DNA from: an uncultured bacterium
GTDB taxonomy: Bacteria > Spirochaetota > Spirochaetia > Treponematales > UBA12059
Reading direction: 5' to 3'
DNA length: 50,989 nucleotides
NCBI GenBank assembly: GCA_964293355.1
Contig: CAXZAJ010000002.1
Location: forward strand, 1-50,989
Shown here: positions 1-50,989 of the stretch, piece by piece
How the letters are laid out: every line of letters begins with the position of its first letter
Position numbering within the stretch: the stretch's first letter is position 1
Program-made: the position numbers and the translations under genes
Notes under the pieces: model-generated
What the model saw: only the letters and a program-made list of their open reading frames with translations
Told to the model about the DNA's origin: nothing
Databases searched by the model: none

Positions 1-2
1 GC

Positions 3-1739
3 CGCGGTTCGAACACGAGACGAGCCTCCCTGTCCATACGCTCCGCGCTGATCCTGGCGGTCGCGTTGTCACTTGCCCCCGCGCTGGCCATCATCATCTG
101 GACGGGCACGGAACACGGGGCGCACCTCGCGGAAAACGCGCGGATGGAGACGATCAGGCAGGCGGAGTCGTTTGCGAATATCCAGATACGGATCACCGAG
201 TCGGCGAGGCAGATGCTGTCCACGATAGCATACCTGCCAGAGGCTCGCGCAGGTGATTTTGCCAGCTTGACCGAGGTGCTCAAGGCTGTGCACAAGCAAA
301 ACCCCGAGTATCTTAACTTCACTGCAACTGATATCCATGGGATGGTGCGGGCATCGTCCCTGCTTAGTCTGGGAGCTGATCTGAGTGGCCGTCTGCACAT
401 CAAGACTGTGCTGGAAAACAAATGTTTCGCCGCGGGAGAGTACATCGTGGGCCTCGTGAATTCCGAGCCCGCATTCAGCTTTGCCCACCCCATCTTTGAT
501 TATGATGGTGCGCTGATTGGAATTGTCGGAGCAATGTTCAAGCTCACCTCCTACTCTTCGATATTCGAGCGGCTAGAACTGCCTTCAGACTCCTTTCTCG
601 GCCTGGTGGATCGTTCCGGGACGCGCATCTTCTTTTACCCTCAACGAGCCACCAATCCTGTCGGCAAGCCCATCGCGGAAAACGTCTGGGCTGGTATCAG
701 GAGTGGAACCGAATTCGGCATGTTCACCGGCGTTGGCTCCGATGGCATCAGCAGGTATTTTGCCTACCGGAAACTGTGGCTCGATGACTCGAGCGATCCA
801 TACATGTATGTGGTCTACGCGGTTCCGGTTTCCGCTTCGTATGCCCTGAGCCAGTCCATACTGATCAGGAACATCCTGCTCATGATACTCGTTGCCATCT
901 TTGCCGTGGCCAGTGCGGGATTGATCAGCAAGCGGCTTTTCGGAGCCAGGCTTGCCCGCATCATAACCACTACCGCACAGCTCAGGAATGGCAACCTGTG
1001 CGCCAGGGTTGGATTTACCGATGACCACTCAGATCTGGGGCAGATAGCAGAGGCCCTGGATCAGATGGCTGGAACCATTGAGCGTCGCGATGCCGATATG
1101 GCCCAGAACGCACGCAAAATCGAAGCATCGCTTGCGGAAAAGGAGATCCTCCTCCAGGAAGTTCACCACCGGGTCAAGAACAACCTGCAGCTCATCCTGA
1201 GCCTTTTATCACTGCAGGAGAACGAGACGATTCGCCCAGCGGAATACAGGGAAGCGATGGAGAACAGGATCAAGGCCATGGCCATGGTTCACGAGATGCT
1301 CTATGAATCGGACAATTTTGCCAGCATCGACCTTGGCTCGTATGCGCGGCGGCTCGTTGAACTGGGCACCTGTGCCGCTGATTATGCCATAGAGGTATCG
1401 GTGGATGCTGACGAGGCCCTGTGTAGCCTTGATACCGCGGTGCCGTTTGGCCTGATGCTCAACGAACTGGTGACCAATGCCTGCAAGCACGCCTTTGGCG
1501 GCAGGCGGGGCGGGTCGTTGCACGTTACGCTCCGCATCGCTTCAGGCACCGCGAAGCTGGAGGTGCTGGACGACGGGCCAGGGCTGCCGGCAGGTTTTGC
1601 CATTTCGGAGTGTTCGAGCCTTGGCCTGCGCCTCTCCCAGGGATTGGCGGAGCAACTCCGTGGTACGCTGTCGTGGAACGAGGGCCCCGGCGCATGCTTT
1701 ACCGCCACGTTCAGGATCGACGCCTCCAGGGAGGCCTGA
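3..1739 (+). CDS. Sensor histidine kinase: Cache-like periplasmic domain, HAMP, HisKA_2/HWE-type H-box, HATPase. The 5' end is probably outside the window.
   Basis: ORF 66..1739. The frame stays open back to nt 3 (RRASLSIRSALILAVALSLAP looks like the N-terminal TM helix). H-box EVHHRVKNNLQLILSLLSLQ. Second TM LIRNILLMILVAIFAVASAGLI. ATPase motifs NELVTNACKHAF and DDGPGLP. Confidence 0.85.
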   Translation, partial: RGSNTRRASLSIRSALILAVALSLAPALAIIIWTGTEHGAHLAENARMETIRQAESFANIQIRITESARQMLSTIAYLPEARAGDFASLTEVLKAVHKQNPEYLNFTATDIHGMVRASSLLSLGADLSGRLHIKTVLENKCFAAGEYIVGLVNSEPAFSFAHPIFDYDGALIGIVGAMFKLTSYSSIFERLELPSDSFLGLVDRSGTRIFFYPQRATNPVGKPIAENVWAGIRSGTEFGMFTGVGSDGISRYFAYRKLWLDDSSDPYMYVVYAVPVSASYALSQSILIRNILLMILVAIFAVASAGLISKRLFGARLARIITTTAQLRNGNLCARVGFTDDHSDLGQIAEALDQMAGTIERRDADMAQNARKIEASLAEKEILLQEVHHRVKNNLQLILSLLSLQENETIRPAEYREAMENRIKAMAMVHEMLYESDNFASIDLGSYARRLVELGTCAADYAIEVSVDADEALCSLDTAVPFGLMLNELVTNACKHAFGGRRGGSLHVTLRIASGTAKLEVLDDGPGLPAGFAISECSSLGLRLSQGLAEQLRGTLSWNEGPGACFTATFRIDASREA

Positions 1740-1745
1740 TACACC

Positions 1746-3554
1746 ATGCGCCTGACCACCCGACTCCTCATACTGATGTTCCTGAGCGTCATGGTACCAC
1801 TGGTCGGCATGTCGCTGTTCCTGAAACAGGAAATCAGCGAGAGCATACTCGTTGAAAAGCGCGACAAGCTGTTCGGGCTGGCCAGGCAACTCGACGGGGC
1901 CCTCGAGGGAACGTTTGACGATATCCTTGCGGTTGAAGGCGCTCTCGACGCCGATCGCGCCACGAAGGTAGCGGTGCTCAATTCCAGGTTGCGGGCTGTT
2001 ACCGATTTTGTGGCCTCGGGCAATGTCGGGGTCGGCGTCGGCTACTACGGCAGGGACCTGGATGCCGTGCTGACCTACGGTCCCAGCGAACAGTTCCAGT
2101 ACACGGTAGGCCAACCCATTTTCGAGGGGCACAAGGGCTATGAGGTCATGGCTTCGGGCGTGCCCATGGTCCAGACCGGCACCCTCGTACGGGGCGACAT
2201 TCTCAACTGCATGTGGCCCATACTGCGCAACGGAGAAACCATAGGCTACATATGGTCAAACGAGACGCTCGACATGATAGGCGGGCAGCTCGAACCCATC
2301 ATCCGCCGCGTCTACGTCATACAGGTACTTATCTTCTTTCTTATCTACCTGAGCCTGACGGTCACGATGAAGGGGCTGCTCGACAAGATAACATCGATCA
2401 AGAAGGGCATCGAGGTGCTGTTCAACATGCCCAACTACCACATTCCCCAGGTCTCCGGCGAACTGTCCGGCATCGTGAACACCATCAACGACCTCGTCGA
2501 TACGACCAATCTGGTCAAGTGTTACAACAAGAACATCCTTGAAGGTGTGATGAACGGTGTGCTGGCTCTGTCATGCTCGGGAACGGTGACACGGGCCAAC
2601 AAGGCATTCTTCGAACTGTTCCCTGAATTCGATGAAGGACTCATCGATTCCTCATACCGGTCCAGCTTCGGAGCCGCGATGATCGCCTTCCTCGAACGGG
2701 GCCTCGAAGGGCGGGAATCTGACATGGGGTCAGAGCTGGACCTCGGCGGTAAGATAATCGAAGCCCACGGCAACGCCATGTTCGACGAGACCGGCTCAAG
2801 GCTCGGTGCGGTGTTCGTGTTCAGGGACATTACGGTCATACGGCGTTACGAACGGGAAATCGAGGAGAAGGAACGTGCTGCCCTGCTTGGCGGGATGGCG
2901 CTGGCGGTGGTGCACGAGATAAAGAATCCCATGACCTCGGTCAAGGGCTTTACGCAGCTGCTGTCCAGACCCGGCGTGGATGAGGAAAAGCGCAGGCAGT
3001 ACATCGGCCTCATCAACGACGAGCTGAACAGGGTGAACCGGCTTCTCAACGAGATGCTCGTCTACGGTGGCAGGAGCCGGCTGGAACCGAGGCGCTGCGA
3101 TGTGGCGAACCTGGTGCATGACGCAGTAGCGCGCAACGACTGGACCATGTACGGCGTCAGGCCCGTCGTCAAGGCCGGTTCCGCGGGTGAGTATCTGGCC
3201 GAGGTCGATGCGTTCAAGGTGGGGCAGGTGCTGGACAATCTGCTCAAGAATGCCTGCGAGGCGGTGGCTGCGAAGGGAAGGGGACGGGTCGTTGCCATGG
3301 TCGAGCCCACAGCGGAGACGGTTTGTGTGCGCATGGCCGATTCAGGGATTGGCATAGCCGCCGACGTACTGCCAAAAATCGGCAACCCGCTATTCTCGAC
3401 GAAACAGGCTGGCACCGGCTTTGGAATAGCCATTTCCAGAAAAATAGTCGAGGCGCATGGTGGTAGCCTCACCGTTGATTCAAGGGAAGGGCAGTTCACC
3501 AGGGTTGATTTCTGCTTTCCACGGACGTGGATACCGGAAGGGGTTGAACTTTGA
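1746..3554 (+). CDS. Sensor histidine kinase (classical HisKA + HATPase_c, N-terminal sensor domain, PAS-like linker); AtoS-like by context
   Basis: 602-aa ORF starting at ATG 1746. H-box VVHEIKNPMTSVKGFTQLL, N-box DNLLKNACEA, G-boxes DSGIGI and GTGFGIAISRKIVEAHGG. It lies directly upstream of an NtrC-type regulator and overlaps its start. Confidence 0.85.
   Translation: MRLTTRLLILMFLSVMVPLVGMSLFLKQEISESILVEKRDKLFGLARQLDGALEGTFDDILAVEGALDADRATKVAVLNSRLRAVTDFVASGNVGVGVGYYGRDLDAVLTYGPSEQFQYTVGQPIFEGHKGYEVMASGVPMVQTGTLVRGDILNCMWPILRNGETIGYIWSNETLDMIGGQLEPIIRRVYVIQVLIFFLIYLSLTVTMKGLLDKITSIKKGIEVLFNMPNYHIPQVSGELSGIVNTINDLVDTTNLVKCYNKNILEGVMNGVLALSCSGTVTRANKAFFELFPEFDEGLIDSSYRSSFGAAMIAFLERGLEGRESDMGSELDLGGKIIEAHGNAMFDETGSRLGAVFVFRDITVIRRYEREIEEKERAALLGGMALAVVHEIKNPMTSVKGFTQLLSRPGVDEEKRRQYIGLINDELNRVNRLLNEMLVYGGRSRLEPRRCDVANLVHDAVARNDWTMYGVRPVVKAGSAGEYLAEVDAFKVGQVLDNLLKNACEAVAAKGRGRVVAMVEPTAETVCVRMADSGIGIAADVLPKIGNPLFSTKQAGTGFGIAISRKIVEAHGGSLTVDSREGQFTRVDFCFPRTWIPEGVEL
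2726..2737 (+). repeat. Abundant word, perfect copy GGGGTCAGAGCT
   Basis: Inside the second kinase gene; read as MGSEL. Confidence 0.95.
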
Positions 3555-4888
3555 CGAAGAAAATACTCGTCTGCGACGACGAGGCCAATGTGCGCGTGTT
3601 CCTGCACGACCTGCTGACACTGGAAGGCTTTGCCGTCGTGGAGGCTGAGAGCGGGCTTGCCGCCGTGGACTCCGTGAACAGGGACAAGCCCGATCTGTGC
3701 ATTCTGGACCTGATGCTGCCCGACTTCAACGGAGTCGAGTTGTTGCCGCGCCTCAAGGCCGCCAATCCCATGCTGGGGGTTATAGTCATAACCGCGCTCG
3801 GTACCGTGGACAACGCCGTGCTCTCCATGAAGGCCGGAGCCTATGATTTCATCACCAAGCCATTCGATGTGGATACCATACTGATATCCGTGAAGCGGGC
3901 CCTGGATTTTGTCGCGGTCAGCAAGGAGAATACGGCGTTGTGGAATCTCCACAAGAACCGGATGTACTTTGAGGATTTCATCGGGGAATGCCCCGCCGTG
4001 CAATCGATCAAGGCCCTGATACCCAAGCTGGCCTTTGCCGATGTGCCCATCCTGATAACCGGCGAGACCGGCACCGGCAAGAACGTACTGGCCAAGCAGA
4101 TACATTTTACGCTGGCCAAGGCCGAATCTCCCCTCGTGTACACAAACTGTTCGAGCATTCCGGCTACGCTGTTCGAGTCCGAGCTGTTCGGGCACGAGAA
4201 AGGCAGCTACACGGGTGCCATAGCGCAGAAGAAGGGCCGCGTGGAGCAAGCCCACGGCGGCACGCTGCTTCTGGACGAGATCACCGAGATTCCCTACGAG
4301 ATCCAGGCCAAGCTCCTCGATTTCCTGCAGGAACGTACCTTTTACCGTGTCGGAGGTGTGACGCCCATATCGGTTGAAACGCGTATCATAGCGCTTACGA
4401 ACAAGAATCTGCAGGAAGAAATAAAGGCAGGCAGGTTCAGGAAGGACCTGTACTACCGGCTGAATGTCATCCATTTCATCGTGCCGCCGCTCAGGGACAG
4501 AGCTGACGACATCAGGCTCATCTGCGAGTACCTCATCGAACTCCTGCGCAGGAAGTACAACAGCCCGACCCTCGGCATCTCCGGAGCGGCGATGGCCCTC
4601 ATACGGGCCTATGCATGGCCGGGCAATGTGCGTGAGCTCAAGAACGTGCTCGAGCGTGCCTTCATCTGCGCTGAAGGTGACGAAATTGGCCCCGAATCGC
4701 TGATCCTCGAGGAGCATGACCACGCGACGCTCAAGCAGGAACTCAAGGACCTGATGGGTGAGTTCGAGCGGGACGTCATCCTGCGCCGCCTGGCCTACTG
4801 GAAGGGCAACCGGACCTCGACCGCCCGGGACCTTGGCGTGTCCATCCGCAACCTCCAGTACAAGCTCGAGCGCTACGACATCCGTTGA
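3551..4888 (+). CDS. Sigma54-dependent response regulator (REC + AAA+ sigma54-interaction domain + Fis-type HTH); AtoC-like by context
   Basis: TTG start overlaps the kinase stop (TTGA). REC domain KILVCDDE...DLMLPDFNG. Walker A GETGTGKN. GAFTGA-type loop ESELFGHEKGSYTGA. PPLRDRADDI. C-terminal HTH TSTARDLGVSIRNLQYKL. Confidence 0.9.
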   Translation: MTKKILVCDDEANVRVFLHDLLTLEGFAVVEAESGLAAVDSVNRDKPDLCILDLMLPDFNGVELLPRLKAANPMLGVIVITALGTVDNAVLSMKAGAYDFITKPFDVDTILISVKRALDFVAVSKENTALWNLHKNRMYFEDFIGECPAVQSIKALIPKLAFADVPILITGETGTGKNVLAKQIHFTLAKAESPLVYTNCSSIPATLFESELFGHEKGSYTGAIAQKKGRVEQAHGGTLLLDEITEIPYEIQAKLLDFLQERTFYRVGGVTPISVETRIIALTNKNLQEEIKAGRFRKDLYYRLNVIHFIVPPLRDRADDIRLICEYLIELLRRKYNSPTLGISGAAMALIRAYAWPGNVRELKNVLERAFICAEGDEIGPESLILEEHDHATLKQELKDLMGEFERDVILRRLAYWKGNRTSTARDLGVSIRNLQYKLERYDIR

Positions 4889-4905
4889 CCGCATCGAGCC
4901 GGGCC

Positions 4906-4963
4906 GGGGTCAGAGCTGAGTAACTGCCGGATCTGAAGAACAGTCTGGTATGGGGACAGAGCT
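4906..4963 (+). repeat. Two direct copies of the abundant word (GGGGTCAGAGCT 4906-4917, GGGGACAGAGCT 4952-4963) in the intergenic region after the regulator gene
   Basis: Read directly. Both copies are followed by GA (GGGGWCAGAGCTGA). Confidence 0.95.
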
Positions 4964-4985
4964 GATGCTGTCTACCATATAGGTA

Positions 4986-5024
4986 CATGCAAAAAATTGC
5001 ACTCGGCATGCCTGATTTTGCATG
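4986..5024. promoter_or_regulatory. Candidate enhancer (UAS) for the NtrC-type activator: 9-bp perfect inverted repeat CATGCAAAA (4986-4994) / TTTTGCATG (5016-5024)
   Basis: The arms are exact reverse complements. TGCA-N6-TGCA is embedded at 4988-5001. The centre lies about 95 bp upstream of the candidate -24/-12 promoter, a typical distance for a bacterial enhancer-binding protein site. Confidence 0.4.
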
Positions 5025-5097
5025 CATGCTCAGCTTGGCATTAGCCTGCACCGCGCTGTAACCCATGTATATTCGAGGAGACTCTTCTTGCCATGCT

Positions 5098-5113
5098 TGG
5101 CACGGTTCGTGCT
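5098..5113 (+). promoter_or_regulatory. Candidate sigma54 (-24/-12) promoter for the atoE-atoD-atoA operon
   Basis: TGGCACggttcGTGCT. GG (5099-5100) and GC (5111-5112) have the canonical spacing, matching TGGCAC-N5-TTGC at all but one position. It sits 35 nt upstream of the atoE ATG and the RBS AGAGGAGG. Confidence 0.55.
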
Positions 5114-5147
5114 CTGAGTATTGGCACTACAGAAAGAGGAGGCATCT

Positions 5148-6482
5148 ATGGTCAGGGCTCTCGGCAACTTCTTCACGAAGATAGCCAAACGCTGGATAGC
5201 GGACGCGTTCGTGTTCGCCATCGTACTCACGATCATCGTATTCGCACTCGGGATGATCATCCAGAAGACATCGTTTCTCAACATGGCCTCGTACTGGGGC
5301 GGCGGCATGTGGAGCCTGCTCGGATTCTCGATGCAGATGGTACTGGTGCTGGTTACCGGTAGCGCACTTGCGATTTCCAGGCCGGTTCACAAGGCCATGG
5401 TTTCCATCGCCAAGGCTGCCAATACGCCGGCCAAGGCGATCATCATCGTCACCGTCGTAGCCCTGATGGGCAACTGGCTCAACTGGGGTTTCGGCCTTAT
5501 CGTCAGCGCCATTCTGGCCAAGGAAATCGCCAAGGCGAACAAGGGTATCCACTATCCGTTACTCGTCGCCAGCGCCTACTCCGGCTTCATCATCTGGCAT
5601 GCCGGCCTGTCCGGCTCCATCCCGCTCTCCATCGCGGCCAAGACCGCGGTCATGGAGAAGTTCGCCAAGGGAGCCATCGTTCCGACGAGCGAGACCATTT
5701 TCTCTTTCCAGACGCTGGCGATCGTCGTCGTACTCTTCATCAGCATCCCCGTCATCAACATGCTGATGCATCCCAAGAAGAAGGAAGACATCATCGAGGT
5801 CAACCCGCTGGCTTTTGCTGAGGACACCCTCGACGATGTGCCGGTCAAGGCCCGCAAGGACATGACTCCCGCCGAGAAGCAGGAGAACTCCATCGTGCTC
5901 GCGATGATCATCGTAGCCGTTGGACTCGTTTACATCGTCAGGTACTTCATCAAGGGTGGCTCGCTCAGCCTCGATGTGGTCAACTTCATCTTCCTCATTC
6001 TGGGCATGCTGTTCCACAGGACTCCGATAGCGTACGTGAAGGCTGTGGACAAGTCGGTACGGACCTGCGGCGGCATCGTGCTACAGTTCCCGTTCTACGC
6101 GGGCATCATGGGCATGATGGTCAGCTCGGGCCTCGCGGCAACGCTTTCCAACTGGTTCGTTTCCATCTCGACCCCGCAGACCTTCCAGCTGTTCACCTAC
6201 TATGCGGCGGGCATCGTCAACATGTTCGTACCGTCCGGCGGTGGCCAGTGGGCAGTCCAGGGCCCGATCATGATGCCGGCAGCAGAAGCGCTCGGCGTAT
6301 CGTATGGCCGTGCGGCGATGGGCATAGCCTGGGGCGACGCATGGACCAACATGATCCAGCCGTTCTGGGCTTTGCCGCTCCTCGCCGTAGCCAAGCTGAA
6401 CATCAAGGACATCATGGGCTACACCACGGTCATCCTGCTCTGGGCCGGCATCGTGACGTCACTCGGATTGCTTTTCCTCTAG
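5148..6482 (+). CDS. atoE: Short-chain fatty acid transporter (AtoE family)
   Basis: ORF 5121..6482. I prefer ATG 5148 (MVRALGNFFTKIAKRWIADAF), which is preceded by AGAGGAGG. The protein is polytopic and the N-terminus resembles AtoE. It is adjacent to atoD and atoA. Confidence 0.8.
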   Translation: MVRALGNFFTKIAKRWIADAFVFAIVLTIIVFALGMIIQKTSFLNMASYWGGGMWSLLGFSMQMVLVLVTGSALAISRPVHKAMVSIAKAANTPAKAIIIVTVVALMGNWLNWGFGLIVSAILAKEIAKANKGIHYPLLVASAYSGFIIWHAGLSGSIPLSIAAKTAVMEKFAKGAIVPTSETIFSFQTLAIVVVLFISIPVINMLMHPKKKEDIIEVNPLAFAEDTLDDVPVKARKDMTPAEKQENSIVLAMIIVAVGLVYIVRYFIKGGSLSLDVVNFIFLILGMLFHRTPIAYVKAVDKSVRTCGGIVLQFPFYAGIMGMMVSSGLAATLSNWFVSISTPQTFQLFTYYAAGIVNMFVPSGGGQWAVQGPIMMPAAEALGVSYGRAAMGIAWGDAWTNMIQPFWALPLLAVAKLNIKDIMGYTTVILLWAGIVTSLGLLFL

Positions 6483-6504
6483 TCCCAGCCGCCTGATTAT
6501 CAAC

Positions 6505-6529
6505 GCGGTCCGGCCCTGCGCCGGGCCGC
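6505..6529 (+). other. GC-rich stem-loop between atoE and atoD (10-bp stem including one G-U pair, 5-nt loop, no U-tract)
   Basis: GCGGTCCGGC-cctgc-GCCGGGCCGC. It could be an intra-operon mRNA processing or stability hairpin, or a weak attenuator. Confidence 0.4.
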
Positions 6530-6612
6530 CTTCCAAGCTCCCGGCCCCGACAGCCCGTACTCCTCATCGTATCGCGCCGAGTGGCCGGATTTTCATCTCA
6601 GGAGTTATATAT

Positions 6613-7290
6613 ATGGTAGCTAAACCGATATTGACGGCTGAACAAGCCGTCCAACTGATACAGGACGGTCAGGTCGTCATGCTTGGCGGTTTCATGGGCT
6701 GCGGCTCTCCAGCCGGGCTTCTCGACGCCCTGGAGCAACAGGGAACACGGAACCTGACGCTGGTATGCAACGATACGGCGCTGCACAACCTGAAGACTGG
6801 CGAGATGACCTTCGTCGCGAAGCTGGTGGCCAAAAAGCAGTTCAAGAAGATGATCGTTACGCACATAGGACTAAACGGCGAGACGCAGCGGCAGATGAAT
6901 GCCGGCGAGACCGAGGTACAGCTCGTGCCCCAGGGGACCCTGGCCGAGATCATCCGCGCCGCAGGTGCGGGGCTGGGTGGCGTGTTGACACCGACTGGTG
7001 TGGGCACCGAGGTGGAGGCCGGCAAGAAGGTGCTCGAGATCGACGGCAAGAAATACCTCCTGGAAAAGGCGCTGCGGGGCGACGTGGCCTTGATCAGGGC
7101 GAAAAAGGCTGACAAGGCCGGCAACCTGACCTACGACAAGACGGGCCGCAACTTCAATCCGCTGATGGCCAGCGCCTGTGGTACCGTTATCGTGGAGGCT
7201 GACGAGATCGTGGAAATCGGCGCACTGGACCCTGAGGTTGTCATCACGCCGTCCGTCTTCGTGACGCACCTCGTACAGGCCAGGAAGTAG
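6613..7290 (+). CDS. atoD: Acetate/3-oxoacid CoA-transferase subunit A
   Basis: 225 aa. N-terminus GQVVMLGGFMGCGSPAGLL is typical of CoA-transferase family I alpha subunits. Confidence 0.9.
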   Translation: MVAKPILTAEQAVQLIQDGQVVMLGGFMGCGSPAGLLDALEQQGTRNLTLVCNDTALHNLKTGEMTFVAKLVAKKQFKKMIVTHIGLNGETQRQMNAGETEVQLVPQGTLAEIIRAAGAGLGGVLTPTGVGTEVEAGKKVLEIDGKKYLLEKALRGDVALIRAKKADKAGNLTYDKTGRNFNPLMASACGTVIVEADEIVEIGALDPEVVITPSVFVTHLVQARK

Positions 7291-7300
7291 GGGAACCAGC

Positions 7301-7966
7301 ATGGAATACGTAGCAAGCAAGGAAAACATCGCAAAGCGCATCGCGCGCTTCTTCAAGTCCGGCGACGTGGTCAATCTGGGCATAGGCCTGCCCACGTTCG
7401 TCGGCAACTACATACCCGATGATGTGACCATCATCCTGCAGTCCGAGAACGGCTTCATGGGCCTCGGTCCCGCGCCTGCCAAGGGCATGGAAGATCCCAT
7501 GCTCGTCAATGCCGGCGGTAGCTGCGTGACGATCCAGAAAGGAGGCTGCTATTTCGATTCTGCCACCAGTTTTGGCATCATTCGGGGCGGCCATGTGGAC
7601 TACACCGTCCTGGGCGTGCTCGAGGTGGATCAGGCCGGTAACCTCGCCAACTATAAGGTACCGGGAAAGCTCGTGCCCGGCATGGGCGGCGCCATGGACC
7701 TGACCGTGGGAGCAAAGAAGGTGTTTGCGGCGACCCAGCATTTCGACAATGCAGGCGTGTCTAAATTGATGAAAAAGTGCAAGCTGCCGCTGACCGCGGT
7801 CGCTGAAGTTGATTATGTCGTCACCGACGTTGGCTTCTTTGAGGTCAGGAACAATGCCTTCATATTAAAAGAATACTTCACGCCGTACACCGTGGAGTAT
7901 ATACTCGCCAGTACCGACGCCGACATCGTCGTCGACAAGGATTGCAGGGAAGTGGATCTACGATGA
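7301..7966 (+). CDS. atoA: Acetate/3-oxoacid CoA-transferase subunit B
   Basis: 221 aa. Catalytic-Glu motif LQSENGFMGLGP. It starts 10 nt after atoD. Confidence 0.9.
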   Translation: MEYVASKENIAKRIARFFKSGDVVNLGIGLPTFVGNYIPDDVTIILQSENGFMGLGPAPAKGMEDPMLVNAGGSCVTIQKGGCYFDSATSFGIIRGGHVDYTVLGVLEVDQAGNLANYKVPGKLVPGMGGAMDLTVGAKKVFAATQHFDNAGVSKLMKKCKLPLTAVAEVDYVVTDVGFFEVRNNAFILKEYFTPYTVEYILASTDADIVVDKDCREVDLR

Positions 7967-7992
7967 TTTCTGGATATTAAGGAGGATTAATC

Positions 7993-9252
7993 ATGAGCAA
8001 GGTAAGCATAATCGGTGCGCACAACACGGCGTTCGGTTCATTCGTCAAGAAGGACAAGGAAACCAGGGAGGTCACCGACCTCAAGTCCATATACGAGCTG
8101 ATCAACGAAGCAGGGCGAGGCGCTCTGGACGACGCCGGCATCGAGGCGGCGCAGGTCGACGGCATCTGGGTGGGCAGCTGCTCTCCATCACTGTTCGCCA
8201 ACCAGGAGCATCTTGCGCCGAACGCGCTGGAGGTGGATCCGATCGGACTGCGCTTCAAGCCGGCCACCCGTTGCGAGGATGCCTGCGCCAGCTCCTCGGT
8301 GGCGCTGTACAATGCGCTGTATGCCGTGGAGTCGGGGCGCTGCCAGACGGCCCTCGTCATCGGCGTGGAGAAGATGAACCTGCTGGACACCAAGGGCGTG
8401 ACCCACGCGCTTGCCTGTTCGTCGCACTGGGCCAGCGAAGGCGCGATGGGGATGACCTTTCCGGGGCTGTTCGCCGAGTACGCCAAGGGCTACCGCGACC
8501 ACTACAAGTATTCTGACGCCAAACTGGCGGAGATGCTTGCCGCCGTGGCGGCGCTCTGCTACCGCAATGGCCTGGACAACCCGCTTGCCCACTTCGGCAA
8601 GGGGTCTCCCGCCGACCGGCTCGGCCTCTCGTCTGCCGCTGCCATCCTTGGCCTGCCTGAAGAGAAGAACCCGATGATTGCGGCGCCCCTGCGGCTGCAC
8701 GACTGCTCCCTGGTGTCGGATGGCGCTGCCGGCCTCGTGATAACCAGGACAGACCTCGCCCGCAAGCGCGGCAAGCCGGTCGTGGAGATTGCCGGCATAG
8801 GCCAGACCACCGAGCGCATGGCCATCAATGTCCGCCCCAACATGTGGGAACTGATGGCCGGCAAGGAAGCCGCCAGGCTGGCCTATGCGGAGGCGGGCAT
8901 CAAGAGCAAGGACATCGACGTGGCCGAGGTGCACGACTGCTTTACCATCAACCAGATACTCTGCACCGAGGCGCTCGGGCTTTCTGCCGACGGCAAGGCC
9001 GGCGAGGACTATCTGGCTGGCCGTTTTACCCGTGACGACAAGGTCTGCATCAACCTGTCCGGCGGCCTCAAGTCCAAAGGCCATCCGGTCGGCGCCACCG
9101 GAGCTTCGATGCACGCCCTGCTGTACAAGCAGCTCGTCGGGCAGCCCATCGGCGCGGCTCCGGCCAAGGGCACGCCCAAGGTGGGTGTCGTGCTCAACGT
9201 GGGCGGCTCGTCGGTGACCAACTGCGTGACCGTGCTCAGGCGCGCCGACTGA
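7993..9252 (+). CDS. Thiolase-like protein of the SCP-x / propanoyl-CoA C-acyltransferase type (not the classical AtoB type)
   Basis: 419 aa. RBS AAGGAGG. Active-site region RCEDACASSSVAL. C-terminal GGLKSKGHPVGATG. Confidence 0.8.
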   Translation: MSKVSIIGAHNTAFGSFVKKDKETREVTDLKSIYELINEAGRGALDDAGIEAAQVDGIWVGSCSPSLFANQEHLAPNALEVDPIGLRFKPATRCEDACASSSVALYNALYAVESGRCQTALVIGVEKMNLLDTKGVTHALACSSHWASEGAMGMTFPGLFAEYAKGYRDHYKYSDAKLAEMLAAVAALCYRNGLDNPLAHFGKGSPADRLGLSSAAAILGLPEEKNPMIAAPLRLHDCSLVSDGAAGLVITRTDLARKRGKPVVEIAGIGQTTERMAINVRPNMWELMAGKEAARLAYAEAGIKSKDIDVAEVHDCFTINQILCTEALGLSADGKAGEDYLAGRFTRDDKVCINLSGGLKSKGHPVGATGASMHALLYKQLVGQPIGAAPAKGTPKVGVVLNVGGSSVTNCVTVLRRAD

Positions 9253-9254
9253 AC

Positions 9255-10253
9255 ATGACCGGGCCCGAGCTACAACCGGAACCTACCGGCATGGTGCTGG
9301 AGATCCAGCGGATGAGCACCATGGACGGGCCCGGCCTCCGCACGACGCTGTTTCTCAAGGGCTGCTCGTTGCGGTGCAAGTGGTGCCACAATCCCGAGAG
9401 CATTGAACATGCGCCGCAGCCGCGGTGGACCCGGGCACGCTGCCTGGGTTGTGGCGCCTGCGTGAGCGTTTGCCCTGCTGGAGCTCTGACCCTGAGCCAG
9501 GAAGGCGTGGCCATAAACCGGTCGCTGTGTACTGCTTGCGGCGCCTGCGCCGCGGCGTGCCCGGCCACCGCCATGGAAATCTGGGGCAATCGCCGCCCCG
9601 TCAGCGAGGTTTTTGCCGAGCTCATCCGCGACGAGCCGTTCTTCGGCAATGACGGGGGCATCACGGTATCGGGCGGCGAGGCCTGCCTCCAGGCTCCGTT
9701 CGTGCGGGAACTGCTCGGGCGACTCCACAAGGCCGGCATCGGCACCGCTCTGGACACCTGCGGCGTCTGCACGCCTGCGCAGTTCGATGCTGCCTGCGAG
9801 TTTGCCGACCTGATACTGTACGACCTCAAGGATTCCGATCCGGTCCGCCACGAACGCAATGTCGGCGGCAGCCTGGCTCTCGTGCATGCAAATTTCAGGC
9901 GGGCCCTCGGCATGGTTGCCGGCGGGGTCAGAGCTCAGGCTGAAAAACATCCAGGAAAGCGCCTGTGGGTGCGCACTCCCATAATCCCTGGCATGACCGA
10001 TTCTCTAGACACGGTCCGGGGCATAGCGAAGTTCCTCGTGTCGGAGGCGATGGGCCGTGTGGAACGTTGGGAGCTCTGCGCCTTCAACAACCTGTGTTCA
10101 GGCAAGTACCGGAGCCTCGGCAGGAGCTGGGAACTGGAAGGTGCGCCGCTCGTGAGCGCCGCCGAGATGGGCGCTCTTGTCGGTGCGGCCGTGGCTGAAG
10201 GCTGGCCGGCCGACAGGATACACTGGACAGGAATGACCCGCCACGAATCCTGA
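9255..10253 (+). CDS. Glycyl-radical-enzyme activating protein (radical SAM with two extra ferredoxin-type 4Fe-4S motifs)
   Basis: CX3CX2C motif GCSLRCKWCHNPES. Ferredoxin motifs CLGCGACVSVCP and CTACGACAAACP. The ATG lies 2 nt after the thiolase stop. Confidence 0.85.
   Translation: MTGPELQPEPTGMVLEIQRMSTMDGPGLRTTLFLKGCSLRCKWCHNPESIEHAPQPRWTRARCLGCGACVSVCPAGALTLSQEGVAINRSLCTACGACAAACPATAMEIWGNRRPVSEVFAELIRDEPFFGNDGGITVSGGEACLQAPFVRELLGRLHKAGIGTALDTCGVCTPAQFDAACEFADLILYDLKDSDPVRHERNVGGSLALVHANFRRALGMVAGGVRAQAEKHPGKRLWVRTPIIPGMTDSLDTVRGIAKFLVSEAMGRVERWELCAFNNLCSGKYRSLGRSWELEGAPLVSAAEMGALVGAAVAEGWPADRIHWTGMTRHES
9924..9935 (+). repeat. Abundant word, perfect copy GGGGTCAGAGCT
   Basis: Inside the activase gene; read as GGVRAQ. 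Confidence 0.95.
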
Positions 10254-10267
10254 ACCGGCCGCCGTCA

Positions 10268-11032
10268 TCAGGCTGTAGTCAGCTTCGCTTCGACTGCGGA
10301 GCCGGTTTTCATGTTGGCTTCGGGTAGTGCCGAGGCGATCATGGCCTCTACCTGCGACGGAACGATCCTTCGTTGTTCTGCATCCAGGCCCGCAGTCCTG
10401 ATTGGCGGGTGAATGACGACGCGGACGTCACCTGATTCTATGCGGTTGTGAGCCTCCCAGACCCGCCAGGAGCCGTTTATGGTGACCGGTACGATCGTGG
10501 CGCCGGAGCGGGTGGCCAGCTTGAAGGCTCCCTTGTGGAACGGCAGCATCGCGGGGCCGCGGCTCCGGGTGCCCTCAGGATAGATGACCAGGGCGTGTCC
10601 CCGCTCGATGCTGCGTATGCCCCGGGCTATCGCTTTCATCCCCTGCTTGGGACTGTTCCGCTTGATGAACGACGACCCGAGAGCCGCTATCCAGATATTC
10701 AGGAATGGAAACCATGCAGCCTGGCTCTTGGCTATGAAGCCGACGGGCCTGGGCAGGTAAGCCAGCATGATGACGATGTCCAGGTCGCCTTGATGATTGC
10801 CGACAAAGCACAGGCGCTCGTCGGCAGGAACGTTTTCCAACCCCGAGATGGTGGTTCTGGCTCCGATGCCCCAGAGTATGGCGCGTGACCACGAGCGGAT
10901 GAGCCAGCCCAGTGCCGGCCGTGCTGCCCTGCCAAGGCCCATGAGGTCCAGAACCATGAACACGAGCGCAAGCGGTGTGGAAAGGGCTGCGCAAGCCCAG
11001 AATACAGAAAAAAAGACAACCGTCTTGAACAT
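10268..11032 (-). CDS. plsC: 1-acyl-sn-glycerol-3-phosphate acyltransferase
   Basis: HX4D motif VGNHQGDLD and EGTRSRG. I prefer ATG 11032 (MFKTVVFFSVFW, preceded by GGGAGG) over the ORF-track start at 11089. Confidence 0.85.
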   Translation of the reverse strand: MFKTVVFFSVFWACAALSTPLALVFMVLDLMGLGRAARPALGWLIRSWSRAILWGIGARTTISGLENVPADERLCFVGNHQGDLDIVIMLAYLPRPVGFIAKSQAAWFPFLNIWIAALGSSFIKRNSPKQGMKAIARGIRSIERGHALVIYPEGTRSRGPAMLPFHKGAFKLATRSGATIVPVTINGSWRVWEAHNRIESGDVRVVIHPPIRTAGLDAEQRRIVPSQVEAMIASALPEANMKTGSAVEAKLTTA

Positions 11033-11126
11033 GGCGGAAAACCTCCCAGGGATCAGCCCCGCTGGGGCTTTCTTACACAATCTTCTCAAATTTCTTGGTC
11101 GATGCCAAGCGGTTTCACCGGAACGA

Positions 11127-11768
11127 TCAGCGTTTGATGATGCCGTTCAGTATTATGGAAAGGCCTGCCTCGAATTGCCTCTGTTCACGGCCGTCATCCG
11201 AAACATAGGCTTTCTCTATAAGCATGCGGTACAGCGAGAAGAGCAGTTCCGCGGCGGCGGCTGGATCAGCGACGGAGAATTCGCCTGCATTGACACCGCT
11301 GATGATGGCCTGCTCGAGCATTCCTGTTGATCGGCGGTTAACCCTATCAAAGGGGTCTTCCTCATGATTGTAACTAGTTGAAGCGGGGAACAACGCTGGA
11401 TCCTGCTTCAGTACTTTTCGCAGGCGGGGTTCCGATGCGAGATACAGGAATGCCGCACGGCAGAGTGCTTCGAAACGTGCCTTTGCCTGACCCGCGCCGT
11501 CCCTGACGGACTCTGCGGCTTTGGCCGCCGCCGTCTGCCAGGCAGTCATGCCATATTCCACGACCTTTATGTACAGGTCCCGTTTGCTCGCGGCATACAG
11601 GTAAATGGTCCCATTGGCGACGCCTGCCCGCCGGGCGATATCCTCAATCCCGGCCTCGCGGTACCCAAGTTCCGCGAACACGTCGAGGGCTGCCTCGAAC
11701 AACAGGATTTCCTTTTTTGCTCTTCTGTCAGTATAAATAATTGATTGATTCATATGTCGATTAGTCAT
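11127..11768 (-). CDS. TetR/AcrR-family transcriptional regulator
   Basis: HTH region EILLFEAALDVFAELGYREAGIEDIARRAGVANGTIYLY. The start is uncertain (ATG 11768 or 11753). The ORF-track start at 11822 is unlikely. Confidence 0.8.
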   Translation of the reverse strand: MTNRHMNQSIIYTDRRAKKEILLFEAALDVFAELGYREAGIEDIARRAGVANGTIYLYAASKRDLYIKVVEYGMTAWQTAAAKAAESVRDGAGQAKARFEALCRAAFLYLASEPRLRKVLKQDPALFPASTSYNHEEDPFDRVNRRSTGMLEQAIISGVNAGEFSVADPAAAAELLFSLYRMLIEKAYVSDDGREQRQFEAGLSIILNGIIKR

Positions 11769-11794
11769 CGTTTTCTGCTGATTGTCAAGCATTA

Positions 11795-11804
11795 ACACCG
11801 GTGT
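11795..11804. promoter_or_regulatory. 10-bp perfect palindrome ACACCGGTGT in the TetR/STAS divergent region; possible operator
   Basis: Self-complementary as read. A second 10-bp palindrome, AACATATGTT (11838-11847), overlaps the STAS start codon. Confidence 0.25.
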
Positions 11805-11842
11805 CCGCTGGATTGCCTCCACCGAATGTGTATACTTAACAT

Positions 11843-12235
11843 ATGTTGCAAAAGTCAGTTCAGGATGGCGGATATTTTGAGCAGTATCACGCCCGCCATC
11901 CCGACGCCTCAGCCAGCCTCGTGTTGCCTTCCGCTGAGGGGTTCCCGGCCGGAATCGTCGTTTCAGGAGTCCTGGACAGCGAGACCGCTCCTGATTTTTT
12001 TGAGGAGGCGGTTTCAGCCATCTCCGGACTGCCTGCTGGATCCGAACTCGAGTTACGGCTCGAGGGGGTGCGCTTCATTTCATCAACCGGAGTCGGGGCC
12101 CTGACGAGGCTACTTGCCGCTGCGCAGGCTCAGGGCATAACCATGCGAATTTCAGGCGTATCACCTGCCTGCGAAGATGTGTTTTCCGTGCTGGGGCTGC
12201 TCCGGTATTTCAACATACCCGGAGTGGAATCCTAG
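11843..12235 (+). CDS. STAS-domain protein (anti-sigma-factor-antagonist-like)
   Basis: 130 aa. LRLEGVRFISSTGVGALTRLL is the typical STAS phospho-Ser/Thr loop region. Confidence 0.7.
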   Translation: MLQKSVQDGGYFEQYHARHPDASASLVLPSAEGFPAGIVVSGVLDSETAPDFFEEAVSAISGLPAGSELELRLEGVRFISSTGVGALTRLLAAAQAQGITMRISGVSPACEDVFSVLGLLRYFNIPGVES

Positions 12236-12241
12236 GGTTCG

Positions 12242-13342
12242 TCAGTCGGCGCTTGCCGGGAGCACCCGGACGCGTTCCTCGTTGAACGACACCGATACCC
12301 GCTCGCCTTCCGCCGCTACGCGCTTGCCCGCCGGGTCGTCTATCTGCACGAGCAACTCCCCGTATTCGGTTGTCACGAACGACTCGATGCTCGAACCGAG
12401 GTACACGTTCTGCCTGACCGTGCCGTCGACGATGCCTTCGTCGGGGTGGCCGAGCCTGAGCGACTCCGGCCTCGCCATGAGCACCGCTGGCTTGCCGACA
12501 GCCACGTCCGGTGCGCGCGAGCCCGCCCTGACGCTCTTGCCGCGGATGGTACAGGCGCAGGAGCCATTGTCGATACCCACGACCTCCACCGGAAAGAACG
12601 CTACCTTGCCTACAAAGCCGGCTACGAACACGGAGTCCGGCTGTTCGTAGATGACGCTCGGCGAGCCGATCTGGCGGATGCGGCCGTCCTTCATCACGAT
12701 GACGCGGTCCGAGAGGCTCATCGCCTCCACGCGATCGTGCGTCACGTAGACCGCCGTGATCCCGAGGGACTTCTGGATGCGCCTGATTTCCACGCGCATC
12801 TGTTCGCGCAGGAGGGCGTCCAGGTTGGACAGCGGCTCGTCCAGGAGCAGCACGCCCGGTTCCACGACGAGGCAGCGTGACAGGGCGACGCGCTGCTGCT
12901 GGCCGCCGGAGAGCCGGCCCGGGGAGCGCTCCGCATAGTCGCCAAGGCCCGTCAGGGCCAGGGCACGCTTGACCCGCTCGTCGATCTCTGCCTTGGGCAC
13001 CTTGCGGATGCGCAGCCCGTAGGCGACGTTTTCCGCGACGTTCATGTGCGGAAAGAGGCCGTAACTCTGGAACACTGTCGCCGTGTCGCGTTTGTTGGGC
13101 GGCAGGGAACTGACGTCCTCACCGCCGATGCGGATGGCACCTTTTGACGGCAGGTCGAAGCCCGCGATCATCCTGAGCGTCGTCGTCTTGCCGCAGCCCG
13201 AGGGGCCGAGCAGGGTGACGAGCTCGCCTGGGTTGACGACGAAGCTGGCGTCATCGACGGCCACGACGTCTTTGCGGCCCTTTACGTTCTTGTATATCCT
13301 CGTTACGTGGTCGATCGTGACCGCTACCGGTTCTTTAGCCAT
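12242..13342 (-). CDS. ABC importer ATPase (Fe3+/polyamine/thiamine type, with C-terminal TOBE-like domain)
   Basis: Walker A GPSGCGKTT, signature LSGGQQQRV, Walker B LLLDEP. 366 aa. Confidence 0.9.
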   Translation of the reverse strand: MAKEPVAVTIDHVTRIYKNVKGRKDVVAVDDASFVVNPGELVTLLGPSGCGKTTTLRMIAGFDLPSKGAIRIGGEDVSSLPPNKRDTATVFQSYGLFPHMNVAENVAYGLRIRKVPKAEIDERVKRALALTGLGDYAERSPGRLSGGQQQRVALSRCLVVEPGVLLLDEPLSNLDALLREQMRVEIRRIQKSLGITAVYVTHDRVEAMSLSDRVIVMKDGRIRQIGSPSVIYEQPDSVFVAGFVGKVAFFPVEVVGIDNGSCACTIRGKSVRAGSRAPDVAVGKPAVLMARPESLRLGHPDEGIVDGTVRQNVYLGSSIESFVTTEYGELLVQIDDPAGKRVAAEGERVSVSFNEERVRVLPASAD

Positions 13343-13354
13343 GGTTCGCTCCGC

Positions 13355-15556
13355 CTATCGGGTTATCGTCTTGTCGAAGGCTCCCGTGTCACGCACGAGG
13401 AGCCGCATGAGGCCGAACGCGGCCATCACCATCAGAATCAGGGTCGTCGCGAGCACGCTCGCCAGCCCGAATCGCAGGTTTTCAGAGAAATTGTAGATGA
13501 GCACCGTCATGTGGTACCAGCGCGCGGAGATCAGGAATATGACCGCGCTGACCGCCGTCATCGACCGCACGAAGGTGTAGGACATGCTGGAGATGAACGC
13601 GGGCCTGACCAGCGGCAGCACGATGCTCCTGAACACCATGCCCTCGTCAGCACCCAGGTCACGCGCTGCTTCTTCTATGGAAGGATCGATCTGTCTGAGC
13701 GATGCGACGCCGCCCTCTATGCCGACCGGCAGTTCGCGCACGATGTAGTTGATGACGATGATCGCGCCGGTGCCCACGAGGAGGAACGGTGCCTTGTTGA
13801 AGGCCAGGATGTATGCGATGCCGAGCAGGGTACCGGGCACCGCGAACGGCATCATCATCACCGCTTCCAGCACGCGCTTGCCCACGAAGGTCTTGCGCAC
13901 GAATATCATCGCGGAAGCCATGGCGATGAGGCCGGCTACCGGCGTGGCCATCGCGGCGAGCGAGAGCGTCGAGCGTATCGCGTCCTTGCCCCGCGAGAGA
14001 GCCTCTCCGATGTTTGACAGGGTAAAGCTGTAATCGATGCCCCAGTTCTTGACGAAGCAGCCCGCGACGATGGTGCCGTAGAGGGCTATGACGAAGGCGA
14101 CGATGGCCCAGACGCCAGCCGTCATGGCGACCCGGACGCCCGGTGAGGCTATCTCCACGAGCTTGAGGTTGGGCTTGCCGGTGACCGTGACGAAGGAACG
14201 CTTGGACACCCAGTTGCGCTGGATGAAGAAGGCCGTCAGCGTTGGTAAAAGCAGCAGCAGGGACAGAGCCGCGCCGCCGCCAAGATCGTTGCGGCCGGTC
14301 ACCTGTATGTATGCCTCCACCGACAGCACGCGGTAGTTGCCCGCGAGGAGCAGCGGGTTGGCAAAGTCCGCCAGCGAGTTGGTGAACACGAGGAGCCAGG
14401 CAGACAGTAGGCCCGGCACCGCCAACGGCAGCGTCACCGAGCGGAAGACCTGCCACCGGCCGGCGTTCAGATCAAGCGCCGCTTCCTCGAGCGTCGCGTC
14501 CAGCCCCTGCAGGACGCCTGCGAGCGTCAGGTACGCAATGGGGAACATGCCGATCGTCTGCACCAGGATGAGGCCGCCGAGGCCATATATGGAAAAGTTC
14601 TGGAGGCCGAGCAGCTGCTTGGTTATGAGGCCGTTGTTGCCCGCCAAGAGCAGTATAGACAGGGTCAGCGAGAAGGGAGGCGATATGACAGGCATCTGCG
14701 CCACAGCGGACAGGAATTTCTTGCCTCGCGCGCTGGTCCGGTGTATGACGAACGCGAACAGGAAGCCCACGATTGTGGATGTCGTGGCGGTCCAGATGCC
14801 CAGACGTATGGAACCCCAGAGCGACTGCAGGTGCGAGCCTGAAAGCGCGTCGATCCAGATGGCCAGGGACAGCTTGTCGTCCACCATGAACGACAGCCTG
14901 AAAGCCTCCGCGAGCGGGAATACGATGAAGACGATGGCAAGAGCCGCGAGTACCAGCACCGAATACCCGACTATGGAGTCGCGGGCAAATCGGGTTACGC
15001 CTGAAAGCGCGGCAAACAGCACGAAGGCTCCCAGTGCAAAGATTATCAATAGCCGTTCCAGCCCGGATCCGGCTGTTTCAGGAGCCATGAACACGGCGAT
15101 GCCGAGCAGTTCTCCCTGCGCTTCATCGGTAATCGGTGCGTAAAAGAGGCGCACCTCGGTATCAGCAAGCATCGCCTTGACCGGCGATGCGTAATTCTCG
15201 AAGTAATAGGCCGATTCAAGGCCTTTTTTTGCGTCTTCAGTGGATACAAGCTCGTTCCACAACTCGAGCACGGCATCGTCAGAGGTGAAGATCTCGTAGG
15301 AATCCGGGTCATCCATCGAGGGCACGAGGTAGACGGCAGCTCCGCCGGGCAGTGAATTTTCTACTGTTGCGAGCCAGTCGTCGCGGAGCGATGGATCTTC
15401 AGGCGCGCTTTTGGCGAGCAGGGCAAGCGCGTTCTGGCGGACTGCCGCGGCATTCGTCCGGATCGAGGTACGCAGGGTGGTGAAGACCCAGGCGTCCACT
15501 GCTGCGAACACGGCAAGAGCCAGAAGGAATTTGAACAGTTTATCCTTGGTGAACAC
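13355..15556 (-). CDS. Fused double-permease of an AfuB/FbpB/ThiP-type ABC importer, with an extra N-terminal extracytoplasmic domain of about 190 aa
   Basis: 733 aa, GTG start with GGAG. Two MetI-like TM modules. The N-terminus has a TM helix, a soluble region of about 150 aa, then another TM helix. Confidence 0.85.
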   Translation of the reverse strand: MFTKDKLFKFLLALAVFAAVDAWVFTTLRTSIRTNAAAVRQNALALLAKSAPEDPSLRDDWLATVENSLPGGAAVYLVPSMDDPDSYEIFTSDDAVLELWNELVSTEDAKKGLESAYYFENYASPVKAMLADTEVRLFYAPITDEAQGELLGIAVFMAPETAGSGLERLLIIFALGAFVLFAALSGVTRFARDSIVGYSVLVLAALAIVFIVFPLAEAFRLSFMVDDKLSLAIWIDALSGSHLQSLWGSIRLGIWTATTSTIVGFLFAFVIHRTSARGKKFLSAVAQMPVISPPFSLTLSILLLAGNNGLITKQLLGLQNFSIYGLGGLILVQTIGMFPIAYLTLAGVLQGLDATLEEAALDLNAGRWQVFRSVTLPLAVPGLLSAWLLVFTNSLADFANPLLLAGNYRVLSVEAYIQVTGRNDLGGGAALSLLLLLPTLTAFFIQRNWVSKRSFVTVTGKPNLKLVEIASPGVRVAMTAGVWAIVAFVIALYGTIVAGCFVKNWGIDYSFTLSNIGEALSRGKDAIRSTLSLAAMATPVAGLIAMASAMIFVRKTFVGKRVLEAVMMMPFAVPGTLLGIAYILAFNKAPFLLVGTGAIIVINYIVRELPVGIEGGVASLRQIDPSIEEAARDLGADEGMVFRSIVLPLVRPAFISSMSYTFVRSMTAVSAVIFLISARWYHMTVLIYNFSENLRFGLASVLATTLILMVMAAFGLMRLLVRDTGAFDKTITR

Positions 15557-15620
15557 GGAGGGCTCCGATGGCGGAACGGAATGGGGCCGACCCTGAGGCC
15601 GGCCCTGTATTGCGGGAGAT

Positions 15621-16625
15621 TTATCGCTTGGAACCTATTTCCGCATCCCAGCGCTTGAGCAGCCTGTCACGGTTGACAGGATCGCCGTCCCACAGGAAGT
15701 CCTGCTTGACGGTCTTGATTTCCTTGAGGGAGAGAGCGTCCGGGTGCTTGGGAGAACCAGGAGCCACGAGCACGAGATAGTATTTGACGAATTCGGCCTG
15801 GGCAGCCGGGCTGGAAAGGATCCAGTCGTACAGCTTCTTTGCATTGACCGCGTCCTTGCCACCAGCTACGAGGGACATCGAAGCAAGTTCGTAGCCAGTG
15901 CCTTCGGTCGGTGCGGTAATGACGACGGGTGCGCCACCGGCCTTGAGCTTTACCTGGTCGTGCGCATAACCGATCGCTATCGGGATCTCTCCGATGGCGA
16001 CGCTCTTGCCGGGAGCCGAGCCGGACTTGGTGTACTGGTCGATGTTGGCGTCGAGTTTCTTGAGGTAATCGTAGACCTTCTGCTCGTCGCCATTGTAGAT
16101 ATAGCGCAGCGTGGTGATCACGTTGTAGGCGGTGCCCGACGTGTTCGGATTGGCTACGCGGATCATGCCCTTGTACTCTGGCTTTAGCAGGTCTGCCCAG
16201 CTGGTCGGCGGCTTGATGCCGAGTTCCGCGGCGCGCTTGGTGTTGGTCACGAACGTAAGCGGCCCGACGTACATGCCCACCCAGTAGTTGTCCTTGTCCT
16301 TGAACTCGGCGGGCGTCTCGCTGGCGGCCCTGGACTTGTAGGGGGTGGTAAGGCCCTTGGCCTTGGCGGTGATGTGGTCGAGGCCTACGGCACCGACCCA
16401 GATCGAAGCCTGGGGGTTGGCTTTTTCAGCCTCAAGCCTGGCTACGACTTCGCCGCCGGACAGGCGTACGAAGTTAACCTTGATGCCTCGCTCTGCTTCG
16501 AACTTGTCGAACAGCGCCTTGGCCAGCGGCTCTTCAAGGGTTGTGTAAGCGCTTACCGTCTGCTGTGCGACAGCGAACGACGCTGCGAGAGCGACGAGCG
16601 CAAGTACCAATACTGAACGCTTCAT
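15621..16625 (-). CDS. Periplasmic substrate-binding protein (AfuA/FbpA iron(III)-type family)
   Basis: I prefer ATG 16625 (MKRSVLVLALVALAASFAVAQQ signal peptide, RBS GGAGGAAAC). First gene of the SBP-permease-ATPase operon. Confidence 0.85.
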   Translation of the reverse strand: MKRSVLVLALVALAASFAVAQQTVSAYTTLEEPLAKALFDKFEAERGIKVNFVRLSGGEVVARLEAEKANPQASIWVGAVGLDHITAKAKGLTTPYKSRAASETPAEFKDKDNYWVGMYVGPLTFVTNTKRAAELGIKPPTSWADLLKPEYKGMIRVANPNTSGTAYNVITTLRYIYNGDEQKVYDYLKKLDANIDQYTKSGSAPGKSVAIGEIPIAIGYAHDQVKLKAGGAPVVITAPTEGTGYELASMSLVAGGKDAVNAKKLYDWILSSPAAQAEFVKYYLVLVAPGSPKHPDALSLKEIKTVKQDFLWDGDPVNRDRLLKRWDAEIGSKR

Positions 16626-16796
16626 GTTTCCTCCGTGCGCGGGGACTATCCGTCCTCGCGAATATATCGGATAGTTTAACGGCATTTCTGCGATTCGCGC
16701 AAATGCAATAGTGTTTCATTTAGCGATATATGTTCCGTTTTTCCGGGCTTGCCGGACTGTCTTGGAAGAATCAAGCCTATGCGGGCTGGAGAAAAG

Positions 16797-17843
16797 ATGA
16801 AGAAGATTTTACTGCTTTCAACGGGCGGGACGATAGCCGCGGTTCATGGCGACGACGGACTGGTTCCCGGTCTCGATGCGAAGCAACTGATAGCCCTCGT
16901 GCCTGAATTGGCTGGCATCTGCGAAGTCGAATGCCGGTCCATCCTGAATCTGGACAGCACCAACATGCACCCGGAAGACTGGAAGTTCATTGCCACCAGC
17001 GTCAGGGACGAGCTGGACGCCCACGACGGCATCGTCGTTTCCCATGGAACCGACACCATGGCGTTTACCAGCTCGATGCTGTCGTTCATGCTGGCGCATG
17101 TGGACAAGCCCATCGTGCTGACTGGATCCCAGATTCCGCTCGTGGAGCCTGGGAGCGATGGCCGGCGCAACATCCTCGACGCGTTCGCCGTAGCGGCCTC
17201 AGGACGCCCCGGGGTGTTCGTCGTCTTCAGCGGAAAAATCATCAGGGGCTGCCGCGCCGTCAAGGTGCACAGTGCCAGGCTCGACGCCTTCTCCAGCGTC
17301 AACCAGAGTGAGGCCGGTCGGGTGGAAGGAATGAAGGTGACCTGGAACAAGCCCTTTGAACCGGACCGGGCACCGCGACAGCTTGATATCAGCATGGATG
17401 AACGAGTGTTCCTCCTCAAGCTGGTGCCTGGCGCCGATGCCGGCATCATCGACTTCATCCGCGAGAAGGGCTACAAGGGGCTGGTGATAGAGGGCTTCGG
17501 AGCGGGCGGCGTACCCAATTCCAGGCTTGATCTCCTCGATGCCATCAGGCGGGCCGTCGATGCGGGTATCACGGTCTGCATAACTACCCAGTGCCTCTAT
17601 GACGGCTGTGACATCGGCATCTACGATGTCGGCGTGGCCGCGGGCAAGGCCGGCGCAGTTTCAGCCTTTGACATGACGCCGGAGGCGGTGGTCACCAAGC
17701 TGATGTGGGTGCTTGGCCACACGCACGACCAGGCCGAGGTCCAGCGGATGATGCTGGAGAACCGTTGCGGTGAGATTGATCCAGGTTACCGCACGCGCCT
17801 GTCCGCCCTCGTGCGAGAAATTCCGCCCGGGGTCAGAGCTTGA
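16797..17843 (+). CDS. ansA: L-asparaginase, type I (cytoplasmic)
   Basis: MKKILLLSTGGTIAA (TGGTI motif), HGTDTMAFTSSMLSFML, VLTGSQIPL. The last four codons plus stop (GVRA*) are supplied by a copy of the abundant word. Confidence 0.85.
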   Translation: MKKILLLSTGGTIAAVHGDDGLVPGLDAKQLIALVPELAGICEVECRSILNLDSTNMHPEDWKFIATSVRDELDAHDGIVVSHGTDTMAFTSSMLSFMLAHVDKPIVLTGSQIPLVEPGSDGRRNILDAFAVAASGRPGVFVVFSGKIIRGCRAVKVHSARLDAFSSVNQSEAGRVEGMKVTWNKPFEPDRAPRQLDISMDERVFLLKLVPGADAGIIDFIREKGYKGLVIEGFGAGGVPNSRLDLLDAIRRAVDAGITVCITTQCLYDGCDIGIYDVGVAAGKAGAVSAFDMTPEAVVTKLMWVLGHTHDQAEVQRMMLENRCGEIDPGYRTRLSALVREIPPGVRA

Positions 17844-17942
17844 CCATGGCCGGCCAAAATTCAAGGCGTGGACAGGGACAGAGCTCGATCAAGCGCGACC
17901 AGGTTTCAGGACAGCAACCTGGTCAGCAACGGGGACAGAGCT
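17829..17942 (+). repeat. Cluster of three direct copies of the abundant word at the ansA/truA junction (17829-17840, 17875-17885 with A at the first G, 17931-17942)
   Basis: Read directly. Spacing is 45 and 57 nt. Confidence 0.95.
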
Positions 17943-18712
17943 CGGCCACAATCCAGCGGAACGTCTTCCTTGTTCTCGCGTACGACGGCACCGATTTCTC
18001 AGGCTGGCAGCGCCTCGGCGGCGGCGCGCGCACGGTGCAGAAGACCCTCGAGGATGCGCTGTCAGGCATGCTCGGCGAGCGGATCAACGTGGTCGGTTCC
18101 GGCCGCACCGATGCTGGCGTGCACGCGGACGGCCAGGCGGCCAATTTCTGGACGCAGTCTGCCTTGAGTCCCGCCGTCATGGTCACCCGCCTGAACGAAA
18201 TTCTTCCACCAGATCTGGCCTGCGTGCTCGCGCGCGAGGCTGTACCTGCCTTCCATGCCCGTTACCGGGCGCTCTCCAAGACCTATGCATACCGATTCCA
18301 CGACGGCCCGAACCCGGATCCGTTTGCACGCCGATGGTCGCTCCATGTGGGTATGCGCCTCGATGAACGGGCAATGGCTTCCACACTCGCGGTACTGCCA
18401 GGGGAGCGCGATTTTTCTGCCCTGTCCAACGCTAAAGAAGACGCGCGAAATTTCGTCCGCACCCTGAGCTCTGTCACCGTCGATCGGCGCGGTGACCTCG
18501 TCGAGGTGTTTTTTACGGCTGACGGTTTTCTGTACAACCAGGCGCGCGTCATGGCGGCCTGCGCGCTGGAAGCGAGCCGGGGACGGCTGGACGCAGCTGG
18601 CTTGTCAGCCATCGTCGGGACAAAGGACAGGAGCCTAGCTCCGGGAGCGCTCGGTGCCTATGGTTTGCGCCTGGTCGGCGTGGGATACCGGGATGAGGAT
18701 TTTCCGGACTGA
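17846..18712 (+). CDS. truA: tRNA pseudouridine(38-40) synthase TruA with a Gln/Gly/Ser-rich leader of about 40 aa
   Basis: Core VFLVLAYDGTDFSGWQRL and GSGRTDAGVHADGQ. There is no in-frame ATG/GTG/TTG between 17846 and the conserved core. Confidence 0.85.
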   Translation: MAGQNSRRGQGQSSIKRDQVSGQQPGQQRGQSSATIQRNVFLVLAYDGTDFSGWQRLGGGARTVQKTLEDALSGMLGERINVVGSGRTDAGVHADGQAANFWTQSALSPAVMVTRLNEILPPDLACVLAREAVPAFHARYRALSKTYAYRFHDGPNPDPFARRWSLHVGMRLDERAMASTLAVLPGERDFSALSNAKEDARNFVRTLSSVTVDRRGDLVEVFFTADGFLYNQARVMAACALEASRGRLDAAGLSAIVGTKDRSLAPGALGAYGLRLVGVGYRDEDFPD

Positions 18713-19611
18713 GGCGCGGGCTTTTCGCTCCGCGCTGACGGCCCGCCCCCCGGCCAGGCCCGCGTTCGGTCAACAGGCGGCCGGGGTTCCGGCTTGTCGC
18801 GGCCTGCAGGCTCCTGTGCCGGTTTTCGGCCGTTATGCTGATCAGTAACACGCTGGACGGTGCTTCTGGCGGTTGATCCCCGCAGCGCAGCCTCAAAACC
18901 GGGTGGCGCCGGACATTCCACACGCACTGGAGTCCCATCCGATGGCCTGTTCAGCGCTATGACCGTCGCGTGGAGTCCCAGCCGCCCCAGCGGGTCGCGG
19001 CGGGAACCGTAACGCTCGTCTCCGGTAACGGGGCAACCTGCCTCAGCAAGCTGGACGCGGATCTGATGCCGCCGGCCCGTCTCAAGCGACAGTTCCACCA
19101 GGCTGAGGCTGTCACCTTCACCGAGCACACGGTATCGCGTTATTGCCCGCAACGCGCCTTTTGACCCGGCTGGAGCTTGCCGGACTCGGTACGGGTCCAC
19201 CTCGGACAGCCAGGTGTCGAGGATGCCTTCCGTTGCCGGGAGTCTGCCTTCGACGAGGGCCACATAGGTGCGCTCGTCTACCGATTCATTCCAGGTGGAC
19301 ATGAGCGCGGCCTTGGCCCTGGCGGATTTGGCAAAAACGATGACCCCCGACGTGTCGCGGTCAAGCCGCTGGACGACGGCTGCCCGCCCCTTGGGGTTGC
19401 GCTTCTGGATGTGCGCGCTGACGATGTCGTAGAGGCTCTTTGACCGGGAACCTTCCGGCGATATCGTGGGCAGGCCGCTGGGCTTGTCGACCGCGATGAG
19501 TTCGTCGTCCTCATAGAGGAACGTGACGCGGAATCGACCGCCCTGGGTAACGTGAGCACCTCGAACTCCTCGAACTCCTCGAACTCCTCGAGCTCTGTCC
19601 CCGCGGCTCAT
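18658..19611 (-). CDS. RluA-family pseudouridine synthase with a basic/Pro-rich C-terminal tail
   Basis: LIAVDKPSGLPT and VQRLDRDTSGVIVFAKS (catalytic Asp motif). ATG 19611 overlaps the ybeD-like stop (ATGA). Confidence 0.8.
   Translation of the reverse strand: MSRGDRARGVRGVRGVRGAHVTQGGRFRVTFLYEDDELIAVDKPSGLPTISPEGSRSKSLYDIVSAHIQKRNPKGRAAVVQRLDRDTSGVIVFAKSARAKAALMSTWNESVDERTYVALVEGRLPATEGILDTWLSEVDPYRVRQAPAGSKGALRAITRYRVLGEGDSLSLVELSLETGRRHQIRVQLAEAGCPVTGDERYGSRRDPLGRLGLHATVIALNRPSDGTPVRVECPAPPGFEAALRGSTARSTVQRVTDQHNGRKPAQEPAGRDKPEPRPPVDRTRAWPGGGPSARSEKPAPQSGKSSSRYPTPTRRKP
19552..19602 (-). repeat. In-frame 9-bp tandem repeat (three perfect TCGAACTCC units at 19561-19587 plus degenerate flanking units) fused to a copy of the abundant word (19591-19602)
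   Basis: Encodes MSRGDRARGVRGVRGVRGAH at the N-terminus of the RluA-family protein. Confidence 0.9.
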
Positions 19612-19901
19612 AGCACGACCTTGACGCCGGGCAAGGCTCCGATGGCCGTGTATGTCGCATAGAGGCTGTCCTTGTCGTTGAACCTGACCTTGCATGCCAG
19701 CCTGCCGTATTTTGTGCCGGAAGCGGAAAGCATACGCGGCGTTTCAAGAGACACTTGGCGTTCTTCAAGAACCCGCTTGAGTTGTTCCATGAGGGACTCG
19801 CTCCCGGCAAGGAAGTGGATGACCCTGAGTTCGAACTCCACGGGGTATTCGAGGCCTTCGGCGTTCCGCGAAAGCGGGTCGGCTGGCTTTTGCTCTTCCA
19901 T
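19608..19901 (-). CDS. YbeD-like DUF493 protein
   Basis: I prefer ATG 19901 (AAGGAG 9 nt upstream), giving 97 aa. YPVEFELRVI and the C-terminal half resemble YbeD. Confidence 0.65.
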   Translation of the reverse strand: MEEQKPADPLSRNAEGLEYPVEFELRVIHFLAGSESLMEQLKRVLEERQVSLETPRMLSASGTKYGRLACKVRFNDKDSLYATYTAIGALPGVKVVL

Positions 19902-19915
19902 CGGATCAGTCTCCT

Positions 19916-21271
19916 TCATATAGTAACGTCGTTCAGCCATCTTTTTGTCACGAGTCGCCAGAGCCCGAGTCCGCTCTTGGCTATTTCTTCAAAACTCAGC
20001 AATGCGTATACGACCCAGGGTTCAGCATGCAGTACGAATGCTCCAAAAGCCGCGAGCGGAACGCCGAGCATCCATACACCGAATATATCGAACCAGGCTC
20101 CGAACCGGGTGTCGCCACCCGAACGGCAGATTCCAACCACGACATGCAGGTTGAACACCTTGAAAGGAAACACGCAAGCCAGCGTCAGGATCATGAGCTT
20201 TGCCTGCCGCAGCGGCTCGGGGCCGAGGGCGAAAAGCCAGGGAAGCGCCAGCGTAGCAGGCGCGAGGAGTATGCTGGCGGCAATGCCTACGATCGGGGCC
20301 AGAATGGCAAAGCGTTTGGCCCATTCGAAGGTCGTAGCTCTGTCCCCTTGTCCGATACGCTTGCCGAGCATGACGGCGGCAGCGTTGGCGGTACCCAGGA
20401 ATAGTACCATGGCGAGCTGGCTGAATGTGCTCGTGACGTTGTACGCGGCAATGGCCTCGGTGCCGACGCGCGCGAGTATCGCGTTGTAGGTGGTTATGCC
20501 CAGCGACCAGGTGACCTCGTTGATGATGACCGGTGCCGCGATCCGCGTGAAGCGGGGCAGGAAGCCGCCGCCCCAGGACCTGAATTCCGTCAACGTGCCT
20601 GCGGGCGGCATCTTCCGCGCGTAAGCCCCGACGAAAATTATGACCGTCTCTACGACGCGGGCTATGACCGTTGCCAGCGCCGCGCCGCGCACGCCAAGAG
20701 CAGGCGCTCCGAATTTACCGAAAATGAGCACGTAATTGAGGGTTCCGTTGAGGGCCAGCGAGATGATAGTCGAGACGAGCGGTAGCCTGACCCGTTCGAC
20801 ACCGCGGAGAGCCAGAGAGAACGCGAAGCTGGCTGCGGCGAAAGGATAGCTCGGCGCGACCCAGCGGAGGTACTCGGCTCCTGTCCGCACGACTTCAGCA
20901 TCCCTGGAGTATAACCCGAGGAGGAAGCGGGGGAAGATCAGCGCAGGAAGCATGAACGCGAATGCGGCCGCGATACCGAGCGTCATGGAGAGGCCCGTGG
21001 TCCTGCGTATGCCTGCTATGTCCCGCTTGCCCCAATACTGGGCCGTAAATACTCCCGATCCCGACGAGGTGCCGAACAAGAGCAGCATGAGCAGGAACCA
21101 TATCTGGTTGCCGAGGCCAACCGCTGCCAGTTCCATGGCCCCGAGTCGACCTACCATGACTGTATCAAGCATGTTGACGCTCGACACGATGAGGTTCTGA
21201 AGCGCTATCGGCACGGCGATGCGCAGGAGATCCTTGTAAAAGATCCTGTCGGCTTGAGTTGGGCTTGTCAT
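19916..21271 (-). CDS. MATE-family efflux transporter
   Basis: I prefer ATG 21271 (MTSPTQADRIFYKDLLRIAVPIALQNLI, the typical MATE N-terminus). About 12 TM helices. Confidence 0.85.
   Translation of the reverse strand: MTSPTQADRIFYKDLLRIAVPIALQNLIVSSVNMLDTVMVGRLGAMELAAVGLGNQIWFLLMLLLFGTSSGSGVFTAQYWGKRDIAGIRRTTGLSMTLGIAAAFAFMLPALIFPRFLLGLYSRDAEVVRTGAEYLRWVAPSYPFAAASFAFSLALRGVERVRLPLVSTIISLALNGTLNYVLIFGKFGAPALGVRGAALATVIARVVETVIIFVGAYARKMPPAGTLTEFRSWGGGFLPRFTRIAAPVIINEVTWSLGITTYNAILARVGTEAIAAYNVTSTFSQLAMVLFLGTANAAAVMLGKRIGQGDRATTFEWAKRFAILAPIVGIAASILLAPATLALPWLFALGPEPLRQAKLMILTLACVFPFKVFNLHVVVGICRSGGDTRFGAWFDIFGVWMLGVPLAAFGAFVLHAEPWVVYALLSFEEIAKSGLGLWRLVTKRWLNDVTI
20336..20347 (-). repeat. Abundant word, perfect copy (AGCTCTGTCCCC on the + strand)
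   Basis: Inside the MATE gene; read as QGDRAT. Confidence 0.95.
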
Positions 21272-21302
21272 CGCGTCCTTATGTCTTGTTCCAGATCGGC
21301 TA

Positions 21303-22820
21303 TCAGCGTCCGGGGCCTTTGCGCTTGCCGGATGTCGGGTCTGACAGATCCTTTTCATAGGAAAGTATCTCTTGCTCCAGTGTTCCCCTGTACTCCAGCA
21401 GTTCCAGCAGTATCGGCTTGTCACCGGCCGGTGTGTCCAGGTTTGTCAGAAGTGATTCGATGGTTTTGGAAAAGCCTGCAAGGTCTACGGCTCCCTCGAT
21501 GCGGGGACAGAGCAAGCGGCTGGCGCAGAAGGACCGCCAGCGGGCGGCTTCGGCTTTTGACAGCGTTCCAGGCCAGTTGCGGGCAAACAGCCGCCGTACG
21601 AGCTGGGGCAATCGCTCGTCGATAAACGTCATGCCGTAGGCTTGCGGCCTGGCTTCCGCTGGACCGAGTGTCGCGATCGCTTCATGGACCGCGGCCATGG
21701 CATCCTTGTCTTCGTTCCTGAAGAAGCCGCCTGAGTAAATCCTGTATTCCGGATCGGGTTCAACCGCCTCCTGTGGAGTGGGCGCAAATACGGCCTGGAG
21801 TTTCTGGATCAGTTCGGGCTCTCGTGAAAGGCTTCGAGCTCTGACCCTCGCCAGATCCATGTCGATGCCGAGCCGGTCTGCCGACCTGGCGTCCATGGTT
21901 GACAGTGGAGCCAGGTAGGGGCATCGGCCGAGCTTGATGTCGACCAGCGGGATGCGTTCCCCTTCTTCGAGTTGCGACTTCCTCGTGAACACGCGTCGGC
22001 GCAGTTCATCTACAGGAAGATCAACGAGCGGGGAGGGGTCATAGCGAAGGACGAAGGCGACGAGGCCGTCCCGGCGGCCAGGAACCATGCCAACCGGTGC
22101 GACGACGGTACTGCAGCCCTGCGGGCTTGTGTATTGTGCAGCCGTGTGAACGAGCGGTTCGCGGTCGGCCAGGTTGACGAGTGGCCGCAGTGAATCTCGT
22201 GTTCGGTGCTTCCAGTACCAGTCGTAGAGCCTGGGCTGGGCTTCCTTGACCAGCTTGGCCATGCGTATGGTCGCCGTGATGTCATGCAGGGCGTCATGTG
22301 CCGAAACGAGCGGCACGGAGTTTGCGGCGGCCAGGCTGCCGAGCCTGAAATCCGGTTTTCCGTCCACTCCGTCTGGCCAGACCAGGCCGTCCGGCCGCAG
22401 GTCCCGCGTTGCCCGCAGCAGGTTCAGGATATCCCATCGGGTATTCCCATCAGCCCATTCGCGCTCATACGGATCGAAGAGGTTGCGATAGAATAGGTTG
22501 CGTATGAATTCGTCGTCAAAACTGATGGAATTATAGCCTGCGACACAGTTGCCCGGAGCCAGCATCTCGTTGCGGATCGCCTTGGCGAAATCGTACTCAA
22601 CAAGGCCTTTTTCAAGCGTTTCTCGCGGAGAGATGCCGTGGACTAGGCACGCGTATGGGCTGGGCAGGTAATCGTCCGTTATCCTGCTGTACAGGACGAC
22701 GCTCTCGGATATCGGTTCCAGTTCCTCGTTTGTCCGCAGGCTGGCGAACTGGGCTATCCGGTCGTGGCGGGGATCGAGTCCGAATGTTTCTAGGTCGTAC
22801 CAGAGTATGCTCGAGGCCAT
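21303..22820 (-). CDS. sbcB: Exodeoxyribonuclease I
   Basis: I prefer ATG 22820 (MASSILWYDLETFGLDPRHDRIAQFA, the ExoI DEDD motif I). SAHDALHDI (motif III). 505 aa. Confidence 0.85.
   Translation of the reverse strand: MASSILWYDLETFGLDPRHDRIAQFASLRTNEELEPISESVVLYSRITDDYLPSPYACLVHGISPRETLEKGLVEYDFAKAIRNEMLAPGNCVAGYNSISFDDEFIRNLFYRNLFDPYEREWADGNTRWDILNLLRATRDLRPDGLVWPDGVDGKPDFRLGSLAAANSVPLVSAHDALHDITATIRMAKLVKEAQPRLYDWYWKHRTRDSLRPLVNLADREPLVHTAAQYTSPQGCSTVVAPVGMVPGRRDGLVAFVLRYDPSPLVDLPVDELRRRVFTRKSQLEEGERIPLVDIKLGRCPYLAPLSTMDARSADRLGIDMDLARVRARSLSREPELIQKLQAVFAPTPQEAVEPDPEYRIYSGGFFRNEDKDAMAAVHEAIATLGPAEARPQAYGMTFIDERLPQLVRRLFARNWPGTLSKAEAARWRSFCASRLLCPRIEGAVDLAGFSKTIESLLTNLDTPAGDKPILLELLEYRGTLEQEILSYEKDLSDPTSGKRKGPGR
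21503..21513 (+). repeat. Abundant word, perfect 11-mer GGGGACAGAGC (followed by A, not T)
   Basis: Inside sbcB; read on the opposite strand as LLCPR. Confidence 0.95.
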
Positions 22821-22892
22821 GGACGCGAGTATACCCCGCGCGGAAGTCGAGCGGAAAGGCCTCGGCCCATCGAAGCTTGGGGCTACCTTTCT

Positions 22893-22916
22893 GCTGGTAC
22901 AGCCTGCTGTACCAGC
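22893..22916. repeat. 24-bp palindrome GCTGGTACAGC-CT-GCTGTACCAGC in the sbcB/fur divergent intergenic region
   Basis: The 11-nt arms are exact reverse complements as read. The function is unknown. Confidence 0.9.
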
Positions 22917-23001
22917 ACTCCATTCGAGATACCAGAACGGGTGTTGTCTGGAGTTAACAACAAGCTTCGGGTTACCAAGCCTCCTTGACATTGAACGCAA
23001 T

Positions 23002-23020
23002 GATAATGATAGTGATTATC
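23002..23020. promoter_or_regulatory. Fur box
   Basis: GATAATGATAGTGATTATC matches the classical 19-bp Fur box GATAATGATAATCATTATC at 17 of 19 positions. It lies 36 nt upstream of the fur start. TTGACA is at 22985-22990. Confidence 0.75.
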
Positions 23021-23055
23021 GATAAGGTCGTAGGCGCTACGGCAGGGAGGTTCTG

Positions 23056-23502
23056 GTGGGTGGAGACGAGCGGGCGATTCTGGAGGGTTATCTAAAGAGC
23101 CGCGGCCTGAAGATGACTAAGGCCCGTGACACCGTCCTCACCGCTTTTCTGGGGCTTGAATCGCACGTCAGCGCTGACGCCGTGTACGAGGCTGCGAGGC
23201 TCATTGACCCGGGCATAGGCCAGGCGACGGTATTCCGCACCATAAAGCTGTTGTCGGATTCTGGATTGGCCAGGGAAGCCTGCCGCGATGATGGAGCGCG
23301 CCGATACGAGCATGCCTACAACCATGCCCACCACGACCACCTCACCTGCGTTCAGTGTGGAACCGTTGTAGAATTCATCGATCCTGATATAGAACGCGCC
23401 CAGGAGTCGGTATATAGCCGCTACGGATTCAAGTCCTCAGGCCATAGGCTTGAACTCTACGGGCTCTGTCCCCGGTGCTGGCAGTCTGGAGTCAAACCAT
23501 GA
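23056..23502 (+). CDS. fur: Ferric uptake regulator family protein
   Basis: GTG start with AGGGAGG. HHDHLTCVQCGTVVEF and GLCPRCW (two CxxC pairs). wHTH TVFRTIKLL. Confidence 0.85.
   Translation: MGGDERAILEGYLKSRGLKMTKARDTVLTAFLGLESHVSADAVYEAARLIDPGIGQATVFRTIKLLSDSGLAREACRDDGARRYEHAYNHAHHDHLTCVQCGTVVEFIDPDIERAQESVYSRYGFKSSGHRLELYGLCPRCWQSGVKP
23463..23473 (-). repeat. Abundant word, perfect 11-mer (GCTCTGTCCCC on the + strand)
   Basis: Inside fur; read as GLCPRC, covering the C-terminal CxxC. Confidence 0.95.
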
Positions 23503-23825
23503 GCTCAGCGGCTGGAACGTTGTTGTCGGTACTGAGGCCACGCGACCACTTCATCATCCGCTCGCTGCGGGTAGGGCGGGAAGTCGGGCGCAGGCTCGCG
23601 GATATGGGATTTACCGAAGGAACGGATGGTGTCGTTGTGAGGCGGGGCGGATTCGGCGGGCCCATGCAGGTCTGCATCAGAGGCTACGACCTGCTCATCC
23701 GTAAGGATGAGGCTGCGAGGATTGAAGTAGAACTCGTTGATTCGGATAGAAGTGGCCACGGTGGTCATGGCGGACGGGGGCGAGGCAGGCATCGCTGGTT
23801 CGGGGCCCGGCCCGATTTTGACTAG
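23499..23825 (+). CDS. feoA: FeoA-domain protein with a His/Gly/Arg-rich C-terminal tail
   Basis: The ATG overlaps the fur stop (ATGA). VGRRLADMGFTEGTDGVVVRRGGFGGPMQVCIRGYDLLIRKDEAARIEV is a FeoA SH3-like domain. Confidence 0.75.
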   Translation: MSSAAGTLLSVLRPRDHFIIRSLRVGREVGRRLADMGFTEGTDGVVVRRGGFGGPMQVCIRGYDLLIRKDEAARIEVELVDSDRSGHGGHGGRGRGRHRWFGARPDFD

Positions 23826-24928
23826 GCCCTGCTACTGGCACTGCTGGAGGGAATTTCGAGCCTGAATTCCGTCCAGCCCTCGTTGCGCCGATACTGAGCG
23901 CTGCCCCCCAGCTGGGTAGACATCAGCTCGAGCAACGTGAGTCCAAGCCTTCCCTTGTTCAGCAGTGCCGCATCAGCGATCCTCAGGGGAATGTTTTCCA
24001 GAAGGGCCGGGAATCCACCTCCATCGTCCCTCACGGTAAGGATGATGCGGCGGCCGTCATCGTGCAGGGCGATGGCAATCCGCAGGTCATCCTCGGGAGG
24101 CTTGCCGTGTTTGAGCGTGTTGGTCACGAGTTCATTGACGATGAGACCGATCGGAACCGCCACGTCCATGGTCACGCTGCTCCGGTCCAGCTCGAGCGTC
24201 ACTGTGGGGGGCTTTCTGGAACCGCTCGCCGCCATCGCAATTGCCCCGACAAGATCCCTGAGGTAATCGTCGATGGCAACCGACGAGAGTTCCGCTGTCC
24301 GGTAAAGCCGCTCGTGCACGAACGAGATGGACATGAGGCGTCCAGTCAGCGCAGCGGCCGCGTCCTTGAAAGATTGATCGCTTGAGCGCCTCGACTGCAA
24401 TCCTATGATGCTTTTGATGAGGTTGAGGTTGTTCTTGACGCGGTGGTGCACCTCGCGGAATAGGGTTTCCCGGTCTTGCAGTGCGGCCCGGAGTTCGCGC
24501 TCGATTTCCTTGCGAAGCGTCCGCTCCATGTCCAGTTTTCGGTGGTAATCGGACAGGTAGCCCAGAATCGTGCCAACCAGGATGCCCGATAGCTCCGCCA
24601 TGATTTTTGATGCCGGCGAGTATTCGGGGTGACGGAGGAGCGCATAGAGGGCCAGGTTTGCAGGAAGGGCGAGGATGCCGGCCAGTATTCCCGCGGCGAG
24701 GCCGTATCCAATTGAAACGGTGATGACGGGGATAAGGACGAAGTAGTTGGTGGATACGCCGAGCCGAGGACTGAGGGCAACAACGCTGCTGGCATAGACC
24801 GCGACGGACACAGCAATGGTGAACAGTCGAAGCCGACCAAATAGCCGCTCCCGCAACAACCCGAGCGCCCGGTCGAAGGGGGAAAAGAGCTGCTCCGGTT
24901 CGAGTTTCGATCGGTGCCTGCTACTCAT
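23822..24928 (-). CDS. Membrane histidine kinase, HisKA_2/HWE-type
   Basis: I prefer ATG 24928, because the longer ORF would overlap the helicase gene. Four to five TM helices, H-box FREVHHRVKNNLNLIKSIIGLQ, ATPase NELVTNTLKHG and DDGGGFP. Confidence 0.8.
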   Translation of the reverse strand: MSSRHRSKLEPEQLFSPFDRALGLLRERLFGRLRLFTIAVSVAVYASSVVALSPRLGVSTNYFVLIPVITVSIGYGLAAGILAGILALPANLALYALLRHPEYSPASKIMAELSGILVGTILGYLSDYHRKLDMERTLRKEIERELRAALQDRETLFREVHHRVKNNLNLIKSIIGLQSRRSSDQSFKDAAAALTGRLMSISFVHERLYRTAELSSVAIDDYLRDLVGAIAMAASGSRKPPTVTLELDRSSVTMDVAVPIGLIVNELVTNTLKHGKPPEDDLRIAIALHDDGRRIILTVRDDGGGFPALLENIPLRIADAALLNKGRLGLTLLELMSTQLGGSAQYRRNEGWTEFRLEIPSSSASSRA

Positions 24929-24962
24929 TCCCCATCCGCTTCCGTTCAGTACTGGCCGACGC

Positions 24963-26753
24963 TCAGTCGGCATCCTTGTTCTTGCTGAAAATCCGCTTGA
25001 TCCTGTCCAGGAGTCCAGTTTTCTTGGCGGGCGATGCGGGCTGGGTTGACTGAGCTTGAGGCTTCTGTGGCTGAGTCTGGACTGGCCTGTTTTCGCCACG
25101 CCTGCCTTGCTGTCCACCCGACCTGCCTGGCCTCGAGCTGCCTGGCCTCGAGCTGCCTGCGTTGTTGGCAGCTTCAGCTTGGCGTTGCCCCTGGGGTTGC
25201 CTGCCGCCGCGGGGTGCAGAACCCTGAGCCTGATCCTGCCCCTGGGGGCGGCTCTGGTTACCCGAATACTTGTCTTTGTAGCGCTTCATGCGCTCGTCTG
25301 AGCTGACCGCGTAGGGATCCCTGCCACCCTGAACGGGCCGCTGGGTTTCAGCCTGTCTGGATTGTTCGGGGGGCCTGCGCAGGTCTGGCCTGTCGGGACG
25401 GGCGCCTGACTGCGATCCGCGGACTGCCTGGCTGCGAGGGCCTTGTCCAGGGCCATGGGAAACCGGTCCCCGGCGAACTCCATGCTCCTGTGCTGACCTG
25501 CCATGCCTGTCTCCGTGGCCCGAGCCACCAAAGGATGAACCGCCGCGCCCGGCGACGCGGTCGCTTCCGGGGCGGGCCCGGTCGTGCGCGTGGCCGAAAC
25601 GGATGCCGGAGCTCTTGTCCTCGCCGAACAGCTCGGGGCTGACCGGAAAGACGGGAATCTTGACTTCGATGTACTTTTCAATCGCGGGCAGGCCGTAGAC
25701 GAACTTTTCACAGGCCAGCGTTATGGCCTTGCCTGATGCCCCTGCCCTGGCTGTTCTGCCGATGCGGTGCACGTAGGATTCGGGATCAGCGGGCACGTCG
25801 TAGTTGATGACCATGTCGAGGGCATTGACGTCGAGGCCGCGGGCTGCGACGTCGGTTGCCACGAGCATGGATAGCTTGCCGGCCTTGAGTCGCTCTATGA
25901 CCTGCAGGCGCTTTGCCTGGGGCAGGTCGCCCATGATGTACTCGCACTCGTAGCCGTTGATGCCGAGGCGCCTTGATATCTCTTCAGCCTTGAATTTCTG
26001 GTTGCAGAAGATGAGGGCGCTCTTGGGCTTGTCCCGTGCGAGGAGGCCGAGCAATACGCGGAATTTCTCGTCGGACCCGACATGGTACAGTTCCTGGGTA
26101 ACCAGGTCCACCGTGACGGTCTCGGCCTCGATGACGATTTCCCTGGGTTCGTCCATGTATTCCCAAGCCAGGTTCTTGATGCGGAAATTCAGGGTGGCGG
26201 AGAACAGGAAGGTCTGGCGCTCCTTGGGTGGCGGCAGGTAGCGCAGAAGCTTGCGCAGGTCGTCGATGAAGCCCATGTCGAACATGCGGTCGGCCTCGTC
26301 GACCACGAGGAACCCGACGTCGCGGAGCAGCATCTTGCCCTGCTCGACAAAATCGATTATGCGCCCTGGCGTGCCGATAATGACCTGCACATCGTCGCGG
26401 AGCATATCTACCTGCGGGCCGTACGCGACGCCTCCGTAAAAGCTGCCCATGGATATCGGAAGGTGCTTGCCGAGCTTCTGTGCTTCGGCCTCGATCTGCA
26501 CGGCTAGTTCACGCGTAGGCGCGAGTATGAGCACCCGGCGGTGACGGCTCGCAGGGTCGGTCATGATGCGCTGGAAGATGGAGATGAGGAAGGCCGCCGT
26601 CTTGCCGGTGCCTGTCTGTGATTGCGCGTAGATGTCTTCGCCCGCGAAGGCGTGCGGAAAAACTTCTGCCTGTACTGGCATGCACGTGATATAGCCGGCG
26701 TCCGCAACGCTGCGGGCCAGGTCGGGGTGCATGTTGAGTTCTGAATAGTCCAT
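24963..26753 (-). CDS. DEAD-box ATP-dependent RNA helicase with a long Arg/Gly/Gln-rich C-terminal tail
   Basis: Q-motif CMPVQAEVFP, AQSQTGTGKT, VVDEADRM, SAT, HRIGRTARAG. Confidence 0.9.
   Translation of the reverse strand: MDYSELNMHPDLARSVADAGYITCMPVQAEVFPHAFAGEDIYAQSQTGTGKTAAFLISIFQRIMTDPASRHRRVLILAPTRELAVQIEAEAQKLGKHLPISMGSFYGGVAYGPQVDMLRDDVQVIIGTPGRIIDFVEQGKMLLRDVGFLVVDEADRMFDMGFIDDLRKLLRYLPPPKERQTFLFSATLNFRIKNLAWEYMDEPREIVIEAETVTVDLVTQELYHVGSDEKFRVLLGLLARDKPKSALIFCNQKFKAEEISRRLGINGYECEYIMGDLPQAKRLQVIERLKAGKLSMLVATDVAARGLDVNALDMVINYDVPADPESYVHRIGRTARAGASGKAITLACEKFVYGLPAIEKYIEVKIPVFPVSPELFGEDKSSGIRFGHAHDRARPGSDRVAGRGGSSFGGSGHGDRHGRSAQEHGVRRGPVSHGPGQGPRSQAVRGSQSGARPDRPDLRRPPEQSRQAETQRPVQGGRDPYAVSSDERMKRYKDKYSGNQSRPQGQDQAQGSAPRGGRQPQGQRQAEAANNAGSSRPGSSRPGRSGGQQGRRGENRPVQTQPQKPQAQSTQPASPAKKTGLLDRIKRIFSKNKDAD
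25124..25161 (-). repeat. 15-bp tandem duplication (TGCCTGGCCTCGAGC x2 plus a partial third unit) inside the helicase tail
   Basis: Read directly. It encodes SSRPGSSRPG. Confidence 0.9.
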
Positions 26754-26841
26754 TCGTTACACTCGATCCTTCTATAAAGTACCACAAGGATACACGGTAA
26801 GGGCTTGCTTGTTAAGTCCTTGCCGAATCTTGAAAATCATG

Positions 26842-27846
26842 TCACGACATCAGTGCTTCGATGCGCTCCATCTGGTCCGTGAGGTCAACACACTGGTTCA
26901 TCCAGTAGCTTTTTGACCCCCAGCCTTCAAAGCGGTCGAAAAATCCACGATCCGAGCGCTGCTTCGCTTGCCAGGCGATGAAATGGACCATACGGAGCAA
27001 TCGCAGCGGTTCCACGAGGGTCAGAGCTGAGCGGTCGAAAGGCATGAACGCTTCGTAGCCTTCTATAATGAGGCCGAGTTCGTGCCGGCATTCGTTCGCC
27101 TGCCCCGGGAGGAGCAGCCAGAAATCCTGCACGGCTGGCCCCGAGGCTGCATCGTCGAAATCGATGGCCAAAAGCCCCGATTCCGCACGGTCAAGCACGT
27201 TGCCGCGGTGGAAGTCGCCATGGAGGCGTATGGGGTCTGTTTTCTCGCTTGCCAGCGCCTGGTCTATGATTGATGCAGCCTTTCTCAGAAGCGGTTCAAG
27301 CCGCTCGACAGCCTCGGGGTGCACCGAGCCACGTTCAAAAATATACCGGAGGTACGAATCGGCGAGCCCGGGAGCGATGCACACGCGATGGTGGAATGAC
27401 CGACTTGTACCGATGGCATGGATGCGCCCTAGAAGCGCTCCGAGTCGCAGCCAGTCCTCTTCGCGCTCGGCATCGAACAGGCGGCCGCCACGCTTTGGAA
27501 AAAGTGCGAACGGAAAAGCTGTTTCCTTGCCTTCAACTTCCAGAATGAGTTCCGGCAATGTGCAACCATCGAGGTCGGGCAACGGTGCTGCTACCGGTAT
27601 CTCCGCCGCGGCAAGTTCGGACACAAGGTCATGCTCCTCCAGGATGGCTTCGGAGGTCCACCGTCCAGGTCGATAGAATTTGGCCACATATTCCACCCCA
27701 GAGTCGGTTTTAAGTCCGAATACACGGTTGGCATAGCTCGGATACGCAAAGAATGAGCCGTCCGGCTCGAGGCCAAAGGCCTCTCCTACCGCTGACAGGG
27801 CCAGATCTGGTGACAGTTCGTCGAAGGCGGCAATCGGTTCGGTCAT
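26842..27846 (-). CDS. srkA: Stress-response Ser/Thr kinase SrkA/RdoA (YihE) family
   Basis: I prefer ATG 27846 (MTEPIAAFDELSPD). YANRVFGLKTDSGVEYVAKFYRPGRWT, LHGDFHRGNVL and DFDDAASGPAVQDFWLLL are collinear with E. coli SrkA. Confidence 0.85.
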   Translation of the reverse strand: MTEPIAAFDELSPDLALSAVGEAFGLEPDGSFFAYPSYANRVFGLKTDSGVEYVAKFYRPGRWTSEAILEEHDLVSELAAAEIPVAAPLPDLDGCTLPELILEVEGKETAFPFALFPKRGGRLFDAEREEDWLRLGALLGRIHAIGTSRSFHHRVCIAPGLADSYLRYIFERGSVHPEAVERLEPLLRKAASIIDQALASEKTDPIRLHGDFHRGNVLDRAESGLLAIDFDDAASGPAVQDFWLLLPGQANECRHELGLIIEGYEAFMPFDRSALTLVEPLRLLRMVHFIAWQAKQRSDRGFFDRFEGWGSKSYWMNQCVDLTDQMERIEALMS

Positions 27847-27916
27847 TGATACAGGGTACCGGTTTGCAGCATGCCGGGACAAGGTGGCAACGAGCGACCA
27901 TGTATGAATTAGCACC

Positions 27917-27978
27917 GGGGACAGAGCTTCGAAGTGGGCAAATCTTCGACGAGGGACAGAGCCCGCCCCTTCGAAGCT
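27917..27978 (+). repeat. Two direct composite units (abundant word followed by the palindrome CTTCGAAG) immediately 5' of the Y1 transposase gene
   Basis: GGGGACAGAGCTTCGAAG (27917-27934) and AGGGACAGAGCccgcccCTTCGAAGCT (27952-27978). AGCTTCGAAG (27925-27934) and CTTCGAAGCT (27969-27978) are mutually complementary. Confidence 0.9.
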
Positions 27979-27983
27979 TAATT

Positions 27984-28002
27984 TTTCAGTGTAAAACTGA
28001 AA
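27984..28002 (+). other. Perfect 7-bp hairpin TTTCAGT-gtaaa-ACTGAAA, 32 nt upstream of the transposase ATG
   Basis: Read directly. IS200/IS605-type Y1 transposases act on sub-terminal hairpins, and IS200 carries a hairpin in its 5' leader. Confidence 0.5.
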
Positions 28003-28034
28003 GCGCCAGTGCGCGGCACATCGTAGCAGAGGGC

Positions 28035-28562
28035 ATGAGAACATTAAGGTATCTACAGGACGGTGCTCTTTACCATGTTTCGGCTCGTGTGAACCGGAAA
28101 GAAATGATCTTCGATTCGCAAGAAATGAAGGATCTGTTTCTCGAGGTATTGGAGCGTGCCAAGAGCAAGTATGCATTTCGGCTGGAAAATTTCTGTATCA
28201 TGGGGAATCATTACCATCTCATGATACAGCCAGAAGGTGCAACCAATTTGTCCAGGCTGATGCAATGGATCATGAGTGTGTTCGCCATGGCGTATAACCG
28301 AATTCATGGACTGGTAGGTCACCTCTGGGAGAGGCGTTTCTTCTCTCGGGTGGTAAATGGACTACGGAATTTTCTTAGGTTGTTTGAATATATTGATGAA
28401 AACCCGGTAGAAGCTCATCAGGTGAAGCATGGACGGGACTGGCGCTACGGTGGTTTATGGCATCACAGGGCTGGTATCCCAAGGATCTGTGCAAGGTCGG
28501 GCGCCTTGCTCGGGTTGATGCTACCGGAACATACGCAACTCATGTTGACGGATACTCGCTGA
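28035..28562 (+). CDS. Y1 (HUH) tyrosine transposase of the IS200-like / REP-associated (RAYT, COG1943) type
   Basis: 175 aa from ATG 28035. HUH motif GNHYHLMIQ. Catalytic-Tyr region LFEYIDENPVEA. The gene and its 3' flank are visibly AT-richer (about 45-50% GC by hand count) than the surrounding DNA. Confidence 0.8.
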   Translation: MRTLRYLQDGALYHVSARVNRKEMIFDSQEMKDLFLEVLERAKSKYAFRLENFCIMGNHYHLMIQPEGATNLSRLMQWIMSVFAMAYNRIHGLVGHLWERRFFSRVVNGLRNFLRLFEYIDENPVEAHQVKHGRDWRYGGLWHHRAGIPRICARSGALLGLMLPEHTQLMLTDTR

Positions 28563-28625
28563 TCACGCCTCGGTTGATCTGGTAGATCCTTCGGTTCCTC
28601 CCCTGAGTTTTCCACAAACCCATAG

Positions 28626-28652
28626 AAGACCGGAAAAGCTTAACGGTTTTTT
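28626..28652 (+). terminator. Weak candidate terminator after the transposase gene
   Basis: AGACCG-gaaaagcttaa-CGGTTTTTT. The stem is only 6 bp (including one G-U pair) with an 11-nt loop. A second T-run is at 28662-28668. Confidence 0.25.
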
Positions 28653-28827
28653 GCCCTGGCATTTTTTTCTGGATCTATTCTCTGCTAAGAGGCCTTCACA
28701 ATTGACTCTGCATGGTTCTGGAATGATACTTCCGGACCGTCACCTGTCTGGCGTCGAGCGCGAATGGTGATCAAGCGGGCGGGACCGTGACACTTGGCGC
28801 CTTTTGAGGGTATGATTCAGCAACTGC

Positions 28828-30735
28828 ATGAACATACTATCCCTCGATGGCGTCTCGAAGACGCTCATAGGCACGCCGCTCTTCCAGGATGTCTCACTCG
28901 GCATAGAGGAAGGCGAGCGTATCGGCCTGGTCGGCCGCAACGGTGCTGGCAAGTCAACTTTTCTCCGCATACTTTCAGGATCGCTTGAACCGGATGACGG
29001 TACCATTGCGCGTAAGCGCGGTCTCCGCGTTGCTGTGCTGCCGCAGCTGCCTGTTGCGCTACCGGGGACAAAGCTGGCCGAATTCCTGTACGGAGGGGAT
29101 TCGGACCTGGCGAGGCTTGTGCGCGACTATGAGGCCTCCGTTTCTGGAAATAGCACGAGCGGGGTCAGAGCTACTGACAAGCGGACTCTCGATACTCTGC
29201 ACGCCAGGATGGAGACTGAAGGCGGTTTTCTGCTGGAACGACGCTTTGCGTCGCTTTGCACGGAATTCGGGTTGCCCGACATCGATGCGTGCATGGATGG
29301 CATGTCCGGGGGCATGATAAAAAAGGCAGCTCTGGCCCGTTGCCTTGCGGACGCCGCAGATCTGGTGTTGCTTGATGAACCTACCAATCATCTGGATTTG
29401 GCCACGATAGAGTTGCTGGAGCGCAAGTTGGGCTCAGCGCCGTTTGCGTTCGTCGTCGTCACGCACGACCGCGCCTTCCTCGATGCTGTGGCAGGTCGCA
29501 TCCTGGAAATCGAACGGTCGTCGGTGTTCTCGTATCCAGGCGACTACTCGACCTTTATAGAGATGAAGAGCGAACGCTGGAATTCCCTTGAGAAGGCAGA
29601 TTCGCGGCGCGAGGCTATCCTGAAAATTGAAATGAAGTGGCTCATGCGTGGGGCACGGGCAAGGGCGACAAAGAGCGAGCGGCGCAAGGACCTGACCAAG
29701 GGCATGCAGGCTTCCGCCCTTGAGCGTCCGGTGCCCATGGGGTCGTTCTCGTCCAAAACCAGACGCATGGGACGTAAAGTTCTTGAGCTTAAAGGGGCGG
29801 CGAAGCGTTACGGTGAGCGGCTTGTCTTCGAGCCGTTTTCGTACGAATTCGTCAAGGGCGACCGCATCGGCGTCGTTGGCCCTAACGGTTCGGGCAAGAC
29901 GACCCTGCTTGGGATGATCGCTGGCACTCTGGAACCTTCGGAGGGTTCGGTGGAGCGGGGTGCCAACACCGCTTGCTCGTACTACGGCCAGACTGCGGCA
30001 GGTTTGCCGATGGATGTCCGCATGGTCGATTTCATACGGAGCAGGTCGGAGGTTACGACCCTCGGGGACGGAGCTGTGCTTGATCCCGAGCGCCTCCTGG
30101 AGCGATTTTTGTTCGACCGCACGATGCACGACCAGCGCCTCTCGACCTTATCGGGCGGCGAGCTCCGTCGGCTTCAGCTCGTGTCAGTGCTGGCCGAGCA
30201 TCCCAACCTTTTGATACTCGATGAGCCGACGAATGACCTCGATATCGACACGATAGAACTGCTCGAAGATTATATTGATGCCTTCGAAGGCTGTGTCATT
30301 GTCGTGTCGCATGACCGCGCTTTTCTGGACGGTGTCACCACGACGACCATAGCGATAGATGCGTCGGGGCGTGCGTTGCTGTATCCCGGTCCGTATGGCG
30401 AGTATCGTGAATTCCTGGACGAGGAAGCGGAGTCCAAGGCGCTTTACGAAAAGGCAGAAGCAGAGAAGGGCGAAAACGCGCGGCGATCCAGGGACAGAGC
30501 TGATATTGTTGACAAGCCTCGTAAGCCCACCTGGGCCGAGCGCAAGGAGTACGAAGTCATAATCGACGAAATCCAGACCCTGGAGGATGAGAAATTGGCG
30601 CTCGAAGCGCTGTTTGCCTCGGGTGCGGTAGCCGATGAAGTGGAGCGCGCTGGTCGCCGATATGCCGAGCTCTGTCCCCTGATTGAAACCAAGACAGCTC
30701 GGTGGGAGTTGCTCGCGGTTCTCATAGACTCCTGA
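28828..30735 (+). CDS. ABC-F family ATPase (two ABC domains plus a C-terminal coiled coil; Uup/YheS-like)
   Basis: 635 aa. Walker A GRNGAGKST and GPNGSGKTT. Signatures MSGGMIKK and LSGGELRR. Charged C-terminal helix. Confidence 0.9.
   Translation: MNILSLDGVSKTLIGTPLFQDVSLGIEEGERIGLVGRNGAGKSTFLRILSGSLEPDDGTIARKRGLRVAVLPQLPVALPGTKLAEFLYGGDSDLARLVRDYEASVSGNSTSGVRATDKRTLDTLHARMETEGGFLLERRFASLCTEFGLPDIDACMDGMSGGMIKKAALARCLADAADLVLLDEPTNHLDLATIELLERKLGSAPFAFVVVTHDRAFLDAVAGRILEIERSSVFSYPGDYSTFIEMKSERWNSLEKADSRREAILKIEMKWLMRGARARATKSERRKDLTKGMQASALERPVPMGSFSSKTRRMGRKVLELKGAAKRYGERLVFEPFSYEFVKGDRIGVVGPNGSGKTTLLGMIAGTLEPSEGSVERGANTACSYYGQTAAGLPMDVRMVDFIRSRSEVTTLGDGAVLDPERLLERFLFDRTMHDQRLSTLSGGELRRLQLVSVLAEHPNLLILDEPTNDLDIDTIELLEDYIDAFEGCVIVVSHDRAFLDGVTTTTIAIDASGRALLYPGPYGEYREFLDEEAESKALYEKAEAEKGENARRSRDRADIVDKPRKPTWAERKEYEVIIDEIQTLEDEKLALEALFASGAVADEVERAGRRYAELCPLIETKTARWELLAVLIDS
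29161..29172 (+). repeat. Abundant word, perfect copy GGGGTCAGAGCT
   Basis: Inside the ABC-F gene; read as SGVRAT. Confidence 0.95.
30667..30678 (-). repeat. Abundant word, perfect copy (AGCTCTGTCCCC on the + strand)
   Basis: Inside the ABC-F gene; read as ELCPL. Confidence 0.95.
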
Positions 30736-30762
30736 TCAAATAGTGCCAGAGGAACTGATGCC

Positions 30763-30969
30763 ATGAACGACGATCGGATGGAACCTATGGAAACAAAGTT
30801 GGCTTACCTCGAAAAGATGGTGGCCGATCTCGACTCCCTGGTGTACGAATATGGCCGCAGGACTGAACGGCTTGAAGAAGGCATGAGGGAAATGGCTCGT
30901 CGGCTGGCAGACCTCGGATCGGAAAAGGGCTCCGTCCTGCTAGCTGGAGAGCGACCTCCCCATTACTGA
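30763..30969 (+). CDS. slyX: SlyX-family protein
   Basis: 68 aa coiled coil ending in RPPHY, as in E. coli SlyX (PPPHY). The start could also be 30778 or 30787. Confidence 0.7.
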   Translation: MNDDRMEPMETKLAYLEKMVADLDSLVYEYGRRTERLEEGMREMARRLADLGSEKGSVLLAGERPPHY

Positions 30970-30985
30970 CCAAAACATATAAAAA

Positions 30986-31007
30986 CCCCGCGTCCGGAAA
31001 CGCGGGG
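30986..31007 (-). terminator. Rho-independent terminator between the convergent slyX and pmbA genes
   Basis: CCCCGCG-tccggaaa-CGCGGGG. The A5 run on the + strand is a U-tract on the - strand, downstream of pmbA. Confidence 0.6.
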
Positions 31008-31055
31008 TCAGCAATCAAGGCCTGAGGACCAGGAGGATGGTCAACAGGCCCGGTC

Positions 31056-32390
31056 TCAGAGGGTGAATGACAGGCTGTCCACCAGTATGCCAGGCAGGTA
31101 ACTGCCTCCTACCTGCCTGTGCTCGTACGTTGACGACTCCACGAGCAGGTGGCGTTCCCTGGTGACCGCTTCCAGCTTTGTTCCGAGCATGTTGTACAGC
31201 GACTCGTCCCAGCGAAGATCCTTGATGGGGCCGACGATTTTGCCATGTTCTACCCAGAGGCAGGAGAATCTGGTCATGCCGGTCACGCGTGCCGCCTGGA
31301 CGTCGCTCCAGTTCAGATAATGGAAGTTGGACACGTAAATGCCGGTCCCCAGTGCTTTCAGTGCATCTGCCTCAGGCAGGTCGCCTGCGTCTATGGAGAC
31401 CGATCGCACATCCTCGCCTTCTTCTGCGCCGTTGGCTGTGAGTCCATATTGTTTGGCGGTGCGAGAACTTACGATGGTATTCTCAATCTTGCCATTCTTG
31501 ACGACAACGAGTCGTTCGGGTGCGAGTTCACCGTCATCGTTGAACGCGGGCTGAACTCCCAGCGAGAAGTCCTGGCTGAAGCTGAATTTGGGCGACATGT
31601 TCTCGCGCTTCTCGCGCAGCGCGATGTATGCGCTTTCACCCTGTCGTAGTCCCCGCTCGCCAAAGCCATTCCACGAGAAGAAGGTGACGACCTCATTGAG
31701 GGCATCAGCGGTTATGAAGGCTCTGTAAGTACCGGGGGTCAGAGCTGTCTCTTTCTTGTCGAGGTTCAGGAGTGACAAACGCGTGGCTGCGATTCGTGAT
31801 GCATACTCGGCATCGCTCCACTCCCTGCCAGCATATGACGACTTGACGGCTCTGCCGTTGGGCAGCCACGCCGAATAGTCGACTGTGAACGTCTCAGTCT
31901 GGAACCAGTGCCTTGCACCAGCTGAATTCGCTGCAGCCCTACAGACCAGGCCCTGTGCGTACAGGCCGGTAAAGTCGAGCCCCTCTGCCGGACCGAGTAC
32001 GCTAGCTGGTATTTCGCTTTCTGGAAGCAGTTTGCCTGCATATCTGGCATCGGATGACTCGGCAGCTTCGGGGACCGCCTGATATGGATCGTCGGGCAGA
32101 AGCGGCATTGTCGCGCGTGCCTGGCCAAGAGCCAGGGCTATCTGCTCATCATCTCGAGCTCTGTCCCCCGAGAGGCCAAGCTGGAAGGTCCAGGACTTGG
32201 CACCCTTCCAGAGCTTGACGCCAACATCGGCCTGCTCGACCGTGCCGGACTGGCGAATCTTGCCGTTGTTGAAGCGCATGAATGAGGTACGCTCGGCGGT
32301 GTAGCTTATCGCTGCGCGTTCATCGGACATGAGTTCCCCGAGAACCCTCTCGGCGATGGCATCAAAATGGGGCTTGAAATCATTGGTCAT
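31056..32390 (-). CDS. pmbA: PmbA/TldE-family metalloprotease subunit
   Basis: 444 aa. The start overlaps the tldD stop (ATGA). The fold is TldD/PmbA-like but lacks the HExxxH motif. Confidence 0.8.
   Translation of the reverse strand: MTNDFKPHFDAIAERVLGELMSDERAAISYTAERTSFMRFNNGKIRQSGTVEQADVGVKLWKGAKSWTFQLGLSGDRARDDEQIALALGQARATMPLLPDDPYQAVPEAAESSDARYAGKLLPESEIPASVLGPAEGLDFTGLYAQGLVCRAAANSAGARHWFQTETFTVDYSAWLPNGRAVKSSYAGREWSDAEYASRIAATRLSLLNLDKKETALTPGTYRAFITADALNEVVTFFSWNGFGERGLRQGESAYIALREKRENMSPKFSFSQDFSLGVQPAFNDDGELAPERLVVVKNGKIENTIVSSRTAKQYGLTANGAEEGEDVRSVSIDAGDLPEADALKALGTGIYVSNFHYLNWSDVQAARVTGMTRFSCLWVEHGKIVGPIKDLRWDESLYNMLGTKLEAVTRERHLLVESSTYEHRQVGGSYLPGILVDSLSFTL
31735..31746 (+). 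repeat. Abundant word, perfect copy GGGGTCAGAGCT
   Basis: Inside pmbA; read on the opposite strand as TALTPG. Confidence 0.95.
32157..32168 (-). repeat. Abundant word, perfect copy (AGCTCTGTCCCC on the + strand)
   Basis: Inside pmbA; read as SGDRAR. Confidence 0.95.
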
Positions 32391-33832
32391 TTTCCGCCTC
32401 CAAAGACTTCTACGTCGGAGAACGCGCAGACGGGGCTGGCGTGGCCGACGAACATCACCTGGTTCGGTTCACCTTTGCCGCAATTAGGCGTGCCGAAGGC
32501 CGCGAACGTGCTTGAGTCGCCTACTGCAGACAGGTTACGCCAGAAGGTACTGGAGACACCGCGGTAATTGGGATCCCGGACCGGTCTGGTCAGCTTTCCA
32601 TCCTCGATGGGTGTGCCGTACTCGCATCCGAACTGGAACTTGTTGCGGTAGTCGTCTATCGACCATGAGCGGTTTGTGCGCATGAGCACGCCTTTTTCCA
32701 CTGAGGCAATGATGGCTTCGAGCGAAGTCTCACCGGGTTCGAGGTTCAGGTTGGCCATCCTGTCCATGGGTGGCCTGTTCCATGAGGTGGCACGCTGGTT
32801 GGCGACACCGGCCAGGCCGGTTCGGGCCTGGCTTTCAAGGCTGCCAAGTCCGCGTACCAGGATGCCATCCTTGATGAGCAGCTGCTTGACGGCCAGGTTG
32901 CCGATCTCGTCCGCTCCATAGGAGGCAAGTTCTCCCGCAATCGTCGGGTCGAAACTGATGTTCATCAGCTTTGACCCGTACTGGAACGAACCGAAGTCGG
33001 AGAGCTTGACGAAGCTGGATCCGGCATAGTTGCGCTCGTCACCAAGGATGCGGTCTAGTTCAAGGGGATGGCCGATGCTCTCGTGGATCTGCAGCATCAT
33101 CTGGTCCGGTGTCAGGACGAGTGTGCGCCTGTCGCTCGGGCAGGTCTCGGCTCCAAGCAGTTCGACAGCTTCAGCACCCACGCGGCGCGCGTCTGCCAGC
33201 AGGGATTCCACATCGAAAAGTTCCCAGCCTCCCTGGCGGGTCAGGCCTCGTGGGCCGTTGGCCGTTCGTAGCTGGACGATGTCGCCCCTCCGGGCAACCG
33301 CCTGCAGGCTTGTGCCCATGTAGAAAAGCGTCTGCTCGATGTCGGCTCCGTTCGTCGAAACAATCTCGTAGTCGTAGCGTCCGACCTCGACGAGCGCTGT
33401 GGTCTGTATCACCTCGTCCGAGTGCTTGAGTGCGCTGCAGGCATCGAACAGGAAGGCAAACACGCCGTCCGGGGCGACAGGCGCTTTGCGTTTGCGGGGC
33501 GTTTCGTAGCGGCTCCTGGTGGCAGGCCTCACGGTGTGGTCGAATTGGTGCACGCCCCGGCCGGTAGCTGCCTTGGCGCAGGCAAGAGCGGATGCTGCCG
33601 CCCTGGCTATGCCTTCGGGCGTGAGGTCTGGGGTTGCGGCATATGCAAACTCGCCGTTGAAGAGTACCTCGACCATCACACCGTCGTCGGCACCGCTGAT
33701 CGCTTGATCGAAAGCTCTGTCCCTCGCCATGTAGTAGGACGCGCTTGTGCTGCGGCGCCTCAGTCCGAGCCAGGAGGCTTCACGGGCGGCATTCTGGGCC
33801 GCATCGAGGAGCCTGCGTAAATCGCTTCGCAT
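32387..33832 (-). CDS. tldD: TldD-family metalloprotease
   Basis: 481 aa. Motif HESIGHPLELDR (HExxxH). C-terminal GxC GTPNCGKGEP. Confidence 0.85.
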   Translation of the reverse strand: MRSDLRRLLDAAQNAAREASWLGLRRRSTSASYYMARDRAFDQAISGADDGVMVEVLFNGEFAYAATPDLTPEGIARAAASALACAKAATGRGVHQFDHTVRPATRSRYETPRKRKAPVAPDGVFAFLFDACSALKHSDEVIQTTALVEVGRYDYEIVSTNGADIEQTLFYMGTSLQAVARRGDIVQLRTANGPRGLTRQGGWELFDVESLLADARRVGAEAVELLGAETCPSDRRTLVLTPDQMMLQIHESIGHPLELDRILGDERNYAGSSFVKLSDFGSFQYGSKLMNISFDPTIAGELASYGADEIGNLAVKQLLIKDGILVRGLGSLESQARTGLAGVANQRATSWNRPPMDRMANLNLEPGETSLEAIIASVEKGVLMRTNRSWSIDDYRNKFQFGCEYGTPIEDGKLTRPVRDPNYRGVSSTFWRNLSAVGDSSTFAAFGTPNCGKGEPNQVMFVGHASPVCAFSDVEVFGGGK

Positions 33833-33870
33833 GGTCGCTCTCCTTTATGCTGATTTTCCATCACACTGTA

Positions 33871-33891
33871 ACGTTCAAATAAGTTGAACGT
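33871..33891. promoter_or_regulatory. 8-bp perfect inverted repeat ACGTTCAA-ataag-TTGAACGT in the tldD/trkA divergent promoter region
   Basis: Read directly. Possible operator; no regulator is assigned. Confidence 0.3.
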
Positions 33892-33940
33892 CAAGGTGAC
33901 GGCTTTCGTAAGACGAGATCTTTACTATATAGTCGCATTG

Positions 33941-35332
33941 ATGAAAATCGTAATAATCGGGGCTGGCATGATCGGCCTCCAGATAGCACGAGAACTGATA
34001 GAAGAGCGGCGGGATGTCGTCATCGTGGAAAAAAATCCCGAGGCGGCCAGGCGAGCCAGCGAGGAACTCGATTGCATGGTGCTGAACGAGGACGGCAGCC
34101 GTCCCGAGACGCTCCGCAAGGCTGGTGCCACCGAAGCGGACTGGTTCCTGGCCCTGACGAGTTCCGATGAGGTGAACATCGTAGCCTGCGGTCTGGTTGC
34201 CGCGGAATCGCCGGCTGTGAGGACTCTCGCCCGGGTCGAGAGCCCGTTCTACTCTTCCTTGTCCGAAGCCCAGCGCAAGGCATTCGGGCTCCAGGTGCTC
34301 ATCAACCCAGCCGCGGAGACTGCTGACGCGATCGGCCGCATTGTGGAGGAGGGATTCGCCGAGGACGTCATTCCCCTGCATGGCGGCCGCCTGCAGCTCA
34401 GGACCGTTGCTGCGAGCTCTGTCCCCACGTTTGTAGGAAAATCCCTGCGCGAGGCAAAAAGCAGCTCCGGTAATGGGGTGCTGGTTGCCAGCATCGTCCG
34501 CGATCGGGGCATTGTCGTGCCTGATGGCAACTTCATCGTTGAAGCGGCCGATATCCTGTACCTGCTCAGTACACCGACGACCCTCGACGGCTTCCTTGGT
34601 CAGGTTCCTGGCGTCAAGTCAGCAGCGACGCGGGTTTTGGTCATTGGCGCTACAAGCATCGGAGAGCGGCTGGTCGAGCGATTTCTTGCTCGATCAAAAT
34701 CCGGATTCCTCGGGTTGCGGCCTGGCTCGAAGCGCGTCGTAACGCTCCTGGATACTTCGCCGGATCACGGGAAACGCGTAGCGCATGCCCACGAAGGCGT
34801 GGAGGTTATCCAAGGGGACAGCTCCGAGGAGGGAGTTCTGGAAAGCATCGGAATCGACCGCGCCGACCTGGTCGTCTGTGCCACTGAATCCCAGTCGTTC
34901 AACGTCGTAACCGCGCAACTCGTAAAGGAGCTCGGAGCGAAGAAGAGCCTGGCCGTAACGCTCAACGACCGGTACATGGCGGTCAGCACGAAACTGGACG
35001 TGGATGCGCTCGTGAGCGTCAAGGGCGTCGTTGCCGCGGCGGTGCTCGAGACCGTGCGGCGCGGCAACATCAAAACCATCCACCAGTTCTACGAGGATGC
35101 CGTTGAACTCGTTGAACTGCGGGTTGCGGCGGGATCGCGCGTTTCGGGGCTCTCACTCAGGCAGATCGATCTGCCCAAAGGGGTGCTCGTCGCATTCGTC
35201 ATGCAGGGCGACGAACTGGTCGTACCGACCGGCGTGACGGTGCTCAATGGCGGTGACATCATCGGCCTCGTATCGAGGAAAAAGAGCATTCCCGGGCTTG
35301 AAATCGTTTTTGGCAGCCTCCGTGGAGATTAA
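33941..35332 (+). CDS. trkA: Trk system K+ uptake protein TrkA (two RCK/NAD-binding modules)
   Basis: I prefer ATG 33941 (MKIVIIGAGMIGLQIAREL). The second Rossmann motif is VLVIGATSIGERL. Confidence 0.9.
   Translation: MKIVIIGAGMIGLQIARELIEERRDVVIVEKNPEAARRASEELDCMVLNEDGSRPETLRKAGATEADWFLALTSSDEVNIVACGLVAAESPAVRTLARVESPFYSSLSEAQRKAFGLQVLINPAAETADAIGRIVEEGFAEDVIPLHGGRLQLRTVAASSVPTFVGKSLREAKSSSGNGVLVASIVRDRGIVVPDGNFIVEAADILYLLSTPTTLDGFLGQVPGVKSAATRVLVIGATSIGERLVERFLARSKSGFLGLRPGSKRVVTLLDTSPDHGKRVAHAHEGVEVIQGDSSEEGVLESIGIDRADLVVCATESQSFNVVTAQLVKELGAKKSLAVTLNDRYMAVSTKLDVDALVSVKGVVAAAVLETVRRGNIKTIHQFYEDAVELVELRVAAGSRVSGLSLRQIDLPKGVLVAFVMQGDELVVPTGVTVLNGGDIIGLVSRKKSIPGLEIVFGSLRGD
34415..34426 (-). 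repeat. Abundant word, perfect copy (AGCTCTGTCCCC on the + strand)
   Basis: Inside trkA; read as ASSVPT. Confidence 0.95.
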
Positions 35333-36776
35333 GTCACTCGTCCGCGCCCTGTCGGGATTGCTCGCCATCGTTGCGGGTTTCATGACCCTCTGTCTGGTCG
35401 CCGGACTGGCCGTCGGTGAAGGCCTGTCCGCCTTCAGGTCTTTCGGACCGTCTGTCGGCTTAGGCTTTGGATCTCTGGCCTTCTCCATCCTGTTCCTCCG
35501 GGTCAAGAAAGCCAGCCTGTCTCACCGGACCGGTTACCTGTTCGTCGTGCTTGCCTGGATACTGTCCACCCTCATCGGTGCAATGCCGTTCCTTATCGAC
35601 GGTTCGATCGGATTGTTCGTTGACGCATTCTTCGAAACCATGTCCGGCTTCACGACCACGGGCGCTTCGATACTGACGGACATCGAAGTGCTCCCCGCTT
35701 CACTGCTCCTGTGGCGCTCCATGACCCACTGGCTGGGAGGCATGGGCATCGTGGTGCTGACGGTGGCGATCCTGCCCATGCTCGGGCTCAATGGCCGGGC
35801 CGTCATGGGAGCAGAGGCTCCAGGCCCGCAAGTGGACAAGTTCACGCCTCGCCTCTCGCAGACTGCAAAGATACTCTGGCTCATATACCTGGCCATGACC
35901 ATCATCCTGACCGTCCTCCTGATGCTGGGTGGCATGTCGTGGCTCGATGCCTTGACTCACTCATTCGGAACCATGGGCACGGGCGGCTTTTCGACGAGGA
36001 ACGCAAGCGTCGGAGCCTTCAACTCGGCATACATCGACATCGTCATCACGACCTTCATGTTGCTCGCCGGTGCCAATTTCTCGCTCTACTGGGCCGCCCT
36101 TAGGGGCGACCTCAGACGCGTCGTCAGGGATACCGAACTCAGGGCCTACCTGGGGATTTTCGCGGTTGCGTCGGCAGTCATCGTCTTCGACCTTCGTCGT
36201 TCAGGTTTTTTCGACTCGACCGGAACGGCCGCCCGATTTGCCGCCTTTCAGGTCTCGTCGATACTCACCACGACAGGCTACGCGACGAAGGATTTTGCCC
36301 GCTGGCCGGCCCTCTCCCAGGCGGTGCTGCTCGTGACGATGTTCATTGGCGGTTGCGCCGGATCGACCGGCGGCGGAGTCAAGGTCACGCGCATCGTCAC
36401 CATGCTGAAGATGGGCCAATCGGAAATGCGTTATCTGCTCAATCCGCGGGGAGTCTACGGAGTGTTCATGGACGGGCAGTACCTGCGCAAAAATGCCATT
36501 TACGACATTGCCGCGATGGTATTCCTCTACCTCGTATCCGCGTTCGTTTCGATGCTCGTGGTGGCTTCAGGCGGCTATGACATTGTAACGAGCCTCACGG
36601 CGACGATGGCCAGCCTGGGCAACATAGGTCCGGGCCTGTCGCTGGTCGGTCCTACCTGCAATTTTTCCTTCATGCCCGAATATATCAAATGGTGGCTGAC
36701 CTTCATGATGCTGCTCGGGCGACTCGAGGTCTACACGGTGCTCGTCTTGTTCACGAGGACGTTCTGGAAGCGATAG
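35322..36776 (+). CDS. trkH: Trk system K+ uptake protein TrkH
   Basis: Polytopic, with selectivity-filter-like MSGFTTTGAS, GTMGTGGFS and TTTGYAT. The start is uncertain. GTG 35322 overlaps the trkA end by 11 nt; the ORF-track start is 35247. Confidence 0.85.
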   Translation: MEIKSLVRALSGLLAIVAGFMTLCLVAGLAVGEGLSAFRSFGPSVGLGFGSLAFSILFLRVKKASLSHRTGYLFVVLAWILSTLIGAMPFLIDGSIGLFVDAFFETMSGFTTTGASILTDIEVLPASLLLWRSMTHWLGGMGIVVLTVAILPMLGLNGRAVMGAEAPGPQVDKFTPRLSQTAKILWLIYLAMTIILTVLLMLGGMSWLDALTHSFGTMGTGGFSTRNASVGAFNSAYIDIVITTFMLLAGANFSLYWAALRGDLRRVVRDTELRAYLGIFAVASAVIVFDLRRSGFFDSTGTAARFAAFQVSSILTTTGYATKDFARWPALSQAVLLVTMFIGGCAGSTGGGVKVTRIVTMLKMGQSEMRYLLNPRGVYGVFMDGQYLRKNAIYDIAAMVFLYLVSAFVSMLVVASGGYDIVTSLTATMASLGNIGPGLSLVGPTCNFSFMPEYIKWWLTFMMLLGRLEVYTVLVLFTRTFWKR

Positions 36777-36780
36777 CGGC

Positions 36781-38187
36781 CTACAATCCGCCGGGTTCCT
36801 GGCTGGATGCGTGCTTTTCCTGGTACATGCGCCGGTCTGCAAGGGCAAGCACGGCTTCCACGTCCGTGCCGTCCTGGGGGTAGACCGCGCAACCTATGCT
36901 CGCGCCTGTCATGCGTGTCACCACACCGAGGTCAAAGGGTTCCAGGAAGCATGCGCGCAGCCGGGCCCGCACTTCCTCGACCCCCCCGGGGCTGTCAACC
37001 GGCGCTATGACGGCAAATTCGTCTCCACCAAGCCTGGCCACCGTATCGCTCTTCCGTATTGCCGTGCTCAGCCTGACTGCTACCTCGGAGAGCAGGCGGT
37101 CTCCCGCATCGTGCCCGTGGTCGTCGTTGACCGCCTTGAAGCCGTTCAGGTCGAGCATGCAGAGGCAGACGTTCGTTCCGTCACGGTCAACCCGGCTGGC
37201 CTCCACCCGCAAGCGGTCCCAGAAGAGGCTCCTGTTGGGCAACTCGGTCAGCTGGTCGTGGTAGGCTAGCACCTTCAGGGCGGAGCGTGTCGTCATGAGG
37301 CTGAAGATTGCGAATCCGACCACGCTTCCTATGGCTGCTCCCAGCACGGAAACGAGGAACTTGAGCCATCTGAAGGTCTCCCAGCCATCCTTGGGGACGG
37401 TGGCCAGCGACCACAGGGCGCCGCCCGGAAGGTTGATGTCAAGGATCACCGGTTCATCATCGAGTATCGCGTCGTCACCGAACAGCAACGCAGGAGTCGT
37501 GCCTGTCACGGTTTTTGATCCGAGCCTGAACACCAGTTCCGGGCGGGCATAGACACCCGATCGTCGCAGGACTTCGTTCAGGTCGATGACGACGCTGGCC
37601 TGTCCCCAGTATTTCGTCCCGCCCGGTCCTGCCGGGAAGATGCCCATGCGGCTCACGACCCCGACGCCGCCCTGGACCAGGGCATGCGGGCCGGAAACGA
37701 CAGGCTCACGGCTGGTCATGGCCTGGCGGAGGGCCTCCGCCTGCTCTGGCACCTGGCTGAGATCCTTGCCGATGGCTGCCTTGTTCGTTTCGTATGGATG
37801 TACGTATTTAATGGTTGTTCCCTCAACCAGGGCAAAATTCATGATGACTGGGTCGTTCATGTGCAGCACGTCGACGAAGGCAGCGTATGCGCCAGCGTCG
37901 AGTGCCGGATTTGCCGCTACGAATGCCACAATGCCCCGTTCAAGGCTGATGCGCTCGTTGAGGTTGCCCTCTATGGCAACCCGTATGGTGGAAGCTTCGA
38001 GCAAAACCCTGACTCGTTCATACTGGGCTAGTCTGGCACCTTGCGATACTCCGGCAAGTATGAACAGCGCCGATATGCCTAGGAAGGCGGTGATGCCCGT
38101 GAGTGTGGCCCTTGTTGTGCGCTGGCCATTGCCTGATGTCGCCTGATGATCGTCAAGGAGCATACAGAGAAGCGTACAGGCGCGCAT
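36781..38187 (-). CDS. Diguanylate cyclase (GGDEF) with a periplasmic CHASE-like sensor domain
   Basis: YHDQLTELPNRSLF, HDAGDRLL and RLGGDEFAVI. The start is ATG 38187 or 38163. The upstream part of the ORF-track ORF lies in AT-rich promoter-like DNA. Confidence 0.8.
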   Translation of the reverse strand: MRACTLLCMLLDDHQATSGNGQRTTRATLTGITAFLGISALFILAGVSQGARLAQYERVRVLLEASTIRVAIEGNLNERISLERGIVAFVAANPALDAGAYAAFVDVLHMNDPVIMNFALVEGTTIKYVHPYETNKAAIGKDLSQVPEQAEALRQAMTSREPVVSGPHALVQGGVGVVSRMGIFPAGPGGTKYWGQASVVIDLNEVLRRSGVYARPELVFRLGSKTVTGTTPALLFGDDAILDDEPVILDINLPGGALWSLATVPKDGWETFRWLKFLVSVLGAAIGSVVGFAIFSLMTTRSALKVLAYHDQLTELPNRSLFWDRLRVEASRVDRDGTNVCLCMLDLNGFKAVNDDHGHDAGDRLLSEVAVRLSTAIRKSDTVARLGGDEFAVIAPVDSPGGVEEVRARLRACFLEPFDLGVVTRMTGASIGCAVYPQDGTDVEAVLALADRRMYQEKHASSQEPGGL

Positions 38188-38286
38188 CGATTCATGCAAG
38201 TGCGAATACGTGCTCTCCTTCCAGACCGCGAAATGGAACCTGTATATAGAAACAAAAAGCATCATTGACGAACTGCCGCTTAAAGC

Positions 38287-38308
38287 AGTACTGATTGAGC
38301 TCAGTACT
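38287..38308. other. Perfect 8-bp hairpin / inverted repeat AGTACTGA-ttgagc-TCAGTACT
   Basis: Read directly. It lies about 100 nt upstream of the GGDEF gene start and just 5' of the riboswitch-like segment. Confidence 0.5.
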
Positions 38309-38314
38309 TTCGAG

Positions 38315-38440
38315 AGGGCGTCTGGGGGTTCCTCCCGCGTACCGTGCCGGTCTGGCGCAGGTTGCGGGGACGAGACCGAGCGGCGCCGGCGGCTGCGTGA
38401 CGGCCGTGACACCCACGGGATAAAAGCCCGAGGACGGAGT
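38315..38440 (+). ncRNA. Candidate ykkC-family (guanidine-I / subtype-2-like) riboswitch aptamer in the 5' leader of the ABC-2 transporter operon
   Basis: Three blocks appear in the order I recall for the ykkC consensus. CTGGGGGTTCC (38322-38332) corresponds to CUAGGGUUCCG. GGTCTGGCGCAG (38349-38360) corresponds to GGUCCGAGAG. ACACCCACGGGATAAAAGCCCGAGGAC (38409-38435) corresponds to ACACGG.GGGAUAAAAGCCCGGGAGA. The intergenic region is 340 nt and GC-rich. Confidence 0.3.
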
Positions 38441-38526
38441 CTCGATCGATTCCGGGGTCCGTCCGTCCGCCCGTAAAAAGCGCTCGCCGCAGGCGTCGTC
38501 CGGCCCCGCATTCGCGGGAGCTCCTC

Positions 38527-39576
38527 ATGACTGCAATAACCGCAGACCGTCTCGGCAAGACGTTCTCCACCAAGGTCCGGAAATCCGGACGATTTTCAGC
38601 CGCACGTTCGCTGTTCAAACCCGAACTCCGCCAGGTTGAAGCCGTGAAGGGTGTTTCTTTCGAGGTCGAAGAGGGCGAGCTGGTCGCGTTCCTGGGGCCG
38701 AACGGCGCAGGCAAATCCACGACCATCAAGATGCTCATGGGCATACTCCAGCCTACCGAGGGCACGGCAAGCGTTCTCGGGCTCGACCCCGCGCGTGACC
38801 GTGTCGAGTTGTCACGCTATGTCGGTGCGGTTTTTGGCCAGAAGAGCCAGCTCTGGTTCCACCTGCCGCCAGCGGATTCATTCAGGCTCCTCGGTGCCAT
38901 TTACGAGATAGACGACGACGACCGGAAATGGCGTGAAGCTGAACTGGTGGAACGATTCGGACTTGCACCGTACATGGATGTTCCGGTACGCAAGCTGTCC
39001 CTTGGCGAGCGCATACGCTGCGAACTGGCTGCGAGCCTTTTGCCTTCACCGCTCGTCCTGTTCCTCGACGAGCCGACCATAGGCCTCGACATCATCGCCA
39101 AGCGCGAGATCCGCCAGCTCCTCGCCGAAGCCGCCAGGATTGACGACACGACCATCTTCTTGACGAGCCATGACATGGGTGACATAGAGAAGGTCTGCAA
39201 GCGGGCCATAATCATCCACCACGGCGAGGTCGTCATCGACGAGTCGATGAAGGCGCTCAAGCATCGAGCTCTGACCCTCAAGCACGTCGGCGTCCGCTAT
39301 GCCCGGCCTGTTGATCTTGATCTTCCAGCTCTGTCCCCGGTCAAGCGCACGGCCCTGGCTGCGAGCTATGAAGTGGACACGCGGAAGCATTCCCTGGCTG
39401 AAGTGGTGCGTGCGCTCGCCTCTCGTGGCGAGCTTGAAGACATAACGATAGAAGACGAACCGCTTGAAAATGTAATCGCGAGCATCTATGCGACCAAGAG
39501 CGGAATGGAAGCACAGGCATTTGGCACGCAGCGTGCGAAACTCCAGGCCGGTACGCCAGGAGCAATCCATGCGTAG
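38527..39576 (+). CDS. ABC transporter ATPase (uncharacterised ABC-2 system, COG4586-like)
   Basis: Walker A GPNGAGKST, signature LSLGERIR, Walker B LFLDEPT. C-terminal extension. Confidence 0.85.
   Translation: MTAITADRLGKTFSTKVRKSGRFSAARSLFKPELRQVEAVKGVSFEVEEGELVAFLGPNGAGKSTTIKMLMGILQPTEGTASVLGLDPARDRVELSRYVGAVFGQKSQLWFHLPPADSFRLLGAIYEIDDDDRKWREAELVERFGLAPYMDVPVRKLSLGERIRCELAASLLPSPLVLFLDEPTIGLDIIAKREIRQLLAEAARIDDTTIFLTSHDMGDIEKVCKRAIIIHHGEVVIDESMKALKHRALTLKHVGVRYARPVDLDLPALSPVKRTALAASYEVDTRKHSLAEVVRALASRGELEDITIEDEPLENVIASIYATKSGMEAQAFGTQRAKLQAGTPGAIHA
39327..39338 (-). repeat. Abundant word, perfect copy (AGCTCTGTCCCC on the + strand)
   Basis: Inside the ABC ATPase gene; read as PALSPV. 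A copy with A at the first G lies 60 nt upstream (39268-39277). Confidence 0.95.
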
Positions 39577-40411
39577 GTTGCGACCATCACTGCGGAAGTA
39601 TGTCGTGGCCGCATCGACAGCCATGAGCGAGCGGCTTGCCTACCCCGGCAATTTTGCCGGTTCCATGTTTACCTATGCGCTCTTCGTTTTCATTTTTTCC
39701 CGGGTCTGGGCAGGCGCGTACGCCGGGGCCACGGAAATCGCGGGCTATACGATGAGGATGGCTGTCTGGTACTTCATTATCGCAGAAATACCGAGCTTCG
39801 GTTTTGGGCGGTTCTTCTCCGCGCTGTCGCGGGACATGAAGAGCGGGCAGGTTGCCTACCTCCTCGGGAGGCCGTACGACTTCATAGGGTACAACCTGGC
39901 CGAGAAACTGGGCGGTTCGCTGATCGAGGCGGGTATCATCCTCGCCGAAGGCCTCGCGGTCGGGTTCGTCCTCGTCGGCCTGCCGCCCGCCGTAGCGGCC
40001 AGTAGCCCAACTGGTTCCGTGCCAGTAGTTCTGGAAGCGGCCCGGCTGGGATTCCTGGTCGTCTCGCTGCTCCTTGCAGGGGCGCTCAACTACTTCCTGC
40101 AGATGACCATCGCCATGACGGCGTTCTGGCTGGAGGAAAACGAGGCGTTTTACTGGATATTCCAGAAATTCGCGCTGGTTGTGGGAACGCTCATCCCGAT
40201 CGAGTTCCTGCCGGAACAGGCGGCCCGTCTGGCAGTCTGGACGCCGTTCCCGTATCTGTCCTATGCGCCAGCCCGGATCATGGTGGCTTTTTCATTGACT
40301 GAAGCTCTGACCCTCACGGCCAGGCAGGCACTCTGGGTGATCCTGGCCCTGTTGCTTTCCAAGGTCGTATTCGCCACCGGGAGCCGCAGGCTCTCGGTGA
40401 ATGGAGGCTGA
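39569..40411 (+). CDS. ABC-2 type permease (COG4587-like)
   Basis: I prefer ATG 39569 (AGGAG upstream, 8-nt overlap with the ATPase stop). About 6 TM helices. Confidence 0.75.
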   Translation: MRRLRPSLRKYVVAASTAMSERLAYPGNFAGSMFTYALFVFIFSRVWAGAYAGATEIAGYTMRMAVWYFIIAEIPSFGFGRFFSALSRDMKSGQVAYLLGRPYDFIGYNLAEKLGGSLIEAGIILAEGLAVGFVLVGLPPAVAASSPTGSVPVVLEAARLGFLVVSLLLAGALNYFLQMTIAMTAFWLEENEAFYWIFQKFALVVGTLIPIEFLPEQAARLAVWTPFPYLSYAPARIMVAFSLTEALTLTARQALWVILALLLSKVVFATGSRRLSVNGG

Positions 40412-40413
40412 TC

Positions 40414-41247
40414 GTGGAAAAGCGGAATTTGCTGACCGCAACTGCTCGCCCCCTCGGGCGCTTCAAGGCCTATGCACGGTTCATGGGTGCGGCATTCATT
40501 GTCAACGTTAAATCAACGCTCGAGTACCGCGTCAATTTCATGCTCCAGTTCTTTGGAATGATGCTCAACAACGCGGCGTTCGCGGCCTTCTGGATGGTGC
40601 TGCTGAACCGGGTTAATTCTGTCGGTGGCTACGGATTCTCCGACGTGATGCTGGTGTGGGCGCTCGTGTCGAGCTCGTTCGGACTCGCGCACATCGTATT
40701 CGGCAACATCAGGCAATTGGGCCGCATCATCATGGAAGGCGGCCTCGACGTCTATCTGCTGCAGCCCAAGGATGTATGGCTCAACGTCGTGTCGTCCAGG
40801 ACCATCGTCTCGGCCTGGGGCGATTTTGTTTACGGGTATATCGTGCTCGCGATGATGACGGGGACAGAGCTCGAGCAGTTCGCGCTCTTTTCGGCCCTCG
40901 TCATCCCAGGCGCCCTGATTTTTGCCGCCACCTTTGCCGCCGCGGACAGCCTCGCGTTTTTCATCGGCAACTCGTCGGCGGTATCGTCCGCGCTGACCGA
41001 GTTCATGCTGTCATTTTCGCTGTACCCCGAGGGAGTCTACGGTGCCGGGTTCCGTTGGATGCTGTACACCATCGTGCCTTCGGGCTTCGTGGCGTTCATG
41101 CCCTTGCGCGTGTACAAGGCGCTGGACTGGTGGTTTGTCCCGATCCTGTACCTTATTGCGGGGGTGTATGTCCTCCTCTCGTACCGGTTCTTCAACCTCG
41201 GACTAAAGCGGTATGAATCGGGGAACAGGATGGACGCGCGGGTTTAG
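40414..41247 (+). CDS. ABC-2 type permease (COG3694-like)
   Basis: GTG start with GGAGG 6 nt upstream. About 6 TM helices. Third gene of the operon. Confidence 0.75.
   Translation: MEKRNLLTATARPLGRFKAYARFMGAAFIVNVKSTLEYRVNFMLQFFGMMLNNAAFAAFWMVLLNRVNSVGGYGFSDVMLVWALVSSSFGLAHIVFGNIRQLGRIIMEGGLDVYLLQPKDVWLNVVSSRTIVSAWGDFVYGYIVLAMMTGTELEQFALFSALVIPGALIFAATFAAADSLAFFIGNSSAVSSALTEFMLSFSLYPEGVYGAGFRWMLYTIVPSGFVAFMPLRVYKALDWWFVPILYLIAGVYVLLSYRFFNLGLKRYESGNRMDARV
40860..40871 (+). repeat. Abundant word, perfect copy GGGGACAGAGCT
   Basis: Inside the second permease gene; read as TGTELE. Confidence 0.95.
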
Positions 41248-41288
41248 TCTCCGATAGACTCCGCCAGCCATGAACTCAGCTAGCCGTT

Positions 41289-41300
41289 AGCTCTGACCCC
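41289..41300 (-). repeat. Abundant word, perfect copy (AGCTCTGACCCC on the + strand)
   Basis: Intergenic, 24 nt upstream of the MFS start codon. Confidence 0.95.
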
Positions 41301-41323
41301 ATCCATCGAAAGGATTTATTGGA

Positions 41324-42619
41324 ATGCGCATTCCCTCCCCGAGAGCCGTCAGGCTGCCCCCTGAGATATATGCCTTGTTTGCCGTCCGGCTCGTCGTGTC
41401 GGCAGGCTCGTTCGTGGGACCCTTCCTCGCGATGATGCTGACTATGAAGCTCGGTTACGATGAGGCTGAAGCCGGTGTATTCATGTCGGTGGTCTCCATG
41501 GCGGCGGCTCTTGGTCTCGTCATAGGCGGAAAGCTGGGCGACAGTTTTGACAAGGCTCGCGTGCTGAGTGTCCTGCAGGTGATTACAGCCGTGGTATACA
41601 TCGTGTGCGGAATCATGGGCTTCACAGGCGCAACCCCGTTCCTCATCGCGTTTGCCATGGGGGTTCTGAACGGAACTTGGCCAATAATCAATGCGCTTGT
41701 GGCCGACATCGCCCCTCCTGACCGACGCAAGGAAGCATTTTCGCTTCTGTACTGGGGCAACAATATTGGTTTTTCGATTGGGCCTTTCATCGCCGGGTTC
41801 CTGTTTACCAAGGCTCCACGCGCGCTCTTTCTGGGCAATGCGGCTGTACTCATGGTGGCTGCGACCATCATCGCTATCTTCATCAAGGGTGGTTCCGGTA
41901 CCGTGATGGCTGAAAGAGGTTCGCTCGGGGTCAATGCTGGCTTGGTCGGTGGTCGTGAAGGGGAACCCGCCGGCACTGGGAGCCATTCCACCGGGTACCT
42001 GTCGACCTGGGCTGTGTTCAGGTCGAATCCGGTCTTGATCCTGTACACCGCGGGGTCAGTGCTGACAGCCTTCGTCTACAACCAGCATACCTTCGCCCTG
42101 CCCATCTTCCTGAACGACGTGCTGGGCGATGTCGCTGGCCCCAGGGCATTCGGAGCAGCCATGATGACGAACGGTTTGACCGTGGTGGTACTGACCGCCG
42201 TGGTGGTGATGCTCTCGCGGCGGCTCAGTTCGCTCTCCGCGGTAGCGCTGGCGTCGGTGTTTTACTCGGTCGGGTTCGGTGCGTATTACTTTGTCGGAGG
42301 TGTGCCGCTTGCCCTGGGTGCCACTGTCGTGTGGACCCTGGGAGAGATTCTGGGCAGTACGAACGGTAACGCGTTTATAGCCGAGCGGGCTCCCCCGGCA
42401 TTCCGGAGCCGCATAAACTCAGCTGTTTCCTTCTCGTACATTGCCGGCAGCGCATTAGCACCGCTCGTCGCGGGACCGATAGCCAGGGTTTTCGGTAGCG
42501 CGGCCGTCTGGCCGTTTGTCGCTGCCTGTTCGCTTGTAGCCGCGGCGTACATGTTCTGGGTGAACCAGCTGGACAGGAAAGCCAGCCGGTTCTCCCAGGC
42601 TGTCAGTCAAGCTCGATGA
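41324..42619 (+). CDS. MFS transporter
   Basis: 431 aa, about 12 TM helices. MFS loop motif GGKLGDSFDKARV. Confidence 0.8.
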   Translation: MRIPSPRAVRLPPEIYALFAVRLVVSAGSFVGPFLAMMLTMKLGYDEAEAGVFMSVVSMAAALGLVIGGKLGDSFDKARVLSVLQVITAVVYIVCGIMGFTGATPFLIAFAMGVLNGTWPIINALVADIAPPDRRKEAFSLLYWGNNIGFSIGPFIAGFLFTKAPRALFLGNAAVLMVAATIIAIFIKGGSGTVMAERGSLGVNAGLVGGREGEPAGTGSHSTGYLSTWAVFRSNPVLILYTAGSVLTAFVYNQHTFALPIFLNDVLGDVAGPRAFGAAMMTNGLTVVVLTAVVVMLSRRLSSLSAVALASVFYSVGFGAYYFVGGVPLALGATVVWTLGEILGSTNGNAFIAERAPPAFRSRINSAVSFSYIAGSALAPLVAGPIARVFGSAAVWPFVAACSLVAAAYMFWVNQLDRKASRFSQAVSQAR

Positions 42620-42914
42620 AGATGAATTTGCCGAAACCGATGTAGCGCGAGGACGGTTTCGAGGCTGGCCCGAGGGTGAAGAAGCTGAACAACAGCTTGT
42701 CGTTGCGCTTGAACCCGAACTTGGTAACGAAAGCAGCTCCGGACTCCGCAGCGGTTTTGGCAATGCCCTTGAAAAGTTCTGGTATGCCCTTCTGGCTCTC
42801 GGTCACCTGCTTTTTCTGGTAGTACCTGCCGAAATCTTCCATTCCCGGGTTAGTGAAATAGAGTGCCGCGCCAAGGATAGCCAGTGTCGCGACCGTCTTT
42901 ATAGTTCCCTTCAT
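42603..42914 (-). CDS. Small exported/membrane-anchored protein of unknown function
   Basis: 103 aa. The N-terminus MKGTIKTVATLAILGAALYF is signal-anchor-like. Its 3' end overlaps the MFS gene 3' end by 17 nt. Confidence 0.5.
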   Translation of the reverse strand: MKGTIKTVATLAILGAALYFTNPGMEDFGRYYQKKQVTESQKGIPELFKGIAKTAAESGAAFVTKFGFKRNDKLLFSFFTLGPASKPSSRYIGFGKFIFIELD

Positions 42915-43024
42915 GGTGCATCCTTTCAGATTTTGTCGCCGTTACAGAAGTCGGCCCTGGAATTGTACGACACTACAATAGTCTGGCTCTGTCCCTCTGG
43001 CAAGCTCGTCTGCTCCTATGTTGG

Positions 43025-45547
43025 TCATGCTTTGATTTTCGGGCGCAGCCCCTTGGTGGGCTCGGCGACGAGGGGATCCAGTGGCCAGTAATGCCTGGGG
43101 TAGCGCCTGGCCAGCTCGGCCCTGATCTCCGGGTACGTGGTGTTCCAGAAACTCGCCAGGTCGCTTGTAACTTGCAAGGGCCTGTCAGCCGGCGAAAGCA
43201 GCTCCAGCGTCATTGGCTTGCCGCAAGCCATGGGACTTCTTGCCATGCCGAAAAATTCCTGGATTCGGGCGGCCAGTCTGGCCGGGCCGCTTGACGGGTA
43301 TGCAGGCCTTCTTCGCCGTCCGCCTGGGGTCGTTACGAAAGCAGGAGCCGCCTTGTCGATGGCTGTTACCACTTCGCGGCCCAGTATTGACTTCAGGAGA
43401 GCTTCGAGGTTTCCTGCGTCGATGACGGGGCCTGTGGGCGACAACCAGTCAGCTGAAGCGGCAGCTATCGATTCCAGAAGAGCAGAATCGGTCAGGGTTT
43501 CTGCTTCTACCCTGGCGCCTGGGGTCAGAGCTCTGTCCCCCGAGTCAGTTCGCGTGGAGAAGTATCTGGCCCGATCGACAAGCGAGCGAGCGTCCTCGCT
43601 CCAGGATAGCCAGTCCAGGCCTTCGGCTCGTAGTCTGGATGTGAATGCTGCGACGAGCAGGTCTGGCGGTACCCTGTCCAGCCGCCGTTCGCCGAGCGTT
43701 ATCACACCGGCCTTGGTTCTCACCCAGGCCGCCGCTGAAAGACCCCGCCACTCCACCTCGAGTACCGACACCGCTCCAGGGAGCAACGCGGCTCTGGCTG
43801 CGGGAACATTAACCGGCGCACCGCTTCGAATGCGGCCGAGCGGATCTCCCGCGTCCACATCCACGGCCAGTAGCCATTCGGCCCTCGGCGACGCGTAGCT
43901 GGCCTTGGCCCGCCGCCCGGAACTGAACTCCCAGTTGCCGTCGGGTAGCCGCCTTGCCAGCCTGTCCGGAAAACCAGGCGCCATGACATCGCCGATTGCC
44001 GCAATGCCTGAAGCGGCGGCCGCCGGGTTGAAGGTGCGCTGGCTGCGATGGTCCAGCCCGGATCCAGTGACCCTGGAAACCAGGCGATCCGCTTCTTTCA
44101 GTATGCGGCTGGATCGCGGGTCTCCGTACGCAGCCCGGGCGGTGCCAGCCAGCAGGCGTTCCAGGCCTGCGATGAAGTCACCATCCGCTTCGGGTGCTTC
44201 GCGCTCGGTCATGGCGGGTGCCGCGCCGGCGGCGGCATGGAGGTTCTTCTGCTCTGTCCCCGCGGCGAGCAGGGCTGCCGCCGAGCGTGGATCCGCACCC
44301 AGTGCCGCCGCGCGCCTTCCGGTTTCCATTGCCAGACCAGCGGAGTCGACGAGTCCTATGTTCCTCAGGACCGTAACCGCGGCGTCCCATGCATGGCGTG
44401 GCGGTGGATCCAACCAGCGTACCGATTCCAGGGTTGTATTACCACGGATGGCGCATTCAAGCACCACGCCAGACAGTTCTATCCGTTCGAGCTCTGTCCC
44501 CCGTGATGGCGCGAGCAGGTCAGCTTCGTTCCAGCAGCGGAGGCAGAGTCCCGGTCCCAGGCGGCCGGCCCGTCCCCGGCGCTGGTCTGCTTCGGCGACA
44601 GATACCCGCTCGGTGACGAGCCTGTTGAGTCCGCTCGGCGCATGGAACCGGACGAAGCGCGAAACGCCGGAATCGACGACAGCGCCGATCCTGGGTACCG
44701 TCAGGCTGGTCTCTGCTACGCTGGTGGCAAGTATGACACGGCGATGTGCGCCGGGCGGTGGTGCCAGTACCGATTTCTGCTCCATGAGGGACAGCGAGCC
44801 GTGGAGCGGCAGGATTCCAATTCCTGAAGGAAGGGAACCGAGCATGGCGGAAACTGCACCTATTTCGCGCAGGCCCGGCAGAAAGGCCAGCACATCGCCA
44901 TCGCTCGATCCAAGGGCTTCGAGTATGGCAGCTGTGACTGATTCTTCGAGGTATGCACCATTCCGGGGCGGCCGGTACGCGGTGGTGATGGGGTAAAGGC
45001 GGCCGGGTGCGTGTATCGCGGGGCAACCAAGATAGGTCGAGACCGAGGTGGAGTCCATGGTCGCGGACATGGCGAGTATCGAGAGCCCCTCCCGCGCCTC
45101 GCGCGCTTCCACGGCGAAGGCAAGGCCGAGCTCGCATGCCGCGGAGCGTTCGTGAAACTCGTCGAAAACCACGAGTGAAACGCCTGTCAGGAAGGGATCT
45201 TCCTGCACCATGCGGATGAAAACCGCCTCGGTGATGAATTCTACGAACGTGTCGCGGCCTGCCTTGGTATCGCCGCGGACGCGGTATCCGACAGCCCTGC
45301 CGAGCTCTGACCCCAGTAGTTCTGAAACCCTGGAAGCAGCGGAAATGGCGGCAATCCTTCTGGGCTCCAGGACAAGCGCTTTTTTCGCGGACGCTTTACT
45401 GGCGAATGCGTTCGTTTCGACGAGGTATGCAGGCACGGTGCTCGTCTTGCCTGCGCCGGTCTCGGCTGACAGGACGAGCGAGCCATTCGTGAGTGCGCGG
45501 GCGATATCGGGGAGTAGCGGGAAAATCGGCAGGTCGTCGAGGTGCAT
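43025..45547 (-). CDS. hrpB: ATP-dependent RNA helicase HrpB (DEAH box)
   Basis: 840 aa. SAETGAGKTS, DEFHERS, SATM, QRRGRAGR. The C-terminal LELLSPADRPLQVTSDLASFW...RYPRHYWP is collinear with E. coli HrpB. Confidence 0.9.
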   Translation of the reverse strand: MHLDDLPIFPLLPDIARALTNGSLVLSAETGAGKTSTVPAYLVETNAFASKASAKKALVLEPRRIAAISAASRVSELLGSELGRAVGYRVRGDTKAGRDTFVEFITEAVFIRMVQEDPFLTGVSLVVFDEFHERSAACELGLAFAVEAREAREGLSILAMSATMDSTSVSTYLGCPAIHAPGRLYPITTAYRPPRNGAYLEESVTAAILEALGSSDGDVLAFLPGLREIGAVSAMLGSLPSGIGILPLHGSLSLMEQKSVLAPPPGAHRRVILATSVAETSLTVPRIGAVVDSGVSRFVRFHAPSGLNRLVTERVSVAEADQRRGRAGRLGPGLCLRCWNEADLLAPSRGTELERIELSGVVLECAIRGNTTLESVRWLDPPPRHAWDAAVTVLRNIGLVDSAGLAMETGRRAAALGADPRSAAALLAAGTEQKNLHAAAGAAPAMTEREAPEADGDFIAGLERLLAGTARAAYGDPRSSRILKEADRLVSRVTGSGLDHRSQRTFNPAAAASGIAAIGDVMAPGFPDRLARRLPDGNWEFSSGRRAKASYASPRAEWLLAVDVDAGDPLGRIRSGAPVNVPAARAALLPGAVSVLEVEWRGLSAAAWVRTKAGVITLGERRLDRVPPDLLVAAFTSRLRAEGLDWLSWSEDARSLVDRARYFSTRTDSGDRALTPGARVEAETLTDSALLESIAAASADWLSPTGPVIDAGNLEALLKSILGREVVTAIDKAAPAFVTTPGGRRRRPAYPSSGPARLAARIQEFFGMARSPMACGKPMTLELLSPADRPLQVTSDLASFWNTTYPEIRAELARRYPRHYWPLDPLVAEPTKGLRPKIKA
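43521..43540. repeat. Head-to-head pair of the abundant word forming the 20-bp quasi-palindrome GGGGTCAGAGCTCTGTCCCC, inside hrpB
   Basis: Read directly. The two copies overlap by 2 nt around the SacI-like core GAGCTC. Read on the - strand it encodes SGDRALTPGA. Confidence 0.95.
44251..44261 (-). repeat. Abundant word, perfect 11-mer (GCTCTGTCCCC on the + strand)
   Basis: Inside hrpB; read as AGTEQ. Confidence 0.95.
44490..44501 (-). repeat. Abundant word, perfect copy (AGCTCTGTCCCC on the + strand)
   Basis: Inside hrpB; read as RGTELE. Confidence 0.95.
45303..45314 (-). repeat. Abundant word, perfect copy (AGCTCTGACCCC on the + strand)
   Basis: Inside hrpB; read as LGSELG. Confidence 0.95.
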
Positions 45548-45638
45548 ACCGCATTGTGCCCCATGCCGCGCACCGTGGACAAGGCAGAATGGACGACGGT
45601 AACTGACGCCGGTGGGTTAGGAGTATATACTTGAAGGC

Positions 45639-46376
45639 GTGGACAACGAGCAGGTATACGAGAGCGGATCTTCCATGGTAGCGGAATCTCCCGGGATAGG
45701 CCTATACGCGGAGCGCGGCCTTCATGCAGCGCTCAAGGCCGTCTACGCGACCCGCCCCGGCGCGCGGCTTGAGGTGCGGGTGGCCGGCAAAGTCGTCGAT
45801 GTGGTGCTGCCGGACGAGTTTGTCGAGGTACAGACCCGGAACATTGGAGCCATTTCCGACAAGATCCTGCACCTCGCCTGCATCAAACCTGTCCGTATCG
45901 TGCATCCCATAGTTATCGAGACTATTATAGAACGCATCGATCCGGGCGACCACTCGCTGGCTTCTACGCGCAAGGCGAAGACCCGTCGCGATTTCTACAG
46001 CATTTTCGACGAGCTCGTGCACGCGCCTCTTGTCATAGCCTCGCCGAATGTCCGCTTCGATGTGGTGCTCGTGCGGGTGCGGGAACTGCGGGTGCGCGAT
46101 GGCTCCGGGTCATGGCGCAAACGGGGCGATCGTGTCTTGTCGCGGGATCTCGCCGGCATCGTCGCTACGACCAGCCTCGACACCAGGGCGGACTGGCTCG
46201 CGCTGATTCCAGCCACGCTCGCGCCTCCCTACGAATCTGCTGCCTTGGGATCCGCACTCGGTATTTCCGTGCCACGGGCACGCAAGGTGCTGTACTCCTT
46301 TGCCCGCGCGGGGCTGTTGCGCGAGGCAGGCAAAACGGGCAACCGAAAGCTGTATGCGGGGTCAGAGCTGACGTGA
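45639..46376 (+). CDS. Hypothetical protein: N-terminal PD-(D/E)xK-nuclease-like pattern plus a C-terminal winged-helix-like segment (inferred)
   Basis: VVDVVLPDEFVEVQTRN resembles a D...E-x-K/Q nuclease core. SAALGSALGISVPRARKVLYSFARAGLLRE resembles a wHTH. The start is uncertain (GTG 45639 or ATG 45675). Confidence 0.55.
   Translation: MDNEQVYESGSSMVAESPGIGLYAERGLHAALKAVYATRPGARLEVRVAGKVVDVVLPDEFVEVQTRNIGAISDKILHLACIKPVRIVHPIVIETIIERIDPGDHSLASTRKAKTRRDFYSIFDELVHAPLVIASPNVRFDVVLVRVRELRVRDGSGSWRKRGDRVLSRDLAGIVATTSLDTRADWLALIPATLAPPYESAALGSALGISVPRARKVLYSFARAGLLREAGKTGNRKLYAGSELT
46358..46369 (+). repeat. Abundant word, perfect copy GGGGTCAGAGCT
   Basis: Last codons of the nuclease-like gene; read as AGSELT*. 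Confidence 0.95.
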
Positions 46377-46384
46377 GGTCTGAT

Positions 46385-47623
46385 GTGAAGATTTTGTTCG
46401 ACGTTCACTGCCACACGATGTCCCTCGCCAGGCCCGCCATCGGCCGCTTCGTGGATGCGTTCTTCGGCGGTGGGTTGCAGTCGTTTTTCTCGCAGGTTGC
46501 CGCGCCGGGCTACATCCTCTCTTCCATAACCCGGAATGGAGGGGAGACCCTGCGCAACCTGCTGGCAGTCGTGGAGAACGATCCGGCCGATCTGCTGGCC
46601 CTCATCGAGGATGACCTCGCCGGAGTCTACCTGCCCTCGGATTCGGAAAAGCAGGCTGTCATCGGATCATCCGGCCTGAGCCTGCTCGGGGAGGACTGGG
46701 ACACCTGGCTGGTCTGCCCGCTCCTCATGGACTTCGGAGCGCGGTCGGTCAGCGGGTCGGTCTATTATTCCTCGCCACCCAAAAAGACCATCGAAGAAAG
46801 CGTCCGAGAGATGCTCGCCGGCATTTCGGGGTACAGGAACGCGCGTCCGGATGGTCGCCTTGTCGTCAGGCCATTCCTGGGGCTCGATCCTGGTGCTCGA
46901 GGTGCGGCCGAGACTGAACTGGCGCTCTTCACCTATTTTTCCAGCTACGTAAAGCGCCGGCCAGCACAGCTTTCATCGTTCCATGCGAGCGCACGCTGGA
47001 AAGGCGCTCCGGGCCGGACTCCGCGCAGCTCCTTCGCGGGCATCAAGCTGTATCCACCGCTGGGCTTCAACCCGTGGCCCGGGAACCGTGACGAGCTGGA
47101 TGCAGTCCGGTTGCTGTACGGTTTCTGCGAACAACGGGGGATTCCCCTGGTCGTCCACTGCGACGACCAGGGCTTCAGGACTATCCCGCTGGACAGGGCC
47201 ATGCACCTGACCGACCCCAGCCGCTGGCAGCCCATCCTCAAGGAATATCCTGACCTCGTCGTCGATTTTGCCCATTTCGGAGAGCGCTACCTTGGTCGGA
47301 CCAGGGACCGCGGCCAGTGGACGAAAGCGATCATCGGCCTGATGGAGCGATATTCTGGCGTTCATGCCGATGTCGCGTTCAATGGGTGCGATGCCGGGTA
47401 CTGGACGAAGCTGGCTGGAATCCTGGACGGACTCGACGCAACGGTTGCCGATACGGTGCGGAGCCGGCTCCTCTTTGGCACTGACTTCGTCATCAACCTC
47501 ATGAAGACCCGCTCGTACCTCCACTACGTTCGCGACTTTGCCGACAGCCCGCTGGACCTGGAACTAAAGCGGTCGATGCTCAGTGACAATCCTTCGCGGT
47601 TCCTGTTCGGCAGCGCTTGCTGA
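46385..47623 (+). CDS. Amidohydrolase-superfamily (TIM-barrel metal-dependent hydrolase) protein
   Basis: I prefer GTG 46385 (GAGG upstream), giving (M)KILFDVHCH with an HxH motif. Later metal ligands are VVHCDD, DFAHFG and LFGTDF. Confidence 0.65.
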   Translation: MKILFDVHCHTMSLARPAIGRFVDAFFGGGLQSFFSQVAAPGYILSSITRNGGETLRNLLAVVENDPADLLALIEDDLAGVYLPSDSEKQAVIGSSGLSLLGEDWDTWLVCPLLMDFGARSVSGSVYYSSPPKKTIEESVREMLAGISGYRNARPDGRLVVRPFLGLDPGARGAAETELALFTYFSSYVKRRPAQLSSFHASARWKGAPGRTPRSSFAGIKLYPPLGFNPWPGNRDELDAVRLLYGFCEQRGIPLVVHCDDQGFRTIPLDRAMHLTDPSRWQPILKEYPDLVVDFAHFGERYLGRTRDRGQWTKAIIGLMERYSGVHADVAFNGCDAGYWTKLAGILDGLDATVADTVRSRLLFGTDFVINLMKTRSYLHYVRDFADSPLDLELKRSMLSDNPSRFLFGSAC

Positions 47624-48760
47624 TCAGCGAGCCGAATCCAGCCATTCGTCCAGCTTGTGGAGCGCCTCGGGCATGTTGGCCCTGCCAAAGCCTATCCTGA
47701 AGTACGATTGTTCGTAGTCGTAGAAGGCCCCCGGCAGGAGCAGCACGCCGGACTCGGCCACCAGCCGCTCGGCGAGCGCTCCGGCGTCCGAACCGTCAGT
47801 CAGGTGCGGAAAGGCTATCGATCCACCCGCAGGAGGAGTCCACTGCGCAAAATCAGGCCTGCGGCGGAAGAAGCCATCGAGCAGAACCAGGTTCCCGGCG
47901 ACGAGAACCCGGTTCCGAGCCGCTATCGTTTCCAGGTTCCTGATGGCAATTTCGGCGAGGACCTCGCTCGGCGCCGAGGAACATATCGAGTTGTAGTCCT
48001 TGACGACCGCGACGGCATCGAGGATATCGTGCCGCCGCGATGCCAGCCAGCCTATGCGGAGCCCTGCCAGGCCCGAGTGCTTGCTGAGCACGTCGAGCGC
48101 TACGCCGTTCTCGTATGCCTCGCACACCGAGGGCAGCCTGGCGCTCTGGTCGCGCTCAAGTCGGCGGTACACCTCGTCCACCAGCAGCAACGCGCCAATC
48201 TTGCGGGCATAGGCGACGATAGCATCAAACTCGGCCCTGGTGGGCAAGGCTCCAGTGGGGTTGTGCGGCGCGTTGAGCACTATAATTCGAGCTCTGTCCC
48301 CGCAGAGACCCGGCAGGTCGTCAGGATCGAGGAACCAGCGGGGCTGCCCGTCTTGGCCGGTCGTTTCGCGCAGCTTCCAGGGCACCACTTCGCAACCGAG
48401 CGAGCGGGGTATCTCGGCCAGCGACTGGTAGCAGGGGTAATTGACGACGACACGGTCTCCGGTCTTCAGCGTGGCTAGGTACAGGTTGAGTATCGCCTCC
48501 TCGGCTCCCGAGTGCACGAACACCGATTCGGTGCCGAGCCCGGAATACTGTGCCGCGATCGCGGCGCGGAGCGGCGGGGCACCGCGAGTCTCGGTATAGC
48601 CCAGCCGCATATCCAGTAGCTTATCCAGCGAGCCATCTTCCATGGCCAGCAGGTCCCTGATCGGCATCGACTCGCAGTCCGAAGAGCAGAGCAGGAATCT
48701 GGCGCTGAATTCATGCTTGGCAAAGAAGCGCTCGAGCGCGAATGGCTGGAAGAATCCCAT
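47624..48760 (-). CDS. Class I/II pyridoxal-phosphate aminotransferase
   Basis: I prefer ATG 48760 (MGFFQPFALERFF). NAPHNPTG, SKHSGLAGLRIGW (PLP Lys). Its stop codon abuts the stop of the convergent amidohydrolase gene. Confidence 0.8.
   Translation of the reverse strand: MGFFQPFALERFFAKHEFSARFLLCSSDCESMPIRDLLAMEDGSLDKLLDMRLGYTETRGAPPLRAAIAAQYSGLGTESVFVHSGAEEAILNLYLATLKTGDRVVVNYPCYQSLAEIPRSLGCEVVPWKLRETTGQDGQPRWFLDPDDLPGLCGDRARIIVLNAPHNPTGALPTRAEFDAIVAYARKIGALLLVDEVYRRLERDQSARLPSVCEAYENGVALDVLSKHSGLAGLRIGWLASRRHDILDAVAVVKDYNSICSSAPSEVLAEIAIRNLETIAARNRVLVAGNLVLLDGFFRRRPDFAQWTPPAGGSIAFPHLTDGSDAGALAERLVAESGVLLLPGAFYDYEQSYFRIGFGRANMPEALHKLDEWLDSAR
48290..48301 (-). repeat. Abundant word, perfect copy (AGCTCTGTCCCC on the + strand)
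   Basis: Inside the aminotransferase gene; read as CGDRAR. Confidence 0.95.
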
Positions 48761-48840
48761 GGTAACCCCTTTGTACGCCCGCACGGCGCTGTGTCGACTA
48801 TACCACGAGGCTTGCGAGGCCGGTAGCCGCCTGTGGTGCC

Positions 48841-48894
48841 TTGACGGATTTCACAAGGACTAATACTATATGACCAAACAATATCAAATGGTCA
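48841..48894 (+). promoter_or_regulatory. Candidate sigma70 promoter plus operator for the TetR-ABC-2 exporter operon
   Basis: Promoter TTGACG (48841-48846), 17 nt, TACTAT (48864-48869). Operator inverted repeat TGACCA-N12-TGGTCA (48871-48894). The -35 and -10 spacing is exactly 17 nt and the repeat starts 2 nt after the -10 element. Confidence 0.35.
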
Positions 48895-48931
48895 CAGAAA
48901 TGCGATGAGCGTTTTTGATTTGGGAGGAACC

Positions 48932-49564
48932 ATGCCGGCAGCATTTGATGAGAGGGAACGGGAATCGATACGTCGTCGCCTGCTGGATGCCGCTCTTGAT
49001 GCGCTTGCCCGGGGTGGGCTCGCCGCCACAAGCGTTGCTGAGCTGGCGCGGTCTGCCCTGATAGCCAAGGGTTCGTTCTACATTTTTTTCAGTTCCAAGG
49101 AAGAGTTGTTCATGGAAGCCCTGGAATCGATGGAAGATCGTTACCGCGCCCGTTTTGCCGAGGCAGCCTGCGGCACAGGCTCTGCGGTCGAGCGCCTTGA
49201 ACGGGCGTTCAGGGCGGCTTTCTACCTCATAGAGACGGAGCCTGCCTTGCGCTCGGTTGATGCCGCAACGATGGAGCGGCTCGCCCGTGCCTTGCCACCG
49301 GACCGTCTGGCGAGGCATGCCGCTGACGATGCCGAAGCCAGCGCGCGCCTGGCCAGCGAATGGCGACGCCAGGGCCTGATCGCGGACGATGTTGAAGACT
49401 CCGCTGTAGCGGCGGCCAGCTATGCGGTTTTCCTTGTGGCGGCGGGGCTTCGCACTATTCCTGTCCCGCTGCGAGCAGTTACCGAAGCGGTTGTCATCCG
49501 AGGACTGGCCTGTTCACTGGCGCCGCATCCCGGATTTGGCGATACAGAAGGAGCCTCAGAATGA
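48932..49564 (+). CDS. TetR/AcrR-family transcriptional regulator
   Basis: I prefer ATG 48932 (GGGAGG upstream). HTH LAATSVAELARSALIAKGSFYIFFSSKEELF. Confidence 0.8.
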   Translation: MPAAFDERERESIRRRLLDAALDALARGGLAATSVAELARSALIAKGSFYIFFSSKEELFMEALESMEDRYRARFAEAACGTGSAVERLERAFRAAFYLIETEPALRSVDAATMERLARALPPDRLARHAADDAEASARLASEWRRQGLIADDVEDSAVAAASYAVFLVAAGLRTIPVPLRAVTEAVVIRGLACSLAPHPGFGDTEGASE

Positions 49565-50412
49565 TACGCGTCGACAACCTCCGCTTTTCCTATCCTCGTT
49601 CAAAAAGCGAGGCCGTCCGGGGCATTTCGTTTTCTGTAGCACCCGGAGAAGTCTTCGGCTTTCTTGGCCCGAGCGGTGCCGGCAAGAGCACCACGCAGAA
49701 GATCCTCCTCGGGTCGTTGCGGGGCTATTCAGGGGCAGCATCGGTGGCTGGCGTCGAGGCCTCCAGGGCTAACGGCTCGTACCGCGCCGGGCTTGGAGCC
49801 GCGTTCGAGTTTCCGTGCTTCTACCAGAAGCTGACAGGTCTGGAAAACCTGCTGTTGTTCGCGTCGTTCTACGATGGCCCCCAGGACAATCCGCGCGAAC
49901 TCCTGAATCGCCTTGGCTTGGCCGAGGCTGCTGACAGGCGGGTGGGCGAGTATTCAAAAGGCATGAAAATGCGCCTGAATCTGGCGCGCGCTGTCATTCA
50001 CCGGCCGCGCGCCCTGTTTCTGGACGAACCTACGAGCGGGCTTGATCCTGCCAATGCGCGCATCGTCCGCGACATCGTCAGGGAGCGCGCGGCAGACGGC
50101 GTCGCGGTGTTCCTGACCACACACGACATGGCAGCCGCTGATGCCGCCTGCGACCGCGTCGCGTTCCTGGTCGACGGGAGCATTGCCGCCTGCGACTCGC
50201 CCTGCGCGCTGAAACGGCGCTACGGCAAGAGGGCTGTCGTCGTCGACAGAACCAACGGGGTCAGAGCTCAGAAAGAATTCCCCCTGGACGGCCTGGCCGA
50301 CAATGCCAGCTTTCTGGATGAGTTGCGGAAGCCCGGGCTACTGGGCATACGTACCCTCGATGCCAGTCTGGACGGCATTTTCCTGCAGCTGACCGGAAAG
50401 GAGCTGGCATGA
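49561..50412 (+). CDS. ABC-2 type exporter ATPase
   Basis: The ATG overlaps the TetR stop (ATGA). Walker A GPSGAGKST, signature YSKGMKMRL, Walker B LFLDEPT. Confidence 0.85.
   Translation: MIRVDNLRFSYPRSKSEAVRGISFSVAPGEVFGFLGPSGAGKSTTQKILLGSLRGYSGAASVAGVEASRANGSYRAGLGAAFEFPCFYQKLTGLENLLLFASFYDGPQDNPRELLNRLGLAEAADRRVGEYSKGMKMRLNLARAVIHRPRALFLDEPTSGLDPANARIVRDIVRERAADGVAVFLTTHDMAAADAACDRVAFLVDGSIAACDSPCALKRRYGKRAVVVDRTNGVRAQKEFPLDGLADNASFLDELRKPGLLGIRTLDASLDGIFLQLTGKELA
50257..50268 (+). repeat. Abundant word, perfect copy GGGGTCAGAGCT
   Basis: Inside the ABC ATPase gene; read as NGVRAQ. Confidence 0.95.
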
Positions 50413-50989
50413 ACGTTTTGACGCTTGCCCGTAATGACCTGAGGCTGCTGTGGAGGCATGGATTCGCGGCGGCCTACCTGGTCATCGCGGTACTCTACGC
50501 TGCCGTGCTGTCAGCGCTGCCGAGGGCTTGGGCCGATGCGGTCCTGCCGGTGCTCGCGTGGAGCGATCCCGCCTTCTTCTGCTTTTTTTTCGCCGGTGCG
50601 AGCGTTTGTCTTGACCTTTCTCAGGGAACCTTCCGGGCGCTGTTTGCCTCGCCGCTCAGGCCTTCGACGTATCTGATCGTCAAGGCTGCGAATCTCGGAA
50701 TACTGTCGTTTGCCATGGCCGCGCTCATCTCGGCGAGTTCACGCGGGACTGATTTCAGGTTCTGGCCGCTCGCGGCGGCTGCGCTTGCCGGTGGGGTACC
50801 TGCCGCGGTGATAGGTGCTGCCGCCGCCCTTCGTCTGAAGACCGTCAACCGATTCATGATTGGTTCGCTGCCACTCTTCCTGGTCCTTGCGTTGCCCGTC
50901 GCTGCGTATGCTGCCGGAAGCGCCACGCCGTGGTGGCTTTCAATCGTCGCCCGCGCCTCGGATGGGCGCTGCCCGCCGACCAAGTTGAC
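50409..50989 (+). CDS. ABC-2 type exporter permease (3' end outside the window)
   Basis: Not in the ORF track because no stop codon is reached. I translated it by hand from ATG 50409, which overlaps the ATPase stop (ATGA): MNVLTLARNDLRLLWRHGFAAAYLVIAVLY. It is hydrophobic and the frame is open to the window end. Confidence 0.65.
   Translation, partial: MNVLTLARNDLRLLWRHGFAAAYLVIAVLYAAVLSALPRAWADAVLPVLAWSDPAFFCFFFAGASVCLDLSQGTFRALFASPLRPSTYLIVKAANLGILSFAMAALISASSRGTDFRFWPLAAAALAGGVPAAVIGAAAALRLKTVNRFMIGSLPLFLVLALPVAAYAAGSATPWWLSIVARASDGRCPPTKL

Follow-up and report, generated by a model that had tools for sequence, protein, structure and literature searches.

The short DNA word RGGGWCAGAGC(T) is probably the cognate sequence of a single-copy, vertically inherited and domesticated REP-associated tyrosine transposase (RAYT), an HUH/Y1 transposase of single-stranded DNA; the evidence does not point to DNA uptake and most likely points to such a RAYT recognition sequence. 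The analysed window, 50,989 nucleotides long, is one whole contig of an uncultured spirochaete. Exact GGGGWCAGAGC occurs 27 times in the whole window, 14 times on the plus and 13 times on the minus strand, against an average of 0.12, and never more than 2, in dinucleotide-preserving shuffles of the window. The shorter GGGWCAGAGC occurs 39 times against 0.40 expected, copies with at most one mismatch number 44 against 2.6, and the window's 61 CAGAGC hexamers include 39 that follow GGGW. These counts bear out the first-pass annotation, which had called the word hyper-abundant far above chance. Its 12 copies with A as the first base and its four single-mismatch copies (18468, 22035, 29064 and 30064) were all found, as was the T that it placed after 24 of the 27 perfect copies, and its coordinates were correct save for one copy listed at 30668, a base off the true 30669. 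An additional single-mismatch copy, absent from its list, lies at 42052 (GGGGTCAGTGC). The common extension of the word includes the palindromes GAGCTC and TCGA.

According to hand-curated gene calls, 31 of the 39 word copies in the window (~80%) are genic, on either strand of genes, and 8 are intergenic; intergenic DNA makes up 6.5% of the window, so that intergenic copies are enriched about 3-fold. Specifically, the spelling GGGGTCAGAGC lies in sense orientation in the genes for a histidine kinase (2726..2736, +, G-S-E-L), a Fer4/radical-SAM protein (9924..9934, +, G-V-R-A), an ABC-F protein (29161..29171, +, G-V-R-A), HrpB (45304..45314, -, G-S-E-L) and an ABC ATPase (50257..50267, +, G-V-R-A), antisense in the PmbA gene (31735..31745, +), in the 5' part of an amidohydrolase-domain ORF (46358..46368, +; putative gene start), and in intergenic DNA upstream of an MFS transporter gene (41290..41300, -). 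The spelling GGGGACAGAGC is read in sense as G-D-R-A at the 5' end of an RluD-like gene (19592..19602, -), where it adjoins a (CCTCGAACT)x4 repeat, and in the MatE (20337..20347, -; common to L005), PmbA (32158..32168, -) and aminotransferase (48291..48301, -) genes, as G-T-E-L in the ABC-2 membrane protein (40860..40870, +) and HrpB (44491..44501, -) genes, and in sense once more in HrpB (44251..44261, -). It lies antisense over L-C-P in the SbcB (21503..21513, +), ABC-F (30669..30679, -) and Fur genes (23463..23473, -, at the CxxC motif), over S-S-V-P in the TrkA gene (34416..34426, -), and in an ABC ATPase gene (39328..39338, -), 60 bp from an antisense copy of AGGGTCAGAGC (39268..39278, -). 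The latter spelling is also antisense in the Fer4/radical-SAM (9483..9493, -, A-L-T-L), APH-family (27017..27027, +) and ABC-2 membrane protein (40304..40314, -) genes, and sense in SbcB (21838..21848, -, R-V-R-A). The spelling AGGGACAGAGC is read in sense as R-D-R-A in the NtrC-family (4493..4503, +), ABC-F (30490..30500, +) and TldD (33714..33724, -) genes, lies antisense over A-L-S-L in an ABC permease gene (14259..14269, +), and occurs in the tentatively annotated MFS-HrpB spacer (42986..42996, -). An intergenic direct doublet consists of GGGGTCAGAGC (4906..4916, +) and, 46 bp after it, GGGGACAGAGC (4952..4962, +); a direct triplet begins with GGGGTCAGAGC over the final codons of the asparaginase gene (17829..17839, +) and continues in the asparaginase-TruA spacer with AGGGACAGAGC (17874..17884, +) and GGGGACAGAGC (17931..17941, +). 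Two overlapping copies of opposite orientation (GGGGTCAGAGCTCTGTCCCC, 43521..43540, both strands) occupy the HrpB gene. Frame use is uneven, with 14 of the 31 genic words read as G-[DV]-R-A, and the earlier statement that all frames are used holds for five of the six in the window, the missing sense G-Q-S frame being found in relatives. A tally over 15 loci gives 100 sense and 103 antisense copies, which argues that the signal acts on DNA and not on RNA.

The gene at 28035..28562 (+) encodes a RAYT of 175 aa and is flanked by the genes for an APH-family kinase and an ABC-F protein. The protein contains the HUH motif NHYHLMI and a catalytic Tyr within FEYIDENPV, and matches Pfam PF01797 (Y1_Tnp) and NCBIfam NF047646 (REP-associated tyrosine transposase; 82.6 bits, cutoff 80). 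Its sole PDB sequence match is 4ER8, E. coli TnpA-REP, and Foldseek ranks 4er8_A best, followed by the ISDra2, IS200 and IS608 transposases. Members of this RAYT family occur widely across Spirochaetota. The gene had escaped notice in the first-pass annotation. Its leader (27917..28034, +) comprises two direct word copies on the gene's strand, GGGGACAGAGC at 27917 and AGGGACAGAGC at 27952, which precede the ATG by 73-118 bp, and then a conserved segment (GAAAGCGCCAGTGCGCGGC...GTAGCAGAGGGC) that leads to the ATG. The word is thus tied physically, and as described below also phylogenetically, to the RAYT gene, which contradicts the earlier claim that it belongs to no known repeat class; of the ideas offered at that stage, a high-copy protein-binding site comes nearest to the present result.

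The association extends well beyond the window. The canonical word lies within 200 nt upstream of the gene, in sense orientation, at 60 of 77 metagenome RAYT loci, where local word density predicts about 6, and the word or a one-base dialect (CAGTGC, CAGGGC) is found directly upstream on the gene's strand at 75 of these 77 independent loci. Loci retrieved via RAYT homologues all carry the word upstream, and in L020 and L012, retrieved solely by the 15-mer GGGGACAGAGCTCGA, a RAYT homologue adjoins the word. Additionally, word density is 0.74 words/kb (366 kb) near RAYTs with the canonical word only, versus 0.11 words/kb (61 kb) near those with the CAGTGC dialect only. At L162-L164 and L186, words flank the RAYT and none occurs in the surrounding 7-10 kb, so RAYT possession is not sufficient for dispersed words.

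In clade A (the window, L125-L129, L137 and L138), the APH and ABC-F genes enclose the RAYT, and words occur at 0.76-0.97 per kb. The gene is single-copy and keeps an identical syntenic position in L125-L129, with synteny held over about 10-24% protein divergence. In the sister clade B (L135/L005, L136 and probably L002), the APH gene of L135 and L136 lies directly beside the ABC-F gene and the RAYT is missing from the syntenic site; L135, L136 and L002 have zero words in 57.7 kb, and the 21.5 kb of L005 retain 4 relic words, whose positions are orthologous to those of window copies. Clade B therefore totals 4 words in about 79 kb, versus about 0.8/kb in RAYT-bearing relatives. This co-absence of RAYT and word represents one phylogenetic event and is confounded by a GC rise from 54-60% to 65-67%; a clade B RAYT could lie elsewhere in the genome, about 100 kb of clade B genomes being covered.

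Within RAYT-bearing lineages the words are strongly conserved. In the region that the window shares with L129, each of the window's 13 genic words has a word at its counterpart site, whereas only 13.5% of ordinary 11-mers are conserved; the region shows 82% nucleotide identity and 61% third-position identity, and the 9 identical copies alone give P of about 6e-6. The first-pass annotation had proposed that the word was accommodated by substitution, not insertion, and had suggested comparing orthologous codons in related species lacking the word. This comparison agrees with the proposal: orthologous genes are gap-free across word sites, and the words differ from relatives by point substitutions. 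The word at 14259 shows a single synonymous difference from L005 (GCC to GCT), and the distant locus L020 also carries the word at the equivalent ABC permease site; the word at 21503 likewise differs from clade B by one synonymous change (TGC to TGT). L005 keeps a relic word triplet at the equivalent place of the asparaginase-TruA junction. Relatives also vary in the word's A form, which is found at the 21838 site in L128 and L129 (read as R-D-R-A), at the 27017 site in L128, L129, L137 and L138, and at the 29161 site in L129, L137 and L138.

It is unlikely that the RAYT merely targets the word without maintaining it, an IS200-like element having been fixed next to an already abundant word. 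IS200/IS605 elements do integrate on the 3' side of a short, specific target, and the chromosomal place of the RAYT varies by lineage, always just downstream of the word. However, this account fits poorly with the decay of words that coincides with RAYT absence and with a single-copy gene syntenic across such divergence. Furthermore, CAGTGC-flanked RAYTs keep their own dialect copies although the dispersed dialect numbers 0 in the 61 kb around them, so the copies beside the gene move together with it and do not stem from the target.

Improbable to a similar degree is a competence receptor that favours word-bearing DNA, with repeated transformation driving the word into genes by substitution. 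The earlier comparison with uptake sequences stands as regards density (~1 word per 1.3 kb on both strands), and the substitutional copies in various frames, their conservation at orthologous sites and the one-base dialects between lineages are likewise properties of Neisseria DUS and Pasteurellaceae USS. Uptake nevertheless leaves unexplained the sense-oriented word in nearly all RAYT leaders, the density that tracks the RAYT dialect, and the joint absence of words and RAYT. The window holds only one inverted pair, so DUS-style terminator pairing is not seen; no competence gene was found in it, which weighs little at 51 kb, and a literature search gave no reported uptake sequence for spirochaetes.

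A HIP1-like site of another global DNA-binding or modifying protein, such as an orphan methyltransferase or a nucleoid protein, that the RAYT leader merely contains is very unlikely. Clade-wide distribution, genic occurrence and substitutional origin resemble cyanobacterial HIP1, and the extension palindromes would suit such a protein, but the word itself is non-palindromic, the window encodes no methyltransferase, and such a site would account neither for the specific placing of several copies, in a set orientation, in RAYT leaders nor for the match of dialects. Dispersed copies were compared with random positions for a complementary arm or excess folding energy, and neither was found; conservation ends at ~14 nt and the word is not a piece of some longer MITE or IS, both as first described. 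Spread by insertion is largely refuted by these alignments and by the hairpin-free dispersed copies. A classical mobile REP/REPIN or MITE, or a polar Chi-/KOPS-type word, is thus highly improbable despite the arrays and doublets, the intergenic enrichment and an orientation shift near 30.5 kb of the window (permutation p = 0.013), since copies are 20 plus and 19 minus overall under a cumulative GC skew that rises almost throughout the window, and orientation, in line with the non-polar reading given earlier, shows no correlation with GC skew across 35 loci (rho = 0.02).

For the RAYT recognition sequence, we propose that the word corresponds to the outer end of the RAYT's own upstream leader. 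In two lineages this end remains a REP-like hairpin, in which GGGG is followed by the arm ACAGAGCTCGAT, a loop and the arm's complement. At the RAYT of L133, L134 and L163 the hairpin is perfect, GGGG-ACAGAGCTCGAT-N8-ATCGAGCTCTGT, and that of L132 combines the CAGTGC dialect with a compensating change in the opposite arm; a perfect partner arm accompanies 2 of 83 RAYT-proximal copies, both from one lineage, L132 being outside this set. Copies dispersed in the genome retain the GGGG tag and 5' arm only. They form by point substitution, mostly synonymous, at codons that nearly spell the word already (G-D-R-A, G-T-E-L, A-L-S-L, L-C-P, S-S-V-P), on either strand, and are kept unchanged at orthologous positions in RAYT-bearing lineages. 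The RAYT would bind the single-stranded word and probably nick and rejoin it, and the word would then persist through a benefit to the host or because the RAYT biases allele survival.

Against this reading, characterised RAYT substrates are, to our knowledge, extragenic hairpins without exception, whereas the dispersed copies here lack a hairpin, and we know of no Y1-transposase chemistry that makes copies via point substitution. The present word is unlike any described RAYT repeat in being short, non-palindromic, substituted into genes and conserved there. Its kinship is with the REP-RAYT system, and its behaviour is that of an uptake sequence or of HIP1.

The window holds 27 copies of the 11-mer GGGGWCAGAGC (14 on the + strand and 13 on the - strand), whereas dinucleotide-preserving shuffles give an expectation of 0.12, so that the excess reported in the first-pass annotation is real and chance or base composition is ruled out as its source. 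The 10-mer GGGWCAGAGC occurs 39 times against 0.40 expected, and copies with at most one mismatch number 44 against 2.6. The motif is sharp: 12 of the 17 one-mismatch copies are the variant with A in the first place, the T described as following the perfect word is present in 24 of 27 copies, and GGGW precedes 39 of the 61 CAGAGC hexamers. One listed position, 30668, was wrong by one base (correct, 30669) and a single-mismatch copy at 42052 had been omitted from the near-perfect list, while the rest of the list stands. An assembly or adaptor artefact is also ruled out, since dozens of independent assemblies, produced by different projects, contain the word, the reading frames are intact and orthologous copies are conserved. 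The gene content of the window, an entire contig of 50,989 bp, is that of an ordinary chromosome, including histidine kinases, an NtrC-family regulator, a CoA-transferase/thiolase cluster, ABC transporters, asparaginase, TruA, RluD, MatE, SbcB (nearest homologues 80–88% identical, from uncultured Spirochaetota), Fur/FeoA, a DEAD-box helicase, ABC-F, PmbA/TldD, TrkAH and HrpB.

The 15-mer GGGGACAGAGCTCGA was scanned in one genome per species, and at least 118 blocks of 8 kb matched. Among those listed, at least 38 by hand count belong to Spirochaetota (Treponema, Treponematales, Rectinemataceae, Spirochaetales and Spirochaetaceae; GC 38–71%), and the non-Spirochaetota blocks mostly have one match apiece. 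The 10-mer reaches 8–18 copies per 8 kb in several spirochaete blocks. The word is a feature of spirochaetes and not an oddity of one genome. In the literature, we found no description of the word itself or of uptake sequences in spirochaetes, nor of RAYT-linked words in spirochaetes or substitution-type intragenic RAYT repeats.

The gene at 28035–28562 (+) encodes a 175-aa Y1/HUH protein that matches Pfam PF01797 and the NCBIfam model NF047646 for REP-associated tyrosine transposases (82.6 bits, cutoff 80), while the IS200 model scores 23.9 bits, below its cutoff of 55. Its sole sequence match in the PDB is 4ER8, the E. coli TnpA-REP, with the HUH and YxxxNPV motifs aligned, and the AlphaFold model (pLDDT only 73) has 4er8_A as its top Foldseek match, followed by the ISDra2, IS200 and IS608 transposases. 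The protein combines HUH and a single Tyr in a Y1 fold nearer to TnpA-REP than to IS200 TnpA. A homologue search gave 719 matches, of which the named ones are Spirochaetota, and most protein clusters comprise one contig. Specifically, among related RAYT-bearing loci, an APH-family gene precedes the RAYT in L125, L127, L128 and L129, and an ABC-F gene follows it in L125, L126, L127 and L129; in L128 the downstream neighbor is an uncharacterised gene on the opposite strand, and ABC-F was not seen. This synteny across L125–L129, judged from sampled contigs, gives the RAYT the look of a domesticated and vertically inherited gene. Unlike this pattern of single contigs, locus L132 (positions 1–10543, ENA contig ctg82104l) holds four RAYT paralogues, which are interleaved with RHS toxin cassettes, each with a hairpin of the CAGTGC dialect directly upstream. 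This arrangement suggests that the family is still mobile in L132, or is involved there in the shuffling of RHS cassettes.

The window RAYT has word copies 27917 and 27952 immediately 5' of it, on its own strand. Likewise, loci L020 and L012, which were retrieved solely through the 15-mer, carry a 55%-identical RAYT homologue with the word 38–110 bp upstream. A scan of metagenomes with the RAYT alignment provided 80 loci, 77 of them with enough upstream sequence for testing. In 60 of the 77, the canonical word stands on the sense strand no more than 200 nt before the ATG, where local density would predict about 6 such loci, and counting the one-base dialects CAGTGC and CAGGGC raises the number to 75. 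The RAYT gene is therefore flanked by a highly over-represented genomic sequence. The upstream copies often form 2–5 direct repeats spaced by 20–50 bp, and a leader of about 55 nt from word to ATG recurs, with the motif GCAAGCA or TCAATCA followed by GCGTAT. In the window, a segment GAAAGCGCCAGTGCGCGGC...GTAGCAGAGGGCATGAGA at 27975–28034 is conserved before the RAYT start codon and occupies the same position in L125–L129, and in more distant homologues the GCGTAT motif stands about 13 nt before the ATG; this segment may serve as a promoter, as an RBS element or as a binding site. A GAACTCC heptamer precedes word copies in many of the upstream arrays (e.g. L131, L183, L185 and L206). In L133, L134 and L163, the proximal word is the GGGG tag followed by the 5' arm of a perfectly paired hairpin (ACAGAGCTCGAT-N8-ATCGAGCTCTGT), and the CAGTGC-dialect hairpin of L132 has a compensating change in the 3' arm. 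A REP-like hairpin as a general RAYT feature, as suggested by L133 and L132, was dropped because the systematic check found a perfect partner arm at only 2 of 83 RAYT-proximal copies.

Most copies lie elsewhere, inside genes. Of the 39 copies in the window, 31 lie in genes and 8 in the intergenic DNA, which makes up 6.5% of the sequence; most of these 8 belong to direct doublets or to a triplet (4906/4952, 17829/17874/17931 and 27917/27952). The 15 other loci analysed hold 249 copies, of which 203 fall in long ORFs and use all six frames, 100 in sense and 103 in antisense. These near-equal numbers rule out an RNA-level signal and indicate that the signal acts on DNA. The dispersed copies have neither a complementary arm nor excess folding energy relative to random positions, in keeping with the first-pass view that they are not fragments of a longer repeat. 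The proposal that the word arose by substitution and not by insertion also held up, as orthologous genes align without gaps across the word sites and differ by point substitutions. Compared with clade B, a sister clade lacking the RAYT at the syntenic slot, the words show 1–5 point differences, located where the encoded peptide is already compatible with the word (L-C-P, A-L-S-L and G-D-R-A), and several of these differences are purely synonymous.

The words are retained at orthologous codons far above background. Of the genic window words, 13 fall in the region shared with L129, and every one of them is a word there too, 9 identical and 4 differing at W only, whereas the background is 82% nucleotide identity (61% at third positions) with 13.5% of ordinary 11-mers conserved (P ~6e-6 for the 9 identical copies alone). 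Loci L137 and L138 follow the same pattern. At the four W-position differences from L129, and at a fifth from L138, the window lineage has T where the relatives have A; every A/T difference at these five sites is nonsynonymous (D to V or S to T), and the remaining ten word positions show zero changes. T variants are also present in other lineages, e.g. L210 and L142. An outgroup that polarises loss versus gain at the orthologous sites was available at one informative site, a permease site shared with the distant L020.

Several local arrangements of the word were observed besides. No tandem repeat in the window includes it, and the sole neighboring one is a 9-bp repeat, (CCTCGAACT)x4.1 at 19559–19595, directly beside copy 19592, where the RluD-like gene starts. 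Inside the HrpB gene, at 43521–43540, two overlapping copies in opposite orientation make up a 20-nt near-palindrome, GGGGTCAGAGCTCTGTCCCC; no other inverted pair occurs in the window. In other spirochaete MAGs, tandem arrays with a period of 21–39 bp carry the word in their unit: L013 3396–3572, which codes for a proline-rich linker, SSSSVPVPA, of a protein that is possibly TonB-like; L079 3290–3440, which encodes an acidic PE-rich repeat; L086 1020–1360, with 13 copies in about 300 bp that look non-coding; L097 6366–6493; and L031 3741–3838 and 7187–7346. Additionally, an Acidobacteriota MAG (L047, 502–600) has four GGGGACAGAGC copies in a symmetric inverted structure within 100 bp, a possible case of transfer or of an unrelated palindromic element.

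Word density covaries with the enzyme and its dialect. RAYT flanks with the canonical word only contain 270 words in 366 kb (0.74/kb, against a chance level of about 0.008/kb), while flanks with CAGTGC only have the canonical word at 0.11/kb and none of the dialect word. Loci L162–L164 and L186 have a RAYT, yet their word density is not high, and RAYT presence is thus insufficient for high density. Concatenated protein identities of 0.90 (window–L129) and 0.865 (L135–L136) within groups, against 0.82–0.86 between them, define two sister clades. Clade A (the window, L125–L129, L137 and L138; GC 54–60%) carries the RAYT and has 0.76–0.97 words/kb in the window, L128 and L129. In clade B (L135/L005, L136 and probably L002; GC 65–67%), the APH-family and ABC-F genes of L135 and L136 are adjacent with no RAYT between them, and no RAYT homologue was found in any clade B DNA examined (L135/L005, L136 and L002). 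The word is absent from 21.9 kb of L135, 14.3 kb of L136 and 21.5 kb of L002, and the 21.5 kb of L005 retain 4 relic words, all at positions where the orthologous window sequence has a copy. The word-poor clade is 5–12 percentage points GC-richer at orthologous loci (65–67% versus 54–60%). This loss contrast is a single event and is confounded with the GC shift.

A Chi- or KOPS-type word would show strand polarity following replication, and none was observed: the window has 20 copies on the + and 19 on the - strand, as the balanced orientation noted at first reading implied, while cumulative GC skew rises almost throughout, and orientation bias did not correlate with GC skew across 35 loci. 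The order of orientations along the contig is nonetheless non-random, with 15 + and 5 - among the first 20 copies and 5 + and 14 - among the last 19. The change falls near 30491 (~30.5 kb; CUSUM permutation p = 0.013). GC skew does not switch at this point, and orientation is not related to gene strand in any simple way.

RAYTs and their repeats have been known for more than 10 years, and bacteria keep them over millions of years. We suppose that the RAYT would bind, and probably nick, the word in single-stranded form, and that the words would be retained by host selection or by an enzyme-dependent bias. To our knowledge, no Y1 chemistry yields point substitutions, which counts against a RAYT-based reading, as do the RAYT-bearing loci of low word density and the GC-confounded, single-event loss contrast. 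Tentatively, and somewhat short of calling it probable, we propose that a domesticated HUH transposase and its 11–12 nt single-strand word constitute a host-maintained, genome-wide signalling system, comparable in role to Chi or uptake sequences, which is written by substitution about once per kb and kept at orthologous codons by selection or enzyme-dependent bias. Such a signalling system would imply a retention strong enough to force parallel nonsynonymous changes at the dialect shift (A to T, D to V). That the word covaries with the enzyme and is conserved at orthologous codons far more than the background speaks for a role of the sites as such. It suggests an enzyme that acts on thousands of sites in the chromosome, or is needed for them, rather than one that merely copies a parasite. 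If the signalling proposal is true, the system would be the first case of a RAYT 'repeat' that serves as a conserved chromosomal signal instead of multiplying as an element, and it would offer a direct handle on the benefit of RAYTs to their hosts.

The closest comparison is with the REP/REPIN–RAYT systems of Gammaproteobacteria (E. coli TnpA-REP, 4ER8; Pseudomonas REPINs), which likewise have an HUH/Y1 enzyme; in the contigs sampled, the spirochaete RAYT also looks single-copy and vertically inherited as theirs is, apart from L132. The features that tie REPs to RAYTs recur here, namely a gene flanked by its cognate repeat, genome-wide over-representation, dialects that covary with the enzyme, and near absence of the repeat from DNA without the enzyme. 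The 5' foot of the hairpin also bears a tag of 4 nt, which is GGGG in the spirochaetes and GTAG in REPs. However, the repeat lacks every defining REP feature: it is not extragenic; it is not palindromic, the hairpin being confined to the RAYT gene of two lineages; and, as far as aligned sequences indicate, its spread would not have been insertional, adding no length. Unlike REPs, which are palindromes of 20–40 nt or inverted doublets, the dispersed copies are linear words of 11–12 nt, about 80% of them intragenic and made by point substitution without length change, and they are conserved at orthologous codons where REPs turn over. The RAYT-proximal words are direct repeats on one side, whereas REPs are inverted and lie on both sides. 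The case thus breaks the definition of a RAYT repeat, in that the cognate sequence is intragenic, non-palindromic and non-insertional, yet covaries with the enzyme. Described intragenic REPs are insertions that add amino acids (PMC3733652), and RAYT surveys rely on extragenic flanking 16-mers (PMC5581495). Because the 11–12-mer lies mostly inside genes, it would escape standard surveys of REPs and RAYTs based on such 16-mers or on hairpins, which are blind to systems of this kind.

In its behaviour, the word resembles instead the DUS of Neisseriaceae, the USS of Pasteurellaceae or cyanobacterial HIP1. Like DUS and USS, typically words of 9–12 nt at about one per kb, it occurs at that length and density on both strands with genes included, is conserved in core genes, has lineage dialects, and is intragenic by substitution with biased peptide frames. 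Unlike them, it is tied to a transposase-family gene and not to a pilin or competence receptor, and it shows no terminator-type inverted pairing. We found no positive evidence for an uptake role, and no competence genes in the 51-kb window; we know of no natural competence in these spirochaetes. HIP1 (GCGATCGC) is likewise a clade-wide word propagated by substitution inside genes, with a function that is still unsettled. Its 8 nt form a palindrome, with a link to orphan methyltransferases (PMC4390886), whereas the spirochaete word is an asymmetric 11–12-mer linked to an HUH enzyme, in which only the sub-word GAGCTC is palindromic.

The IS200/IS605 transposases (IS608 and ISDra2) share the enzyme fold, and the leader of L133 and L132 resembles an IS200/IS605 left end, with a hairpin just upstream of tnpA and a short specific sequence outside. 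Unlike those elements, the RAYT looks single-copy and syntenic in the contigs sampled, has no recognisable right end, and has not multiplied in most lineages, L132 with its four copies beside RHS cassettes being the exception. The spirochaete word stands beside DUS, USS and HIP1 among the genome words propagated by substitution, to which it adds a single small candidate enzyme.

Follow-up and report, generated by a model that had tools for sequence, protein, structure and literature searches.

A Putative Domesticated HUH-Y1 Enzyme Gene and the Regional Halo of a Short DNA Word around It in a Spirochaete

What connects a transposase-like gene with a short DNA word that recurs in the chromosome around it? 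The question is raised by a locus within a 50,989-nt stretch of the genome of an uncultured spirochaete (contig CAXZAJ010000002.1 of GenBank assembly GCA_964293355.1), referred to here in its entirety as the window. Between srkA and an ABC-F gene lies a reading frame for an HUH-Y1 protein of the RAYT/TIRYT type, and copies of RGGGWCAGAGCT, the abundant word of the window, stand directly upstream of it (Table 1). Of the transposases that bacteria have domesticated, those of the RAYT and TIRYT types belong to the commonest, and both their role in the cell and the multiplication of their repeats are still open questions. The first-pass annotation of this DNA had offered a link between gene and word as a hypothesis only. 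The evidence described below supports that link strongly, although it does so entirely by correlation.

The gene and its family

The translated product carries the HUH motif in GNHYHLM and the catalytic Tyr in EYIDENPV. Its sole Pfam domain is Y1_Tnp (PF01797), matched at 2e-14 over residues 12-122. Against the NCBIfam models, the protein passes REP_Tyr_transpos (NF047646) narrowly, with 82.6 bits and a cut-off of 80, and stays below the cut-off of the IS200 model NF033573 (23.9 bits versus 55). Nine relatives of the gene behave similarly, scoring 76-88 bits with the RAYT model and 20-34 bits with the IS200 model. E. coli TnpA-REP (PDB 4ER8) is matched at E = 2e-5, in an alignment that pairs GNHYHLM with HMH and the Tyr of EYIDENPV with Y115 (DYIYINPV). 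Both motifs are retained in 24 of 24 relatives, and a C-terminal tail of 35 aa (..FPEH.QL.L) is kept within the clade. The annotation had called this gene a RAYT/IS200-type Y1 transposase with HYH and YIDENP motifs; the reading frame and the motifs are present as described, and of the two family models only that for RAYT is reached.

The same annotation had proposed counting the Y1 paralogues of the genome and had granted that the gene might turn out to be one copy of an ordinary multi-copy IS200, which would have undone its hypothesis. The count gives one gene and one 37% paralogue (on contig C183), and the genome has no near-identical copies of the sort that a multi-copy IS200 would leave. 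Orthologues occupy the same srkA/ABC-F site in two other species (G048 and G046), the gene is under purifying selection (dN/dS 0.08-0.17 overall and 0.08-0.15 when measured with the orthologues), and paralogues inside other genomes stand at dS ~1. Because of this single copy with its 37% paralogue, the same-site orthologues, the selection on the gene and the age of the paralogues elsewhere, the gene is not one copy of a multi-copy IS200. An ordinary multi-copy IS200/IS605 element is further contradicted by the IS200 score below cut-off, the lack of near-identical copies, the unrelated 3' flanks of the orthologues and hairpins that are not conserved. The neighbouring genes that were examined are housekeeping genes. 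We consider it likely that the gene encodes a class-2 HUH-Y1 enzyme of RAYT/TIRYT type, present in single copy and passed on vertically, and that the abundant word is its cognate DNA site, the second part being a matter of correlation in the absence of binding or cleavage data.

Table 1. Features of the locus and of the word halo, in window coordinates
Feature	Position	Strand	Basis or remark
Inner word halo	2726..50267	.	39 RGGGWCAGAGC, both strands, 0.76/kb
Islet, approximate boundaries	27880..28785	.	in window lineage; missing at empty site
Upstream word copy 1, GGGGACAGAGCT	27917..27928	+	118 nt before ATG, gene orientation
Inverted repeat, 10-bp, AGCTTCGAAG (27925-27934) and CTTCGAAGCT (27969-27978), 34-nt loop	27925..27978	+	reverse complements
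Upstream word copy 2, AGGGACAGAGC	27952..27962	+	83 nt before ATG, gene orientation
Perfect 7-bp hairpin TTTCAGT-GTAAA-ACTGAAA	27984..28002	+	sequence
Conserved motif GAAAGC-N17-CGTA, inner small GCGC-N4-GCGC hairpin	27999..28025	+	ends ~10 nt before ATG; most related loci
RAYT/TIRYT-type HUH-Y1 gene	28035..28562	+	175 aa ORF; motif, profile and structure matches
3' flank, wordless	28563..28827	+	265 nt; not alignable between orthologous loci

The islet and the word upstream of related genes

Several claims of the first-pass annotation about the islet can be taken together, and all of them hold. The DNA was said to be AT-richer than its surroundings, and GC over 27900-28650 is indeed 47-50% versus 56-60% around it. 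Two direct composite units, a 10-bp stem with a 34-nt loop and a 7-bp hairpin were described; the units read GGGGACAGAGCTTCGAAG at 27917 and AGGGACAGAGC-CCGCCC-CTTCGAAGCT at 27952, and folding of 27905-28040 as ssDNA returns exactly the stems of the inverted repeat and the hairpin (-25 kcal/mol, z = -2.8; 1 of 200 shuffles equal). The 3' flank was said to lack the word, and the first 200 nt downstream of the gene likewise contain 0 words in the 51 related loci introduced below. The low GC is an intrinsic, standing property of such genes in most loci and is no sign of recent arrival. The spacer between srkA and ABC-F measures 979 nt in the window genome versus 70-100 nt in G040 and G051, and in G049 the site is occupied by PadR-like and pentapeptide-repeat genes.

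Neither the inverted repeat with CTTCGAAG nor the 7-bp hairpin is present at the orthologous loci of G048 and G046, an absence that rules both out as conserved parts, and CTTCGAAG is not over-represented in the window (3 copies versus 1.15 expected, with 13 of 100 shuffles reaching 3). By this comparison, the CTTCGAAG palindromes and the hairpin are lineage-specific and form no conserved part of the system. The GAAAGC-N17-CGTA motif is found upstream of the 37% paralogue on C183 as well; it is promoter-like, and its resemblance to ECF-sigma promoters is inferred. No known RNA family was matched in 27500-29000 at E up to 1.

The upstream word is a different matter. Relatives of the gene were sampled at 51 spirochaete loci, and the exact word lies no more than 200 nt upstream in 35 of them. 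The upstream words run along the gene in 52 instances and opposite to it in 3; they lie mostly 51-68 nt before the ATG, at a density of 5.4/kb, and two or three in tandem are common. When variants are admitted, 22 of the 23 loci in a smaller set have a word upstream, and almost all relatives of the gene are preceded by the word or by a form that differs from it in one or two bases. As far as comparison of loci can show it, the region upstream of this gene regularly includes the word, oriented like the gene, across the whole spirochaete clade.

The form of the word also follows the gene. Diverged genes are accompanied by variant words (…CAGACC, …CAGAGG, …CAGTCC and …CAGTGC). The variant upstream of the gene is also the commonest variant of the surrounding halo in 29 of 37 loci, and private halos were seen for each word ending (ACC x11, AGG x21, TCC x9, TGC x5). 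A counter-observation comes from the ten loci whose upstream word is a variant: in six of them the halo is dominated by the common AGC form. Within the loci compared, it can nonetheless be said that diverged genes go with diverged words. This co-variation, the upstream position of the word and the centring of the halo on the gene are among the findings that support the gene-word link originally offered as a hypothesis.

The word halo and its copies inside genes

GGGGWCAGAGC, with up to one mismatch allowed, occurs 44 times in the window versus 2.6 expected, a count that 0 of 100 shuffles reach. The 39 words that make up the inner halo are divided 20+:19- between the strands. Stop-free frames are of no use for defining coding DNA at this GC, where they take in 97-100% of the sequence; curated gene models, used instead, place 7 of the words between genes, 21 on the sense strand of genes and 11 on the antisense strand, an intragenic share of 32/39 (82%). 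The word is not spread over the genome: about 75% of its 122 genomic copies are concentrated in about 7% of the sequence, and their density follows a bell-shaped curve with the gene at its middle. Word-dense contigs number six of the 499 in the bin, and five dense contigs, once ordered on the genus-mate G051, fall no farther than ~70 kb to the left or right of the gene. Density declines from 0.6-1.05/kb near the gene to 0.05-0.15/kb by ~125 kb and to ~0 beyond, which gives the halo of the window genome a span of roughly 250 kb. Beyond the window, contigs could be ordered only by their synteny with G051, and in G040 the neighbour on the left is a different one.

Single contigs and closed sequence give the same picture. 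On a 400-kb contig from another genus (G078:C8), all but 4 of the 50 words are found no more than 50 kb from the gene and 16 are in the gene's own 10-kb bin; in the complete genome G077, 16 of 42 words are within 10 kb of the gene. The gene is at the halo centre in G000, G078, G077 and G058, and genomes with 5-8 gene copies have several halos. Flanks of the 51 related loci carry 0.36-0.7 words/kb versus a background of ~0.01/kb. The halo is missing at 5 of 52 related loci, and it is patchy, with zero-word contigs between dense ones. In the assemblies compared, then, the same word variant is shown to surround the gene in a halo that has the gene at its centre and extends for tens of kb, or up to ~125 kb, in both directions.

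The halo also tracks the presence of the gene. Among genus-mates without the gene at the site, G051 has 3 words in 540 kb of syntenic DNA and G040 has 0 in 97 kb. Word counts across 40 relatives are higher where the gene clade is present (Mann-Whitney p = 4e-6; within the genus p = 0.005). The annotation had named such co-occurrence as a check and its failure as a refutation, and the word count passes this check. Against such dependence, G049 retains 9 shared words and has no gene at the site, though with a bin completeness of 87% a copy may have escaped assembly or binning. The central part of G049:C13 suggests that words may decay once the gene is lost.

How words come to stand inside genes can be read from alignments with word-poor G051, which are gap-free at 18 of 26 alignable word sites. 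The excess of sites with 0-2 mismatches comes out of those with >=3 mismatches. On these alignments, words arise in genes by base substitution of near-matches, not by insertion, and the word is not mobilised into genes as a unit. Once present, the words persist. Of the alignable words, G048 shares 11/12 with the window and G049 shares 9/9, and the cores of shared words differ at 4/150 positions at an overall identity of 80% (p = 3e-10, dS ~1.1). Most halo copies of the window lineage are located inside ordinary genes, and these alignments show them to be kept across species far better than neutral sites. An A to T change has occurred in parallel at many orthologous word sites, in the window lineage only. 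Along the contig the A and T forms alternate (27 runs versus 19.9 expected) and are not clustered, so simple neighbour-to-neighbour copying by template switching does not fit.

Other accounts of the distribution were considered and set aside. Strand polarity converging on the gene is suggested by the window (13+:5- to the left, 7+:14- to the right) and fails when contigs C76, C13 and C160 are added, in G060:C7 and in the 51-locus profile. A link to the replication strand or origin is rejected: the words are balanced between the strands, as given above, despite a GC skew of constant sign over the profiled 24-33 kb stretch, and dnaA is on other contigs. Words in all frames and on both strands exclude a peptide motif. 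Another abundant repeat of the bin was tried as the REP of the C183 paralogue and is not found on C183. Enrichment of words at gene ends is weak, with 13/39 within 100 nt of a boundary versus 22% expected (rank test p = 0.16). The literature yielded only unrelated primer matches to the word.

Mechanism, rival explanations and known systems

If the enzyme is responsible for the halo, it would act mainly on nearby DNA, alone or in a complex held in place by the words upstream of its gene, with a reach limited by the local concentration of a scarce protein or by chromosomal contact. Sequences near the gene that match the word would be favoured, either by a local conversion-type drive or by selection on point mutations wherever the protein encoded there tolerates them, and in the window lineage the fifth base of the word would have been widened from A to A/T. 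Binding and cleavage of the word by the enzyme are inferred and have not been shown, the evidence joining gene and word being correlation throughout, and the chemistry of a writing step is without known basis. To our knowledge, no HUH chemistry replaces 12 nt in place at constant length. A tentative proposal, a real possibility that we would not yet call probable, is that a domesticated HUH-Y1 enzyme, tethered to the gene that encodes it, causes its 12-nt recognition word to be written into the chromosome around it and to be maintained there without error, within functional genes, at unchanged length and with a reach set by distance. If true, it would amount either to a sequence drive that acts locally or to a chromosomal neighbourhood defined by a protein, neither of a kind known from bacteria, and the parallel A to T switch would be a change of enzyme specificity copied into the halo. 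The case provides a readable genomic trace of such an enzyme's range, with a centred halo, a word built on its inferred recognition motif and substituted copies in essential genes that remain constant while synonymous sites are saturated. Should the enzyme cause the halo, it would point to an unknown in-place rewriting of short DNA words and to a natural measure of how far a protein reaches from its own gene; should the host select it, chromosomal neighbourhoods of a new kind would have to be recognised. In either case, oligonucleotides and a single purified protein of 175 aa suffice for testing the system, and at least one relative has a closed genome.

Four rival explanations were weighed. 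An IS200/IS605-like element may have inserted beside a pre-existing host word, in which case the gene merely landed in word-rich DNA. IS608 inserts 3' of TTAC, and the word does have the look of a left-end target site, since it stands immediately to the left of the gene, always turned the same way for the most part and at a distance that varies little. We regard this explanation as unlikely in light of the central position of the gene in the four genomes named above, the lack of words in syntenic gene-free DNA, private word variants that match the local gene, the failed IS200 model, copies that are old (dS ~1) and orthologous across species, the frequency of tandem upstream words and the lack of any known independent source of the word. 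Slightly less credible again is that the word is bound by a different host factor, one that structures a domain of the chromosome as ParB does at parS or MatP at matS, and that the RAYT-like gene merely shares or borrows this site for its own regulation. The sites do resemble parS or matS clusters in that they arose within genes through silent changes, are retained between species and crowd into ~100-250 kb. Yet the halo is away from oriC (dnaA being on other contigs), several halos exist where the gene has 5-8 copies, word variants co-vary with the adjacent gene, and the domain is missing in genus-mates with the same gene order. Nor is there a conserved partner gene beside the RAYT-like genes, whose loci are found in differing contexts.

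Two further explanations we consider very improbable, and to the same degree. One would make the halo an artefact or foreign DNA, either mis-binned contigs of a word-rich organism or an introgressed block, as might be suspected from the confinement of dense words to so few contigs, from a GC in those contigs slightly above the bin mean and from the sharp fall of density at a contig break in the G040 order. Mis-binning or chimerism is rejected: the bin has no second copies of the genes on the dense contigs, these contigs fit G051 synteny contiguously with graded density, ABC-F identity at genus level agrees with the taxonomy of the bin, and assembly depth is equal for C2 and for C90, a word-free contig of the same bin. 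Identity to G051 is also the same for dense and sparse contigs (70-84%), the same peak appears inside single contigs, and 0/77 genomes are word-rich genome-wide. The other would have the word be a DNA-uptake-type or Chi-type signal kept by transformation or recombination bias, with the transposase-like gene incidental to it. As with USS and DUS, the word is short, occurs on either strand and in every reading frame, and is created by substitutions that the encoded protein can accommodate, but the distribution here is regional and not genome-wide, and the word is tied to the upstream region of the gene, as the 35 loci attest, and co-varies with the gene. A genome-wide uptake-like word is excluded by the absence of any word-rich-throughout genome among the 77 examined.

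The reading that we prefer, a RAYT/TIRYT-type enzyme with the word as its site, has its closest published kind in TIRtron/TIRYT. Di Nocera, De Gregorio and Rocco (2013, PMC3733652) described RAYT-like genes flanked by repeats sharing GGGG[AT][CG]A[CG] (GGGGWSAS), and these families of flanking repeats are moderately abundant in some genomes (PMC3733652; bioRxiv 10.1101/279083). According to Quentin et al. 2018, TIRtron probably equals TnpA-Y1 subclass 2.1, whose proteins have a C-terminal HTH-type domain (bioRxiv 10.1101/279083). The link between gene and flanking word that the annotation had put forward is supported, and a GGGGWSAS flank motif beside RAYT-like genes was already published as TIRtron (PMC3733652). 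As in TIRtron/TIRYT, the present locus has a low-copy Y1 gene with a Y---NP signature, and the first eight bases of its flank word, GGGGWCAG, fit the published motif exactly, at a fairly fixed distance from the gene. Unlike TIRtron/TIRYT, the flank copies of the window gene are direct and on the 5' side only, with no terminal inverted pair, and unlike subclass 2.1 the window protein is short and without the C-terminal HTH-type domain. A gene-centred halo of mostly intragenic copies that arose by substitution is not among the reports of the TIRtron/TIRYT papers and is undescribed in print for the RAYT/TIRYT family.

Three other systems share parts of this behaviour. USS and DUS, of Pasteurellaceae and Neisseriaceae, are genome-wide and tied to competence machinery. 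They resemble the present word in being short, in recurring about once per kb whatever the strand or frame, and in being gained by point mutation where the protein tolerates it, and the A to W change recalls their lineage dialects; unlike them, the word is confined to a halo round a transposase-like gene with which it co-varies, the bulk of its copies lying in a small part of the genome. Like parS/ParB and matS/MatP, the sites lie within coding DNA, persist from species to species and form clusters at least 100 kb wide, and as with ParB the cluster surrounds the gene of a (here putative) binding protein. The protein family, however, is another one, the word is non-palindromic, the cluster is not at the origin, and there are several halos where the gene is multi-copy. 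REPs are extragenic hairpins of 20-40 nt with a GTAG tag that are found genome-wide and added by insertion, unlike the present word of 12-14 nt, which has no hairpin of its own and is largely intragenic, local and made by substitution. In common with REPtron (E. coli TnpA-REP, PDB 4ER8; Pseudomonas REPINs; Bertels & Rainey 2011; Bertels et al. 2017), the locus has a domesticated single-copy HUH-Y1 enzyme of vertical inheritance, a gene flanked by its own over-represented repeat (for the window gene on the 5' side only) and repeat variants specific to RAYT variants. Some members of the clade also have inverted word doublets that resemble REPINs.

The gene and its upstream word

The open reading frame encodes a 175-aa protein that matches Pfam Y1_Tnp (2e-14) and, at 82.6 bits, narrowly clears the cut-off of 80 set by the NCBIfam equivalog for REP-associated tyrosine transposases. 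Against the IS200 model it falls far under threshold (23.9 vs 55). By sequence, its sole solved relative is E. coli TnpA-REP (4ER8, E = 2e-5), whose HUH motif pairs with GNHYHLM and whose Y115 segment pairs with EYIDENPV. These comparisons establish a gene of the RAYT/TIRYT kind. A count of Y1 paralogues, proposed earlier as a check, finds the gene once in the genome, accompanied by a 37% paralogue and a fragment. The neighbours are housekeeping genes: an APH-family kinase (first called srkA), an ABC-F ATPase, a DEAD-box helicase, SlyX, PmbA/TldD and an asparaginase.

The word, RGGGWCAGAGC, or a close variant lies within 170 nt upstream at 22 of 23 related loci of the same order. A second, larger set has the exact word within 200 nt upstream at 35 of 51 spirochaete loci, in gene orientation 52 times vs 3 opposite, mostly 51-68 nt before the ATG and frequently repeated directly two or three times. 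Where the exact word is missing, the loci carry the variants GGGACAGTGC, GGGGACAGACC, GGGGACAGAGG and GGGACAGTCC. At 29 of 37 loci the upstream variant also outnumbers every other variant within 10 kb to either side, and private halos (gene-centred regions dense in word copies) counted within these loci hold 11 copies ending in ACC, 21 in AGG, 9 in TCC and 5 in TGC. Across 40 relatives, the median number of 12-mer copies is ~16 in genomes whose gene shares 45% identity or more and ~0.5 in those without such a gene (p = 4e-6; within the genus p = 0.005), with no correction for phylogeny. This co-occurrence, together with the upstream words and matching variants, supports a link that the first-pass annotation had held as a hypothesis only. 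The correlation shows the word to be the gene's putative cognate flank motif, in the absence of binding or cleavage data.

The genus-mate G040, whose syntenic region has no words, has its own RAYT-like gene elsewhere (48% identity), with a private halo of ~20 copies of GGGACAGAGGT in 20 kb. A second-clade RAYT-like gene in another genus-mate, G051 (49% identity), is flanked by an inverted word pair and lies only ~13 kb from dnaA. Just upstream of the window's gene, a GAAAGC-N17-CGTA motif that most related loci share, and that also precedes the 37% paralogue (contig C183), resembles ECF-sigma promoters; by inference it would give a nearly leaderless mRNA.

Coordinates of the gene, words and related loci
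Feature	Coordinates	Remark
RAYT/TIRYT-type gene	28035-28562(+)	
APH-family kinase, true start	27846	
Upstream words	27917; 27952	
GAAAGC-N17-CGTA	27999-28025	ends ~10 nt before ATG
Overlapping inverted words	43521-43540	20-bp near-palindrome GGGGTCAGAGCTCTGTCCCC, in 840-aa gene, minus strand
Three direct words	17829-17941	45 and 57 nt apart, asparaginase stop to start region of next gene
Alternating A/T word forms	2726-50267	
Close pairs, often one T and one A form	4906/4952; 17829/17874; 39268/39328; 43521/43530	
PadR-like regulator and pentapeptide-repeat protein	G049:C13:24190-25650	L230/L231
srkA/ABC-F-site orthologue	G046:C42:1755-2273	L160
Tandem word array	G077:C1:780271-780429	L212; CTGGGGACAGAGCTCRCYGRY, 21 nt, 8 units
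G040 RAYT-like gene and halo	G040:C12:56478-76993	L313
G051 second-clade gene	G051:C14:108992-123239	
Second dispersed repeat	C4, near 9200 and 9264	

A halo centred on the gene

The bin (499 contigs, 88% complete) contains 122 copies of RGGGWCAGAGC, 79 of them on six contigs. Its contigs were ordered on two long G051 contigs, C10 (reversed) and C17, which abut within the window's region. Leftward from the gene, words per kb run 0.64 (left part of C2, the window's contig), 1.05 (C76), 0 (C171), 0.10 (C136) and 0.47 (C169), then 0.10 (C22), 0.08 (C100), 0 (C207) and 0.05 (C28). Rightward they run 0.94 (right part of C2), 0.55 (C13), 0.08 (four small contigs), 0.57 (C160), 0 (three small contigs), 0.32 (C248), 0 (C152), 0.15 (C71), 0.10 (C27) and 0 (C23), with 1 word over the remaining contigs, which span ~180 kb of G051:C17. 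By this profile ~75% of all copies lie in ~7% of the genome, roughly symmetrically about the gene. Neither G051 nor G040 has the gene there; the corresponding 540 kb of G051 hold 3 words, and 97 kb of syntenic DNA in G040 hold 0.

The pattern is independent of contig ordering. It recurs on a 400-kb stretch of the single contig G078:C8, from a 98% complete MAG of another genus. There the gene lies at 150.3 kb, and successive 10-kb bins between 100 and 180 kb contain 2, 2, 4, 9, 5, 16, 7 and 1 words, with almost none elsewhere. The closed genome G077 has 42 copies, 16 of them within 10 kb of the gene, and in G060 essentially all copies are on three gene-carrying contigs. The halo is not at the origin; it is centred on the gene and carries the gene's word variant. 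G077 also holds the word as a tandem array ~7 kb from its RAYT-like gene, in an open frame reading GLGTELA repeats.

Words inside genes

In the window, genes contain 32 of the copies (21 sense, 11 antisense, every frame represented) and intergenic DNA the other 7. Of 26 sites that can be aligned with word-free relatives, 18 show no gaps and ~1-5 core substitutions by our count; some of the others lie in variable linkers with indels. Hamming distances to the word show an excess at 0, 1 and 2 mismatches, recruited from sites with at least 3. The words in genes arose by substitution, and they are strongly conserved: words are common to the window at 11 of 12 alignable sites in G048, another species, and 9 of 9 in the related G049, and 4 of 150 sites differ at core positions vs an overall identity of 80% (p = 3e-10). 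G049 shares the first and third of the three direct words beside the asparaginase gene.

The fifth base is A in nearly all other genomes and T in about half of the copies in the window's genome, frequently at positions that are A in G048 or G049. This A-to-T change is directional and parallel. The two forms alternate along the window more than chance would give (27 runs vs 19.9 expected, z ~2.4, our count).

Age of the islet and possible explanations

The islet has 47-50% GC vs 56-60% outside, and low GC relative to flanks recurs in most related loci; we read it as intrinsic to the gene. The AT-richer DNA, both upstream words, the 10-bp inverted repeat enclosing a 34-nt loop and the 7-bp hairpin are all present exactly as first described, and folded as ssDNA the repeats and hairpins give z = -2.8. 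The srkA/ABC-F spacer measures 979 nt vs 70-100 nt in the genus-mates G040 and G051, and orthologues occupy the same site in two other species, G048 (76% aa identity) and G046 (74-75%). Orthologue pairs have dN/dS of 0.08-0.15 with dS ~1.1 or saturated, and dS between paralogues within other genomes is likewise ~1. Judged from sequence divergence, the gene copies are not recent IS copies. Rather than a fresh insertion, the islet is an old, inherited feature. CTTCGAAG and the 7-bp hairpin are absent from the orthologous loci in G048 and G046, where the 3' flanks are not alignable; these features are lineage-specific.

For the G046 orthologue the genome search reports 1 TAA inside the matched span; on direct translation the frame ends at residue 172, so the TAA may just be the gene's normal stop and no disruption. 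Another G046 copy, on C222, has three words upstream. In G049 a PadR-like regulator and a pentapeptide-repeat protein stand where the window has its RAYT-like gene, with words degenerate for ~12 kb on each side and intact farther out, a pattern that would fit replacement of a central block.

We infer that either the enzyme itself or some complex tethered to the upstream words would act mainly nearby, and that this action may bias nearby DNA toward the word through conversion-type drive or selection on point mutations; no chemistry can be proposed confidently. Simple template switching between neighbours fits poorly because the A and T forms are interleaved instead of being clustered. We disfavour an IS that targets pre-existing words, a word that serves as the site of another host factor, and a word that acts as an uptake signal. 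Mis-binning or introgression of the dense contigs is likewise disfavoured. None of their genes is duplicated elsewhere in the bin, the ABC-F orthologue is found in genus-mates at 76-92%, and C2 and C90, a word-free contig of the same bin, have equal assembly depth (wastewater run). The six dense contigs belong to this genome.

Di Nocera et al. (PMC3733652) described "TIRtrons," RAYT-like genes flanked at similar distances by inverted repeats sharing GGGGWSAS, some of them with moderately abundant repeat families. GGGGWSAS matches the first eight bases of the word, and the pairing of gene and motif is therefore not new, but the window's gene lacks an inverted pair around it. Most of these genes were assigned to TnpA-Y1 subclass 2.1, whose long proteins carry HTH-type domains at the C-terminus and whose genes lack REP-like structures in their vicinity (Quentin et al., bioRxiv 10.1101/279083), whereas the window's protein is short. 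REPs inside genes have been reported as insertions adding amino acids, and RAYTs are described as spreading REPINs throughout the genome (Bertels et al.). The gene-centred halo and the substitution-made intragenic copies further set the present case apart.

A second dispersed repeat, missing from the six word-dense contigs as well as from the one with the 37% paralogue, occurs in ~141 copies outside the window (e.g. on C4, C9, C11, C75 and C207). It reads GGAAWTTTT-N-GCACAGAGACACAGAGAAGATGAGG followed by a purine-rich tail and is the commonest 12-16-mer of the bin.
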